Shown in pieces: positions 1-64,000 of a stretch of 64,000 nucleotides of DNA. Source of the DNA: Chiloscyllium plagiosum (taxonomy: Eukaryota); the NCBI RefSeq assembly GCF_004010195.1, contig NC_057753.1:7250130-7314129 (forward strand), read 5' to 3'. A program made the position numbers and the translations under genes. The notes under the pieces are model-generated. The model was given only the letters and a program-made list of their open reading frames with translations. It made no database searches and was not told the DNA's origin. Positions within the stretch are counted from its first letter, which is position 1; the number at the start of each line of letters is the position of its first letter.

Positions 1-124
1 GTTTCAAATGAGCATTCTTTGTTTTACGCCCGACTGTAATCTGTCAGCGAAACTACAGTTTTACAAGGGTTCATTGAGACCACGCTTAGAGAATCACTAG
101 TCATTTTGTTCTCACTCACTGAGA

Positions 125-500
125 GAGAGTGCACTTGCCAGAGTGGACGTGCAGTGGAGGTTCACAAGGCTGTCACAAGAGACAGCAGAATTGTTCACGA
201 GGAGAGACTGTTTTGAGTGGTCGTTTATTCAATAAAGTTTAGAAGCATGAGAGATGATCTGACTTTAACGTCTCCATTTGAACATTGCTGGACTGACCGG
301 TGCATGGAGCATCGTTCCCCTGGTTCTTTCATGAGGTGTCGAAGTCTCAAGATATGGGGAACGACTGAGATGAGGGAACATTTATTCAGTTAGTGAACAG
401 TGAACATGTGGCGTTCTCTCCTACAGCAGGCAATGACGTCCACGTCACTGAATATATCCAAGAGATAGTTATTAGTGTTTTTAGAGTCATGACTGCCTTA
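125..500 (+). mobile_element. Very old CR1 RT C-terminal fragment (paralogs near 10380-11040, 32175-32550, 56225-56900)
   Basis: Decayed VQWRFTRL and FRSMRDDL (compare VQRRFTR and FRRLRGDL). Confidence 0.55.
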
Positions 501-1937
501 GGCGATTGATGACATAGCCCCTCGGTTCAAGGATAAGTAGACATTGGCCTCCCCTCCAATACGTACAACAGTTGACTGCAAAGTATTTGAATTGGTGTAC
601 ATCCTGACATGGAACAACTTGAGTATCTGACTGACTGTGCCCAATCCTTTTGACTACGACCAGAGTCTGTCGCAGAGTTATTGTGCCGTTCGGCCCCTGT
701 GCAAAGGATCACTCTCTTGAATACAACGAAGACTGGTGAAACCTTGACAACAATCCTGCTCTGGGTTCTTGTTAAGCAGCAAGGCAAGACTGAAGTCTTA
801 CGAGTCTTTGTTTGAGGGTGCAAACACACTACGCAATGGTGGACTGGTATTTTGTATGGCAATGAACAAAGGACTCAGGGATGCAACCTTGGTCAAAGTC
901 ATGAGCTAAATGCATTTCATCCAGCACACAATGTGTTCCTTGCTGGAGCACATCATGTGCAACGTAGAATTGCACATTTATGTTGCAATTAGGTCAAAAT
1001 TTGTCGTGTCTGTTCTTGCAGTTTGCCTTATTATGAATGCTCAGGCCTATGTTCGACATTGTGGGGAATGTTTAACATTGCATGATGGGAATGAAGACTA
1101 ATTCTTGAATGAAGGATCATCAAATTAAACAGACAAAAGTTCAGAACCTGCTTTCAGGACCAGTCTGAATGTAAACAAATAGTACAAGCTTGATAAAACA
1201 TCAGTAATCTTCTTAATGACTCCTTGTACAATTTGAACTGCAGTGTTTCGCTTTAAACAAAATGTCTATACAACAGAAATAGAGTTATAGAATGATGCAA
1301 ATTCTTAATGTTAAGAAAAACTAATAAGGCAAATGTTTAGCACTACAGATGACGTACACTTCATGTAATCTGCAATTTCTCAGCATACGTGCAAATGTAT
1401 GATGTTACTCTTATTCTTTTTAAAGGTGCAATCGACTTGGAGATTACCGGGATCCTTTGGTTTCTCCTTCTGTTATGGTTTTTTTTTAGTCAGAAACACT
1501 GCATGCGGATTTGTTTAAAATAAAGACAACTTTTTCAGTTCAAGTTAGTTTTTAAAAAATCTTTCTCTGAGTGTTGAGTTTGATCGCACAGATTCCTGCT
1601 AATTTAAGTGCAATTAGATCTGGAGACATGGCGCCTTCTGCAAACGCCGTGCATGGACCGTGTCAAGAGATATTTGGATCTGGTGTTCAACTGAGTGGAT
1701 TTGCAGGGCAAGGAGCGAGCTGCGGTCACAATGTACCTTCTCCATGTTGCATTATTGACAGTTCTTCTCAGCTACCTTGCTCAACATATTAGGTAAGATA
1801 GGAAGATGAATATGTATTAGCTAAGTTGAGTTGCTAATGCACCATTTAACAACTTTAATCGGAAGGACTATGCTGTCATTTTAATAAGGCTATTTTAAAC
1901 TTGGGTTTCTTAGTTAAGAGATTTCGCAAAGGCATAG

Positions 1938-2232
1938 GTGTTCAAAGTTTGTGAGAAGATTTGTAGCTCGGGTGCTCGTTGTTGTGGTTCTGTTCGCCGA
2001 TCTGGGAATTTGTGTTGCAGACGTTTCGTCCCCTGTCTCGGTGACATCCTCAGTGCGTGGGAGGCTCCTGTGAAGCGCTTCTGTGATGTTTCCTCCGGCA
2101 TTTATAGTGAATTGTATCTGCCGCTTCCGGTTGTCAGTTCCAGCTGTCCGCTGCAGTGCCCGGTATATTGGGTCCAGGTCGATGTGCTTGTTGATCAAAT
2201 CAGTGAATGAGTACCATGCTTCTAGGAATTCT
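1938..2232 (-). mobile_element. Penelope-like (Poseidon type) 3'-end fragment
   Basis: Reverse-complement similarity to 20870-21161; encodes INKHIDLDPIY. Confidence 0.85.
2017..2056 (-). ncRNA. Minimal type I hammerhead ribozyme motif
   Basis: The minus strand reads gca-CTGAGGA-tgtcaccgagacaggggac-GAAACGTC-tgc: conserved core, stem II, palindromic ACGT stem III and gca/tgc stem I. Confidence 0.75.
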
Positions 2233-2237
2233 TTTTA

Positions 2238-3196
2238 CTCCTCTCATCATCTCGTGCACATCCATCTAGCCATTTCTCATCTTCTTCACTCCAATGAGAA
2301 AAACAGTCGCTCCATAACCTATCTTCATCAGACATGCTCTCCATCCATACAGCATTTTAGTAAATCCCCTCTGCACCTTCTCGAAAGCTTGCATATCCTT
2401 CCTATCAGGAGGCGATAAGAACTGAACACAATATTCCAGGAGTTACATAATTAGGGTTGCATAGAGCTGCAGCATAACTTCGTGGCTTTTAAACTCAGCC
2501 CCCCTGCTAATGAAATTCAACAAAACATTCGCCTTTTTATGAACCCTATCAACTTGAGTGCCAGCTTTGAGGGATCCGTGCACTTGAATCCCAAATCACT
2601 CTGTTCCCCAACACTGTCAAAACCTGCCTTCAAACCTGTAATCTGCAGTCAAATTCGAACTTCCAAAACGAATCGCTTCTCTCTTTTTCAGGTTGAATTA
2701 CACATTCCACAAATCTGACTGGCCCTGCATCCTTTCATTGTCCCGTTGTTAAATCACAAGAGGCCTCCACATTATCCACAACTCCACCAACTTTCGTTTT
2801 ACAGGTAAACTTCCTGTAATCAACACTTCCTGTTCCTGATCACAGTCATTAATGAAAATCACAAACAGGTGAAGTACCGGAACTAACAGAATTGTAATAC
2901 CCACTCCCCCAATTAAATACGTTCCCATTATGTCTGCTCCTCGCCCTCACCATGCCTATTATAATGATCAAGAAATTGTGATCGCTATCACCGAAATGCT
3001 CTCCAAATGAAACATCTGCCATCTGACCTTATTCGTTGTTAAGCACCAAATCTAAAATGACATCCCCTCCAATCGGCCCATCTCCACACTGAGTGAAGAA
3101 TCCTTCACAGACACACCTGACAGAATTTGATCCATTCAATTTATTTTCCATAAGGTTGAGCCAACCAATATTAAGGAAGTTGATAACACCCATTAC

Positions 3197-3198
<2 letters not shown>
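2238..3198 (-). mobile_element. Paralogous old CR1 fragment in unit 0
   Basis: VVMGVINF...ILDLVLNNE; colinear with 41929-42860. Confidence 0.78.

Positions 3199-3264
<66 letters not shown>
3199..3264. repeat. (CA)33 microsatellite
   Basis: Perfect dinucleotide run. Confidence 0.97.
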
Positions 3265-3266
<2 letters not shown>

Positions 3267-3661
3267 AGCTGAATTGTCAAGCAAGACACTAATCTTGTAT
3301 TGTTACCAGTCTAAATTTGAAAGCGAACCTGGTATATGTTCAGATTCCTTTGATGTTAATTCAATCTGAGACATCACTCCTACCTTCATTGTACTTTTTG
3401 TTTTAACATTGATTGACAAAGTTGTAAGTTTTTCCCTTTAAATAAATATACTATCTGTAACAAAACAAAAATAAATTATAACTTACAGAAAATAATGCAG
3501 AATAATTTGTCCCACATCAAAACTAATTAATGTACGTGAAATACTTGTTTTTGTTGCATGTACATAACCATAATCTAAGAACAATCTATTGTTTTAGAAT
3601 TAAATGACATAAAAACTCAGCTACGATGTTATGCTGTCAAAATACACACGCTGTTTTTTTA

Positions 3662-4559
3662 TTAACATATTCTGAGGATTTGTTTCCATATAGGTCTCAT
3701 CTATTCAGCAGCACTTGCCTGAATTTGTTCTGTGTTGCTGCATAAATACATGGATTAAGGAAACAACTCAGCAGCTTCAAGATATTTCCTGTTTCCGTTG
3801 CGATATATTCAGGCTTTGAGAAGTCACCTCGGTAATACTTAGGGTGTAACACTCTGGTAATGACCAAACATAGGGAATATGTCAACCAAAGCATTAGAAA
3901 ACTGGCTGACACACAGAATAATAAAATGATAGATTTCCTCTGATTCTCGCCCATTGAATTGCTATGATTCTCATTTCTGTGGCCGTGAAGTCCAATACGC
4001 CTTCTATTTGGCACGAAAATGAAGTAGACGGTTCAAGAATTGAACACGAATATTAGCAGAAAAGGAATCCAAGCAACAGAGGCGCTGTAAAACAAGACAA
4101 ACGTCATCGCAAGAGGGGAAGCTAAGAAAGTTGCTCTTGTTCTACAGCCCCACTGGACGTTTTGAACTATCTTCTCAGGCTCATATGCAAACAACACCGG
4201 AATATTCTTCAACAGGATCAGGGCTGAGACGATTATTAATAATGTGATAGCGGTTCTTTTTGTGCAATACTTTCTTTTAAACTCCTGACAGCAGATCATC
4301 ACAAATCTGTCAAATGTGAAGGATACGGTGAACCAAACAGTTAGATCGAGAGTGATGGTAGTCAGGTATACAATGAATAAGCGTACAGGTGTGTGAGACA
4401 ATAAGGAAAATGGAAAATAATAGTTCAAAATGCGATACACGACAATATTAATGATAATGGCCAATAGATCGGAAGTTGCCATAGCTACCATGTTAACCGA
4501 GATATTCTTGGAAAGACCACAGTCGCCTCGCAAGAGAATCAAAATCGCCATCGAATTCG
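3662..4559 (-). pseudogene. GPR139-like GPCR copy A exon 2, disabled
   Basis: Colinear with copy C (898 vs 899 nt). In-frame TGA at 4033-4035 (TTT in C). A 1-bp deletion near 3701 (AAT A-G ATG vs AAT ATG ATG) gives an early stop at 3697. The conserved TM3 Cys is changed (PVRLF vs PVCLF). The acceptor is intact at 4560-4561. Confidence 0.88.
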
Positions 4560-4791
4560 CTGTAAGAGAGACAGGGAGGTTCAGCACTTAAATAAAAAGG
4601 AATCGTTCATTGAGTGGTGGTGTCATTGGCTTGGCTGGCATTCATTGTCCATGTTTCATTCTCCAAAGTGAAGTTTAGAGACAAATACATTGTTAAGCAC
4701 AGGCAATTCCTTGTCAACCTAACGAGGTAAGGATGGTAGTTTACATCCATTATGAACGTTCGTGACCTATGTAAGGTGGATACCCAGTTAT

Positions 4792-5011
4792 GTATTGCAG
4801 GAAAGGCGCAGCAGGTCAGGCAGCATCCAAGGAGCAGGAGAATCGACGTTTTGGACATGAACCCTCCTTCAGGAATGAGCCTTCCTGAAGAAAGGCCCAT
4901 GCCCGAAACGTCGATTCTCCTGCTCCTTGGATGCTGCATGACCTGCTGCGTCTTTCCAGCAACACATTTTCAGCTCTGATCTCCAGCATCTCCAGTCCTC
5001 ACTTTCTCCTC
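4792..5011 (+). mobile_element. Non-autonomous palindromic Penelope-derived element in the copy A intron
   Basis: Inverted arms at ~4797-4875 and ~4882-4960. Imperfect 14-bp TSD GGATACC(CA/TG)GTTAT at 4778-4791 and 5012-5025. The site is empty in copy C (~49591). Similar to the Neptune 3' end at 61750-61875. Confidence 0.85.
4882..4916 (+). ncRNA. Minimal hammerhead ribozyme motif
   Basis: ttc-CTGAAGA-aaggcccatgccc-GAAACGTC-gat. The mirror copy at 4841-4875 has core mutations. Confidence 0.65.
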
Positions 5012-5829
5012 GGATACCTGGTTATCATTGGATTATGATGTGCAGATGTCAGTTTCGACTAGGGTGAACGAAATTAAAAAGCACCCTTCACCAGCTTTGT
5101 TACAACAGATTTATTTGGAAATACAAGCCTTCAGATCTCTGATCCTTCGTCACGTACATCGTGAAGTAGGATCATAGGTGAAATAATCGATCACGAATTA
5201 TCAAAATGTCATACTCTGATGTGTCATATTGAGCAAACCCAGATTGCTGTCTTTCATCTTTGAGAAAAGGTTACCGTTTTCGATTCATCAAAAAGTCAAC
5301 GCCAGGACTTTTTTCAAGTGACATTCCCGAGTTAACTTAGGGTGTTCACAAAAAAGTGACACCTCAGCTTAGACAATGCATAAATGGTGTGAGGCTGGAG
5401 TCCCTCCGTTTTCCAACCTTGTATCTGAATAGTTCTATTCTCAAAGTGTAAATTCATAAAAAGTTCCATGGATTATCAAAAACGAAATGGCTGCCTACAG
5501 ATTACGTGCTCTTTGAATAGAACAGAATGTATCTACAAATACAATTCTGCAAATGCAAATTAACCCAATAGGTTTATATGTGCGTGTGTGAGCATTGCAT
5601 TAATTCAATAAAATTTCTCAAGTTCAGAATCCAGCGTTGACTGTGGCGGGATGCGGAAACAACAGTCCAGCACATCATCTGGGTGTGTGCATTAATAGTC
5701 CAGCGACTATATCACTACTACATCCCACACCTCACTTTTATATCAGTGTTCCAATGCATGATTGAAATAAGTGTGAAGATACATATTATCAACATTTCAA
5801 CATAAGCCATTAATTCGTGGCATCATTAC

Positions 5830-6150
5830 AGGGTAGTTCAGACCATTCTGTCCAACAACTGCACACAGACGCTGCAAAGAGCAGCCCAACCAGACCCGTG
5901 ACCCGAATCAGGTTATCCCTGGATTACTGATGGCTGATGCACCGACTTTACACGTCCTGTCCACGATGGGCAATTTATAATGGCCAATCCACCTAACATT
6001 CACGGTTTTCAACGGTGGGTGGCAACCAGGTCCAGTGGCTGAAGCTCACAAAAACACGGGGATAACGTACAAACTACATGCAGACTGTCTCCAGAGAATG
6101 GAATCGTTCTCAGTTCCCTGATGCTGTGAGGCAGCAGTGCGAACCACTTA
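5830..6150 (-). mobile_element. Old SINE in the GPCR intron, predating the array (paralogs at ~27840-28135 and ~50410-50735)
   Basis: Decayed gggcaattta...gccaatccacctaac and gctgtgaggcagcagtgc motifs at the same intron position in all three units. Confidence 0.7.
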
Positions 6151-6447
6151 CCTACTGAGACTTTATTGTGCCAGTAACATCGGTATTCTATCCACTGTAG
6201 TCTGATAGTGTAAGGATTAAGGAAAATGAAAATTGCAAACGTCAGTTATATTACGTTATTATTCTTTCAGCAGTGATATTTTGAGAAAGTAGGAAGAGGT
6301 GAAAGTGTCCACAAACAATTGTTGATTTTGCTTTTGGTAACATTGTGTTATAAAACATTGGCATTGGCAATTAGTTATTTTCTCAGTAGGGCATTAACAA
6401 TGCAAGAAAACCATTTACACAAAAACAAAAAGACTAGAATGATTTAC

Positions 6448-6517
6448 CTGGAATGCAAATGACTGCTAGAATCGGATAACATACTTCTTTCATGAACAAA
6501 ATCCATGGTTTAACCAT
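6448..6517 (-). pseudogene. Copy A exon 1 (MVKPWILFMKEVCYPILAVICIP)
   Basis: ATG at 6517-6515, 70 nt, donor CCAG|GTAAAT; near-identical to 51033-51102. Confidence 0.85.
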
Positions 6518-7004
6518 GTTCAACAATCAATGACTTCTGCCAGTGCAAAATATCTGTGGTTGGTGCATAACCAGGATGCTTGCATTTATGAATGCTTCAG
6601 GTCTCCAGACAGTCATTCATGTGATATCATCACTCACGTTAGTTTGAATGAATTCGACAAACGTTTTTCTTTGGAGATATTTTCTGTTAAGTTGTCTGTT
6701 CCCTGCTCAAACTGTGAGTTCAGTCAAATGTTTTATTTTACTGACCTACCGATTTTCAGTTATCTGCGATTCAATGCTTCACTTTTCTAATTTTTTCGTT
6801 CCCTATAGTTTCAGTGTTGTTCACATAAGCATTCGACAAACTTTGATGTTAGCTGTAACGGGGTCCATCTGAAACGACCCACTTCACTGTCCTTTCAATT
6901 CCAAGTGCTTCACTTCTCCCAAGAGCATTTTGTGCGACATAACATTCAATATCGTTCGAAACCTCATTGGCATGACATGAACAAGACTTCTGATATCCAT
7001 GTCT

Positions 7005-8129
7005 GCAACTCCATACAGAACAAAAGAAGTTTGTTATGCCAATCAAACCCCGACTCGTACAATTTTGTTTTACTCCTCGGATTTTCTGCTGTGAATCCCG
7101 AAAGTGGACCCCATTCCACATGACCAGAAGTAAAATGAACAGGAATCGGCTCTTCGTTCCCTCGAGTCTGCTCTTTCATTCAATAGGATCACGGCTGATC
7201 CAAAATTCATTGCACTGGCCTTCCCCCCTTATGCCTTGATTCCAGGGCAGTTTGAAAAGTGTAGTTGGTTACAGTGTTGGGAACAGTCTGCGTGAAAGAA
7301 TAGAAACCAATGTCTCCTGCAATGTTACAAAAAACAACATAAGACCACAGCTACAGTTCTGGAAGCTTTTGAAACAATCAAATTGCAACTGAAAGGGTTC
7401 AGAAAAGTTTAACCACCATATTTTCTAGTTTATAGGGTTATATTTATGTGAATAAATTGGGAGACGGATTTTCTTTCCTTGGAGCAGGAAAGATTCAGGG
7501 GATGTATAAAGCGTAAAGAAGTATTTAAAAAATGAGAAACATAGCTAGCGAAGGCAGGAAAAAAAAGTTCCTTTTGGTGAAGGGATCCGTTACAGGGCGG
7601 GGAGAATGGACAGAAAGCAAGAAACAGCAGGGTTCAAGGAAATGTGATGGAATAGAATCAGTGAAATGATAGTGGGAACCGAGCTGTCACTATCACTGTG
7701 TGTAGAAAAGATAGACACACTTCTAACAGTGAAGAAGTATTTTAAAGTGCACTGGATATATCAAGGCATACAAGGGTTATATCAAACCATGATATGTTGT
7801 TTTTTGTAACATTGCAGGAGACATTGGTTTCTATTCTTTCACGCAGACTGTTCCCAACACTGTAACCAACTACACTTTTCAAACTGCCCTGGAATCAAGG
7901 CATAAGGGGGGAAGGCCAGTGCAATGAATTTTGGATCAGCCGTGATCCTATTGAATGAAAGAGCAGACTCGAGGGAACGAAGATCCGATTCCTGTTCAAT
8001 TTACTTCTGGTCATATGGAATGGGGTCCACTTTCGGGATTCACAGCAGAAAATCCGAGGAGTAAAACAAAATTGTTCGAGTCGGGGTTTGATTGGCATAA
8101 CAAACTTCTTTTGTTCTGTATGGAGTTGC
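7005..8129. repeat. 337-bp inverted duplication (arms 7005-7341 and 7793-8129, 451-bp spacer)
   Basis: The arms are reverse complements with ~4 mismatches. The second arm is absent from units B and C. Confidence 0.93.
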
Positions 8130-8408
8130 CTGACATTCATATGATGATTGCAATCAGATACAGAATCATGAAGAGAATGCAGAATTCCTCCAGTTATTTC
8201 ATCGAGAGATTTAGAAACGAAATGCTGTTCAGATAATCTTAAGAAAGTTGTTTTTTTTTCCTTAACTTGATTATCAGTTCAATCTTTCCGTATTCCGTTT
8301 TCTAACAGCTTATCTAATTGCAAAAGAATCTTAACGAACGCAGAAATTGTCAGAATTCATTAGGTATTTCCAACGAAAAGCTGCCTAATGCTGAACACCA
8401 TTTTTCAA

Positions 8409-8617
8409 AGTTAAAAATCACACAACATCAGTTACATCACACTGCAAATTTTTGCGATAAATTCTGTGTTACGATCGAGCTCTCCACAAACATCTGATGA
8501 AGGAGCGTCACTCCGAAAGCGAGTGTGCTTCCAATTAAACCTGTTGGACTATAACCTGGTGTTGTTTGATTTTTAACTTTGTACGGCCCAGTCCAACGCC
8601 GGCATCTCCGAATCATG
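8409..8617 (+). mobile_element. Short non-autonomous Penelope-derived element
   Basis: Perfect 12-bp TSD ACCATTTTTCAA at 8397-8408 and 8618-8629. The leading ~24 nt is an inverted copy of 8556-8580. The site is empty in copy C (~52715). Contains CTGATGA...GAAA. Confidence 0.82.
8491..8525 (+). ncRNA. Hammerhead-like motif, cleavage triplet probably mutated
   Basis: cat-CTGATGA-aggagcgtcactcc-GAAAGCGA-gtg. Stem II is ggag/ctcc; the expected U of NUH is G here. Confidence 0.55.
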
Positions 8618-10451
8618 ACCATTTTTCAACCACTCGACTGCATTTTCAAGGATTCTGGTGAGTTTAATTTTCTTCTGGACCTTGAGGCAGTACGTTGTTG
8701 CGATGCTATTTGGTGATTACAGCTTCAACTTATTCCTATATTCACTTCTGTGCTAAACTATGAAGGTAGTGTTGAAGGATGAAAATTATAGGAAAAAAAC
8801 TGAATCATTTTGGTTAGGAGTACTCCGATTGATAATAACTTCGGAAAATGTTGTGCACAATCCTGGTGTAGGATTTGTTGAGCAGACGGAGGGATGTCCT
8901 GGGCAATGAAATTGAAGAGCTTGGGAGACAAGTCGGAACATCTCAGCGATAATGTACCACATTATCCTGTGCACTGTGCCCTCCACAACCTACTGGACAA
9001 AAGAGGAATATGAAGTATGTGGAACAGCTTCTGGAGTCAAAGGTGTCCTCTGATGAGTAAGTAAAGAGGTAACAATAATGGGCCAGGGAATAATTCTCGC
9101 TTAAGGACAAAACTGGTTGAGAAATGATTCAAGATAGATACCCCTCAACGAACTTAATTTGAAGATAACCTTGTGTGGCTGAGTTACCTGGAAAGTACTT
9201 GCTTTTGTCTGTTTCCTTCGGGAATCCACCTCGTTGGAGTATATCTTGTGAATTGCGAATCATTTTCATCTGGAATTGTTTTGGACAAAGAGGACGATAT
9301 TTTGCGAAACATTGTGATCTTGAGATCACTTTAAACCAACAAATGCATGACAAACTGAATATTTTCTGCTGGTTGTTCCAGATTACATTGATTCTACCTG
9401 GTGGATATCTACAAGTGGGGTATCTAGGCAGAAGCAAGATTTGGGGCATTTGCTCCTGATAAAGTAATTTTCTGCTCATAATATGTTCCTGCCGGCCAGA
9501 ATCCCCTTTCAAGAAATTTTGTAGAACGACATTATGTTTGCCTAAATTAACAGATTTAAAATGCCTTTTTTGTTGTTTTAATGTAGGTTTTTGCCATTTA
9601 ATACATTCTCCTGTTTACACATGCATTATCAAGCTGTTTTTTGGGATAGCGTCAATTCACTCAGTTGGTTAGATGCGTTGCTTGCAATGCACATTGACAA
9701 CAACAGAGTAGATTAGCACACAGGTGACGTTAGCATGAAAACCTCTTCTTTCTAACCTCTCTCGACGTCTGAAGTGTTCTGAATCTCAGGGTAAACCCAC
9801 CACTAGTCACCTCTCTCTCTCATTGGAGAACATGATGTTACGATCAACTGTTTCATTTCCAGTGGTTTGGAACCATTAATTGTTGAGTGAAGTAAAGTAT
9901 TCGAGTGTTGAGGCAAGTATTCCCTTGCATCAGAAAGTAGCAAATGCTGAAAGTACAAAACAGTTCAGAGAGCATATGTGCAGCAAGTGAAATTTAGTTT
10001 GGAATATTGTCGACTGATCGAGTTGGATCCTTGTGTCTGTTTCTATGCTATATGACTCTATCACGCTTTATATTAAGAGATAAATCAGTCAAGGTATATT
10101 CAGTAATTACATGACATTAATGGGGCTGTGCTTGATATACAGCTCAAGAGAGGAATGCTTGCATTCTATCCCATTTCTGTTAAACAAAACGTGAAGTCTC
10201 AGGAGTTCATCTGGTTATACCTCCAATTGCTGTTGCCGTAAACCATTAAAGGGAAAGTTTCAACTGGGAATTGTTAGTTTTCGGTCTTGCTGTTATTTGT
10301 AAACGAAACTGCAATTTTAAAAGTGCTCTGTGATACCACGCTTAGACTATCACGAGTGGTTTTAATCTCACTCGCTGAGATAGAATAAATTTGCCAGAGT
10401 GGAAGTTCACAAAACTGTCACGAGAGACAGCAGAACTGTCCTCGAGGAGAG

Positions 10452-10734
10452 ATTAGATTACTTCCAGTATAGAAACAGGCCCTTCGGTCCAACAACTCCA
10501 CACCGACCCGCCAAATTGCAACACACACAGGCCCATTCTCCTACGTTTACCCCTTCACCTAACACTACGGGCAATTTAGCATGGCCAATTCACCTAACCT
10601 GCACATTTTTGGATTGTGGGAGTCTCGGGGAGAATGTGCAAATTCCACACAGAGGATCGCCTGAGGCAGGAATTGAACGCGGGTCTCTGGCGCTGTGAGG
10701 CAGCGGTTCTAACCACTGTGCCACCGTGCCGCCC
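10452..10734 (-). mobile_element. HE1-like tRNA-derived SINE (shared with unit C)
   Basis: Minus-strand head GGCGGCACGGTGGCACAGTGGTTAG with A and B boxes (GTTCAATTCC); (TCTAA)-type tail. Confidence 0.88.
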
Positions 10735-13599
10735 TCGAATGGAGTTGGGTGCTCGTTTATTCAATACAGCTTAGAAGGATGAGCAATGATCTGACTGCAA
10801 GGTATACTTTTTTAACGTTGCTGCTCTGACCGATACAGGGAGCATCCTTCGCTTGGTTTGTGACTCTTTCACCAGGTGTCGAAGTCTCAGGATATTGGGT
10901 AGGACTGAGATGAGGGAACATTTATTCAGTTAGAGAACTGTGAACATGTGGAGTTCTCACCTACAGCAGGCAATGGTGGTCACGTCACAGAATATATTCA
11001 ACAGATTGTTTTTAGTGTTTGTAGAGGCATGGCTGCCTTCGGCGATAGATGACATGGCCCCTCGGTTCAAGCATAAGTAGACATTGGCACGAAATGTTGG
11101 CCTTCTCTCCAACACCATTGGACATACAACAGTTGGTTACAAGCTTATTCGATTGGTGTACATCCTGACATGGAACATCTTGAGTGCCTGACTGACTGTT
11201 CCCAATACTCTTGACTACTACCAGATTCTGTCGCAAAGTTACTGTGCTGTGGGGCCCTGTGCAAAGGAACTCTCTTTTGACGAGAATGAGCTGAGTGAAA
11301 ACTTGACAACAATCCTGCTCTGGGTTCATGCGAAGCAGCAAGGCAAGACTGAAGTCTTCGGAGTCAAATGTCTTTATTTGAGGAGGCAAACAGCCCAGGG
11401 AACAGTGGACAAGCATTGTGTTTGACAATAAACAAAGGGCTCAGGGATGCAACCTTATTCCAAGTCATGAGCTAAATGCATTTCTTCCAGCGCACAATGT
11501 GTTCCTTGCTGGAGCATTTCACGTGGAACCTAGAAGTGCACAAGTGTGTTGTAAGTAGATCACAAGTGTGCCCGGTCTGTGCTTGCAGTTTGCCATACTA
11601 TAAATGCTCAGGCCTGGGTGTGGCATTGTGGGGAACGTTTAACATTGCATGATGGGGAAAAATGACTAATTCTTGACTTAAGGATCAGCAAATTAAACAG
11701 GTCTGTGGCAAAAGTTCAGAAACAGCTTTCACAACGAGTCTGAATGTAAACAGAATGTAAACAAGCTTGATAAAACGTCATTAATCTTCTTAATGGCTCC
11801 TTGTATAATTTGAACTGCAGAGTTTATCTAAACAAAATGTCCATGCAACAGAAATAGAGTCATAGAATGATGCAAACGATTAATGTTTGTAAAACTAGTA
11901 AGGCAAATGTTCAGCACGACAGATGACGTACATTTCATGAAATCTGCAATTTCTCAGCATATTTTACAATTTATGATATTACTCTTTTTCTTTCTAAAGA
12001 TGCAGTCGACTTGGAGAGTGCCGGGATCCTTTGATTTGTCCCTCTGTTAATTGTTTTAGCCATAAACACTGCATGTGGGTCTTTTAAAATAAAGACTGCA
12101 CGTTTGACAGTTCAAGTTAGCTTTTTTTAAAGCTTTCGCTGAGCTTTGAGTTTAATCTCACAGATTTCTTCCACTTAAAGTGCGTTTAGATGTGGGGACA
12201 TGGAGCTTTCTGGAAAAGGCGTGCATGGACCCATGGACCTTGTCATGAGATCTCGGGAACTGGTGTTCATCTGAGTGGATTTTCAGGGCAAGGAGCGAGC
12301 TGAGGTCACCATTCTCCTTCTCTATGTTGCATTATTGACAGTTCTTCTCAGCTACCTGGAATATCCAAACCACATCAGCGTTTAAAATGAGGAACAGTTC
12401 GGGTTAGGGTACCTTTTCAAACTATTTTGGGGATGCCCAGCCTCGCCATATCACCGAGAATAGCTCTGCAGTGAGATGATCCGTTTCTTGAGGTGGACCT
12501 CACAAAACATCACAGACAATTTTCCATAAATCTCATTACATTCCACGTCCCATAGAACTCAGTGGGAGTAACCTGCTTTACGCTACTCTCACGTTGTGCA
12601 AGCCCCACGATCGGTATCCTAGATCCAACGGCCTGACCAGTGAGGGTAAATTTGCTCAATTACAAACATGTTTCCAATCTAATTCGGAAACGTCTAAATC
12701 GAAGCTTAATACGAAGCCTAATTCGGGCCTGCAAGATTTAACACAGTTTCGTTGAAATTATCGGTGTTGGTTCTACAGTTAACTGACTAGCTATTTTGAA
12801 GTTGGAGAGAATGACAGAAATTATCTGAGTCAAATCTATTTCTGAATTAGATATTCGCAAATTGATTGTTGTCTTTCTCTTGAAGTCTGTCTCGGGACTG
12901 AATATAAGTAAACGCACTGACATAAAATAAATCAAAACTTTGAATGCAGGAGACCTAGAACAACCAAAATAAAAGGTAATGCTGGAGAAACTCATTATGT
13001 GTGGCGAGGTCGTGGAAAGAGAAAGATGCAGCGTTGGCATAACAAATCTAATGACCTTGAATTCTGTTTCTGTCTGTACAGATGCTGTGCTTTCTTTGCT
13101 GTCGCTTTCTGCTTTTGATCATTTACAGAAAAATGTTCGCGGAAACCTAAAAATATAGATGTTCTCCGTTGCATCTGTTTTGGCCCTTCCACGCACAAAA
13201 TCCCCAAAATATTTCAAAATATCAAATCAATGTTTTGAAACGTTGATTTTGTTTCGTAGAAACAGCTGTTAAAATGTAGCAAATATCAGAATTGACTAAG
13301 AAAACCTTAGTTTCCTGATCCAATTGAGAAGAACGGCTATGATGGCTGAAGATTGGGCTCCATCGATAGGGAAAGAGTTGAAACCAGGGTCATGCAAAGG
13401 AACTGGTTGTAAATAATATTGAAACAAATACAGAAATCTCTGTTGGGACTCAGCAGAATATTTCGAATCTGTGGGGGGAAGAGTGGTAACCCGCGTGAAA
13501 AATTATTCAAATTAATGAATTGACAACAAAGGTGCTGATTTGATTACCGTCTGTACCTTATCGTTTCGTATGTATGACACGTTCAGCAAACGGTTACGA

Positions 13600-15745
13600 C
13601 ATCCTTGTGCAGTTCAGGGCAATGAAAAAATATTGTACCGTCGCCTGAGCATTTCCTTCCCTGAGCTGACCACGAGTAGCGAGTCCGTGTGCCCCATGTA
13701 ACACCTTCAGTTTGTCTGCTCCCAGTGCTCTGGTGCACTTTGGCCCACTACACTTCTGCACTAACCAGCCGTGGTCTCCTTTTCTGTCTTGGAATTCTGT
13801 ATTCTAGATTACAATCTCCCAGACAATGTTTGCCTCTTTTCGTAGTACGCCTACACATATAAAACTTTTCATCATGTTGTCTTGCTACTGCACGTCTCTT
13901 AGCTTTCCATGACGAAACACTCCCGTCTGATCCTCGACCTGTTCAGGTTTTTCCTGCACCATTACGTCAATCAGGGTGTCTGCTAACTTAACTTCAACTC
14001 CTTCATCTTTCTCTACTTTTCGCTACGTGGTGTTCCTTATGATAGTCAGATCTAATTACTGCACAGTCTGGGAAAATACCAGGTTATTTCTATTTTAACT
14101 CTTCAGTTTCTTGGACATTCTTGGGCGTTTCCACAACATGGGGTGTCAGTCCCACATTGGATCTTGCCAAATCATTCCCAAGAACAAACTGAATTCCTGA
14201 AACTGACACTCTGTCAATCACTCCCATTGTAACATCCTCAGACTTAAGTTGATATTCCAACCAGATCTTACATAGGGGAACGCTAAGTTTCAGTCCATCT
14301 ATACCACAAATTACACACTCATGGCTTACAAATCAGTAAGACTGCGTATTTGCTCATCTTTCACGATCAATGACTGATGAGAACCTGCATCTCTGAACAT
14401 TAGGTTTTATTTGTATTTCTTCCCCGTTCTTTCGGAATAAACTTGAGTCACAAAGGCGAAATCTTTTTTGAGATAAGGTACTAACTCCATACTGAGCCCC
14501 TGCCTAGGCTGTGCTCTCTCCTGCTGCCCTTCGGCTCTTCTTGGGGTTATTTTAATACCTTCACGAATGTCTCTGGCTTAGCTTCGCTTACCACATTTTT
14601 TTTTCACAGCATCTTTCTTGACTGGGCAGCACTGCGAATTTACATGTCCAACTTCACCATAGTTGAAACACCTGATGTCTTACCCATCCTGTCGCTCCTA
14701 TTGGGCATCATTTTAAAAATCTTAACAGTGTTCTCCACTCGTGGTTAAGTATTTTAGGATCTCCCTTCTCCTAACTTCTATCCCTCACAGGTCGAAACTT
14801 TGTTCGCAATCTTGTTTTCTGAAGGAACGTGTATTCAGCTGCTAATTCTGCTGCCCTTCCCATTTCCTGAACTTTCTGTTACCCCACGTGAATTCTTACC
14901 AGTTTTAAAAGTGAGATTTTAAAATCATTCAGCCGAATAATCTTTCGGAGAGACTCAGTGGTCTTATCAATTTTTAAAGCAAGTACTCACCGAGCAAAAT
15001 GACCATATTTAATTCTTTCAAACTCAAGGTAAGTCTAACCTGTTTCCTTCGTTATGTTTGTGAACCATTGTGTGTATGCTTCCAATGCCAATTGATGAAC
15101 ACTTAAAATAGACTGTTTAACCTCTTCCTACCCCCTTGACACCTCATCTGACAGCGTGACAAGTACCTGACGAGCTGTGCCAAACAGTTGTATGTGAATT
15201 ACCATTAGCCATAAATCCTCCGACCATTCCATTATCCGAGCGAAAGTTTCAAATGAATGAAATAAAACTTCAAAGTCTTCTGCATTAAACCTTAGCAGAG
15301 TAGTGATATATTTACATATCACTGCCGATTCTTTTAATCTCATCCTGTTAACTTGTCTTTGCTGACGAAGCCACAACTATCCTGTTAACTTGTCTTTGCT
15401 GACGAAGCCACAACTTCTCAAGTTCAAACTCTCGCTCTTTCTGTTTTTCCATTTCTTCTTTCCATTTTTTTCTCCCTTGCTTCTCTCTCCCTTTCTGTCT
15501 CCCTTTCTTCACACTCTCTTTCTTTCTCCTGATCTTCTCTCTCTCTCTCTCTTTGCTCAGCGAAGAACCTTCTCTCCATCCCATTTCTCTCGCATTTGCT
15601 CTCTATCTCTATCTTCTCATTCCACTTTCCTCAATTGTAATTTATGTTTATCTTCGTCTGCCGCTAATGTCCATTTCTCTGACACACCAAAGCAATTCCC
15701 TGACAATTTCATCTTTACTTTCGTCCTCCGATAAATCCCAAACTA
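13600..15745 (-). mobile_element. Decayed Gypsy (Gmr1-like, SCAN-domain) gag-protease relic; paralog at ~34090-35340
   Basis: E/K/R-rich coiled coil; SCAN-like FHSFETFARIMEW; zinc-knuckle remnant RCFNYGEVGHVNSQC (~14630-14674); protease-like FRDAGSHQSL in the unit B copy. Confidence 0.7.
15342..15415. repeat. 37-bp perfect tandem duplication
   Basis: atcctgttaacttgtctttgctgacgaagccacaact x2. Confidence 0.93.
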
Positions 15746-16199
15746 CCTTCTGGATGTAGGTTTGCTCGCTGAGATGGGAGAGTTTTTTTTTAGACCTTTT
15801 GTCACCACACTATTTTGTAAATGAAATTTATTTTGCTTGCTTTTTGTATCGGGTCTTCCAAGTTCATTAGCTGCTTTTTTTATGTAAAATACTTGGCAAA
15901 ACCACTAAATATCACATTGGACCAACAGGAAGAAAATTAGCCACAAGGATACATGAACATCAACTTGCCACAAAATGACAAGAACCACTCTCATTATTAT
16001 CTTTACATATATGTGAGAACGGGAACCACTTCGACTGGGTCAACCACAGAAAATGATGTCACCGCAGGAAATAGCGTAGTCACAGGTAATGACGACACCA
16101 ACCGGCTTTGGGTGATTTCCAACACGCATTCAGCACTCTAAGTCATCGTGCAATACAAAACTAACCATAGTGGGAGTGGTATTAAAAGGAAATGGAAAT

Positions 16200-18120
16200 G
16201 TGAAATTTGAGACCTGACATCAGGTCTCATTTCAACTCCATTATGCTCTTCACTCCAACTGACAAGTAAGTGATTAACTAGCAAAGTTCAGATATCTCTT
16301 GTGACGATGCAGCCCCTTTTCCAAGGGTATTCTGTCCACGTTTTGTTTTATTTCAAAGTGTGCTTTAAAACAGAGGATCCATAATGTCTGGATAAATTTA
16401 TTGAAAAATCGTTCAAGTTTTATGTAAACACTTGTACAACGAATAACGGAATGGCCAGTTCTCAAAGTTCAGTGCACGAATTCGTTTGGTTTTGGACAGC
16501 TGTCTTTCTTAATGTACTGTTCAAGCTTTAGATGGGAACGCAAAAAAGCAGCTGAGGACCGAGTGAAGCAATTTCATGCCGATTGCAGCTCCTTCTGAAA
16601 TCTTTCCTGCAAGAACCTGAGTTTGAAAGTCCCTTTTTGCCATAGGGAGTTATTGGGACGTTACAAGAAATTGAAAGTGCATCATTAAGTTGTGACAGAG
16701 TCGAATGAGTTCCAAATATTTACGCGATTCTAAATTTGACTTTCTTTTGTTTGTGCGTAAATAAATTGTGTTTTGTTGAAAACAGAATGTTTGAGCGAGC
16801 TGCATCAGTCCCGAAATATCCATTACACAACCGCTTAAAAAAAAAACAGAAATCTTTGGATCTGGGCTACCTTTTTGAATTGTTGTGAGGGGGTCTGACT
16901 GCTACATGAAGACTGGGGTATCATCGCTGGATTTGCTTTCAGATTTTGATTTGGTATAAGGGTCGAAGGACTCAGTATAGGCGAGTGGTCGCTGTTAGAG
17001 TCTATTGTGCTGGGCATTGCAGTCGTTTGTTTTAAGCAGTACTTGATGTAGGAATGGCTTCTTCAGTCCACAAGAGATTTATGGGGATGGAAAAACTGAC
17101 TTTGTGATCTTTCCAAAATGCGATCAAGGAAAAGCCGCTGGAATTAGCAATTAAGCTGGAGTTGAATCTGCCTCCTTCCATGAGGAACGAAACGACAATT
17201 TCAGTATTTCAATTTGCATAAAACTCCATCAGAATCTTTAGATTTAGTGAAAAATTCAATTGAGAATGAAGCAGCTTGAGATACAGGCAAAAGAAAAGGA
17301 GCGAACAAGACTTGAAACTGTATGAATGACGATTAAGAGTCAAGTTAAGAGGGAAAAAAACCGAAATGTCCTTGCCGAATAAGAAAAGAAAGGTACACGG
17401 AGGAAAGGAAAGAAAGAGAAAGAGAGCTTGAACTGCAGAAATTGACCCTTAGACAGGAAAGTCAGCTTAAAAGAATGGTGATGAAGGCTGAAGGTAAGCT
17501 TAGTGTGGAAGAGAGGTGTATGAGCAAATCCATGGCAGTAAAACGCCTGTTGGGAATTTATTCAAATGTCTTCAATCAGGGACTCCATTGGTCTAGAAGG
17601 ATGTAGAAGCCTTTTTCCATCTCTTTTGACATGGTGGCCAAAGAAATGAAGGGGACAGTGACCATGTGGATTTTGCTTTTCGATTTGAGCTAGTGAGCTA
17701 CTTGCATCACTACCAGAGGAGGTATTTGGGCCGTATGAGGTGGTGAAGATGGCAATTTTAGGAGCAAATCAGCTTTTGCCAGAAACCTACAGGCAGCATT
17801 TCAGTAAGCTACGGAGAGACAATAGTCAAACCTACACTGATATTTAAAGGATAGAACGAAGTAATTTTAATAGGTGGATAATGGTATTAAAGATACAGCA
17901 AAACTATGACGCTTTTAGAGACAATATTATTTTGTTGCAGTTCAAAAAATCACTTCCTGAAGTCGTGGGAAATCATGTTGAAGAGCTGAAAGTTAAAACG
18001 GTAAGATTAACTGACGAAATGGCGGCTTGGTTGAATAATTAAATTTGGCTTCCAAGGTCGATTTCAATCTGTAAGGGACAGAAATAGGGCAAACGAACAA
18101 TCCTAATGTAGCAACGGAAA
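16200..18120 (+). mobile_element. Decayed Gypsy (Gmr1-like) LTR-like region plus gag relic
   Basis: SCAN-like DVEAFF...LPETYRQHFS (~17600-17806), heavily frameshifted. Confidence 0.65.
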
Positions 18121-19224
18121 GGCCTAAGCATTAAGTGTGTAAGCCCTGCCATTCCTTCTGTTGCCAAAACGAATGAAAGCATCTTTATCTAAATTAAACT
18201 CCATCTGCCACCCCTCAACTAATTGGCCTAATTAGTCAGGCTTTCTTACTGACCATGAATCCTAAATTCGCATCCGAATCGTTTACACAAAAGTCAAGCA
18301 ACAGTGGATACACCACCTACCCCCACATCTGATTACAGGCCACCAATCTCAAAAAAAAACAATTCCCACTTACCCCATTTTGTCTCCTACCGTCAAATCA
18401 AAATTCCATTCAATTGTCAAGCTCTCCTTGATTTCGGAATCATTTCACTTGGCTAAGTAGTCAACCATGCACAACCTTGTCAATGGCTTAACGAAAGTCC
18501 ATATGCACAAGTCCTACTGCCCTGCCTTTATGTATCTTTCGGTATATCGTGTCAAAAAATCAAAGAAATTTTTGAGTCACAATTTTCCATGAACAAACCT
18601 GTGTTGACTCTTCCTAATTCGTCGTTGTTTCTCCAAATGCATGTCAATCTGTCTGTCAGAATCTCCTGGCAAAAATTATTCATGAAGTTTTATGATTTTT
18701 GTTACCTTCTCCACCTTCGTATGAAGGTTTTTTAATAATAAAATTAAGAGAAAACCTCTTCATTCACCGCAAAATAAACTGATGATCGGACACATGAGGC
18801 AACGGATGCATTGTTGACTCTAGTTTAATGTGCATCGTGACCCCTGTGTTTTTCGTACTTTTTCCCATTGGCTTTCCAATGGTAGAATGTTGCAGACGTA
18901 ATCATTGTTAAAATCGCTCTGAAATGAAATAATATTTTGCACAGTAGGCATATGAGAATTCTGTTTATTTTTTAGTTGACATCAGCACCCGACATTTGTA
19001 ATTTCGTTCATCATCTTCTCAAAATCTCCCCCACTGCATTCAAAGCAAAATTATTTTTTTAATTCTGCAGTTAATTAAATTGCACCTCAACTTTCAATGC
19101 CTTGGTTTATTTGATGGAAAGATATTTTCAAACATGAAAAGATGTGAGATTTATGACTTCAGTAAGAAGTGTTTGATGCGTCCAAAATCAGAGTGAGCTG
19201 GCAGTTTCAAAGCTTACTGAGTAC

Positions 19225-19278
19225 ATTCTGAATTTTTCAAGACTGTTTACTATATTCTGAATTTTTCAAGACTGTTTT
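19225..19278. repeat. ~29-bp tandem duplication
   Basis: attctgaatttttcaagactgttt x2; single copy at ~40745. Confidence 0.85.
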
Positions 19279-19477
19279 ACACGTTTCAACAGATAAAATT
19301 CAACTGAATTATTTTATTTATTGTGACAACGTGTGCCTAAGTACAGCAAAATAATTTGTTTATTAGCCATACAGGATGATTAGAGTAAGCCAAGACATCC
19401 AGAGCATAGGGTTCATCGTGAGGCATACATATTACATCAGATTTATGGTTCTGTTCGCCGAGCTGGAAGTTTTTGTT

Positions 19478-19517
19478 GCAAACGTTTCGTCCCCTGGCTA
19501 GGCGACATCATCAGTGC
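19478..19517 (-). ncRNA. Minimal hammerhead ribozyme motif in the Penelope 3' end
   Basis: gca-CTGATGA-tgtcgcctagccaggggac-GAAACGTT-tgc on the minus strand. Confidence 0.75.
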
Positions 19518-21046
19518 TTGGGAGCCTCCTGCGAAGCGCTTCTTTGATGTTTCCTCCGGTGTTTATCGTGGTCTGTCCCTGCCGCTTCCGGTTGTCAGTT
19601 TCAACTGTCCGCTGTAGTGGTTGGTATATTGAGTCCTGGTCGATGTGTTTGTTGATGGAGTTTGTGGATGAATGCTATGCCTCTAGGAATTCACTGGCTG
19701 TTCTCTGTCTGGCTTGCCCTATGATAGTAGTGTTGTCCCAGTCGAATTCATGTTGCTTGTTGTCTGCTAAGGATAGCTGGTCGTGTCGTTTCGTGGCGAG
19801 TATCTGTTCATGTATGCGGATTGTTAGCTGTTTTCCTGTTTGTCCTATATAGTGTTTTGTGCATTCCTTGCATGGTATTTTGTACACTACATTAGTTTTT
19901 CTCATGTTGGGTATCGGGTCCTTCGTTGTGGTGAGTTGTTGTCTGAGCGTGGCTGTTGGTTTGTGTGCCGTTATGAGTCCTAGGGGTTGCAGTAGTCTGG
20001 CTGTCAGTTCTGAGATGCTCCTGATGTATGGTAGTGTGGCTAGTCCTTTTGGTTGTGGTATGTCCTCGTTCCGTGGTCTTTCTCTTAGGCATCTGTTGAT
20101 GAAGTTGCGCGGGTATCCGTTTTTGGCGAATACCTTGTTTAGGTGTTCCTCTTCTACTTTTTGCAGTTCTGGTGTACTGCAGTGTGTTGTGGCCCTTTTG
20201 AATAGTGTCCTGATGCAGCTTCGTTTGTGTGTGTTGGGATGCTTACTTTCATAGTTTCGGACTTGGTCTGTGTGTGTGGCTTTCCTGTATACCCTTGTAG
20301 TGAATTCTCCGTTCGGTGTTCTCTGTACCATTACGTCTAGGAATGGGAGTTGCCTATCCTTTTCTTCTTCTCTCGTGAATCGGATTCCTGTGAGTGTGGC
20401 GTTGATGATCCGGTGTGTTTTTCTATTTCCGTGTTTTTAATGATTACAAACGTGTCATCGACATATCTGGCCCAGAGTTTGGGTTGAATTTGTGGTAGGA
20501 CTGTTTGTTCTAACCTTTGCATAACTGCCTCTGCTATTCGTCCCGAGATTGGTGATCCCATAGGTCTTCCGTTGATTTGTTCGTATATCTGGTTGTTGAA
20601 TGTGAAGTGTGTTGTGAGGCACAAGTCCAGTAGTTTCAGAATGCCGTCTTTGTTGAAAGGTTCAGCGTCATGTTTTCTATTCTCAATGTCCAGTAGATTG
20701 GCTATTGTTTCTCTGGCTAGGGTTTTTTCAATCGAAGTGAACAATGCCGTCACGTCGAATGATATCATGGTTTCTTCTTTGTCTATGTGTATATTTCTGA
20801 TGATGTCAGAACATGAATTCGACTGGGACAACACTAATATCATAGGGCAAGCCAGACAGAGAACAGCCAGGGAATTCCTAGAGGCATGGCATTCATTCAC
20901 AAACTCCATCAACAAACACATCGACCTGGACCCAATATACCAACCACTACAGCGGACAGCTGAAACTGACAACCGGAAGCGGCACTGACACACCACTATA
21001 AACACCGGAGGAAACATCAAAGAAGCGCTTCGCAGGAGGCTCCCAA

Positions 21047-21086
21047 GCACTGATGATGTCGCCTAGCCAGGGGACGAAACGTTTGC
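21047..21086 (+). ncRNA. Minimal hammerhead ribozyme motif in the inverted Penelope 3' repeat
   Basis: Identical in sequence to the 19478-19517 motif, on the opposite strand. Confidence 0.75.
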
Positions 21087-21834
21087 AACAAAAATGTCCA
21101 GCTCGGCGAACAGAACCACAACAACGAGCACCAGAGCTACAAATCTTCGCACAAACTTTGAGCAGATTTATGTTTAAAAGTGTGGAATATTTATCGGCAA
21201 TGTTCTGATAAGTTCGGATGTAGGTCACTCACCGGGAGTCGCTCTGTGACAGCGCCACGGACAGCAAACGAATGCTATTCTTTGTATCTGCTTGTGTAAG
21301 GGTTGATAATCCGCTCCATCTATTATTTCACCGTAAGCGAATCGCAAACAGCGCATTTGTATGTTCAACAAGACCTGCAGCATTTGAAGAACATGGTGCA
21401 CCACAAGCTTAGTTTTAGGCAGTGACAAAGACATGCTAGCATTGAACCAAACATTAATTTTCGTCTTTAGAGCAGACAATATTGTTGTCATGAATGAGAG
21501 TAAAGGGAACAGAAATTGTTTTCTCATCATGTAACTGTGAAGTGTAACCATGGATTACAGTCCAAGAGCATGAACGAAGACATTTACTACGTGACTGAGG
21601 ATGACGTTTTTCATTCGGAGAATGGTGAGCCTGATCATTTACTGCTGCAGAGAATGGATGACGCCAAAACATTAAATGTTTCAAAACATAGCTCGGTTTA
21701 TATCTGAGGGCTTCAGGATACAAATGTAGAGGGAGCAAGAGCAATGGCATAAACATGTGTGGGATTGATGGTCAGAAATAAACATTTTGAATGTGGAGTC
21801 GACTTGATCGTCTGAACGTACTGTGAACACAGAA

Positions 21835-24050
21835 AAAATAGTATAGAACAGTACTGCAGAGTTCAGGCCCTTCGACCCTTTACGATGAGATGAGCTTTCA
21901 TCAGCTCATCGTACAATCAAACTGATTGACGTACCCTTCATTTTACTATCCTCCCTGTTCCTATACAAGAGTCGTTTAAACATCCCAAATGCATCTGACT
22001 CCATTACCACTGCTGGCAGTTCACTCCACGGACACATCACTTTCCATGCAAAAGGAACCTACTTCTGACATCTCGCCAAAAATCTTTCGCCAATCAATGT
22101 AAGGTTATGCACACTCGTGATATCTATTTCTGTCCTGGGAAAAACTCTTGGGCTACACACTTTGTTTATGCCTCTGATCATCTCGTGCACACCCATCAAG
22201 TCATCTCTCATCCTTCTTCGCTCGAATGAGAAAAATTCTCGCTCCCTAAACTATCTTCATCAGACACACCCTCCAGTCAAGGCAGCATTTTAGAAAATTT
22301 CCTCTGCAACTTCTCTACAGGGGCATATCCTTCCTATCACGAGGCGACCAGAACTGAAAACAATATTCCAGGTGTTACATAATTAGTGTTACATTCAGCT
22401 GCAACATAACAGCATGGCTCTGAAACTCAGTCCCCTGCCAATAAAAGACACCAAAGCGTTCACTTTTGTTAAGAATCCGATCAACTTGAGTGGCATCTTT
22501 GAGGGATCCGTGTACATGAAACCCATAACCCCTCTGTGCCCAACACTGCCAAAATCCTGACTTCAAACCTGTAACCTTCATTTAAATTGGAACTTCCAAA
22601 ATGAATCACTTCTCCCTTTTTTCAGTTTGATTGACATATTCCACTAATCTGACAGGGTCTGCTTCCTTTCAATGTCCCATTGTCAAATCAAAACAGGCCA
22701 CGACACTACCCACAACTCCACCACCTTTCTTGTTACCGGGAAACTTACTAATCAACACTTCCACTTCCTCATCCCAGACATTTGTGAAAATCACAAAGAG
22801 CTGAGGACCCAGAACTAACCGCATTGTAATTCTCCATCCCCCAATTAAATACGTTCCCATAATGTCTGCTTCTACCCCTCACCATGACTATTATAATGAT
22901 CAAGAGTTTTGATCACTATCACCGAAATGTTCTCCAACTTAGAGATATGCCACCTGACTTGACTCGTTTCCAAGCATTAAATCTATTGTGGCCTCCACTC
23001 TAATCATCTTATCTCCTCACTGAGAGAAGCATCCTTCGCAGACACAGCTGACAAAATTTGTCCATTCAATTTATTTTCCCCAAGGAGGTGCTAATCAATA
23101 TTAAGGAAGTTGATGTCAATCATAAGAACAACCCTGTTAATTTCGCCCCTTTCCAAAATCTGTCATCTAGTCTGCTCCTCCATTTCTCTGTTGATATTGG
23201 GAAGCTGTGGAAAACTCCCAACAAATTGAGTGTTTCTTTCCTTTTTCTGGCTTTCTTCAATACTGACTCAATAAGAAATCTCTCGTCGACAACCTCCCTT
23301 CCTGCAGCTGTGATGCTACCTCTGATTAGCAATTCCACTCCAGCACATCTTTTCCTCCCTCCCAATTAATTTGAAGCATGTAAACTGCAGAACATCCAAA
23401 AACCATTCCTACTCCTGTGGTCTAAGTTCATCATCCATATTGATAACTCTTTTGTGTTAAGATAACATACTACAATCAAACACACTGACTACAACGTTGA
23501 CCTGTCAAGTGTTTCTCCTCCCTCACAGACTCTGTTCTCGCTGTCACTGCCTGTTCACCAGATACCCCCAACCTTTCATACGTCGCTCCGGTTCCCATGC
23601 CCCTGCTGAACTAGTTTAAACCTTCTTGAAGAACTGTTGCAAACTTCCCGCCAAAGATATAGGTGCCTTCCGGTTCAGGTGCAACACGTCCCACCTTACC
23701 CAGAATTTATCGCAATGACGAACATATCTGAAGCCCTCCCTCCAACACCAGCTCTGCAACGAAGTGTTCAACTGCACACGCACTCTCTTCCGAGCCTCAC
23801 GACCATGGTACATGTAGCAATCCTGAGAGCACTACTCTGCTTGTCCTGCATTTTAGCTTCTGAACTAACTGCCTATATTCTTTTTTTCCCGTCCTCAATC
23901 TTTTCTAACTATGTCATTCTCATCGATGTTTACCACGACATCTGGCTGTTTACCTTTCTCTATTAGAGTCCTGTCAGCTCGATTCGAGTCATCCCTGATC
24001 CTGGCACTGAAGTGTGAACACAGTCTTGGGGAGTATTGTTCGCTAATGAC
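21835..24050 (-). mobile_element. Old decayed CR1 LINE (ORF1 esterase-like, endonuclease and RT remnants), part of the duplicated unit
   Basis: LNTSLQSWCWREGFRYV, GVELLIRGSITA, LGPQLFVIFTN; many stops. Confidence 0.8.
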
Positions 24051-24290
24051 AATCCTTCTTCTAAACATGTTCTTATATTCAATGTTTCTCTTTATGCACG
24101 ATTCATGAATGAACTTATCACTGAGTGTTTAGGTAGCATGCCTGTTTGTGCTATCAACTAATTAAGAAATATGTCCTGTTCCTACTGGTCAATGAACTAT
24201 ACTTTATTCAGTACCGCACAATAACCAGGATAGCAAGAAAATACCTTTTTTCGACTTTGTGCTTCTTAGAATTTACCCAGCATGGAGCTT

Positions 24291-25800
24291 ACCATAAGAC
24301 CATGAGACATAGGAGCGAAAGTAAGGTCATTCGGCCCATCGAGTCCACTCCGCCATTCAATCATGGCTGATGGCCATTTCAAATCCACTTACCCGCATTC
24401 TCCCCGTAGCCCTTAATTTCTTGTGACATCAAGAATTTATCAATTTCTGCCTTGAAGACATTTAGCGTCCCAGCCTTCACTGGACTCTGTGACAATGAAT
24501 TCCACAGGCCCACCACTCTCTGGCTGAAGAAATGTCTCCGCATTTCTGTTCTGAATTTACCCCTCTAATTCTAAGGCTGTGTCCACGGGTCCTCGTCTCC
24601 TCACCTAACGTAAACAATTTCCTAGCGTCCACCTTTTCCAAGCCATGTATTATCTTGTAAGTTTCTATTAGATCTCCCCTTAATCTTCTAAATTCCAATG
24701 AATACAATCCCAGGATCCTCAGCCGTTCCTCGTATGTTAGACCTGCCATTCCAGGGATCATCCGTGTGAATCTCCGCTGGACATGCTCCAGTGCCAGTAT
24801 CTCCTTCCAGAGGTGTGGGGACCAAAACTGGACACAGTACTCCAAATGGGGCCTAACCAGAGCTTTATAAAGTCTCAGTAGCACAACAGTGCTTTTATAT
24901 TCCAACCCTCGAAAGATAATTGACAACATTGCATTTGCTTTCTTAATCACGGACTCAACCTGCATGTTTACCTTAAGAGAATCCAAAACTAGCACCCCCA
25001 GATCACTCTGTACTTTGGTTTTACGAATTTTCTCACCGTTTAGAAAGTAATCCATGCTTCTATTCTTTTTCCCAAAGTACAAGACATCGCATTTGCTCAC
25101 ATTGAATTCCATCAAACCATTTCCTGGACCACTCCTCCAAACTGTCTAGATCCTTCTGCAGCCTCCCCACTACCTCAGTACTACCTGTCTGTCCACCTAA
25201 CTTTGTATCATCGGCAAACTTCGCTAGAGTGCCCCCAGTTCATTCCTCCAGATCATTAATATATAATGTGAACAGCTGTGGTCCCAACACTGAACCCTGC
25301 AGGACACCGCTTGTCACCGGCTGCCAGTCCTAAAAAGAACCTTTTATCCCAACTCTCTGCCTCCTGTCAGACAGCCAATCCTCAATCCATACCAGTAGCT
25401 CACCTCGAACACCATGGGCACGGCCCTTGCTCAGCAGCCACCCATGTGGCACCTTATCAAAGGCCTTTTGGAAGTCTAGGTCGACGACATCCACTGGGTT
25501 TCCCTGGTCTAACCTGCTTCTCATCTCTACAAAGAACTCCAACAGGTTTGTCAGGCACGACCTCCCCTGACAAAATCCATGGTTACTTGTTCTAATCCGA
25601 CCCTGCTCTTTCAAGAATTTAGACACCTCATCTGTAATGCGGGATTCTAGAATTTTACCAACAACCGAGGTTAGGCTAATTGGCCTATAATTTTCTTTAA
25701 TTTTTCCCAAAGTGCAAGACCTCGCATTTGCTCACATTGAATTCCATTAACCATTTCCTGGACCACTCCTCCAAACTGTCTAGATCCTTCTGCAGCCTTC
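24291..25800 (-). mobile_element. CR1-clade LINE, 5'-truncated, relatively young, specific to unit A
   Basis: NYRPISLTSVVGK, DFQKAFDKVPH, KFADDTK and YKALVRPHLEYC; short-repeat 3' tail near 24291; absent from unit B (~44035). Confidence 0.9.
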
Positions 25801-26364
25801 TTTTCTTCCATAAGCTTCAATAAGCTTATTTTCTTCAATAAGCTTCAATGTCATTTTGCAGGATAATCATGCCCCATATTCAAGTAACGGTGTTAAAGTG
25901 AATGCACGTTTCTCATAGTAAAAGCTTTGAGTATTTTTGTTATAACGTCAAACTGCTGCATTTGATTTTAGTCTCTGTCATGAATTCTATTAATTGTTAG
26001 TCAGATTTTATTGCTGAAGCCCATTGCTTTTTTTAAGCTTTGACTCCTGAGGCTGAAAACGTTACCTTTAAAATGATAAGCTATCTGTACAATTTGAAAG
26101 GAAACATTAATAACATAAAGTCACCCAAAGCAAATATCCAAGAAGAAATCGAAGATTCATCATCAGGGAGTCTTTTGATAAAACATGTATTTTCGTCCAC
26201 ATTTTTACCAAGTCTTCAGATTTGTCTCTATAGAGATTTCACCACATTCTTCAGATCTTCTCTCATTTTTTTTTTTCCTGAGTTTCTGACAGCTGCATTC
26301 TACAGCAATTTCGGTCTCATCTGAGGTTTGGCTCTTTGGAGTGATTTTGGTGAATGATGCTCAG

Positions 26365-26550
26365 TGAAAGTGAGGGAGACAGTGTGGTCTACAGATACTG
26401 AGATTAGAGTTGAGAGTGTGTTGCTGGAAAAAGCACGGCAGGTCAGGCAGCATCTGAGGAGCAGAACAATCAACTTCTCGGGCCGGAGCCCTTCATCAAG
26501 AATCCTGCGATTGTCCAGCAACAGACTCTCAGCTCTGTGAAAGTCAGGTT
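26365..26550 (-). mobile_element. Older Penelope-derived short element (paralogous copy at ~47670-47875)
   Basis: Similar to the reverse complement of 4885-5010, with a decayed hammerhead core. Confidence 0.65.
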
Positions 26551-28344
26551 TTTGATTCTCTGTGGAGAATAAGAGTTGAGACGTTGGCTCGATCTACTCT
26601 GTCTACTCAAATTTTCAAAAAAAACTTCAAGTTTAAGCGTAGTTAATAATTTAAAACAAATAAATATTTTAACGCACACACAGACACAGACACACATACA
26701 CACACACACACAAAAGCAGAATTTTCAAGTAAGAGAGCAATCTTTGATTTCGGGTTTTCGGGTCTAAATTATAAGCAAAACTGCCGCTTTGGATCCAGGT
26801 CTGTGTTCGGATAGCTTTGATGTTAATTCATAGGTGAGACATCACTTCCGTCTTCATTGTACTTTTTATTTTAACATTGATTCACAAAGTTGAAATTTGT
26901 TCCCTTTGAATGGATATAAAATATGTAACAACACAAAAATAGATCATAAAGAACAAAAAAAGCAGAATAAATTGCCCCAAAGTGAAACTAAGTAAAGTGT
27001 GCAAAAAAAAGTGTGGATACCTCGTTGTCATTGAATATTGACGTGGAGATACCAGTTATCGACTGGGCTAGACGAAATGAAAAAAAAAAATACACGTCAC
27101 CAGCTTTGTTACAATAGCTTTATTTGAAATTACAAGCCTTCAGAGCTCTGATCCTTCATCACGTACATCGTGGAGTAGGATCATAGGACACACAATTGAT
27201 CACAAAATATCAAAATATCATACACTGATGGGTTATATTAAAAAAAAACTCGATTGCTGTTACGTCTTTCATCATTGAGAAAAGGTTCCAGTTTTCCATT
27301 CATTGAAACGTTAACCCCAGAACTTCTTTCAAGTCACATTCCCGAGTTAACTTCAGGTGTGCAAAAAAGAGTGACACTTCAGCTTAGACAATGCGGTGTG
27401 AGGCTGGAATCCGTATGTTTTCAAATTTTGTGTCAGAAAGGCTCTATTCCCAAAATATGAATTCAGGGAAAGTTCCATGGATTATCAAAAAAGAAATGAC
27501 TGCCTACATATTACGTGCTCTTTGAACAGAATCGAATGCATCTGCAAATACAAGTCTACAAATGCAAATTCGCCCCATAGACTTAATTGTGTATGTGCGA
27601 GCATTACATTTATTCGATATATTTTTTTCTCAAATTCACAATCCAACGTTGACTGTAGCGGGATTCGTAAACAGCAGCCCTGGACATCATCTGGGTCTCT
27701 GCATTAATAGTCCAGTGAATATATCAGTACTGTATCGCACACCTCAGTTTTATATCCGTGTACAAATGCATGATTGTAATTAGTGTTAAGATACTTACTG
27801 CAACCATTTGAACGCAAGCCATTGAATTCGTAGCATCATTACAGGAGTATACAGGCCATTAGGTCCATCAGCCCATCCAGACCCATGACCCTGATCAGGC
27901 TTTCCATGGATTACTGATGGCTGATGCACCTAATTTACATGTCCTGACCACGATGGACAATTTATTATGGTAAATCCACCTAACATGCACAATTGTAAAC
28001 TGTGGGAGGCAACCAGGTCCCGCGGCTGAAGGTCACAAAAACATGAGATAACGTACAAACTACATGCAGACTGTCGCCCGAAAATGGAATCGTGTTCAGT
28101 TCCCTGATGCTGTGAGGCAGCAGTGCTGACCACTTTGCTCCTGAGCGTTTTGTGTGCCAGTCCCGTCGGTATTCTATTCACTGTCGTCTGACAGTGTGAG
28201 GATTAAGGAAAAAGAAAATTGCAAGCATCAGTTCTATTACGTTATTTACATTATTACAGCAGTAATATTTTGAGAAATTAGAAAGAGTCGAAAGTGACCA
28301 CAAACATTTGTTGATTTTGTTGTGGTAACATTGTGCTATAACAT

Positions 28345-28660
28345 GTGGCGCAGTGGTTCGCGCTGCTGCCTCACAGTGCCTGAGACACGGGTTCAGTTCC
28401 AGCCTCAGGCGACTGACTGTGTAGAGTTTGTACGTTCTCCCCGTGTCTGCGTGGGTTTCCGCCGGGTGCTCCGGTTTCCTTCCACAGTCAAAAGATGTGC
28501 AGGTCAGGTGAATTGGCCATGCTAAATTGCCCGTAGTGTTAGGTAAGGAGTAAATGTAGGGGTATGGGTGGGTTGCACTTCGGCGGGTCGGTGTGGACTT
28601 GTTGAGCCGAATGGCCTGTTTCCACACTGTAATGTAATCAAATCTAATCAAATCTAATAA
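28345..28660 (+). mobile_element. HE1-like SINE specific to the unit B intron
   Basis: gtggcgcagtggtt...gttcagttcc head and aatctaatc tail; absent at 6350 and 50938. Confidence 0.88.
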
Positions 28661-28758
28661 TCAAAACATTGACATTGGCAAATGGCTCTTTTCACAGTAG
28701 AGCACTAGCAATGATTGAAAAGCACTGACTCATAAACAAACAGACAAGAATGACTTAC

Positions 28759-28828
28759 CTGGAATGCAAATAACTGCGAGAATTTGATAACAAACTTCTT
28801 TCATGAGCAAAATCCATGGTTTCCCCAT
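28759..28828 (-). pseudogene. Copy B orphan exon 1 (MGKPWILLMKEVCYQILAVICIP); exon 2 deleted
   Basis: Open 70-nt exon with consensus donor CCAG|GTAAGT. The intron homolog runs to ~27012 and then joins directly to 3'-flank sequence, with no exon 2. Confidence 0.85.
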
Positions 28829-31800
28829 ATTCAAAGAATCAATGACTTCTGCCAGTGTTAAATATCTGTGGCTGGTGCATGACCAGGATGCTTACATTTA
28901 TGAATGCATCAGGTCTCCAGAGAATCATTCATGTGATATCATTCATGTGTTTGTTTGAATGAATTCGACAAAGGTTTATCTTGAGCGATAAATCATATTT
29001 TCTTTTAAATCGGCGGCTCCCTGCTCAAACCATGAGTTCAATAAGATGTTTTATCTTTCTGACCTACGGGCTCTCAGTTATCTGACATCCATACTTGAGT
29101 TTTCCGATGTTTTAGTTCCCTATAGTTTCAATCATGTTCAAATAAGGATTCGAAAAACTTTGATTTCAGCTGTAACAGTGTTATAACTGAAACTACCCAT
29201 CTCACTGTTCTTTCAATTCCAAGGACTTCACTTCTCCCAAGAGCATTTTGTGTGACATTGCATTAAATATCGTTCGAAACCTCATTGGCATGACATGCAC
29301 AAGACTTCTGATATCGCTGTCTGCAACTCCATGGGATAATCGAATACATTTAATAGTAATACAGAACAAAAGAGATTTGTCATTCCATCAAGCGCCAACT
29401 CGCCCAACATTGTTTTACCTCCCCCGATCTTTCTGCTCTCAATTCAGAAAATGGACCCTGTTCCCTAGTACCATAAGTAAAAAGAACAGGAACAGCCTGT
29501 TCGTTCCCTCGAGTTTACTCTTTCATTCAATAGCATCATGGATGATCCAACATTCACTCCCCTTGATCCCACTACAGTTTTGGAATGATAACGATAGATT
29601 ATAACTCTCTTCAGTGTAGTTGGTTACAGATGTTGGGAATTGCCTTGTGAAAGAGTAAATACAACGTCTCCTGCAATGTTGCAAAAAAAATGATTAGACC
29701 AAAATTACAGGTCTAGAAGCTTTTGAAACGATCAAATTGTAACTGAAAGGGTTCAGAAAATATTGACCATAATATTTTCTAGTTTGAAGAGTTGTATTTG
29801 TGTACATAAATTGGGAGACGGGTTTTCTGTCCTTGGAGCAGGAAAGATTCGGGGGGGGTGGTGTATAAAGCGTAAAAAAAGTATCAAAAATGAGAAACAT
29901 AGCTAGCGAAGACCAAAACACATGTTCCCCTTGGTAAAGCGGTCCGTTAAAGGGCGGGGCCGTTGGACAGAAAGCAAGTAACAGCAGTGTTACAGGAAAT
30001 GTGATGGAAATGGATCAACCAATGGATAGTGGAGCGTGGATCGCCACGAACCCGATGTGTAGAAAAGATAGACACACTTTTAAACGTTAAGAAGTTTTTA
30101 AAAGTGCACTTGATTTGTCAAGGCAGACATGGTTTGTATCAGACCAAAAGAGTTGTACTTTTATTCAGATTCAGAATCATGAGGAGAATGCAGAATGCCT
30201 GAAGTGATGTGATCGAAATTTAGAAATGAAATGCAGTCCAGATAATCTTGTGCAAGTTTTTTTCTTAACTTTATTATCAATCAGTCTTTCTGTATGCCGT
30301 TTTCTATCAGCTTACCTAATTTCCATAGAATCTTAACAAAAGCAGACATTGTCTGAATTCGTTGGGCATTTTCTACGAACATCTGCCTAATGTTGAAAGT
30401 CATTGTTTAAACACTCGATTGCATTTTCAAGGAATCCTGTGAGTTTAATTTTCTTCTGGACCTTCAGGTAGTACGTTAGTGCGATGCTATTTGGGGATTA
30501 CAGATTCAAATCATTCGTATATTCACTTCTGCGCTAAGCTGTGCAGGTAGAGTTGAAGGATGAAAATCGTGGGGAAGAAACATGATCATTTTGTTTCGGA
30601 ATCCTCTCACTGATAAGAACTTAGGGAAAGCTGTGCACTATCCAGGTCAAGGATTTGTTGAGGAGATGGAGGGAACCCCTGGGAAGTGGGATTGGAGGGC
30701 TTGGGATTCAATTGGAACATCTCAGGGATATTGTATCACATTGTCCTGTGAACTATGCCCCCCCCCCCCCCCACCGCCAACTGTGCCCCCCACCGCCTAC
30801 TGGACAAAAGAGGAAGATAACGTAGGTGGAACAGTTTCAGGAGTGAAATGTGTCCTCTGATGTGAAAAGAGAGAGGCAACAATAATGGGCGAGAGAATCA
30901 TTCTCGCTCAAAAACAAAACTGCGTGACCAATGATGCAAGACAGATACCCCTCAACGAACTTAATTTGAAGCGAATCTTGTGCGGCTGAGTCACCAGGAA
31001 AGTAATGGCTTTTGTCTATTTCCTTCAGGAATCTACCTCGTTGGAGCATATCTCGTGAATTTCGAATCATTTTCATCCGGCACTATTTTAAACAAAGAGG
31101 ACGGACATTTGCGAAATATTGTGATCTTGTGATGACTTTGAAGCGGCAAATGCACGCACAAACTGAATATTTTCTGTTGTTACTTCCAGACTACAGCGAC
31201 ACCACCGAGTGGCTATCTACAACTGCAGTATCGAGGCAGAAGCAGAATGTGTGGCCTTTGCTCTAGAGAAAAAAAATCTTCTGCTCATAAAATGTTCCTG
31301 CTGGCCAGAAGCACCTTTCAGTAACTTTTAAAGAACGTCGTTATCTTGGCCTAAATGATTCATTTTAAAATTTGTTTACTTTCATGTAGGTTTCAATCAT
31401 TTAATGCACTCTCCTTATACATGCATTCACAAACTGACTTTTTGGATAGAGTCGAGTATTTCAGTTTGTTCGTAGCTATGTTTGAAATGCACATTGACAG
31501 CAACAGAGCAGATTAACATCTACCACGTGAAGTCAGCATGAATGACTCTCCTTCCTAACCTCTCTCCACGTCTGAGGTGTTCTGAATCTCAGGGTAAAGC
31601 CTCCACCACTCATCTCTCTCTCTCATTAGAGACCAGAACGTTATGATCAACTATTTCATTTTCATGCTTTAGATGCATTAATCGCTGATTGATGTAATGT
31701 ATTGGAGTGTTGAGGCAAGTATCCAAAAGTAGCAAATGCTGAAATCACAAAACAGTTCAGACAGCATTTGTGCAGCAAGCGAAAATTAATTCAGAACATT

Positions 31801-33164
31801 GCCGACTGCAGTAATTGGATGTTAGGATCTGTTTCCATGCTAGATGACTCAATTACGCTGTTTTTTTTTATACGAGATAAATCAATCAAGGTATTTTCAG
31901 TTATTGCATGACTTGAATGGGACTGTGTTTGACGGAGAGGTCAAGAGTGGAATGTCTGCATTCTATCCCACTTCTGTTAAACAAAACTTGATGTCTCAGG
32001 AGTTCATCTGTTGATACCTTCAATTGCTGTTGCTTTAAACCATTAAAGGGAAAGTTTCAAATGAGCGTTATTTGTTTTAGGCCTGGCTGTAATCTGGAAA
32101 CGAAACTGCTGTTTTAAATGGACTTTGTGAGACCACGCTTAGATAATCACGAGTGGTTTTGTTTTCACTCGCTAAGAGTGCACTTGCCAGAGTGAACATG
32201 AAGTGCAGGTTCACAAGGCTTTCACGAGAGCCATCAGAACTGTCCTCGAGTAGATCTTGTTTTGAGTAGTCGTTCATTCAATGCAGTTTAGAAGGATGAG
32301 AGATGGTCTGACTGTAAAGTATATTTTTTAACGTTGCTGGACTGACCGATGCAGGGAGGACCGTTCCCCTGCTTCGTGACTCTTTCACCAGGTGTCAAAG
32401 TCGCAGGATATGGGGTATGACTGAGATGAGGGAACATTTATTCTATTAGAGAACAGTGAACATGTGAAGTTCTCTACTACAGCAGGCAATGGCGGCCACG
32501 GAATAGATTCAAGAGTTGGTTTTTAGTGTTTTCAGAGTCATGATTGACTTCGGCGATAGATGACATAGCCCCTGGTTCAAGGATAAGTAGACATTGGCAC
32601 CAACGTTTAACCTTTCCTCCAACACCATTGGACGTACAACAGTTGGGTCCAAACCTTTTCTTGAGTGTCTGACTGATTGTGCCCAATCCTCTTGACTACT
32701 ACCAGAGTCTGTCACAGAGTTACTGTGCTGTGGGGGCCCTGTGCACATGATCTGTCTCGAATGCAATGAAGCCTGGTGAATCCATGATAACAATCCTGCT
32801 CTGGGTTTATGCTAACCAGCAATGCAAGACTGACGTCTTATGAGACTTTGTTTGAGGGGACAAACAGACTAGGCAATGGTGGACTATTATTTTGTATGAC
32901 AATGCACAAAGGACTCAGCGATGCAATCTTGGTCAAAGTCATGAGCTAACTGCTTTATATCCAGCGTACAATGAATTCCTTGCTGGAGCAATTCACGTGC
33001 AACATAGAATTGCACAAGTATGTTACAATTGATCAGAAGTGTGCCCGTTCTGTTGTTTCAATTTGCCATATTATGAATGCACAGGCCGAAGTTTGGCACT
33101 GTGGAGAACGTTTAACATTGCACGATGGGAAAATGACTAATTCTCGAATTATGGATCTGCAAAT

Positions 33165-33473
33165 TAGATTGGATTTATTTTTAGATTAGATTACATGACA
33201 GTGTGGAAACAGGCCCTTCGGCCCAACAAGTCCACACCGACCCGCCGAAGCACAACCCACCCATACCCCTACATTTACCCCTTACCTAACACTATGGGCA
33301 ATGTAGCATGGCCAATTAACCTGACCTGGACATCTTTGGACTGTGGGAGGAAACCTACGCAGACACGGGGAGAACGTGCAAACTCCACACAGTCAGTCGC
33401 CTGAGGCGGGAATTGAACCCGGGTCTCAGGCGCTGTGGGGCAGCAGTGCTAACCACTGTGCCACCGTGCCGCC
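33165..33473 (-). mobile_element. HE1-like SINE specific to unit B
   Basis: Same family. It replaces ~60 bp that is present in the other units between two caaatt motifs. Confidence 0.87.
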
Positions 33474-35344
33474 ACAAATTGTACAAGCTTGATAAAATGC
33501 CAGTAATCTTCTTAATGCATCCTTGTATAATTTGAACTGCAGAGTCTAGCTTAAACAAAATTTCCATTCAACAGCAATAGGTCGATGCAAATGATTAATG
33601 TTTGGTAAAACTAATAAGGCAATGTTCAACACTACAGATGACGTACATTTCATGTAATCTGCAATTTCTCAGCATATTTGAAAAATTATGATATTTCTCT
33701 TTTCTTTGGAAAGGTGCAACAGCAGAATTGACTCATGAAACCTTAGTTTTCTGATCCAGTTGAGAAGAATAGCTATGATGGCCGAAGATTGGGCTCCATG
33801 AACTCATAGACATGTAAAGACATGTAACCAGGTTCATGCGAAGGAACTGGTTGTAAATAGTATTGAAACAATAACTCAAATCACTGTTGGGACTCAGCAG
33901 GAGGTATCCAAATCTGTGACGGGAAGAATGGTAACCCGTGTGAAAAGTCCTTCAAATGAGTGAATTGATAACAAAGGCGCTGGTTTTGTTACCGCCTGTG
34001 GCTTACCAACCATTTGTTATATATGACACGTTCAGCAAAAGATTACCACATCCTTGGTCAGTCCAGACCAATGAAAAAAAAACCTTCACCTGAGCATTTC
34101 CTACCCCAAGGTGACCACGAGTAGGTAGTTCGTGTGCTACATGTAACACCTTCAGTTTGCTCCCAGTGCTCTGGTGCACTTCGGCCCATTTCCCTTCTGT
34201 ACTAACCAGCCGTCATCTTCATTTCAGTCTTCGGATTCTATATTCCAGATTATAATCTTCCAGAAAACGTTTTGCATCTTTTCGTAGTGGGCATGCACAT
34301 ATAAAACCATTCATCATCTTGTCTTGCTACTGCAAGTCTCTTGGCCTTCCAGGGATAAACACTCCCGTCTGATCCTCTGCCTTTTCCTGCACCATTACGT
34401 CAAACAGGGTGTGTGCTAACTTAACTTCAACTCCTTCATCTTTCTCTACTTTTTGCTTCGTTGTGGTTCTTATGATAGTCAGATCGAATTACCAGGCAGT
34501 CTGGGAAAATACCAGGATATTTCTGTTTTAACGCCTCAGTTTCTTGGACTTTCTTGTGATTTTCCATATAATGGGGTGTCACTCCCACCTTGGATCTTGC
34601 CAAATAATTCCTAAGAACAAACTGAAATCCTGAAACTGACAGTCTGTCAATCATTCCCATTGTGACTTCCTCAGACTTAAGTTGGTATTCCAACCGGATC
34701 TTCCATAGAGAAAAGCTAAGTTTCTGTCCATCTATCCCACAAATTACCACACTCACGGCTAACAGATCAGAAACAGTGCATATTTGCTCATCTCTCACGA
34801 TCAATGACTGGTGTGATCCTGCATCTCTGAAAATTATTTTTTTTGTATTCCTTCCCCGATCTTTTGGAATAAACTTTAGCCGCAAAGGCGACCTCTTTTT
34901 CGAGATATGATACTAACTACATCCTGAGCCCCTGCCTAGGCTGTGCACTCTCCTGCAGATCCCCGGCTCATCTTGGGGTTATTTTAGTCCCTTCACCAGT
35001 GCCTCTGGCTTAGCTTCGCTTACCACTTATTTTTTTTTTCACAGCACGTTTCTTTACTGACCAGCACTGTGACTTTACATGTCCCACTTTACCATATTGG
35101 AAACACCTGATGTCTCTCCCTTTCTTCTCTCTCTCTTTGCTCAGTGAAGAATCTTCTCTCTTTTTCTTTTCTGTCTCTTTTTCCTCTCTCTCTCTGTTTA
35201 TCTCCTCAATCTCCTTCCCTCAATTGCAATTTGTGTTTTTCTTTCTCTGCCCCTAATGTCTATTTCTCTGACACACCTAAGTAATTCCCTGACAATTTCA
35301 GCTTTAATTTTGTCCTTCGTTAAACCCAAACTAACTTCTGGATG

Positions 35345-35800
35345 TAACTTTGCTTGCTGAGCTGGAAGTTGTATTTTCAGACGTATTGTCACCACACTAT
35401 TTTGTAAATGACATTACTTTTGCGTGCTTTCTGTATCGCGTCTTTCAAGTTCATCAGCTGCTTTTTTATGAAAAATATCTTGCAAGAACCGCACTAAATA
35501 CCACATTGTACAAACAGGCAGAAAACCATCCGTGAGGATACATGAACATCAATTTGCCACTAAACGAAATGAACCACATACACATGCGGACGGGCACCGC
35601 TTCGTCTGGGACAACATCACCAAAAAACACAGTGACTAGGATCCCACATTTCAGCACTTGAGAAAAAAAGCATGAATTGACGCAACTATTGGAAATGACA
35701 TCACCACAGAAAATAATGTCGCCACAGGAAATGGCATAATCACAGGTAATGACGTCACTAACCGGCATTGGTGGGTTCCAACCCGAAATTCAGCACTCTA
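35345..35800. mobile_element. Old Penelope-like remnant between the two Gypsy relics (paralog at ~15760-16140)
   Basis: gctgagctggaagtt...cagacgt resembles the Penelope 3' end at 19457-19487; repeated atgacatcacc-type motifs. Confidence 0.45.
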
Positions 35801-35869
35801 AATCAGAGTGCAACATAAAACTAACCACAATGGGAACGGTGTTCAAAGGAAATGGAAGTATAAAATTTG

Positions 35870-38830
35870 AGACCTGACGTCAAGTCTCATTTTAACTCTT
35901 TTATGCTCTTCACTCCACCTGACAAGTAAGTGCTTAACTTGCAAAGTTCAGATACATCTTGTGACGATGCTGCCCCTTTTAAAAGGGTATTCTATCTGCG
36001 TTGTTTTTTTTTTATTCCAGACTGTGCATAAAAATAGAAGTTCAGAAATGTCTTGATATATTTGCTTGAAAAATCGTTCAACTTTAATTTAGACACTTGT
36101 GCAATGAGAACGGAGTGGCCAGTTCTCAAAGTTCAGGGCACGGATTAGTTTGGTTTTGGCAAGCTGTTTTTTTTAATGCTCTGCTCAAGCTTTAGGTTGG
36201 AACGCAGAAAGGCTGCTGCGGACCCAGTGAAGCACTTTCATGCCGATTCCTTCTCCTTCTGACATCTCTCCTTCAAGAACCTGAGTTTGAAATTCCGTTT
36301 TGGCCAAATCGCGTTTGTGGGACGTTTCAGGAATTTGGAAGAGCATCATTAAGTTGCAAAAGAGTCGATTGAGTGTCCAAATAGTTATGTGATTCTAAAT
36401 TTTATATTATTTTGTTTGAGTGTGAATACATGCTGCTTTGTTTAAACTGGGTGTTTGAGCTATCTGCATCAGTCCTGGAATATCCATTACACAACCGTTC
36501 AAACAAAAACAGGAATGTTTGGAACTGAGCCAACATATTGAACAGTTGTGAGGGGATCTGGCTGCTTCATGAAGACTGGGGTGACGCAGCCGGATTTGCT
36601 TTAAGCATCAGTCCTGGAATATCCATTACACAACTGCTTAAACAAAAACAGGATTGTTCGGAACTGAGCTACCATTTTGAACAGTTGTGAAGGGATCTGG
36701 CTGCTTCATGAAGACTGGGGTGACGCAGCCGGATTTGCTTTAAGATTTTGATTTGGTATAAGGGTTGTAGGTCTCGAATTTGGCGATTGGTCGCTTTTAG
36801 TGTCTCCTGGGCTGGGCGTTGAACTTGTTTGTTTTAAGCAGTGCTTGATGTAGTCATGGCTTCTTCAATCACCAAGAACTTTCTGGAGGTAGAAAAACAG
36901 ACCTTGTGATTTTCCAAAAGGCGATCAAGGAAAAGCTGCTGGGATTGGGAGTCAAGCTGGAGATGAAGCTGCCTCCTTCCATGAGGCAAGAAAAGGTAAC
37001 TAAAACAATCAGTCAGCATTTGATTTTCTGGAAACGCGAGCAGAAGCTTTAGATTTAGCAAAACATTCAATTGGACATGAAGCAGCTTGAGATAGATGCA
37101 GAAGAAAAGGAAACGGAAAACGACTTGAAACTGTATGAATTACGATTAAGAGCCGAGTTAAGAGAAAAAGAAGGAAATGTGCTTGCAGAATAAAAAGCAA
37201 GGTACCGGTAGGAAAGGAAACAAAGAGAAAGAAAGCTTGATCTACATAAATTAACACTTGGAAAGGAAGGTCAGCTTAAAAGGAGAGTGATGAAGGCTGA
37301 AGGTAAGCTGAATGAGGAAGAGAGGTGGATGTGCAAACATATGGCCATCAAAGGCCTGTTGGGAATTTATTCAAATGCATTCAATCATGGACGACATTCG
37401 ATTAGAAGGATGTAGAAGCCTTTTTCCATCTCATTTGAGAAGGTAGATAAACAAATGAAGGGACCAGTGACCATGTGGGTTTTGCTGATCCAAAGTAAAC
37501 TTGTCGATTGATCTAGTGCGTTATTTGGATCACTATCAGAGTAGGTATTTGCGGCGTATGAGGAGGTGAAGATAGACATTTTAAGTGCAAATTAGGTTTT
37601 GCCAGAAACCTACAGAGAACGTTTCAGTAACCTACGGAGGGTCTATAGTCAAACCTACATGGAGATTTAAAGGAATAAATGAAGCTATTTTGACAGATGG
37701 ATATGGGCGTTAAAGGTACAGCAAAACCATGTCGCTTTTAGAGATAAGATTATTTTGTGGAAGTTCAATAAAAAGTCACTTCTCGAAATATGTGAAATCA
37801 TGCGGAAGAGCTGAAAGTTAAAACAGTAAGATTCGCTGAAGAAAAGACGAGTTGGTTGAATGAATGAACTTCGCTTCCAACATCTATTTCAATCCGGAAG
37901 TAACTGAAATAGGGCAAAAGGAAAATCCCAATGTAACAACAGAAAGGTAGATCTCGGTAAAGATCACAAAGATAACTTACCACAGGCTGAAAGGGAAAGC
38001 CGTGAAGGGGAAATGGAAGTTAAAAATCTCCAGTGCTTTCCCTGCAATTAAGTAGGCCACTTGAAAGTACAGTGCTAATCTGTGATAAAAAGCATTGGGA
38101 AGCCAGAAGGAGGAGAATCGGACAAGCCAGTTCATTTTGTTACTTTTTGAACCGAAAGCATTGTGGGATCTAAAAAGCTGCAGAAGAATGCACAACCTAG
38201 TCAGAGTCGAGTTAAGGATAAATTGCCAGGTCATTACGAAGGTTTACTTCACTCTCCAATGTCAGCGCAGCAGGTAAAGAGTTTATAATAGGAAGAATAC
38301 AGGATCCTCTCCATCTTTGATGTTGGACGATGACGGGATATGTACCTTTGAAGGACTGTTGTGAGAAACAAAATGCAAGTAACGAGATTTCACGGTGAGA
38401 CAAGAAGTGCTCAATTAGAGTGAAGTTAGAGTGCACAGTAAAGAGTAGAGGAGTTGTGGTAGGAGTCCTGAACAAGCTTTCAGCTCCAGGAATACAGTTG
38501 TCCTTGCTGACGATGCAGCTACGTCACAGTCAGGAGTTCTGCCGACTTTGGTTGAAAAGACAATGAAAACTCTGCTGCTGAACCTTTGCAGGAAACATAT
38601 GTTTTTTGTTTTTGCAGACTGTGTGAAAATGACGTCATATGGACAACGGTTGAAAGAAAAGTGATCAAAGAAGACAGATAAGAAGCTTAAAATGGAATTA
38701 CGTGAGTTATTACTTGATCAAATACTATTGACAGAACAGAAGCAAATGAATGGCAAAGTAGAAATCCTTCGCTCAGAGAAATTAACTGAGTAGCAGCAGG
38801 AGGATGAGAAGGTAAAGGAATTACCGGAGA
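35870..38830 (+). mobile_element. Longer paralogous Gypsy relic in unit B
   Basis: SCAN-like region, CCHC knuckle CFPCN*VGHLKVQC (~38034-38075) and protease-like TGSSPSLM (~38298-38322). Confidence 0.68.
36466..36744. repeat. 139-bp tandem duplication specific to unit B
   Basis: gcatcagtcctggaatatcc...gatttgctttaag twice; single copy at ~16800-16945. Confidence 0.9.
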
Positions 38831-39249
38831 GGTCATACACAAACACAGGCTGCAATAAGTGTGGGGTTGAAGTTTTTCGGGCCAGTTTGATTACAGCTAA
38901 TAGATACTGCTTCAGCCCAGAGACTTTCAAGAGTAAGGCGATAAAAAAACTTCCACAATGGAAATGGAGTGGTAAGTTCTCCCACTGCAACTTTTATCTG
39001 GTTTTGCCAGTCAGGTTATTCGCTGAAAGTAGCCAGGCAGTTCAGACGTTGCTGGACACAAAGCAGCAGTTCCCTGCTGGTCATCTCTCCCTGACCTCTC
39101 TCCTCTAAGACACTGTGTTTGAAAATATTTTTGGTTCCAAGGGTGTTTTATATGGATTATTGCAAGCTTTTAGAAAAGCATTGTTCAGTTGGGATTCTCG
39201 ATTGTGTTATCGGACAGCTTAAGTTATTCGGTAGACTAATCTCTTTATT

Positions 39250-40190
39250 TATGTTCCATTTCCAAATCGCTCAGAACATTTCGGTATTTCCAGCGTGTAT
39301 CCAAATGTCTTTTAAATGTTGTAAACGTACAAGCACCAAAAACTTCTTGAGGCTGTTCATTCCATGTACAAGCCACCCTCTTTATGAAAGAATTGCCACT
39401 CAGATCTATTTGAACCTTTCTGTTCTTACTTTACAATATGCCATCTGGTTTTGAAGTGCGCTATCCGATGGGAAAGACCTTTGCTACTCTTTATTTCTTT
39501 GCCCGCAAGTCTTATAAACTATTATAGGTTCACTCCGCAATGTCCTGTGCTCCAGTGAGCAGATCTATCATTTCCTTATACCTCATACTGTCCAGTCGCA
39601 GCAGCATGCTTTTAAATCTTAACAGTTGCATCGTCAAGTTAATGCTATCATACCAGTAGCAGGGCGACCAGAGCTGTACACAACCCTAAAGAAAAGTAGC
39701 TGACCCATCGTCATGTTCAGTCTCAAAATGACGTCTCAATTCATACCTTCAACGTTTTGGTGTCCTTCGCCATGACTAACCATGACTCCTAACTTCGCAT
39801 CCCAATCGTTTATACAAAAGACAAGCAACAGTTAAACCCCACCCATCCCCACAGCTGATGACAGGCCACCAATCTGAATAAATAAGTGTCGCTTGTCCCA
39901 CTCTGTTTCATACAGTCAAACCACCGTTCCATTCAATCGTCAAGCTCTCTCTGATTTCGATATCATCTCAATTTGATAAATAACCTAACAATGCGCAACC
40001 GAGTCAACGGCTTAATCAAAGCCCATATGCACAACGCCTACCGCCCTGCCTTCATGTATCTTTCGGTTCATCCTGTCAAAATGTCAATGAAATTTCTGAG
40101 ACAAGATTTTCCACGAACAAACCTATGTTGACTATCCCTAATTCATCATTGCTTCTCCACATGAATGCCAATCCGTCTCTCAGAATCCCG
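39250..40190 (-). mobile_element. Old CR1 fragments (partial paralog at ~18130-18670)
   Basis: Reverse-complement remnants resembling the QHGFV and DFSKAFDKV motifs. Confidence 0.5.
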
Positions 40191-41589
40191 TGGCGCAAAT
40201 TATTCATGAAATTTTATGATCTTTGTCAGCTCCTCCATTTTTTATGCTGCTTTTTATTTAATTTGTTTTTCAAAGAGACAAATCTCTTCGTTTATCGCAA
40301 ATAAACTGCTAATAGCGTACATGAGGCAACAGATAAATTGTTGACTCCAGTTCAATATCCATCGTGACCCCTGTGTGATTCGTAATTCTCCCCATTTTCT
40401 ATCCAATGCTAAAATATAACAAAGAAAATCACTGTCAAGATCGCTCTGAAATGAAATAGTATTTTGCCCAACAGATTTTATGAGAATTCTGTTTACATTT
40501 TAGTTGACACCAGCACCCAACAATCTTAATTTCGTTCATCATCCTCTCAAAATCTCCCCCATTCCATTCAAAGCAAAATTAGTTTTTAACGATGCCGTCA
40601 ATTAAAGCGCATCTCAACTTGTAATTGTTTGGTTTATTTGACAGAGAAAATAATTTTCAAAGATGAAAATATGAGAAAGCTAACACTTCAGTAAGTGCAT
40701 CCAACATCAGAGTAAGCTGCCAATTTCAAATCATACTTGGTACATTCTGAATTTTCAAGACTGTTTTCCGCGTTTCAACAGACAAAATTCAACTGTTTCA
40801 ATTAATTTATTGTGACAACGTGTGCCTAAGTACAGTAAAATCATTTGTTTGTGAGGCATACAGGAAGGATAAAGTAAGCCAAGACATGCAGAGCATAAGG
40901 TTCATAGTGAGAAAAAGAGATAATATCAAACGTATATTTAAATGAGTGGAATATTTATAATCAATGCTATGATGAGTTCCGATGTAGATCACTCACAGGT
41001 TGCCCCTCGGTGCCGGCGCCAAGTAGAACAAACGTGTGCTATTCTTTGTATCTGTTATGTAAGGGTCGATAATCCGCTGCATCTATCCTTTCCCCGAAGC
41101 AAAACCCAAACAGCATATCTGTATGTTCAACAAGTCCTGCAGCATTTGAAGTACATGGTGCACCACAATTTCAGTTTTAGGCAGTGAGACAAACAGGCTC
41201 ACATTGAACCAAACATTAGATATTCGGACTGAGAGCAGACAATATGGTTTTCATGAATGAGAGTAAAGTAAGCTGCAATAGTTTTCTCACCATGTAACTG
41301 TGAAGTGCAACCATGGATTTCAGTACAAGAGCATGAACGAAGACATTTGGTACATGATTGAGGATGACGTTTTTCATTCAGAGAATGGTGAGCCTGATGA
41401 TTTACTGCTGCAGAGAATGGATGAGGCTTAAAAAGTAAATGTTTCAAAAACGTAACTTTGCATATTCCTGAAGGCTCCAGGATACAAATGGTAGAAGGAG
41501 CAAGCGGATAAAGGTTAATGAGATTTATGGTCAGCAATAAACATTTTGAATATGGAGCAGACTTGATGGTCTGAAGGTACTGTTAACAC

Positions 41590-43830
41590 AGAAAAGACAG
41601 TATAGAACAGTGCAGCAGAGTACAGACCATTCGACCCTTGATGTTGAGCCGAGCTTTCATCCTACTCTACAGTCAAACTGATTGGTATACTCTTCATTTT
41701 ACTATCATACATGTTCCTATACAAGAGTCGCTTAAATATCCGAAATACATCTGACTCCATGAACACCGCTGACAGTTCATTCCATGGACCCACCTCTTTC
41801 TGTGTATAAAGAATCTACATCTGACGTTTCGCCAAAACCCTTTCTCCAATCAATATACGATTATGCACACTCGTGGTATCTTTTTTCTGGCCTGGGAGAA
41901 ACTGTTGGGCTACCCAGTTTGTTTATGCCTCTCATCATCTCGTGCACCTCCATCCAGCCATTTCTCATCTTCTTCACTGCAATGAAAAAAACGCTCGCTC
42001 CCTAACCTATCTTCATCAGACATGCTCTCCATCCAGGCAGCATTCTCTAAAGCTTGCATATCCTTCCTATCATGAGGCGACCAGAACTGAACACAATATT
42101 CCAGGTGTTACACAATTAGGGTTACATCGAGCTGCAGCATAACTCCGTGGCTCTTAAACTCAGCCCCCCTGCTAATGAAATCCACCAAAACATTTGCTCT
42201 TTTATGAACCCTATCAACTTGATTGGAAACTTTGAGGGATCCGTGTAATGAATCCCAAAATCACTCTTCCCCAACACTGTCAAAACCTGCCTTCAAACCT
42301 GTAAGCTGCATTCAAATTCGAACTTCCAAAACGAATCACTTCTCTCTTTTTCAGGTTGAATTACGTATTCCACTAATCTGACGGGTTCTGCATCCTTTCA
42401 ATGTCCCGTTGTTAAATCACAACAGGCCTCCACATTATCCACAACTCCACCAACTCTCGTTTTACCGGCAAACTTACTAATCAACACTTCCAGTTCCTGA
42501 TCCCAGTCATTACAGAAAATCACAAAGAGGTGAGGTACCAGAACTAATAGAATTGTAATTCCCCCTCTGCCAATTAAATACTTTCCCATAATGTCTGCTC
42601 CTCTCCCTCACCAAGCCTATTACTCTGATCAAGAAGTTGTGATCACTATCACCGAAATGCTCTCCAACTGAGAGATCTGCCACCTGACCTGATTCGTTGC
42701 TAAGCACCAAATCTAAAATGAACTCCACTATAGTCGGCCCATCTCCACACTGAATGAGGAATCCTTCACAGGCACACCTGACAGAATTTGTTCCATCCAA
42801 ATGATTTTCCCTAAAGATGTGCCAACCAATATTAAGGAAGTTGATGTCACCCATTACAACAACCTTGTTACTTTTGCACCTTTCCAAAATCTGCCATCTA
42901 ATCTGCTCCTTCAGGTCTCTGTTGGTATTGGAGATCTGTGGAATCCTCCCAACAAATTGAGTTTCTCTTCCCTATTTCTGACTTTTACCCATCCTGACTC
43001 AATAAATAAACTCTCATCGACGGCCTCCCTTTCTGCATTTGTGATGCTATCTCTGATTAGCAATTCCTCTCCAGCGCCTATTTTACCTCTCTCCCTATTT
43101 CTTTTGAAACAAGTAATGTGCAGAACATCGGAGAATCATTCATTCCCCTATGCTCTAATTTCATCATCCATATTCCAAACTCTTTTGTGTTAAAATAGAC
43201 ACACTTCAATCAAACACACGGACTGCAACGTTGGCCTATCAAGTGCTTATCTTCCTCGCAGACTCTGTTCTCGCTGTATCTGCCTGTTCACCAGCTGCCT
43301 CCAACCTCTCTTACGTCGGTTCGGTTCCCATCTCCCTGCCAAATTAGTTCAAACCTCCCTGAAGAGCTATTGCAAGCTTCCCGGCGAAGATACTGGTGCC
43401 CCTCCGGTTCAGGTGCAACACGTCCTTCTTGTTCAGGTCCCACCTTCCCCAGAATTTATCGCGATGATGCACATATCTGAAGCCCTGCCTCCTACACCAG
43501 CTCTGCAGCCACGTGTTCAGCTTCTTACGCACTCTTTTCCTTGCCTCACGCCCGTGGTATATGTAGCAATCCAGACAGCACTACTCTGCTTGTTTTACCT
43601 TTTAGCTTCTAAATTAACTGCCTGTATTTACTTTACACGTCCACATTCCTTTCTATCTATGTCGTTCTCACCGATGTGTATCACGACATCTAGCTGCTCA
43701 CCTTTTCCCTTAAGAGTCCTGTGAACTCGATCCGAGACATTCCTGACCGTAGCACTGAGGGGTCAACACACTTTTGGGGCGTATTGTTCGCTGTTGACAA
43801 TGCTTCTTCTATACGTGCTCTTCTATTCAA
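41590..43830 (-). mobile_element. Paralogous old CR1 LINE in unit B
   Basis: VVVMGDINF, ILDLVLSNE, GEHFGDSDHN; colinear with 21835-24050. Confidence 0.8.
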
Positions 43831-44151
43831 TGTTTCTATGAAAGCACGATTCATTAGTGAACTTATCACTGAGTGTTTAGGAATCATGCCTGTTTGCGCT
43901 ACCAACTGATGAAAAAATATTGTCTGTTTCATTTGGTCAATAAACTACGCTTTATTCAGTACTGCACAATAACCAGGATAGCAAGAAATGAACTTTTTTC
44001 GAATTTTTGCTTCTTAGAACTTGCGTAGCATCAAGTTTCAAAGACATTTTGCGGAATAACCATGTCCCATACTCACGTAAATGTTTTGCAGTGTATCCAC
44101 GTTTGTTACGGTAAAAGCTTTGATTGTTTTTGTTATGACATTAAACTGGTG

Positions 44152-45313
44152 GTTCCCTTGTTCAAAAAGGGGAGTAGGGATAACCCTAGTAACTATAGGC
44201 CGGTGAGTCTCACTTCTGTTGTGGGCAAAGTCTTAGAGAGAATAGTAAGGGATAGGATTTATGCACATCTAGATAGGAATAATGTGATCAAGGATAGTCA
44301 ACATGGTTTTGTGAAGGGCAGGTCGTGCCTCACAAACCTTATTGAATTCTTTGAAAAGGTGACGAAGGAGGTTGATGAGGGGAAAGCGGTAGATGTGGTA
44401 TATATGGATTTTAGTAAGGCGTTTGATAAGGTTCCCCATGGTAGGCTACTGCAGAAAATACGGAGATATGGCATTGAGGGTGAGTTGGAGGTTTGGATTA
44501 GGAATTGGCTGGATGGAAGAAGACAGAGGGTAGTAGTTGATGGCAAAGTTTCTTCATGGAGTGCCGTCACTAGCGGTGTTCCGCAAGGATCTGTTTTGGG
44601 ACCATTGCTGTTTGTCATTTTTATAAATGACCTGGAAGAGGGGTTAGAAGATTGGGTGAGCAAGTTTGCGGATGATACGAAAGACGGAGGAGTTGTTGAC
44701 AGTGAGGAAGCATATGGCAGGTTACAGCAGGATATAGAGAAGCTGCAGAGCTGGGCAGAAAGGTGGCAGATGGAATACAATGTAGCTAAGTGCGAGGTGA
44801 TTCACTTTGGGAAGAATAACAAAAAGAATGGGTACTGGGCTAATTGTCGGATACTTGGTAGTGTGGATGAGCAGAGGGATCTTGGTGTCCATGTACACAG
44901 ATCTCTGAAAGTTGCCACCCAGGTAAATAGTGCGGTGAGGAAGGCATATGGCGTACTGGCTTTTATTGGTAGAGGAATTGAGTTCCGGAGTCCGGAGGTC
45001 ATGATGCAGTTGTATAAGACTCTGGTACGGCCGCATCTGGAATATTGTGTGCAGTTTTGGTCGCCATACTATAGGAAGGATGTGGAGGCACTGGAACGGA
45101 TGCAGAGGAGGTTTACACTCAGCGAGTCGTGAGTTCATGGAATGCCCTGCCAGTAGCAGTGGTGGACTCTCCCTCTTTATGGGCATTTAAACGGGCATTG
45201 GATAGGTATATGGGGGATAGTGGGTTAGTATAGGTTAGGTGGGCATGGATCGGCGCAACATCGAGGGCCAAAGGGCCTGTACTGCGCTGTATTCTTCTAT
45301 GTTCTATGTTCTA
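44152..45313 (+). mobile_element. CR1-clade LINE, young, 5'-truncated with an internal deletion, specific to unit B
   Basis: Open RT ORF (NYRPVSLTS, DFSKAFDKVPH, GVPQGSVLGP, KFADDTK); (TTCTATG)n tail; short TGGTG direct repeat at the ends. Confidence 0.92.
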
Positions 45314-45480
45314 TGGTGCATTTCATTTTAGCATCTGTAATGAATTCCATTAATTATTAATCAGGTTTTACTCCTGACACCAATTGCTTTTTTAAACTTT
45401 GACTCCTGAGGCTGAAAATGTTACCTTGAAAAGAATATGTTATATGTACAATGTAAAATGAAACATTAATTGCATAGAGT

Positions 45481-47338
45481 GGAAAAAAAGGAAACAAGTG
45501 GGCTATAAGGGTTCGTGAAATAGCTTTACCAACTAGAATTGATGAAAATCACAAAGCATTTTATTCTTATATCAGAAGCAAGCGGGCAACTAAGGAAAGG
45601 ATTGGTCCGCTAAAAGATAATGAAGGAAGGCTGCGTGCCGGACCTGAGATAATCTGTGAGATTCTGAATGATTAATTTGCATCAGTTTTCAATGAGGAGA
45701 GGAGCTTGATGAATCTTGAGATTAGAGATAAAAGTTGGATTAGTCTCAATCACGTTGGCATAAATAGAGTAGTTGAGTTCGGTATGATCAAGTTTTTTTT
45801 AGGTGCCTAAATCGCCAGGACCGGAAAGGATCTATCCCACGTTGCTGAGGCAGGCGAAGGAGGAAGTAGCTGGGATCCTAACATATACCTTTATAGCATC
45901 CTTAAACACCAGTGTGGTGCTGATGGACTGGAAGATTGCTCATTTTGTCCCCCTGTACAAGAAGGGTAGTAGGCATATTCCCGGTAACTACACACCAGTG
46001 AACTTGACGTCCTTGTTGGGACGTTGCTGGTGAGCGCACTGAGAGATAAGATGCATTTATATTTGGAAAGGAATGAGCTTATCAGTGATGGTCAACATGG
46101 CATTGTGTAGGGAAGATCGTGCCCTACCAACTTGATAGAGTTCTTCGAGGAAGTGACCAAGTTGTTAGATGAAGGAAGGGATGTTGATGTTATATACATG
46201 GACTTTAGTAAGGCGTTTGATAAGGTTCACCATTGCAGACTAATGGAAAAAAGCGAAATCACATGGCCTGCAGGGTGTTCTAGCTCGGAAGATAAAGCTC
46301 TGGTTGAGCAACAGGAGACAGAGAGTCGTAGTTGAAGAGAGTTTCTCGCAATGAAGAAAGGTGATACGTGGTGTTCCACAGGGGTCAGTATTGGGGCCAC
46401 TGTTGTGTATAATATACGTAATGATCGAGAAGTGGGCACTGTTGGTATGATCAGCAAGTTTGCAGACGACACAAAGTTTGGTGGTGTAGCAGAAACATTA
46501 GGGACTGTCAGAGAATACAGGAGAGTATAGAGAGACTGGAGAGTTGGGCAGAAAAGTGGCAAATGGCTTTCAATCCAGCCGAATGTGAAGTGATGCATTT
46601 AGGCAAGTCTAATTCCATAGCGAATTATACAATGAATGAAAGAATCTTGGGAAAAGTTATTGGGCAGAGCGATCAGGCAGTGCAGGTCCATTGTATCCTG
46701 AAGGTTGCTGCACAGGTGGATAGAGTGATCAAGCAATCATATAGTATGCTTGCCTTCATTGGACGAGCTATTGAGCAGAACAGCTGGCAAGTCATGTTAA
46801 AATTGTACAAGAGATTGGTTCGGCTGCATTTAGAAGACTCCGTACAGTTCTGGTCACCAAAATTACCAAAAGGATGTGGGTGCTTTGGAAATGGTACAGA
46901 GAAAGTTTACGAGGATGTTGCCTGGTATGGACGGTACGAGCTATGAAGAGAGTTTGAGTAGGTTAGGTTTATCTTCACTCGAAGAAAGGAGATTGAGGTG
47001 GGATCTGACTGAGGTTTACAAAATCATGAAGGGTACAGACAGGGTGGATAGAGACAAGCTTTTTTTCCCATGGTGAAGAATTCAGTAACGAGAGGTCTCG
47101 CCAGTACATCACACAGAGGGTGGTGGGCGTTTGGAACAGCAGAGGTGGTAGAGGCAGGCACGGCAGATTCATTTAATATGCATCTGGACAGATGATTCAA
47201 TCGGTGGGGAGCAGAGGAATACAAATGCTTAGGAAGTGACCGACAGGTTAAGACAATACATTTGGATCATCTCAGGCTTGGTGGTCCGAAGGGTCTGTTC
47301 CTGGGCTGTAAAATCTCTTTGTTCTTTTTACTTTGTTC
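45481..47338 (+). mobile_element. CR1-clade LINE, frameshifted
   Basis: KSPGP, DFSKAFDKV, KFADDTK and LVRLHLE fragments in several frames; absent at the equivalent site ~26118. Confidence 0.88.
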
Positions 47339-47766
47339 TAAAGTCACCCACAGCAAATATCCAGTAGGAATTCGAAAGAATTTGCATGCAAAACACAACG
47401 TGCAATCTTTTCTTTTGGGTTTTCAATAAGTAAGGGTGACAGTAAAAGAGGTGAAACTAAGATTAATTATCAAGGAGTCTTTTGATAAAACATGTATGTT
47501 CGTCCGCATTTTTATCAAGTCTTCAGATTTGTCTCTATAGAGATTTCTTCAGCTCTTTTCTCAATTTTTTCTGTGTTTCTGACTGACTACTTGCAGTCTA
47601 CAATAATTTCGGTCTCATCTGAGTATTGGCTCGTCAGAATGGTTTTGTTAAATGACGCACTGTTAAATTCAGGGAGGCAGTGAAGTCTGCAGATGCTGAG
47701 ATCAGAGTTGAGAATGTGTTGCTGGAAAAGCACAGCAGTTCAGACGGCATCCCAGGAGCATGAAAA

Positions 47767-47799
47767 TCGACGTTTCGTGCCAGAGTCTATCATCAGGGT
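47767..47799 (-). ncRNA. Decayed hammerhead motif
   Basis: CTGATGA-tagactctggcac-GAAACGTC; the core is intact but stem II pairing is eroded. Confidence 0.5.
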
Positions 47800-48471
47800 T
47801 CACACTCCTCGAATGGTGCCTGACCTTCAGTGCTTTTTCCAGCAACATACTCACAGCTCTGTGAAAGTCAGGTTTTTGACTTGCTGTACAGAATAAAAAC
47901 TAAGAAGTTGTCTACAAACTGCAGATCTATTCTGTCTACTCACATTGCCAAAAATAAACTTCATAGTTCAGCGTAGTTAATCATTTCAAACAAACTCAAA
48001 TATTAACACAAACACACAAACAAACACATCTCTCACACAAACACAAACACGCAAATACAGACACATTAGTTGAATTGTCAAGCAAGACAGTAATCTTGGA
48101 TTGTTTCCAGTCCAAACTCAAAACCAAAACTGCCAAATTGCATCCTGGTATGTGCTCAGATTCCTATGATATTAATTCATAGGTGAGACATCACTTCCGC
48201 CTTCAGTATACTTTTTAAAAATATTGATTCACAAAGTTGAAATTTGTTCCCTTTGAATGAATATACTATTTGTAACAACACAAAAAATTATAAAGAACAG
48301 AAAAATATTCAGAATAAATTGTCCCACAGCAAAACTAAGTAATGTAAGCTAACAACTTTTTTTAAATGTACATTAATAGAGTCGAAGAAAAACCTATTGT
48401 TTTAGAAATAAATGAAATGAAAACTCAACTACATTGTTGTACTTTGAAAGTAAACACTCTGTTTATACATT

Positions 48472-49370
48472 TTAACATATTCTGAGGGTATGTTTCCATA
48501 TAGGTTTCATCATATTCAGCAGCGATTCCCTGAATTTGTTCTGAGTTGCTGCATAAATACATGGATTAAGGAAACAACTCAGTAGCTTCAGGATATTTCC
48601 TGTTTCCGTTGCGATATATTCAGGGTTTGCAAAGTCGCCTCGGTAATGATTAGGGTGTGACACTCTGGTGATGGCCAAACATAGGGAATATGTCAACCAA
48701 AGCACGATGAAGCTGATTGACACAGAGAATAATAAAATGATAGATTTCCTCCGGTTCTCGACCACTGAATTGCTATTATTCAAATTTCCGTGTCCCTGGA
48801 GTCCATTACGTGTTCTATTTGCCACGAAAATGCGATAGACGGTAAAAGAATTGAACACGAATATTAGCAGGAATGGAATCCAAGCAACAGAGGCGCTGTA
48901 AAACCAGACAAACGTCATCGCAAGAGGTGAAGCTAAGAAAGTTGCTTTTGTTCTACAGCCCCACTGGACATTTTGAACGATCTTCTCAGGCTCATATGCA
49001 AACAACACCGGAATATTCTTTAACAGGATCAGGGCCGAGACGATTATTAATAATGTGATAGCGGTTCTTTTTGTGCAATACTTTCTTTTAAACTCCTGAC
49101 AGCAGATCATCACAAATCTGTCAAATGTGAATGAAACGGTGAACCAAACAGTTAGATCGAGAGTGATGGTAATCATGTATGCAACGAATAAGCATACAGG
49201 CGTGTGAGACAAGAAGGAAAATGGAAAATAATAGTTCAAAATGCGATACACGACAATATTAATGATAATGGCCAATAGATCGGAAGTTGCCATAGCCACC
49301 ATGTAAACCGAGATACACTTGGAAAGACCACAATCGCCTCTCAAGAGAATCAAAATCGCCATCGAATTCG
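48472..49370 (-). CDS. GPR139/GPR142-like class A GPCR, copy C, exon 2 (intact; 322 aa when spliced to exon 1)
   Basis: The 296-aa ORF has 7TM hydrophobicity, TM3 WFTVSFTFDRFVMICC, ECL2 Cys (WGC), TM6 FIVLWL and TM7 NPCIYA followed by NKFR. Acceptor cctccctgtctttcttacag|CG AAT TCG ATG is at 49371/49370. Exon lengths 70+899 nt = 969 nt = 322 aa + stop. Confidence 0.9.
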
Positions 49371-51032
49371 CTGTAAGAAAGACAGGGAGGTTCAGTACTT
49401 TAAAAAAAAAAGGAATCGTTCATTGAGTGGTAGTGTCATTGGCTCAGCTGGCATTCATTGTCCATGTATCATTCTCCAAAGTGAAGTTTAGAGACAAATA
49501 CATTGTTCTGCATATGCAATTCCTTGTCAACCTAACGAGGTAAGGATGGTAGTTTACATCCATTATGAACGTTCGTGACCTGAGTAAGTTGGGTACCTGT
49601 TTATCATTGGATTATGACGTGGAGATGTCAGTTTCGAGGAGGGTGAACGAAATTAAAAAGCACACTTCACCAGCTTTGTTAGAACAGATTTATTTGGAAG
49701 TAAAAGCCTTCAGAGCTCTGATCCTTCTTCACGTACATCGTGGAGTAGGATCATCGGTCGAAGGATCGATCACGAATTATCAAAATGTCATACTCTGATG
49801 CGTCATATTGAACAAACCCAGATTGCTGTTACGTCTTTCATCTTTGAGAAAGGGTTACAATTTTCTATTCATTAAAATGTAAACGCTAGAACTTCTTTCG
49901 AGTCACTTTCCCGATTTAACTTAGGGTGTTCACAAAAATGTGACACCACAGCTTAGACAATGCATAAGTGGTGTGAGGTTAGAGTCCGTAACTTTTCCGA
50001 CCTTGTATCTGAATAGTTCTAGTCCTAAAGTGTAAATTCGTAAAAAGTTCCATGGATTATCAAAAAAGAAATGGCTGCCTACAGATTACGTGCTCTTTGA
50101 AAAGAACAGAATTTATCTACAAATACAATTCTGCAAATGCAAAACAACCCAATAGATTTACAGGTGCATGTGCGAGCATTGCATTAATTCAATATATTTT
50201 CTCAAATTCAGAATCCAACATTGACTGTGGCGGGATGCGTAAACAACAGTCCAGCACATTACCTGGGTGTCTGCCTTAATTGTCCAGCGACTATATCACT
50301 ACTACATCCCACCCCTCACTTTTATATCAGTGTTCCAATGCATGATTGAAATAAGTGTGAAGATACAAACTATCAACATTTGAACATAAGCCATGTAATT
50401 CGTGGCATCATTACAGGGTAGTTCAGACCATTCCGTCCGACAACTGCACACTGACACTGCAAAGAGCAGCCCAACCAGACCCGTGACCAGAATCAGGCTA
50501 TCCCTGGATTACTGATGGCTGATGCACCTACTTTACACGTCCTGCCCACGATGGGCAATTTATAATGGCCAATCCACCGAACATTCACAGTATTCAAGTG
50601 TGGGAGACAACCAGGTCCCGCGGCTGAATCTCACAAAAACACGGGAATAACGTACAAAATACATGCAGACTGTCTCCCGAAAATGGAATCGTGCTCAGTT
50701 CCCTGATGCTGTGAGGCAACAGTGCTAAGCACTTACCTACTGAGACTTTTGTGTGCCAGTAACATCGGTATTCTATCCACTGTAGTCTGACAGAGTAACG
50801 ATTAAGGAAAATGAAAATTGCAAACGTCAGTTATATTACGTTATTATTATTACAGCAGTAATATTTTGAGAAAGTAGGAAGAGTTGAAAGTGTCCACAAA
50901 CAATTGTTGATTTTGCTTTTGGTAACATTGTGTTATAAAACATTGGCATTGGCAATTCGTTCTTTTCTCAGTAGGGCATTAACAATGAAAGAAAAACACT
51001 TACTCAAAAACAAACAGACAAGAATGATTTAC

Positions 51033-51102
51033 CTGGAATGCAAATGACTGCTAGAATCGGATAACATACTTCTTTCATGAGCAAAATCCACGGTTTAACC
51101 AT
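51033..51102 (-). CDS. Copy C exon 1 (MVKPWILLMKEVCYPILAVICIP + G)
   Basis: ATG at 51102-51100, 23 codons + 1 nt, donor CCAG|GTAAAT. Phase 1 joins exon 2 to give P-A-N-S-M, matching the TM1 P-A-N intron position known for GPR139. Intron 49371-51032. Confidence 0.85.
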
Positions 51103-53834
51103 ATTCAATTATCATTTACTTCTGCCAGTGCGAAATATCTGTGGCTGGTGCATGACCAGGATGCTTACATTTATGAATGCTTCAGGTCTCCAGAGAGTCA
51201 TTCATGTGATATCATCACTCACGTTAGTTTGAATGAATTCGACAAACGTTTTTCTTTGGAGATAACTCATGTTTTCTGTTAAGTTGTCTGTTCCCTGCTC
51301 AAACTGTGAGTTCAATCAAATGTTTTATTTTACTGACCTACTGACTTTCAGTTATCTGAGATTCAGTGCTTCACTTTTCCAATTTTTTCGTTCCCTATAG
51401 TTTCAGTGTTGTTCACATAAGCATTCGACAAACTTTAATGTTAGCTGCAACGGGGTCCATCTGAAACGACCCATCTCACTGTCGTTTCAATTCCAAGTGT
51501 TTCACTTCTCCCAAGAGCATTTTGTGCGACATTATATTCAATATCGTTCGAAACCTCATTGGCATGACATGAACAAGACTTCTGATATCCATGTCTGCAA
51601 CTCCATGGGGTACTCGGATAAATATAACAGTAATACTGAACAAAATATGTTTGTTATTCCATCAAACCCCTACTCGTACAATTTTGATTTACTCCCCCGA
51701 TTTTCTGCTGTCAATCCCGAAAGTGGACCCTATTCCATATGACCATAAGTAAAATGAACAGGAATCGGCTCTTCGTTCCCTCCAGTTTGCTCTTTCATTC
51801 AATAGGATCACGGCTGATCCAAAATTCATTGCACTGGCCTTCTCCCCTTATCCCTTGATCCCAGGGCAGTTTGAGCATGATAATGATAGATTATAGCACT
51901 CTTTAGTGTAGTTGGTTACGGATGTTAGGAACTGTCTGTGTGAAAGAGTAAAAAAAATATATCCTGCAATGTTACAAAAAACAACATAAGACCACAGCTA
52001 CAGTTCTGGAAGCTTTTGAAACAATCAAATTGCAACTGAAAGGGTTCAGAAAAGTTGAACCACCAAATTTTCAAGTTTATAGGTTTGTATTTATGTGAAT
52101 AAATTTGGAGACGGATTTTCTTTCCTTGGAGCAGGAAAGATTCGGGGGATGTATAAACCGTAAAGAAGTATTTTTTAAAAATGATAAACATAGCTAGCGA
52201 AGGCAGGAAAAAAAATGTTCCTTTTGGTGAAGGGATCCGTTACCGGGCGGGGAGAATGGACAGAAAGCAAGAAACAGCAGGGTTCAAGGAAATGTGATGG
52301 AATAGAATCAGTGAAATGATAGTGGGAACCGAGATGTCACTATCACTATGTGTAGAAAAGATAGACACACTTCTAACGGTGAATAAGTATTTTAAAGTGC
52401 ACTGGATATATCAAGACATACAAGGGTTGTATCATACCATGATAGTTGCCTGACATTTAGATGATGATTGCAATCAGATACAGAATCATGAAGAGAATGC
52501 AGAATTCCTCCAGTTATTTCATCGAGAGATTTAGAATCGAAATGCTGTTCAGCTAAACTTATGCAAGTTTTTTTGTCCTTAACTTGATTATCAGTTCAAT
52601 CTTTCCGTATTCCGTTTTCTAACAGCTTATCTAATTGCAAAAGAATCTTAACGAACGCAGAAATTGTCAGATTTCATTAGGTATTTCCAACGAAAAGCTG
52701 CCTCATGCTGAACACCATTTTTCAAACACAAGACTGCATTTTCAAGGAATCTGGTGAGTTTAATTTTCTTCTCGACCTTGAGGCTGTACGTTGTTGCGAT
52801 GCTATTTGGGGATTACAGCTTCAAATCATTCCTATATTCACTTCTGTGCTAAACTATGAAGGTAGTGTTGAAGGATGAAAATTATAGGAAAGAAACTTAA
52901 TCATTTTGTTTAGGAATACTCCGATTGAGAAGAACTTAGGAAAATGTTGTGCACAAACGTGGTCAAGGATTGGTTGAGCCGACGGAGGAATGTCCTGGAC
53001 ATTGAAATTGGAGAGCTTGGGAGTCAAGTCGGACCATCTCAGCGATAATGTATCACATTATCCTGTGCACTGTGCTCTCCACAACCTACTGGTCAAAAGA
53101 GGAATATGAAGTACGTGGAACAGCTTCTGGAGTCAAAGGTGTCCTCTGATGAGTAAGTAAAGATGTAACAATAATGTGCCAGGGAATAATTCTTGCTCAA
53201 GAACAAAACTGCTTGAGCAATGATTCAAGATAGATACCCCTCAACGAACTTAATTTGAAGATAACCTTGTGTGGCTGAGTTACCTGGAAAGTACTTGCTT
53301 CTGTCTGTTTCTTTCGGGAATCCACCTCCTTGGAGCATGTCTTGTCAATTGCGAATCATTTTTATCTGGAATTGTTTTGGACAAAAAGGACGATATATTG
53401 CGAAACATTGTGATCTTGTGATCACGTTAAACCAACAAATGCATGCACAAACTGAATATTGTCTGCTGGTTGGTCCTGATTACATTGATTCTACCGAGTG
53501 GATATCTAAAAGTGGGGTATCTAGGCAGAAGCAAGATTTGTGGCATTTGCTCCTGAAAAAGTAATTTTTTGCTCATAATATAGAACATAGAAGAATACAG
53601 CGCAGTACAGGCCCTTTGGCCCTCGATGTTGCGCCGATCCAAGCCCACCTAACCTATACTAACCCACTATCCTCCATATACCTATCCAATGCCCGCTTAA
53701 ATGCCCATAAAGAGGGAGAGTACACCACTGCTACTGGCAGGGCATTCCATGAACTAACGACTCGCTGAGTGAAGAACCTACCCCAACTTCAGTCCTATAT
53801 CTACCCCCCACTTAATTTAAAGCTATGCCCCCTT

Positions 53835-54160
53835 NNNNNNNNNNNNNNNNNNNNNNNNNNNNNNNNNNNNNNNNNNNNNNNNNNNNNNNNNNNNNNNNNN
53901 NNNNNNNNNNNNNNNNNNNNNNNNNNNNNNNNNNNNNNNNNNNNNNNNNNNNNNNNNNNNNNNNNNNNNNNNNNNNNNNNNNNNNNNNNNNNNNNNNNNN
54001 NNNNNNNNNNNNNNNNNNNNNNNNNNNNNNNNNNNNNNNNNNNNNNNNNNNNNNNNNNNNNNNNNNNNNNNNNNNNNNNNNNNNNNNNNNNNNNNNNNNN
54101 NNNNNNNNNNNNNNNNNNNNNNNNNNNNNNNNNNNNNNNNNNNNNNNNNNNNNNNNNNNN
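53835..54160. other. Assembly gap
   Basis: Run of N. Confidence 1.
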
Positions 54161-54826
54161 GGTGGTAGGTCGGAGTAGGATGGAGGCGGAGAGGTCAAGA
54201 AGAAGACTGCAGGTCAGGAAGGCGGTGCCGGGCTGGAGGGATCCGGCTGAGACAATGTGGGGGGAGGGGGGATGAAGAAACTGGTGAAGTCCATGTTCAT
54301 CCCCTGTGGTTGGAGGGTTCCCAGTCGGAAGATAAGACGCTCCTCCTCCGACCGTCGGGTTGTTGTGGTTTGGCGGTGGATGAGTCCAATGACCTGCATA
54401 TCCTCGGTGGAGTGGGAGGGGGAGTTGAAATGCTGTGCTACAGGTTGGTTGGGTTGGTTCGTCCGGGTGGCCCAGAGGTGCTCTCTGAATCGCTCCGCAA
54501 GTAGGTGGCCTGTCTCCCCAATATAGAGGAGGCCACACCGGCTGCAGCGGATGCAGTAGATGATGTGGGTGGAGGTGCAGGTGAATCTGTGGCGGGTATG
54601 GAAGTTTCCTTTGGGGCCTTGGAGAGAAGTGAGGGGGGGGGTGTGGGCGCAAGTGTTGCACCTCCTGCGGTTGCAAGGGAAGGTGCCGGGAGTGGAGGTT
54701 GGGTTGGTGGGGGGTATGGATCTGACAAGGGAGTCGCGGAGGGAGTGGTCTCTACGGAAAGCTGATAGAGGAGGGGAGGGAAATATATCCTTGGTGGTGG
54801 GGTCCGTTTGGAGGTGGCGGAAGTGA
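54161..54826 (-). mobile_element. Neptune-type Penelope fragment (Cys-rich linker + GIY-YIG), apparently nested in a CR1
   Basis: CNRRRCNTC...FTCTSTHIIYCIRCSRCGLLYIGETG...RFREH; flanked by CR1 sequence and a gap. Confidence 0.85.
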
Positions 54827-56298
54827 CCTATTGGACCTATTCCTACCCTAGTCATTCTTTTATATACCTATAGAAAGCCTTAGGGTTTTCCCTAATCCTA
54901 TCTACTAAGGACCTTTCGTGTCCCCTCCTTGCTGCTTTTAGCTCTCTCTTCAGGTCCTTCCTGGCTACCCTATAACTCTCAATCGCCCCAATTGAACCTT
55001 CACGTCTCATCTTGGGATAGGCCGCCCTCTTCCATTTAACAAGGGATTCCAATTCTTTATTAAACCACGGCTCCCTCGCACGACCCTTTCCTCCCTGCCT
55101 GACAGGTACATAATTATCAAGGACACTCAATAGTTGCTCCTTGAACAAGCTCCACATATCATTTACACTCTTGCCTTGGAGTCTACTTTTCCAAGCCACA
55201 CATCCTAAGTCATGCCTCACCGCATCATAATTTCCCTGACCCCAGCTATAACTCTTGCCCTGTAGTACACACTTATCCCTCTCCATCACGAGAGTAAAAA
55301 TCACCGAATTATGGTCACTATCCCCAAAGTTCCTGCCAGCCAGAATCCCCTTTCAAGAAATTTTATAGAACGACATTATGTTTGCCTAAATTAACAGTTT
55401 TAAAATGCCAATTTTTTTGTTTAAATGTAGGTATTTGCCATTTAATACATTCTCCTGTTTACACATGAATTATCAAGCTGTCTTTTGGGATAGCGTCAAT
55501 TAACTCAGTTGGTTAGATGCATTGCTTTCAATGCACATTGACAACAACAGAGTAGATTAGCACACAGGTGACGTTAGCATGAAAACCTCTTCTTTCAAAC
55601 CTCTCTCTACTTCTGAGGTGTTCTGAATCTCAGGGTAAACCCACCACTAGTCACCTCTCTCTCTCTCTCATTGGTGAACAGGATGTTACGATCAACTGTT
55701 TCATTTCCAGTGGTTTGGAACCATTAATTGTAGAGTGAAGTAAAGTATTCGAGTATTGAGGCAAGTATTCCCTTGCATCAGAAAGTAGCAAATGCTGAAT
55801 GCACAAAACAGTTCAGACAGCATTTGTGCAGCAAGTGAAATTTAGTTTGGAACATTGTCGACTGATCTGGTTGGATCCTAGTATCTGTTTCTATGCTATA
55901 TGACTCTATCACGCTTTTTATTAAGAGATAAATCAGCCAAGGTATATTCAGTAATTACATGACATTAATGGGGCTGCGCTTGATATACAGGTCAAGACTG
56001 GAATGCTTGCATTCTATACCATTTCTGTTAAACAAAACGTGAAGTCTCAGGAGTTCGTCTGGTTATACCTCCAATTGCTGTTGCCATAAACCATTAAATG
56101 GAATGTTTCAACTGGGCATTGTTTGTTTTAGGTCTGGCTGTAACCTGTAAACGAAACTACAGTTTTGAAAGTGCTCTGTGATACCACGCTTAGACTATCA
56201 CGAGTGGTTTTGTTCTCACTCGCTGAGATAGAATACATTTGCCAGATTGGAAGTTCACAAAACTGTCACGAGAGACAGCAGAACTGTCCTCGAGGAGA

Positions 56299-56595
56299 GA
56301 TTAGTTTACTTACAGTGTAGAAACAGGCCCTTCGGCCCAACAAGTCCACACCGACCCGCCAAAACGCAACACACATAGACCCACTCTCCTACGTTTACCC
56401 CTTCACCTAACACTCCGGGCAATTCAGCATAGCCAATTCACCTAACCTGCACATTTTTGGATTGTGGGAGGAAACCCACGCAGTTTCGGGGAAAATGTGC
56501 AAACTCCACACAGAGGATCGCCTGAGGCAAGAATTGAACACGGATCTCTGGCGCTGTGAGGCAGCGGTGCTTACCACTGTACGACCGTGCCACCC
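56299..56595 (-). mobile_element. HE1-like SINE at the site equivalent to 10452-10734
   Basis: Same flanks (gaggagaga / atggagttgggtgctcg). Confidence 0.88.
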
Positions 56596-57422
56596 TCTAA
56601 TGGAGTTGGGTGCTCGTTTATTCAATACAGCTTAGAAGGATGAGAGATGATCTGACTGCAAGGTATAATTTTTTAACGTTGCTGGACTGACCGATACAGG
56701 GAGCATCCTTCGCCTGGTTCGTGACTCTTTCAGAAGGTGTCGAAGTCTCAGGATATTGGTTGCGACTGAGATGAGGGAACATTTCTTCTGTTAGAGAACA
56801 GTGAACATGTGGAGTTCTCACCTGCAGCAGGCAATGGTGGTCACGTCACAAAATATATTCAACAGATTGTTTTTAGTGTTTGTAGAGGCATGGCTGCCTT
56901 CAGTGATAGATGACATGGCCCCTCGGTTCAAGCATAAGTAGACATTGGCACTAAATGTTGGTCTTCCCTCCAACATTGGACATACAACAGTTGGTTACAA
57001 GCTTATTCGATTGGTGTACTTCCTGACATGGAACATCTTGAGTGCCTGACTGACTGTTCCCAATACTCTTGACTACTACCAGAGTCTATTGCAAAGTTAC
57101 TGTGCTGTGGGGCCCTGTGCAAAGAATGAAGCTGAGTGAAAACTTGACAACAATCATGGTCAATGTTCATGCGAAGCAGCAAGGCAAGACTGAATTCTTA
57201 GGAGTCAAATGTCTTTGTTTGAGGAGGCAAACAGCCAAGGCAACGGTGGACTAGCATTGTGTTTGACAATAAACAAAGGGTTCAGGGATGCAACCTTAGT
57301 GCAAGTCATGAGCTAAATGAATTTCTTCCAGCGCACAATGTGTTCCTTGCTGGAGCATTTCACGTGGAACCTAGAATTGCACAAGTGTGTTGTAAGTAGA
57401 TCAGAAGTGTGCCCGTCTGTTT

Positions 57423-57728
57423 AGATTAGATTACATTATAGTGTGGAAACAGGCCCTTCAGGGCCAACAAGTCCAACCAACCCGCCGAAGCGTAACCCAC
57501 CCATACGTTTAACCCTTTCCTAACATTACGGGCAATTTAGCATGGCCGATTCACCTGACCTGCACATCTTTGGACTGTGGGAGGAAACCGGAGCACCCAG
57601 AGGAAACCCGCACAGACATGGGGAGAACGTGCAAACTCCACACAGTAAGTTGCCTGAGGCGAGAATTGAACCCGGGTCTCTGGCGCTATGAGGCAGCAGT
57701 GCTAACCACTGTGCCACCGTGCCACCCA
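57423..57728 (-). mobile_element. HE1-like SINE specific to unit C
   Basis: Full tRNA-like head; TSD TCTGTTT at 57416-57422 and 57729-57735; empty site at ~11578. Confidence 0.9.
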
Positions 57729-60700
57729 TCTGTTTTTGCAGTTTGCCATATTATTAAAAACTCAGGCCTGGGTGTGGCATTGTGGGGAACGTTTAACATT
57801 GCATGATGGGAAAAAAAGACTAATGCTCGAATTAAGGATCAACAAATTAAACAGGTCTGTGGCAAAAGGTCAGAAACAGCTTTCATGACGAGTCTCAATG
57901 TAAACAAATTGTACAAGCTTGATATAACGTCAGTAATCTTCTTAATGGCTCCTTGCATAATTTGAACTGCAGAGTTTATCTTAAACAAAATTTCCATGCA
58001 ACAGAAATAGAGTCATGGAATGATGCAACCGATTAATGTTTGGGAAAACTAGTAAGGCACATGTTCAGCACGACAGATGACGTACATTTCATGTAACCTG
58101 CAATTTCTCAGCATATTTTAAAATTTATGATATTACTCTTTTTCGTTGTAAAGGTGCAATTGATAGTGCCGGGATCCTTTGGTTTGTGCCTCTCTTATTT
58201 GTTTTAGCCATAAACACTGCATGTAAGTCTTTTTAAATAAAAACAGAACGTTTGACAGTTCAAGTTTCTTTTAAGCTTTCGCTGAGCTTTGAGTTTGATC
58301 TCACAGATTTCTGCCACTTAAAGTGCGTTTAGATGTGGGGACATGGAGCTTTCTGGAAAAGGCGTGCGTGGACTGTGTCATGAGATCTTGGGAACTGGTA
58401 TTCATCTGAGTGGACTTTCAGGGCAAGGAGCGAGCTGAGGTCACCATGCACCTTCTCTATGTTGCATTATTGACAGTTCTTCTCAGCTACCTTGCTCAAC
58501 ATATTAGGTAAGATAGGAAGCTGATCATGTATTAGCTAAGATGCGTTGCTAATGCACCATTTAACAACTTTAATTCCATGTATTTTTTCACTCATTACTG
58601 CCTAACATTATTGCTAAACGGAAGGACAATGCTGTCACTTTCGTAAGGGTATTTTACCCTTGGGTTTCTTTTTCTAAGGATTTCGGAATGGCAGATGTGT
58701 GTATACGTTTTGGGAAGCTGTTGTTAGCAGGCGCAGAAGCTGAAATGTGCAAAGGATTCCATGCTTCAGCAGATGATCACGGATTGACGTTTCTCTCTGA
58801 CATCTCTCCATCCTATAAGAACCTAAATTTGAATTTGCATTTTGCCAAGGGGTGTGTTTATGAGCGTTGTGGGAATTCTAACCACTCCATATTTAAGTTG
58901 TAATATTGAATTCGTTGTTTTTTCAGATTGTTTAGTTAGTTATTCTAAATTATGCATTCGTTCGTTTTTGTTTCAATTGTAGTATTTGAATACGTTATGT
59001 TTTGCTTAAAGCCGAGTGGTTTGACCAGCTGCCTCACACCTGGAATATCCAAAACATATCAACGTTTAAAATGAGGAACAATTCGGGTCAGGCTGCCTTT
59101 TCAAAATATTTTGGGGATGCACAGCCCCGTCCATATCACCGAGAATAACTCTGCAGTGAGATGATCCGTTTGTTGAGGTGCACCTCACAAAACATCACAG
59201 ACAATTTTCCATAAATCTCATTGCATTCCACTTCCCATAGGACTCAGTGGAAGTAACCTGCTTTACGCAACTCTCACGTTGTGCAAGCCTCACGATCTGT
59301 ATCCTAGATCCAACGGCCTGACCAGTGAGGGTAAATTTGCTCAATTATTAACAAGTTTCCAATCTAATTCGGAAACGTCTAAATCAAAGCTTAATACGAA
59401 GCCTAATTCGGGCCTACAAGATTTAACAGTTTAGTAGAAATTGTCGGTGTTGGTTCTACAGTTAACTGACGAACTATTTTGAAGTTGCAGAGAATGAGAG
59501 AAATTATCTGAGTCAAATCTATTTCTGCATTAGATATTCGCAAATTAATTGCTGTCTTTCTCTTGAAGTCTGTATCGGGACTGAATATAAGTAAACGCAC
59601 TGACATAAAATAAATCAAAACTATGAATGCTGGAGATCTAGAACAACCAAAATAAAAGGTAATGCTGGAGAAACTCGTTAGGTGTGGCGAGGTCGTGGAG
59701 AGAGAAAGATGCAGCGTTGGCGTTACAAATCTAATGACCTTGAATTCGGTTTCTGTCTGTACAGATGGTGTGCTTTCTTTGCTGTCACTTTCTGCTTTTT
59801 ATCATTTACAGAAAATTATTCGCACAGACCTAAATATATAGACGTTCTCCGTTGCATCTGTTTTGGACCTTCCACGCACAAAATCCACAAAATATTTCAA
59901 AATATTAAATCAATGTTTTGAAACGTTGATTTTTTTTTCGTAGAAACAGTTGTTAAAATGTAGCAAATAGCAGAATTGACTAAGAAAACCTTAGTTTCCA
60001 TTTCCAGCTGAGAAGAACAGCTATGATGCCTCCTCGAGGACACCTCTTCCTACCACCCCCTTGACAATGACCCCACCCCCCATCACCAAACCATCATCTC
60101 CCAGACCATACAGAACCTCATCACCTCAGGAGATCTCCCACCCACAGCTTCCAACCTCATAGTCCGGGAACCCCTCACTGCCCGGTTCTACCTCCTTCCC
60201 AAGATCCACAAGCCTGACCACCCTGGCCGACCCATTGTCTCAGCATGCTCCTGCCCCACTGAACTCAACTCTACCTACCTCGACACTGTCCTATCCCCCC
60301 TAGCCCAGGAACTCCCCACATACGTCCGAGACACCACCCACGCCCTCCACCTCCTCCAAAACTTCCATTTCCCCAGCCCCCAATGCCTCATCTTCACCAT
60401 GGATATCCAAACCCTCTACACCTCCATCCGCCATGACCAGGGCCTCCAAGCCATCCGTTATTTCCTCTCCAGACGTCCCCAACGGTACCCTTCCACCGAC
60501 ACACTCATTCGTTTGGCCGAACTGGTCCTCACCCTTAACAATTTCTCCTTTGAATCCTCCCACTTCCTCCAAACCAAAGGAGTAGCCATGGGCACACGTA
60601 TGGGCCCCAGCTATGCCTGTATCTTTGTTGGCTATGTAGAGCAGTTGATCTTCCGTAATTACACCGGCACCACTCCCCACCTCTTCCTCCGCTACATTGA

Positions 60701-60801
60701 TGACTGCATTGGCGCCACCTCGTGCTCCCGCGAGGAGGTTGAGCAATTCATCAACTTCACCAACACATTCCACCCTGACCTTAAAATTTACCTGGACCAT
60801 C

Positions 60802-61579
60802 NNNNNNNNNNNNNNNNNNNNNNNNNNNNNNNNNNNNNNNNNNNNNNNNNNNNNNNNNNNNNNNNNNNNNNNNNNNNNNNNNNNNNNNNNNNNNNNNNNN
60901 NNNNNNNNNNNNNNNNNNNNNNNNNNNNNNNNNNNNNNNNNNNNNNNNNNNNNNNNNNNNNNNNNNNNNNNNNNNNNNNNNNNNNNNNNNNNNNNNNNNN
61001 NNNNNNNNNNNNNNNNNNNNNNNNNNNNNNNNNNNNNNNNNNNNNNNNNNNNNNNNNNNNNNNNNNNNNNNNNNNNNNNNNNNNNNNNNNNNNNNNNNNN
61101 NNNNNNNNNNNNNNNNNNNNNNNNNNNNNNNNNNNNNNNNNNNNNNNNNNNNNNNNNNNNNNNNNNNNNNNNNNNNNNNNNNNNNNNNNNNNNNNNNNNN
61201 NNNNNNNNNNNNNNNNNNNNNNNNNNNNNNNNNNNNNNNNNNNNNNNNNNNNNNNNNNNNNNNNNNNNNNNNNNNNNNNNNNNNNNNNNNNNNNNNNNNN
61301 NNNNNNNNNNNNNNNNNNNNNNNNNNNNNNNNNNNNNNNNNNNNNNNNNNNNNNNNNNNNNNNNNNNNNNNNNNNNNNNNNNNNNNNNNNNNNNNNNNNN
61401 NNNNNNNNNNNNNNNNNNNNNNNNNNNNNNNNNNNNNNNNNNNNNNNNNNNNNNNNNNNNNNNNNNNNNNNNNNNNNNNNNNNNNNNNNNNNNNNNNNNN
61501 NNNNNNNNNNNNNNNNNNNNNNNNNNNNNNNNNNNNNNNNNNNNNNNNNNNNNNNNNNNNNNNNNNNNNNNNNNNNNNN
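60802..61579. other. Assembly gap
   Basis: Run of N. Confidence 1.
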
Positions 61580-61749
61580 TCCGGACTTGTCCGACCTGCC
61601 CAGCTCTTTTTCCACCTATCCACTCCACCCTCTCCTCCCTGACCTATCATCTTCTCCTCCCCCACTGACCTATTGTACTCTATGCTACTCTATCCCAACC
61701 CCCACCCTCCTCTAGCTTATCTCTCCACGCTTCAGGCTCTCTGCCTTTA

Positions 61750-61783
61750 CTCCTGATGAAGGGCTTTTGCCCGAAACGTCGAT
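61750..61783 (+). ncRNA. Minimal hammerhead ribozyme motif in the Neptune 3' end
   Basis: tc-CTGATGA-a-gggc-tttt-gccc-GAAACGTC-ga, with a perfect stem II. Confidence 0.75.
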
Positions 61784-62175
61784 TTCGAAGCTTTTCGGAT
61801 GCTGCCGAATTGCTGTGCTCTTCCAGCACCACTGATCCAGAATCTGGTTTCCAGCATCTGCTGTCATTGTTTTTACCCCGAATTGGTATCTGTCATTAAG
61901 CAAAGGGACATATAAAAGAGCAGACGGAAGAATGGCTCAAATCAGAGACTGGTAACAGTGGTGTTTTCGTTCCAGAAAAGGTAGTTGAGGTTAATAGCTG
62001 ACCCAAGTAGGCAGGGACTTGAATAGTCCAACTTTCTCTCATCATGGATGACGGTCCTTATCTCTCACAAAGTGAGGACTTGCAATCTCAAACTGTCTAA
62101 TTCAGGTTTGGGTGGGTGCGGCATTTTGGGAAACTCTGGTGGTAAAGAATAAATCAACGAATATTATTTTGTTTT

Positions 62176-63077
62176 TTAACGTTTAATGCAACTGGCTATT
62201 CTGGCAAAGCGACATAACATCACCTTTTGCAGTTCCTCGCGGAATTTATTTTGTGATACTGCGTAAATGAAGACATTGTTGCAGGAACTGACTAACTGAA
62301 GCAGGTTGGTCATCTCTTGAAGAATGTACCGTGGATTATTGAAATCCAGGCCAGTGAAGTATCCCTCGCCTGAAATTCGCACGTAGAGGAAGCGTCCAAT
62401 ATATGTGACCCACAGGAGAAGAAAGCTCATTGAGATGGCAAAAAGCATAATAATGGACCTCCTGCGTTTGGCCATCTCATGATCTTGTCGATGTTCGGTT
62501 CCCCTGAGCCTCTTGCGGGATCTGCTAGCCGCTATGATGTGTTTGACAGTAAAGGTGTTGAGCAACAGAATGAGGAAGAATGGGAGGAATGGGGTTAAGG
62601 TATGGTCAATCCAGTCGTAGACTTGCCAGACTGACAAAATGTAGTAACTGTCCTTGATACCGCAGAACCAAGGCACCCCATCCAGAATGTACAAGGGCTC
62701 GTGAATAAAGAAGTAAGGGACATTCTTGACGCAACTCATAGCACATATGATTCCGATGATTAGTGCTGCAGATTTCTCAGTGCAGTATCTGGTCTTCAGA
62801 CTCTGGCAGCAGATGGCCACAAAACGGTCGATGGTGAAAGCCACAGTCAGCCAGACTGAACCATCCCGTGTGGTATAAGCCAGCATACTGGTGACTGTAC
62901 ATCCAGGGGTGGTGGACAAGAGACTGTAGCGAAAGTAAGTGCCACCTATTCGGTTGAGGATCACGGCAATGACAATAACAAGGAAATCATTCACTGCTAT
63001 CATCACTAGATAGAAGGTGATGCAACGAGATAGTCCACACCGCCCTCGGGATAGAACTATGATCGCCAGCAAGTTGG
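62176..63077 (-). CDS. Divergent GPR139/GPR142-like GPCR, copy D, exon 2 (open); exon 1 probably beyond the window end
   Basis: The 298-aa ORF has LSRGRCGLSRC, WLTVAFTIDRFVAICC, PWFC, LTPFLPF, FLLLWVT and FIYAVSQNKFREEL. Acceptor tttttcatgtctcacag|CC AAC TTG gives the same phase-1 (A)-N-L junction. Confidence 0.88.
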
Positions 63078-64000
63078 CTGTGAGACATGAAAAAGCAAAG
63101 AATGTTATGAACAGACTCCAAGCAATAGCTACACTTCATCTGCACTGTTAGTGGAAAACGTCTGAACCATCACAAAGCCACCTGCATACTCCAATCATTC
63201 AAGGGTAGTTTTTTATTTATTTTATTGTCCTGATTTTTACTGTATACATCAATAGCATTTTCAACACCTCAAAGCGTTTCCTGATTTTAAAGAAGTCTAG
63301 AAGTATTTGAAGTCACCGCATACCTGCAATACTATGTGTTTTTTAATACTCGGAGATGAATGCATCCCTCAATCTGGGAAACGTGCTTATCCACCAAAGC
63401 TCTAAACTCGGGAGGAACCCATCTCCCCCCGCTACCTACTCCATGACTCACTTCTCCTTATTCACTAAGGCCATTTTTTATTACCGTTGCTCTTTTCAAA
63501 CTTTTTGGCCTAATATTATGCAGCTCCGTATGAAATATGTTTGTTAAAGCGACTTTCAGGTAGCCAGATGACACATACAGCAGTCATTGCAGAAAGAAGC
63601 CGAGATCCGCCTTTGTAAATGGCAACTGTATATAATCAACAAATATTGGCATTCACGCTGCCCAAAGTTAAGATGATCATTTGAAATAAAAAATAAATAA
63701 TGAAATTAAATGTTTGATGAATCTTGCAAGCCCAATCACACCTTCACAAAGGTTGCCAATTAATTCCAGAAATCACATTTAAAATGGAGACTGTCCAGTG
63801 GGAAAATTGTTATATTGTACACATTGCATACTTCCAGTGATCGAGCTTTGAATTGTTGAAATCCCTGAGTGAAGTGCTACATTGTAATTAATTTAATGAA
63901 TCGTTTACACTATCATAATATGTATCTCAACATGGTAATATAACCAGCAAAATTGATCACATGATTCCATGCTATTTGATTATCCCATATGATGGGAAAG

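Follow-up and report, generated by a model that had tools for sequence, protein, structure and literature searches.

Organization of the locus

The window, the whole 64,000-nucleotide stretch of Chiloscyllium plagiosum DNA that was analysed, contains four paralogous receptor genes, A, B, C, and D, all positioned on the minus strand. Their shared orientation and their limits agree with the initial annotation: position 3662 is the end of the former stop codon of A, and position 63077 is the first base of exon 2 of D. A six-frame profile search of the window found no copy beyond these four. The proposed states of the copies were also confirmed, since C is intact, exon 2 of D is open, A carries a stop codon and a frameshift, and exon 2 of B has been deleted.

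Gene C is formed of two exons on the minus strand. Exon 1 (51033..51102, 70 nt) contains the ATG, 23 codons plus one nucleotide, and a GT donor; it splices in frame and resembles the N-terminus of the family. The phase 1 intron (49371..51032, 1662 nt) has GT and AG ends. Exon 2 (48472..49370), which follows the AG acceptor, is an open frame that extends from the second half of TM1 to the stop codon and matches Pfam 7tm_1 with an E-value of 7e-19. The spliced coding sequence of 969 nt encodes 322 amino acids with a single, terminal stop, and the predicted model of the protein has seven helices (pLDDT 85). Several near-invariant residues of the family are missing from C, for example the aspartate in the loop between TM5 and TM6 and the residue at 7.47.

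Pseudogene A has the same structure as C, in line with the suggestion of a common gene structure. Its exon 1 (6448..6517, minus strand) is 93% identical to the exon-1 region of C, and its exon 2 (3662..4559, minus strand) shares 92% of nucleotides with exon 2 of C. In the latter exon, codon 199 is a TGA stop, one nucleotide is deleted near position 3702, and the conserved TM3 cysteine, C3.25, has been lost. Pseudogene B keeps an intact exon 1 (28759..28828, minus strand) with 23 open codons and the donor site, 88% identical to the exon-1 region of C. At the deletion junction of B (26998..27009, minus strand), the match to C extends to C coordinate 49586 and resumes at 48345. The approximately 1.24 kb lost in between included the acceptor, all of exon 2, and the 3' flank.

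Exon 2 of gene D (62176..63077, minus strand) is open, encodes 299 amino acids after the splice site, and matches Pfam 7tm_1 with an E-value of 2e-22. The encoded protein is identical over these 299 residues to the full-length 323-residue record XP_043538399.1 of the same species. Exon 1 of D was not found between 63078 and 64000, and is therefore placed outside the window. The exon-2 proteins of C and D are 41.6% identical, and blastn detects no match between the genes, in agreement with the strong divergence claimed for the pair.

Duplicated units and selection

Collinear self-matches delimit three tandem units of about 19 kb, in which retroelements were copied along with the receptor genes. 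The approximate limits of the units are 2234..19422 for A, 21169..40911 for B, and 40933..60031 for C. The non-coding sequences of the A and C units are about 91% identical, and those of the B unit about 80%. The locus had been described as one array of four; this description is correct for A, B, and C, which are segmental duplicates of a whole unit, whereas D represents a different, ancient subfamily and is not an equal member.

Sequence comparisons indicate that the open frames of C and D have been kept under purifying selection. The dN/dS ratio between A and C is 0.42 (p 0.0009), with pseudogene A included in the pair. When P0121 (89% identical to C) was used as the third sequence for assigning changes to branches, 22 amino-acid changes were placed on the A branch and seven on the C branch (p 0.008). 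D is 97% identical to a protein of Hemiscyllium ocellatum. P0121 had been considered as an ortholog of C; however, because the exon-2 protein of D is identical to its same-species record, a close paralog is the better reading.

A receptor family of sharks and rays

Relatives of the window genes are numerous, with 555 and 918 found in searches. Among 240 listed relatives, 237 carry shark or ray names (17 species), and Heterodontus francisci alone contributes 42 or more clusters that share less than 90% identity, so the genes are not few. Full-length members number dozens per species and form subfamilies common to sharks and rays. The size of the family, together with the death of two of the four window copies, supports the earlier claim of a lineage expansion with birth-and-death.

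C and D have the characteristic marks of class A receptors: N1.50, D2.50, the cysteine pair of C3.25 and ECL2, the D/E-R-Y/F motif, P5.50, W6.48, and N7.49/Y7.53. Comparison of the predicted model with class A structures gave Z-scores of 24–25, and the tie among the top scores singles out no relative; GPR139 is not among the matches listed by Foldseek or VIA. Against the family profile, an amphibian orphan scores 247 bits, a coelacanth orphan 217, an amphioxus receptor 154, and human GPR139 75.5, and several vertebrate, amphioxus, and Srw-matching receptors outscore GPR139.

In the trees, built without GPR139 and GPR142 sequences, a single-copy amphibian gene and a sturgeon gene form the sister group of the shark and ray family (support 100/100). 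The monophyly of the shark and ray sequences has support of 69/42 under LG+G4 and 91/95 under a mixture model. The tree outgroups match Pfam Srw, and Srw-rich clusters occur among the atlas neighbours. Profile scores and tree both speak against one-to-one orthology with a known conserved receptor. Judged by sequence, the four genes belong to a large shark and ray receptor family, distinct from GPR139 despite its name in databases. Literature searches returned no published description of this family.

The sister gene, annotated "probable GPR139" (XP_031757816.1 of Xenopus tropicalis, XP_069092602.1 of Pleurodeles, RXM35349.1 of Acipenser), was seen in 20 amphibian genera, with one cluster per genus, and in sturgeon, but in no amniote. 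It has a length similar to that of the shark and ray proteins and a short N-terminus. However, it is single-copy, its amphibian orthologs are 66–74% identical to the Pleurodeles protein, and it has a near-invariant pocket with basic residues at 6.51, 6.55, and 7.35. No function was found in print for the amphibian and sturgeon gene.

The next-closest vertebrate branch (196–217 bits) is formed by coelacanth and teleost orphans near GPR139 and GPR142, such as Latimeria XP_005988539.1. These constitute their own clade, with ERF in place of DRF and serine at 6.48. They probably belong to the "GPR210" sets of Rinne et al. 2019 (PMC6504862), in whose available text the taxon lists of GPR210A and GPR210B resemble this branch, with identifiers unmatched, and the word "shark" is absent.

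Comparison with known chemoreceptors

C and D have no Pfam match to the OR, TAAR, V1R, V2R, or T2R families; at E-values up to 0.01 they match only 7tm_1 and, for D, weakly Srx (E 1.5e-5). Their nearest relatives lie outside these five families. The shark and ray genes resemble OR, TAAR, V1R/ORA, and V2R/OlfC genes in their tandem clusters, pseudogenes, compact short coding region, partly variable predicted pocket, and possibly Lhx2/EBF-type control, but have a separate origin. Tandem expansion combined with variable pockets also fits immune receptors.

Nematode Srw receptors and the protostome MIP/sex-peptide and FMRFamide receptors belong to the same broad class A branch as the shark and ray family, whose expansion is, however, independent of that of Srw. 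Neither C nor D matches Pfam Srw (PF10324), which is a precomputed secondary match in a few relatives. Srw receptors are described as chemoreceptors derived from peptide-type receptors in the available part of PMC3963977, and the wider clade, as outlined in the available part of PMC8514136, includes MIP/sex-peptide, FMRFamide, proctolin, and myosuppressin receptors.

Variability of the predicted pocket

The mean column entropy of 35 predicted pocket positions was compared with that of 63 other positions in the outer half of the transmembrane region, unweighted by tree. In the C subfamily, the pocket is more variable (1.49 versus 1.16; one-sided p 0.039, or 0.005 by residue class; two-sided p 0.078), as it is among 32 deep representatives of the family (2.25 versus 1.81; p 0.007). 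The pocket of the D subfamily is not more variable than its surroundings (0.96 versus 1.19; p 0.92). In the control set of 20 amphibian orthologs the relation is reversed (0.08 versus 0.60; two-sided p 2.7e-6), and no variation occurs at 29 of the 35 pocket positions. All three shark sets vary least in the inner half, and the inner face has a mean identity of 46% across members. The alignments thus show a conserved G-protein-facing side and a predicted pocket that varies between subfamilies and within that of C. Set against the conserved amphibian orthologs, this variability lends indirect support to a putative chemoreceptor function. Three of the seven changes on the C branch fall in the predicted pocket (p 0.045), or five of 19 with P0121 (p 0.077), numbers too thin to count.

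Candidate promoter and expression

A degenerate homeodomain- and EBF-like element is located at the same place, 101 bp upstream, in A, B, and C, which are not independent copies. In the candidate promoter of C (51169..51203, minus strand), a homeodomain-like hexamer, one nucleotide, and an EBF-like decamer are followed by a TATA-like word at -73. The EBF-like word of the A copy (6584..6618, minus strand) carries an additional mismatch. Around the B copy (28896..28930, minus strand), the segment from -118 to -41 is identical to C at 72 of 77 positions, versus 83% in the flanks. The spacing of hexamer and decamer matches that of the mouse Lhx2/Ebf composite probe; however, the homeodomain-like core is GAAT, not TAAT, and the pattern was chosen post hoc. 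Chance alone would yield the relaxed pattern 1.6 times in each window; it was found twice, and the window contains no strict EBF palindrome. The element, a putative promoter, is weak evidence for the olfactory reading. A one-mismatch EBF word near 51870 was discarded, as it lies at the edge of what is presumably a repeat fragment. A degenerate exon-1 pattern, used to look for independent promoters, matched four loci in metagenome contigs, none of which matches C or D.

In a single-cell run (tissue unspecified, about 2% of it read), the region of C (47400-53400, 85% likeness) collected 1,370 reads, almost all from repeats; two exon-2 bins had a depth below 1, no splice joint was seen, and a sister run gave 0 reads. 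The region of D (61600-64000, 80% likeness) had mismatched reads at a depth of 0.6–0.9 in three exon bins of the same run. For D, a run whose RNA nature is only a guess yielded a single 602-nt contig, with 29 differences over 176 nt. These reads speak on neither side of the question of expression. Contig depths summed over the DNA-like runs do not measure copy number and were left out of the analysis. In the available text on a catshark brain and olfactory library, no GPCR is among the 50 most abundant, specific genes, which counts against the olfactory reading, although V2Rs are also missing (PMC11979771). The main text of this preprint on catshark tissue expression contains no word beginning "139".

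A possible olfactory repertoire

The sequence data somewhat favour the reading that the family, whose expansion is confined to sharks and rays in the species seen, is a birth-and-death chemoreceptor repertoire and likely olfactory. More tentatively, the family may be a fifth vertebrate olfactory family, which would have arisen independently in sharks and rays from a GPR139/MIP/Srw-branch orphan, reusing the Lhx2/EBF code; it would far outnumber the ORs, TAARs, V1Rs, and V2Rs known from these animals, and amphibians would still carry the single gene of the ancestor.

The expansion may go back to one gene of ancestral jawed vertebrates, which in amphibians is still single-copy with an invariant pocket, and the duplicates may have been produced by unequal crossing-over. 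The homeodomain and EBF element is predicted to switch each gene on in scattered sensory neurons. The receptors would bind water-soluble ligands, with charged amines or amino acids predicted for the D subfamily (R3.36, D5.39, D5.42, E7.36) and more varied, less polar ligands for that of C. Signalling would proceed via Go or Gq to TRPC2 in microvillous neurons of the shark nose. Shark olfactory neurons are microvillous and carry TRPC2 and Go markers, according to the available text of PMC10116579. The same text gives cartilaginous fishes about 10–50 known olfactory receptor genes despite their large organs, and explains this as discrimination traded for sensitivity. Expression in the nose of a large unrecognised family would change that account. 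Should the family not be olfactory, it is still a vertebrate GPCR expansion of very great size, concealed by an automatically assigned name that misleads. The conserved single-copy sister gene in Xenopus is open to laboratory study, and its ligand would reveal the starting point of a fifth olfactory family, should there be one.

Alternative explanations

A repertoire like that of formyl-peptide or Mas-related receptors, expressed in leukocytes, skin, gill, or gut to recognise molecules from microbes or from damage, would predict birth-and-death and pocket variability equally. EBF also drives B-cell genes, which the EBF-like site would suit. After GPR139, the solved structures that match best by profile are those of chemokine receptors (50–56 bits), with equal scores for neurotensin and PrRP receptors. 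However, the single base between the EBF-like and homeodomain-like words is the spacing of the olfactory composite, the N-terminus, with about ten residues before TM1, is too short for chemokine-type binding, and the deeper relatives are peptide- and Srw-type receptors. An immune or barrier-tissue function is thus unlikely.

It is quite unlikely that the number of copies arose mainly as a side effect of segmental duplication in DNA rich in repeats, with a small functional core and the rest drifting. Such drift would account for the two dead copies, the units duplicated whole with their retroelements, and the residues missing from C, but not for the low dN/dS despite a pseudogene in the pair, the conservation of D between genera, the dozens of full-length members per species in shared subfamilies, or the conserved inner face.

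The invariant pocket of the amphibian sister gene fits one fixed ligand, the pocket of the D subfamily is also fairly conserved, and the wider clade contains the peptide receptors listed above (PMC8514136, available part). The family might accordingly read endogenous signals, such as neuropeptides, metabolites, or reproductive cues, in brain, gut, or gonad, which is probably what the single-copy gene of the ancestor does. Hundreds of frequently lost paralogs whose pockets diverge are not needed to read an endogenous ligand, which makes this explanation distinctly unlikely.

The original description of the genes as GPR139/GPR142-like holds in that GPR139 (PDB 7VUG/9M42) is the nearest solved-structure receptor by sequence, 75.5 bits versus at most 56 for others, but by profile score and identity the genes are not orthologs of GPR139 or GPR142. 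GPR139 shares with the family class A membership and the PAN motif of TM1. It aligns an aspartate at the TM3 cysteine, which in the family pairs with ECL2. It is very improbable that the family is GPR139 or GPR142 proper, multiplied and sensing Trp/Phe: the database names, the best PDB match, and the retained W6.48 and N7.39 of C and D are outweighed by the 120–247 bits of other receptors, by the TM3 difference, by the absence of F3.33 and H5.42 from C and D, by the hundreds of paralogs, and by the low identity between D and human GPR139, approximately 24% (69 identical positions in a manual count across residues 16-301), versus 70% for zebrafish GPR139 (PMC7946892, available part). The Trp/Phe ligand, borrowed from these two receptors, is likewise not supported, as other receptors score higher and only two of the four key residues are identical in C and in D. 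In the available text of PMC5430874, GPR139 and GPR142 are activated by Trp/Phe, and the GPR139 residues involved are F3.33, H5.42, W6.48, and N7.39; mapped via the profile alignment, the corresponding residues are T, Y, W, and N in C, and Y, D, W, and N in D.

Four receptor paralogs and their condition

Four class A GPCR paralogs, A, B, C and D, lie on the minus strand of the window, and a family profile run against all six frames detected no further family pieces in it. The initial annotation had described this set from the sequence as four same-strand copies, one intact, one with an open exon 2, one a nonsense/frameshift pseudogene and one lacking exon 2, and each of these descriptions holds. 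The second exons of C (49370-48472), A (4559-3662) and D (63077-62176) were located by a translated search of the window with two long 7TM frames. The first exons of C (51102-51033), A (6517-6448) and B (28828-28759), also on the minus strand, are each 70 nt long and end with a GT donor. Spliced C has 322 codons and a single terminal stop. In A, codon 199 is a TGA and one base is deleted near 3702. The first exon of B is not accompanied by any exon 2: in the alignment to C, most of the intron matches, about 1.24 kb containing the acceptor and the whole of exon 2 are missing, and the 3' flank matches again. Exon 2 of D is an open frame, and its exon 1 was not found in the remaining 923 bases of the window using the N-termini of 60 relatives as queries. 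Over 299 residues the D exon-2 protein shows no difference from a Chiloscyllium plagiosum record of 323 aa, suggesting that the D gene is intact in a bamboo shark. C itself is absent from the listed matches of the protein search and may be unannotated. The records closest to C and D, P0121 and P0436, have consecutive accessions and belong to the same 15.3-Mb Chiloscyllium plagiosum sequence.

A, B and C each occupy one of three units, roughly 17-20 kb long and arranged head to tail, that can be aligned over most of their length. The units of A and C are 87-95% identical, and that of B is about 80% identical to either. The upstream flank of the units also has a match in bases 1-1860 of the window, so a further unit with its gene probably continues to the left. 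Judged from its sequence, D is a member of another subfamily than C; the strong divergence of the two noted initially is borne out by an amino-acid identity of 41.6% and the lack of any nucleotide match between them.

Between A and C, dN is 0.058 and dS 0.138, a ratio of 0.42 (Fisher p 0.0009). When P0121, a close paralog that is 89% identical to C, serves as the third sequence, 22 changes over 282 columns are assigned to the branch of A and seven to that of C (p 0.008). Some of those in A fall on almost invariant positions, the TM3 cysteine among them. Together, these differences indicate that C was constrained while A decayed.

A large family in sharks and rays

The four genes are part of a large shark and ray receptor family. 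Protein searches returned 555 matches among 1,464 candidates for D and 918 among 2,448 for C; the lists cover the 120 best matches of either query and do not overlap. Of these 240 clusters (90% identity), 237 carry the names of 17 shark and ray species and three carry none; no chimaera is among them. The species labels were transcribed by hand and the counts per genus are lower bounds, with at least 42 clusters in Heterodontus, at least 39 in Heptranchias and at least 38 in Pristiophorus. The family is apparently undescribed so far: the expansion is not mentioned in any title or abstract found by a literature search, the coverage of which excludes most subscription journals.

Most listed relatives bear the database name 'probable G-protein coupled receptor 139', and the copies had initially been called GPR139/142-like. 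This likeness stands in that human GPR139 is the top match of the family profile among solved structures (75.5 bits), but several other proteins score higher. The profile combines C and D with 100 of the 240 listed relatives, 102 sequences in total, and at an E cut-off of 1e-30 it detected 146 representatives. Among 26 identified of the 150 listed, the best non-elasmobranch proteins are from salamander (247 bits), coelacanth (217) and silverside (196), followed by a partial one from amphioxus (154) and by Srw-matching ones without a name (about 120-134). Of the four key GPR139 residues defined in PMC5430874, C and D keep only W6.48 and N7.39, and the amphibian gene F3.33 besides. A-D are not GPR139/142. 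In trees built without true GPR139 and GPR142, the shark and ray set forms one branch with the amphibian and sturgeon gene (100/100 under both models), and the shark and ray set alone is supported at 69/42 (49 rows, LG+G4) and 91/95 (36 rows, mixture model). PMC6504862 names coelacanth and fish 'GPR210' sets beside GPR139/142 and does not mention sharks.

A word-limited search with 25 matches found the salamander gene in 20 amphibian genera, with a single cluster per genus, and in sturgeon (46%); amniotes and teleosts are absent from these matches. It is the single-copy sister of the shark and ray family. Its pocket is almost invariant and basic, with R2.61, K6.51, K6.55 and R7.35 (P0327, P0408-P0427). 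This unstudied orphan GPCR is a good target for ligand discovery.

Variability of the predicted ligand pocket

Modelling of C exon 2 (pLDDT 85) predicts seven helices together with a hairpin in ECL2, a structure equally like many peptide-type class A receptors. Transmembrane positions were numbered from conserved motifs and divided into 35 assumed pocket positions, 63 other outer positions and 90 inner positions. In the C subfamily (120 sequences, without P0229, which grouped with D's side), the column entropy is 1.49 for the pocket, 1.16 for other outer and 0.77 for inner positions. The corresponding values for 32 deep representatives, chosen as full-length from 150 listed, are 2.25, 1.81 and 1.09. 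In the D subfamily (121 sequences) they are 0.96, 1.19 and 0.73, so that here the highest value is not that of the pocket. The 20 amphibian orthologs, from which two partial sequences were left out, have entropies of 0.08, 0.60 and 0.50, and 29 of the 35 pocket positions are invariant. The near-invariance of this control shows that pocket variability belongs to the expanded family, and not to the fold or the position numbering. Most D subfamily members have R3.36, D5.39, D5.42 and E7.36, forming a charged predicted pocket; any ligand class deduced from it would be putative.

Upstream regions of A, B and C

The promoters of A, B and C were compared; that of D lies outside the window. A candidate element, GAATGA followed by one base and TCTCTGGAGA, is positioned at -101 in C and A and at -102 in B, and the A copy of the TCTCTGGAGA word has one additional change. 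CATAAAT follows downstream at -73. The hexamer, one base and decamer layout is that of a mouse Lhx2/Ebf composite probe, the Ebf half of which tolerates pyrimidine/purine runs (PMC5608512). The homeodomain core of the element, however, reads GAAT instead of TAAT, and the window contains no strict EBF palindrome. A relaxed pattern, picked after the site was seen, occurs twice in the window versus 1.6 expected from 12 simulated windows. From -118 to -41, a segment chosen post hoc, B and C have 72 of 77 bases in common versus 83% in the flanks (p 0.005). The Lhx2/EBF-type reading is suggestive only.

The 51-52 bp before each start ATG (51103-51153 in C, 6518-6568 in A and 28829-28880 in B, minus strand) are similar to the initial 51 bp of exon 1, with a score reached in 6 (C), 7 (A) and 44 (B) of 1000 shuffles. 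They open with an ATG reading MHQP, resembling the family's usual N-terminus. This repeat is probably an old exon-start duplication, the upstream copy of which now ends in stops.

Possible function of the family

A family that gains and loses tandem copies, keeps its signalling face and diversifies its pockets would look like a ligand-recognition repertoire, and this one is predicted as likely chemosensory. Olfaction is the likeliest predicted role, at somewhat better than even chances; the reasons are the layout of the candidate promoter element, the restriction of the sister gene to aquatic lineages among those matched and the few olfactory receptors known from sharks (PMC10116579). A repertoire serving immune or barrier sensing is unlikely. 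Mostly neutral amplification, to be set beside the broken copies A and B as well as the constraint on C, is less probable still. Endogenous signalling, to be set beside the uniform pocket of the sister gene and the variable ones of the C subfamily, ranks marginally lower. That the genes are true GPR139/142, as their database name would have it, is extremely improbable.

Mobile elements and rearrangements

Retroelement pieces with Pfam RVT_1 and GIY-YIG matches (reverse transcriptase and GIY-YIG-type endonuclease), presumably of the Penelope-like class, are located at 19443-21164, 54214-54867, 60027-61715 and 1914-2234, and related fragments are present at both ends of unit A. LINE reverse-transcriptase fragments, which we assume to be CR1-like, are at 44029-45132 (RVT_1 E 2e-36), 24477-25731 and 46425-46946. 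Two N runs (53835-54160 and 60802-61579) fall within retroelement sequence and leave the receptor genes untouched. Upstream of A there is a 350-bp inverted duplication (6993-7341 and 7793-8142, 98% identity), and the intron of A contains a self-complementary repeat insertion (4790-4967); both are missing from C.
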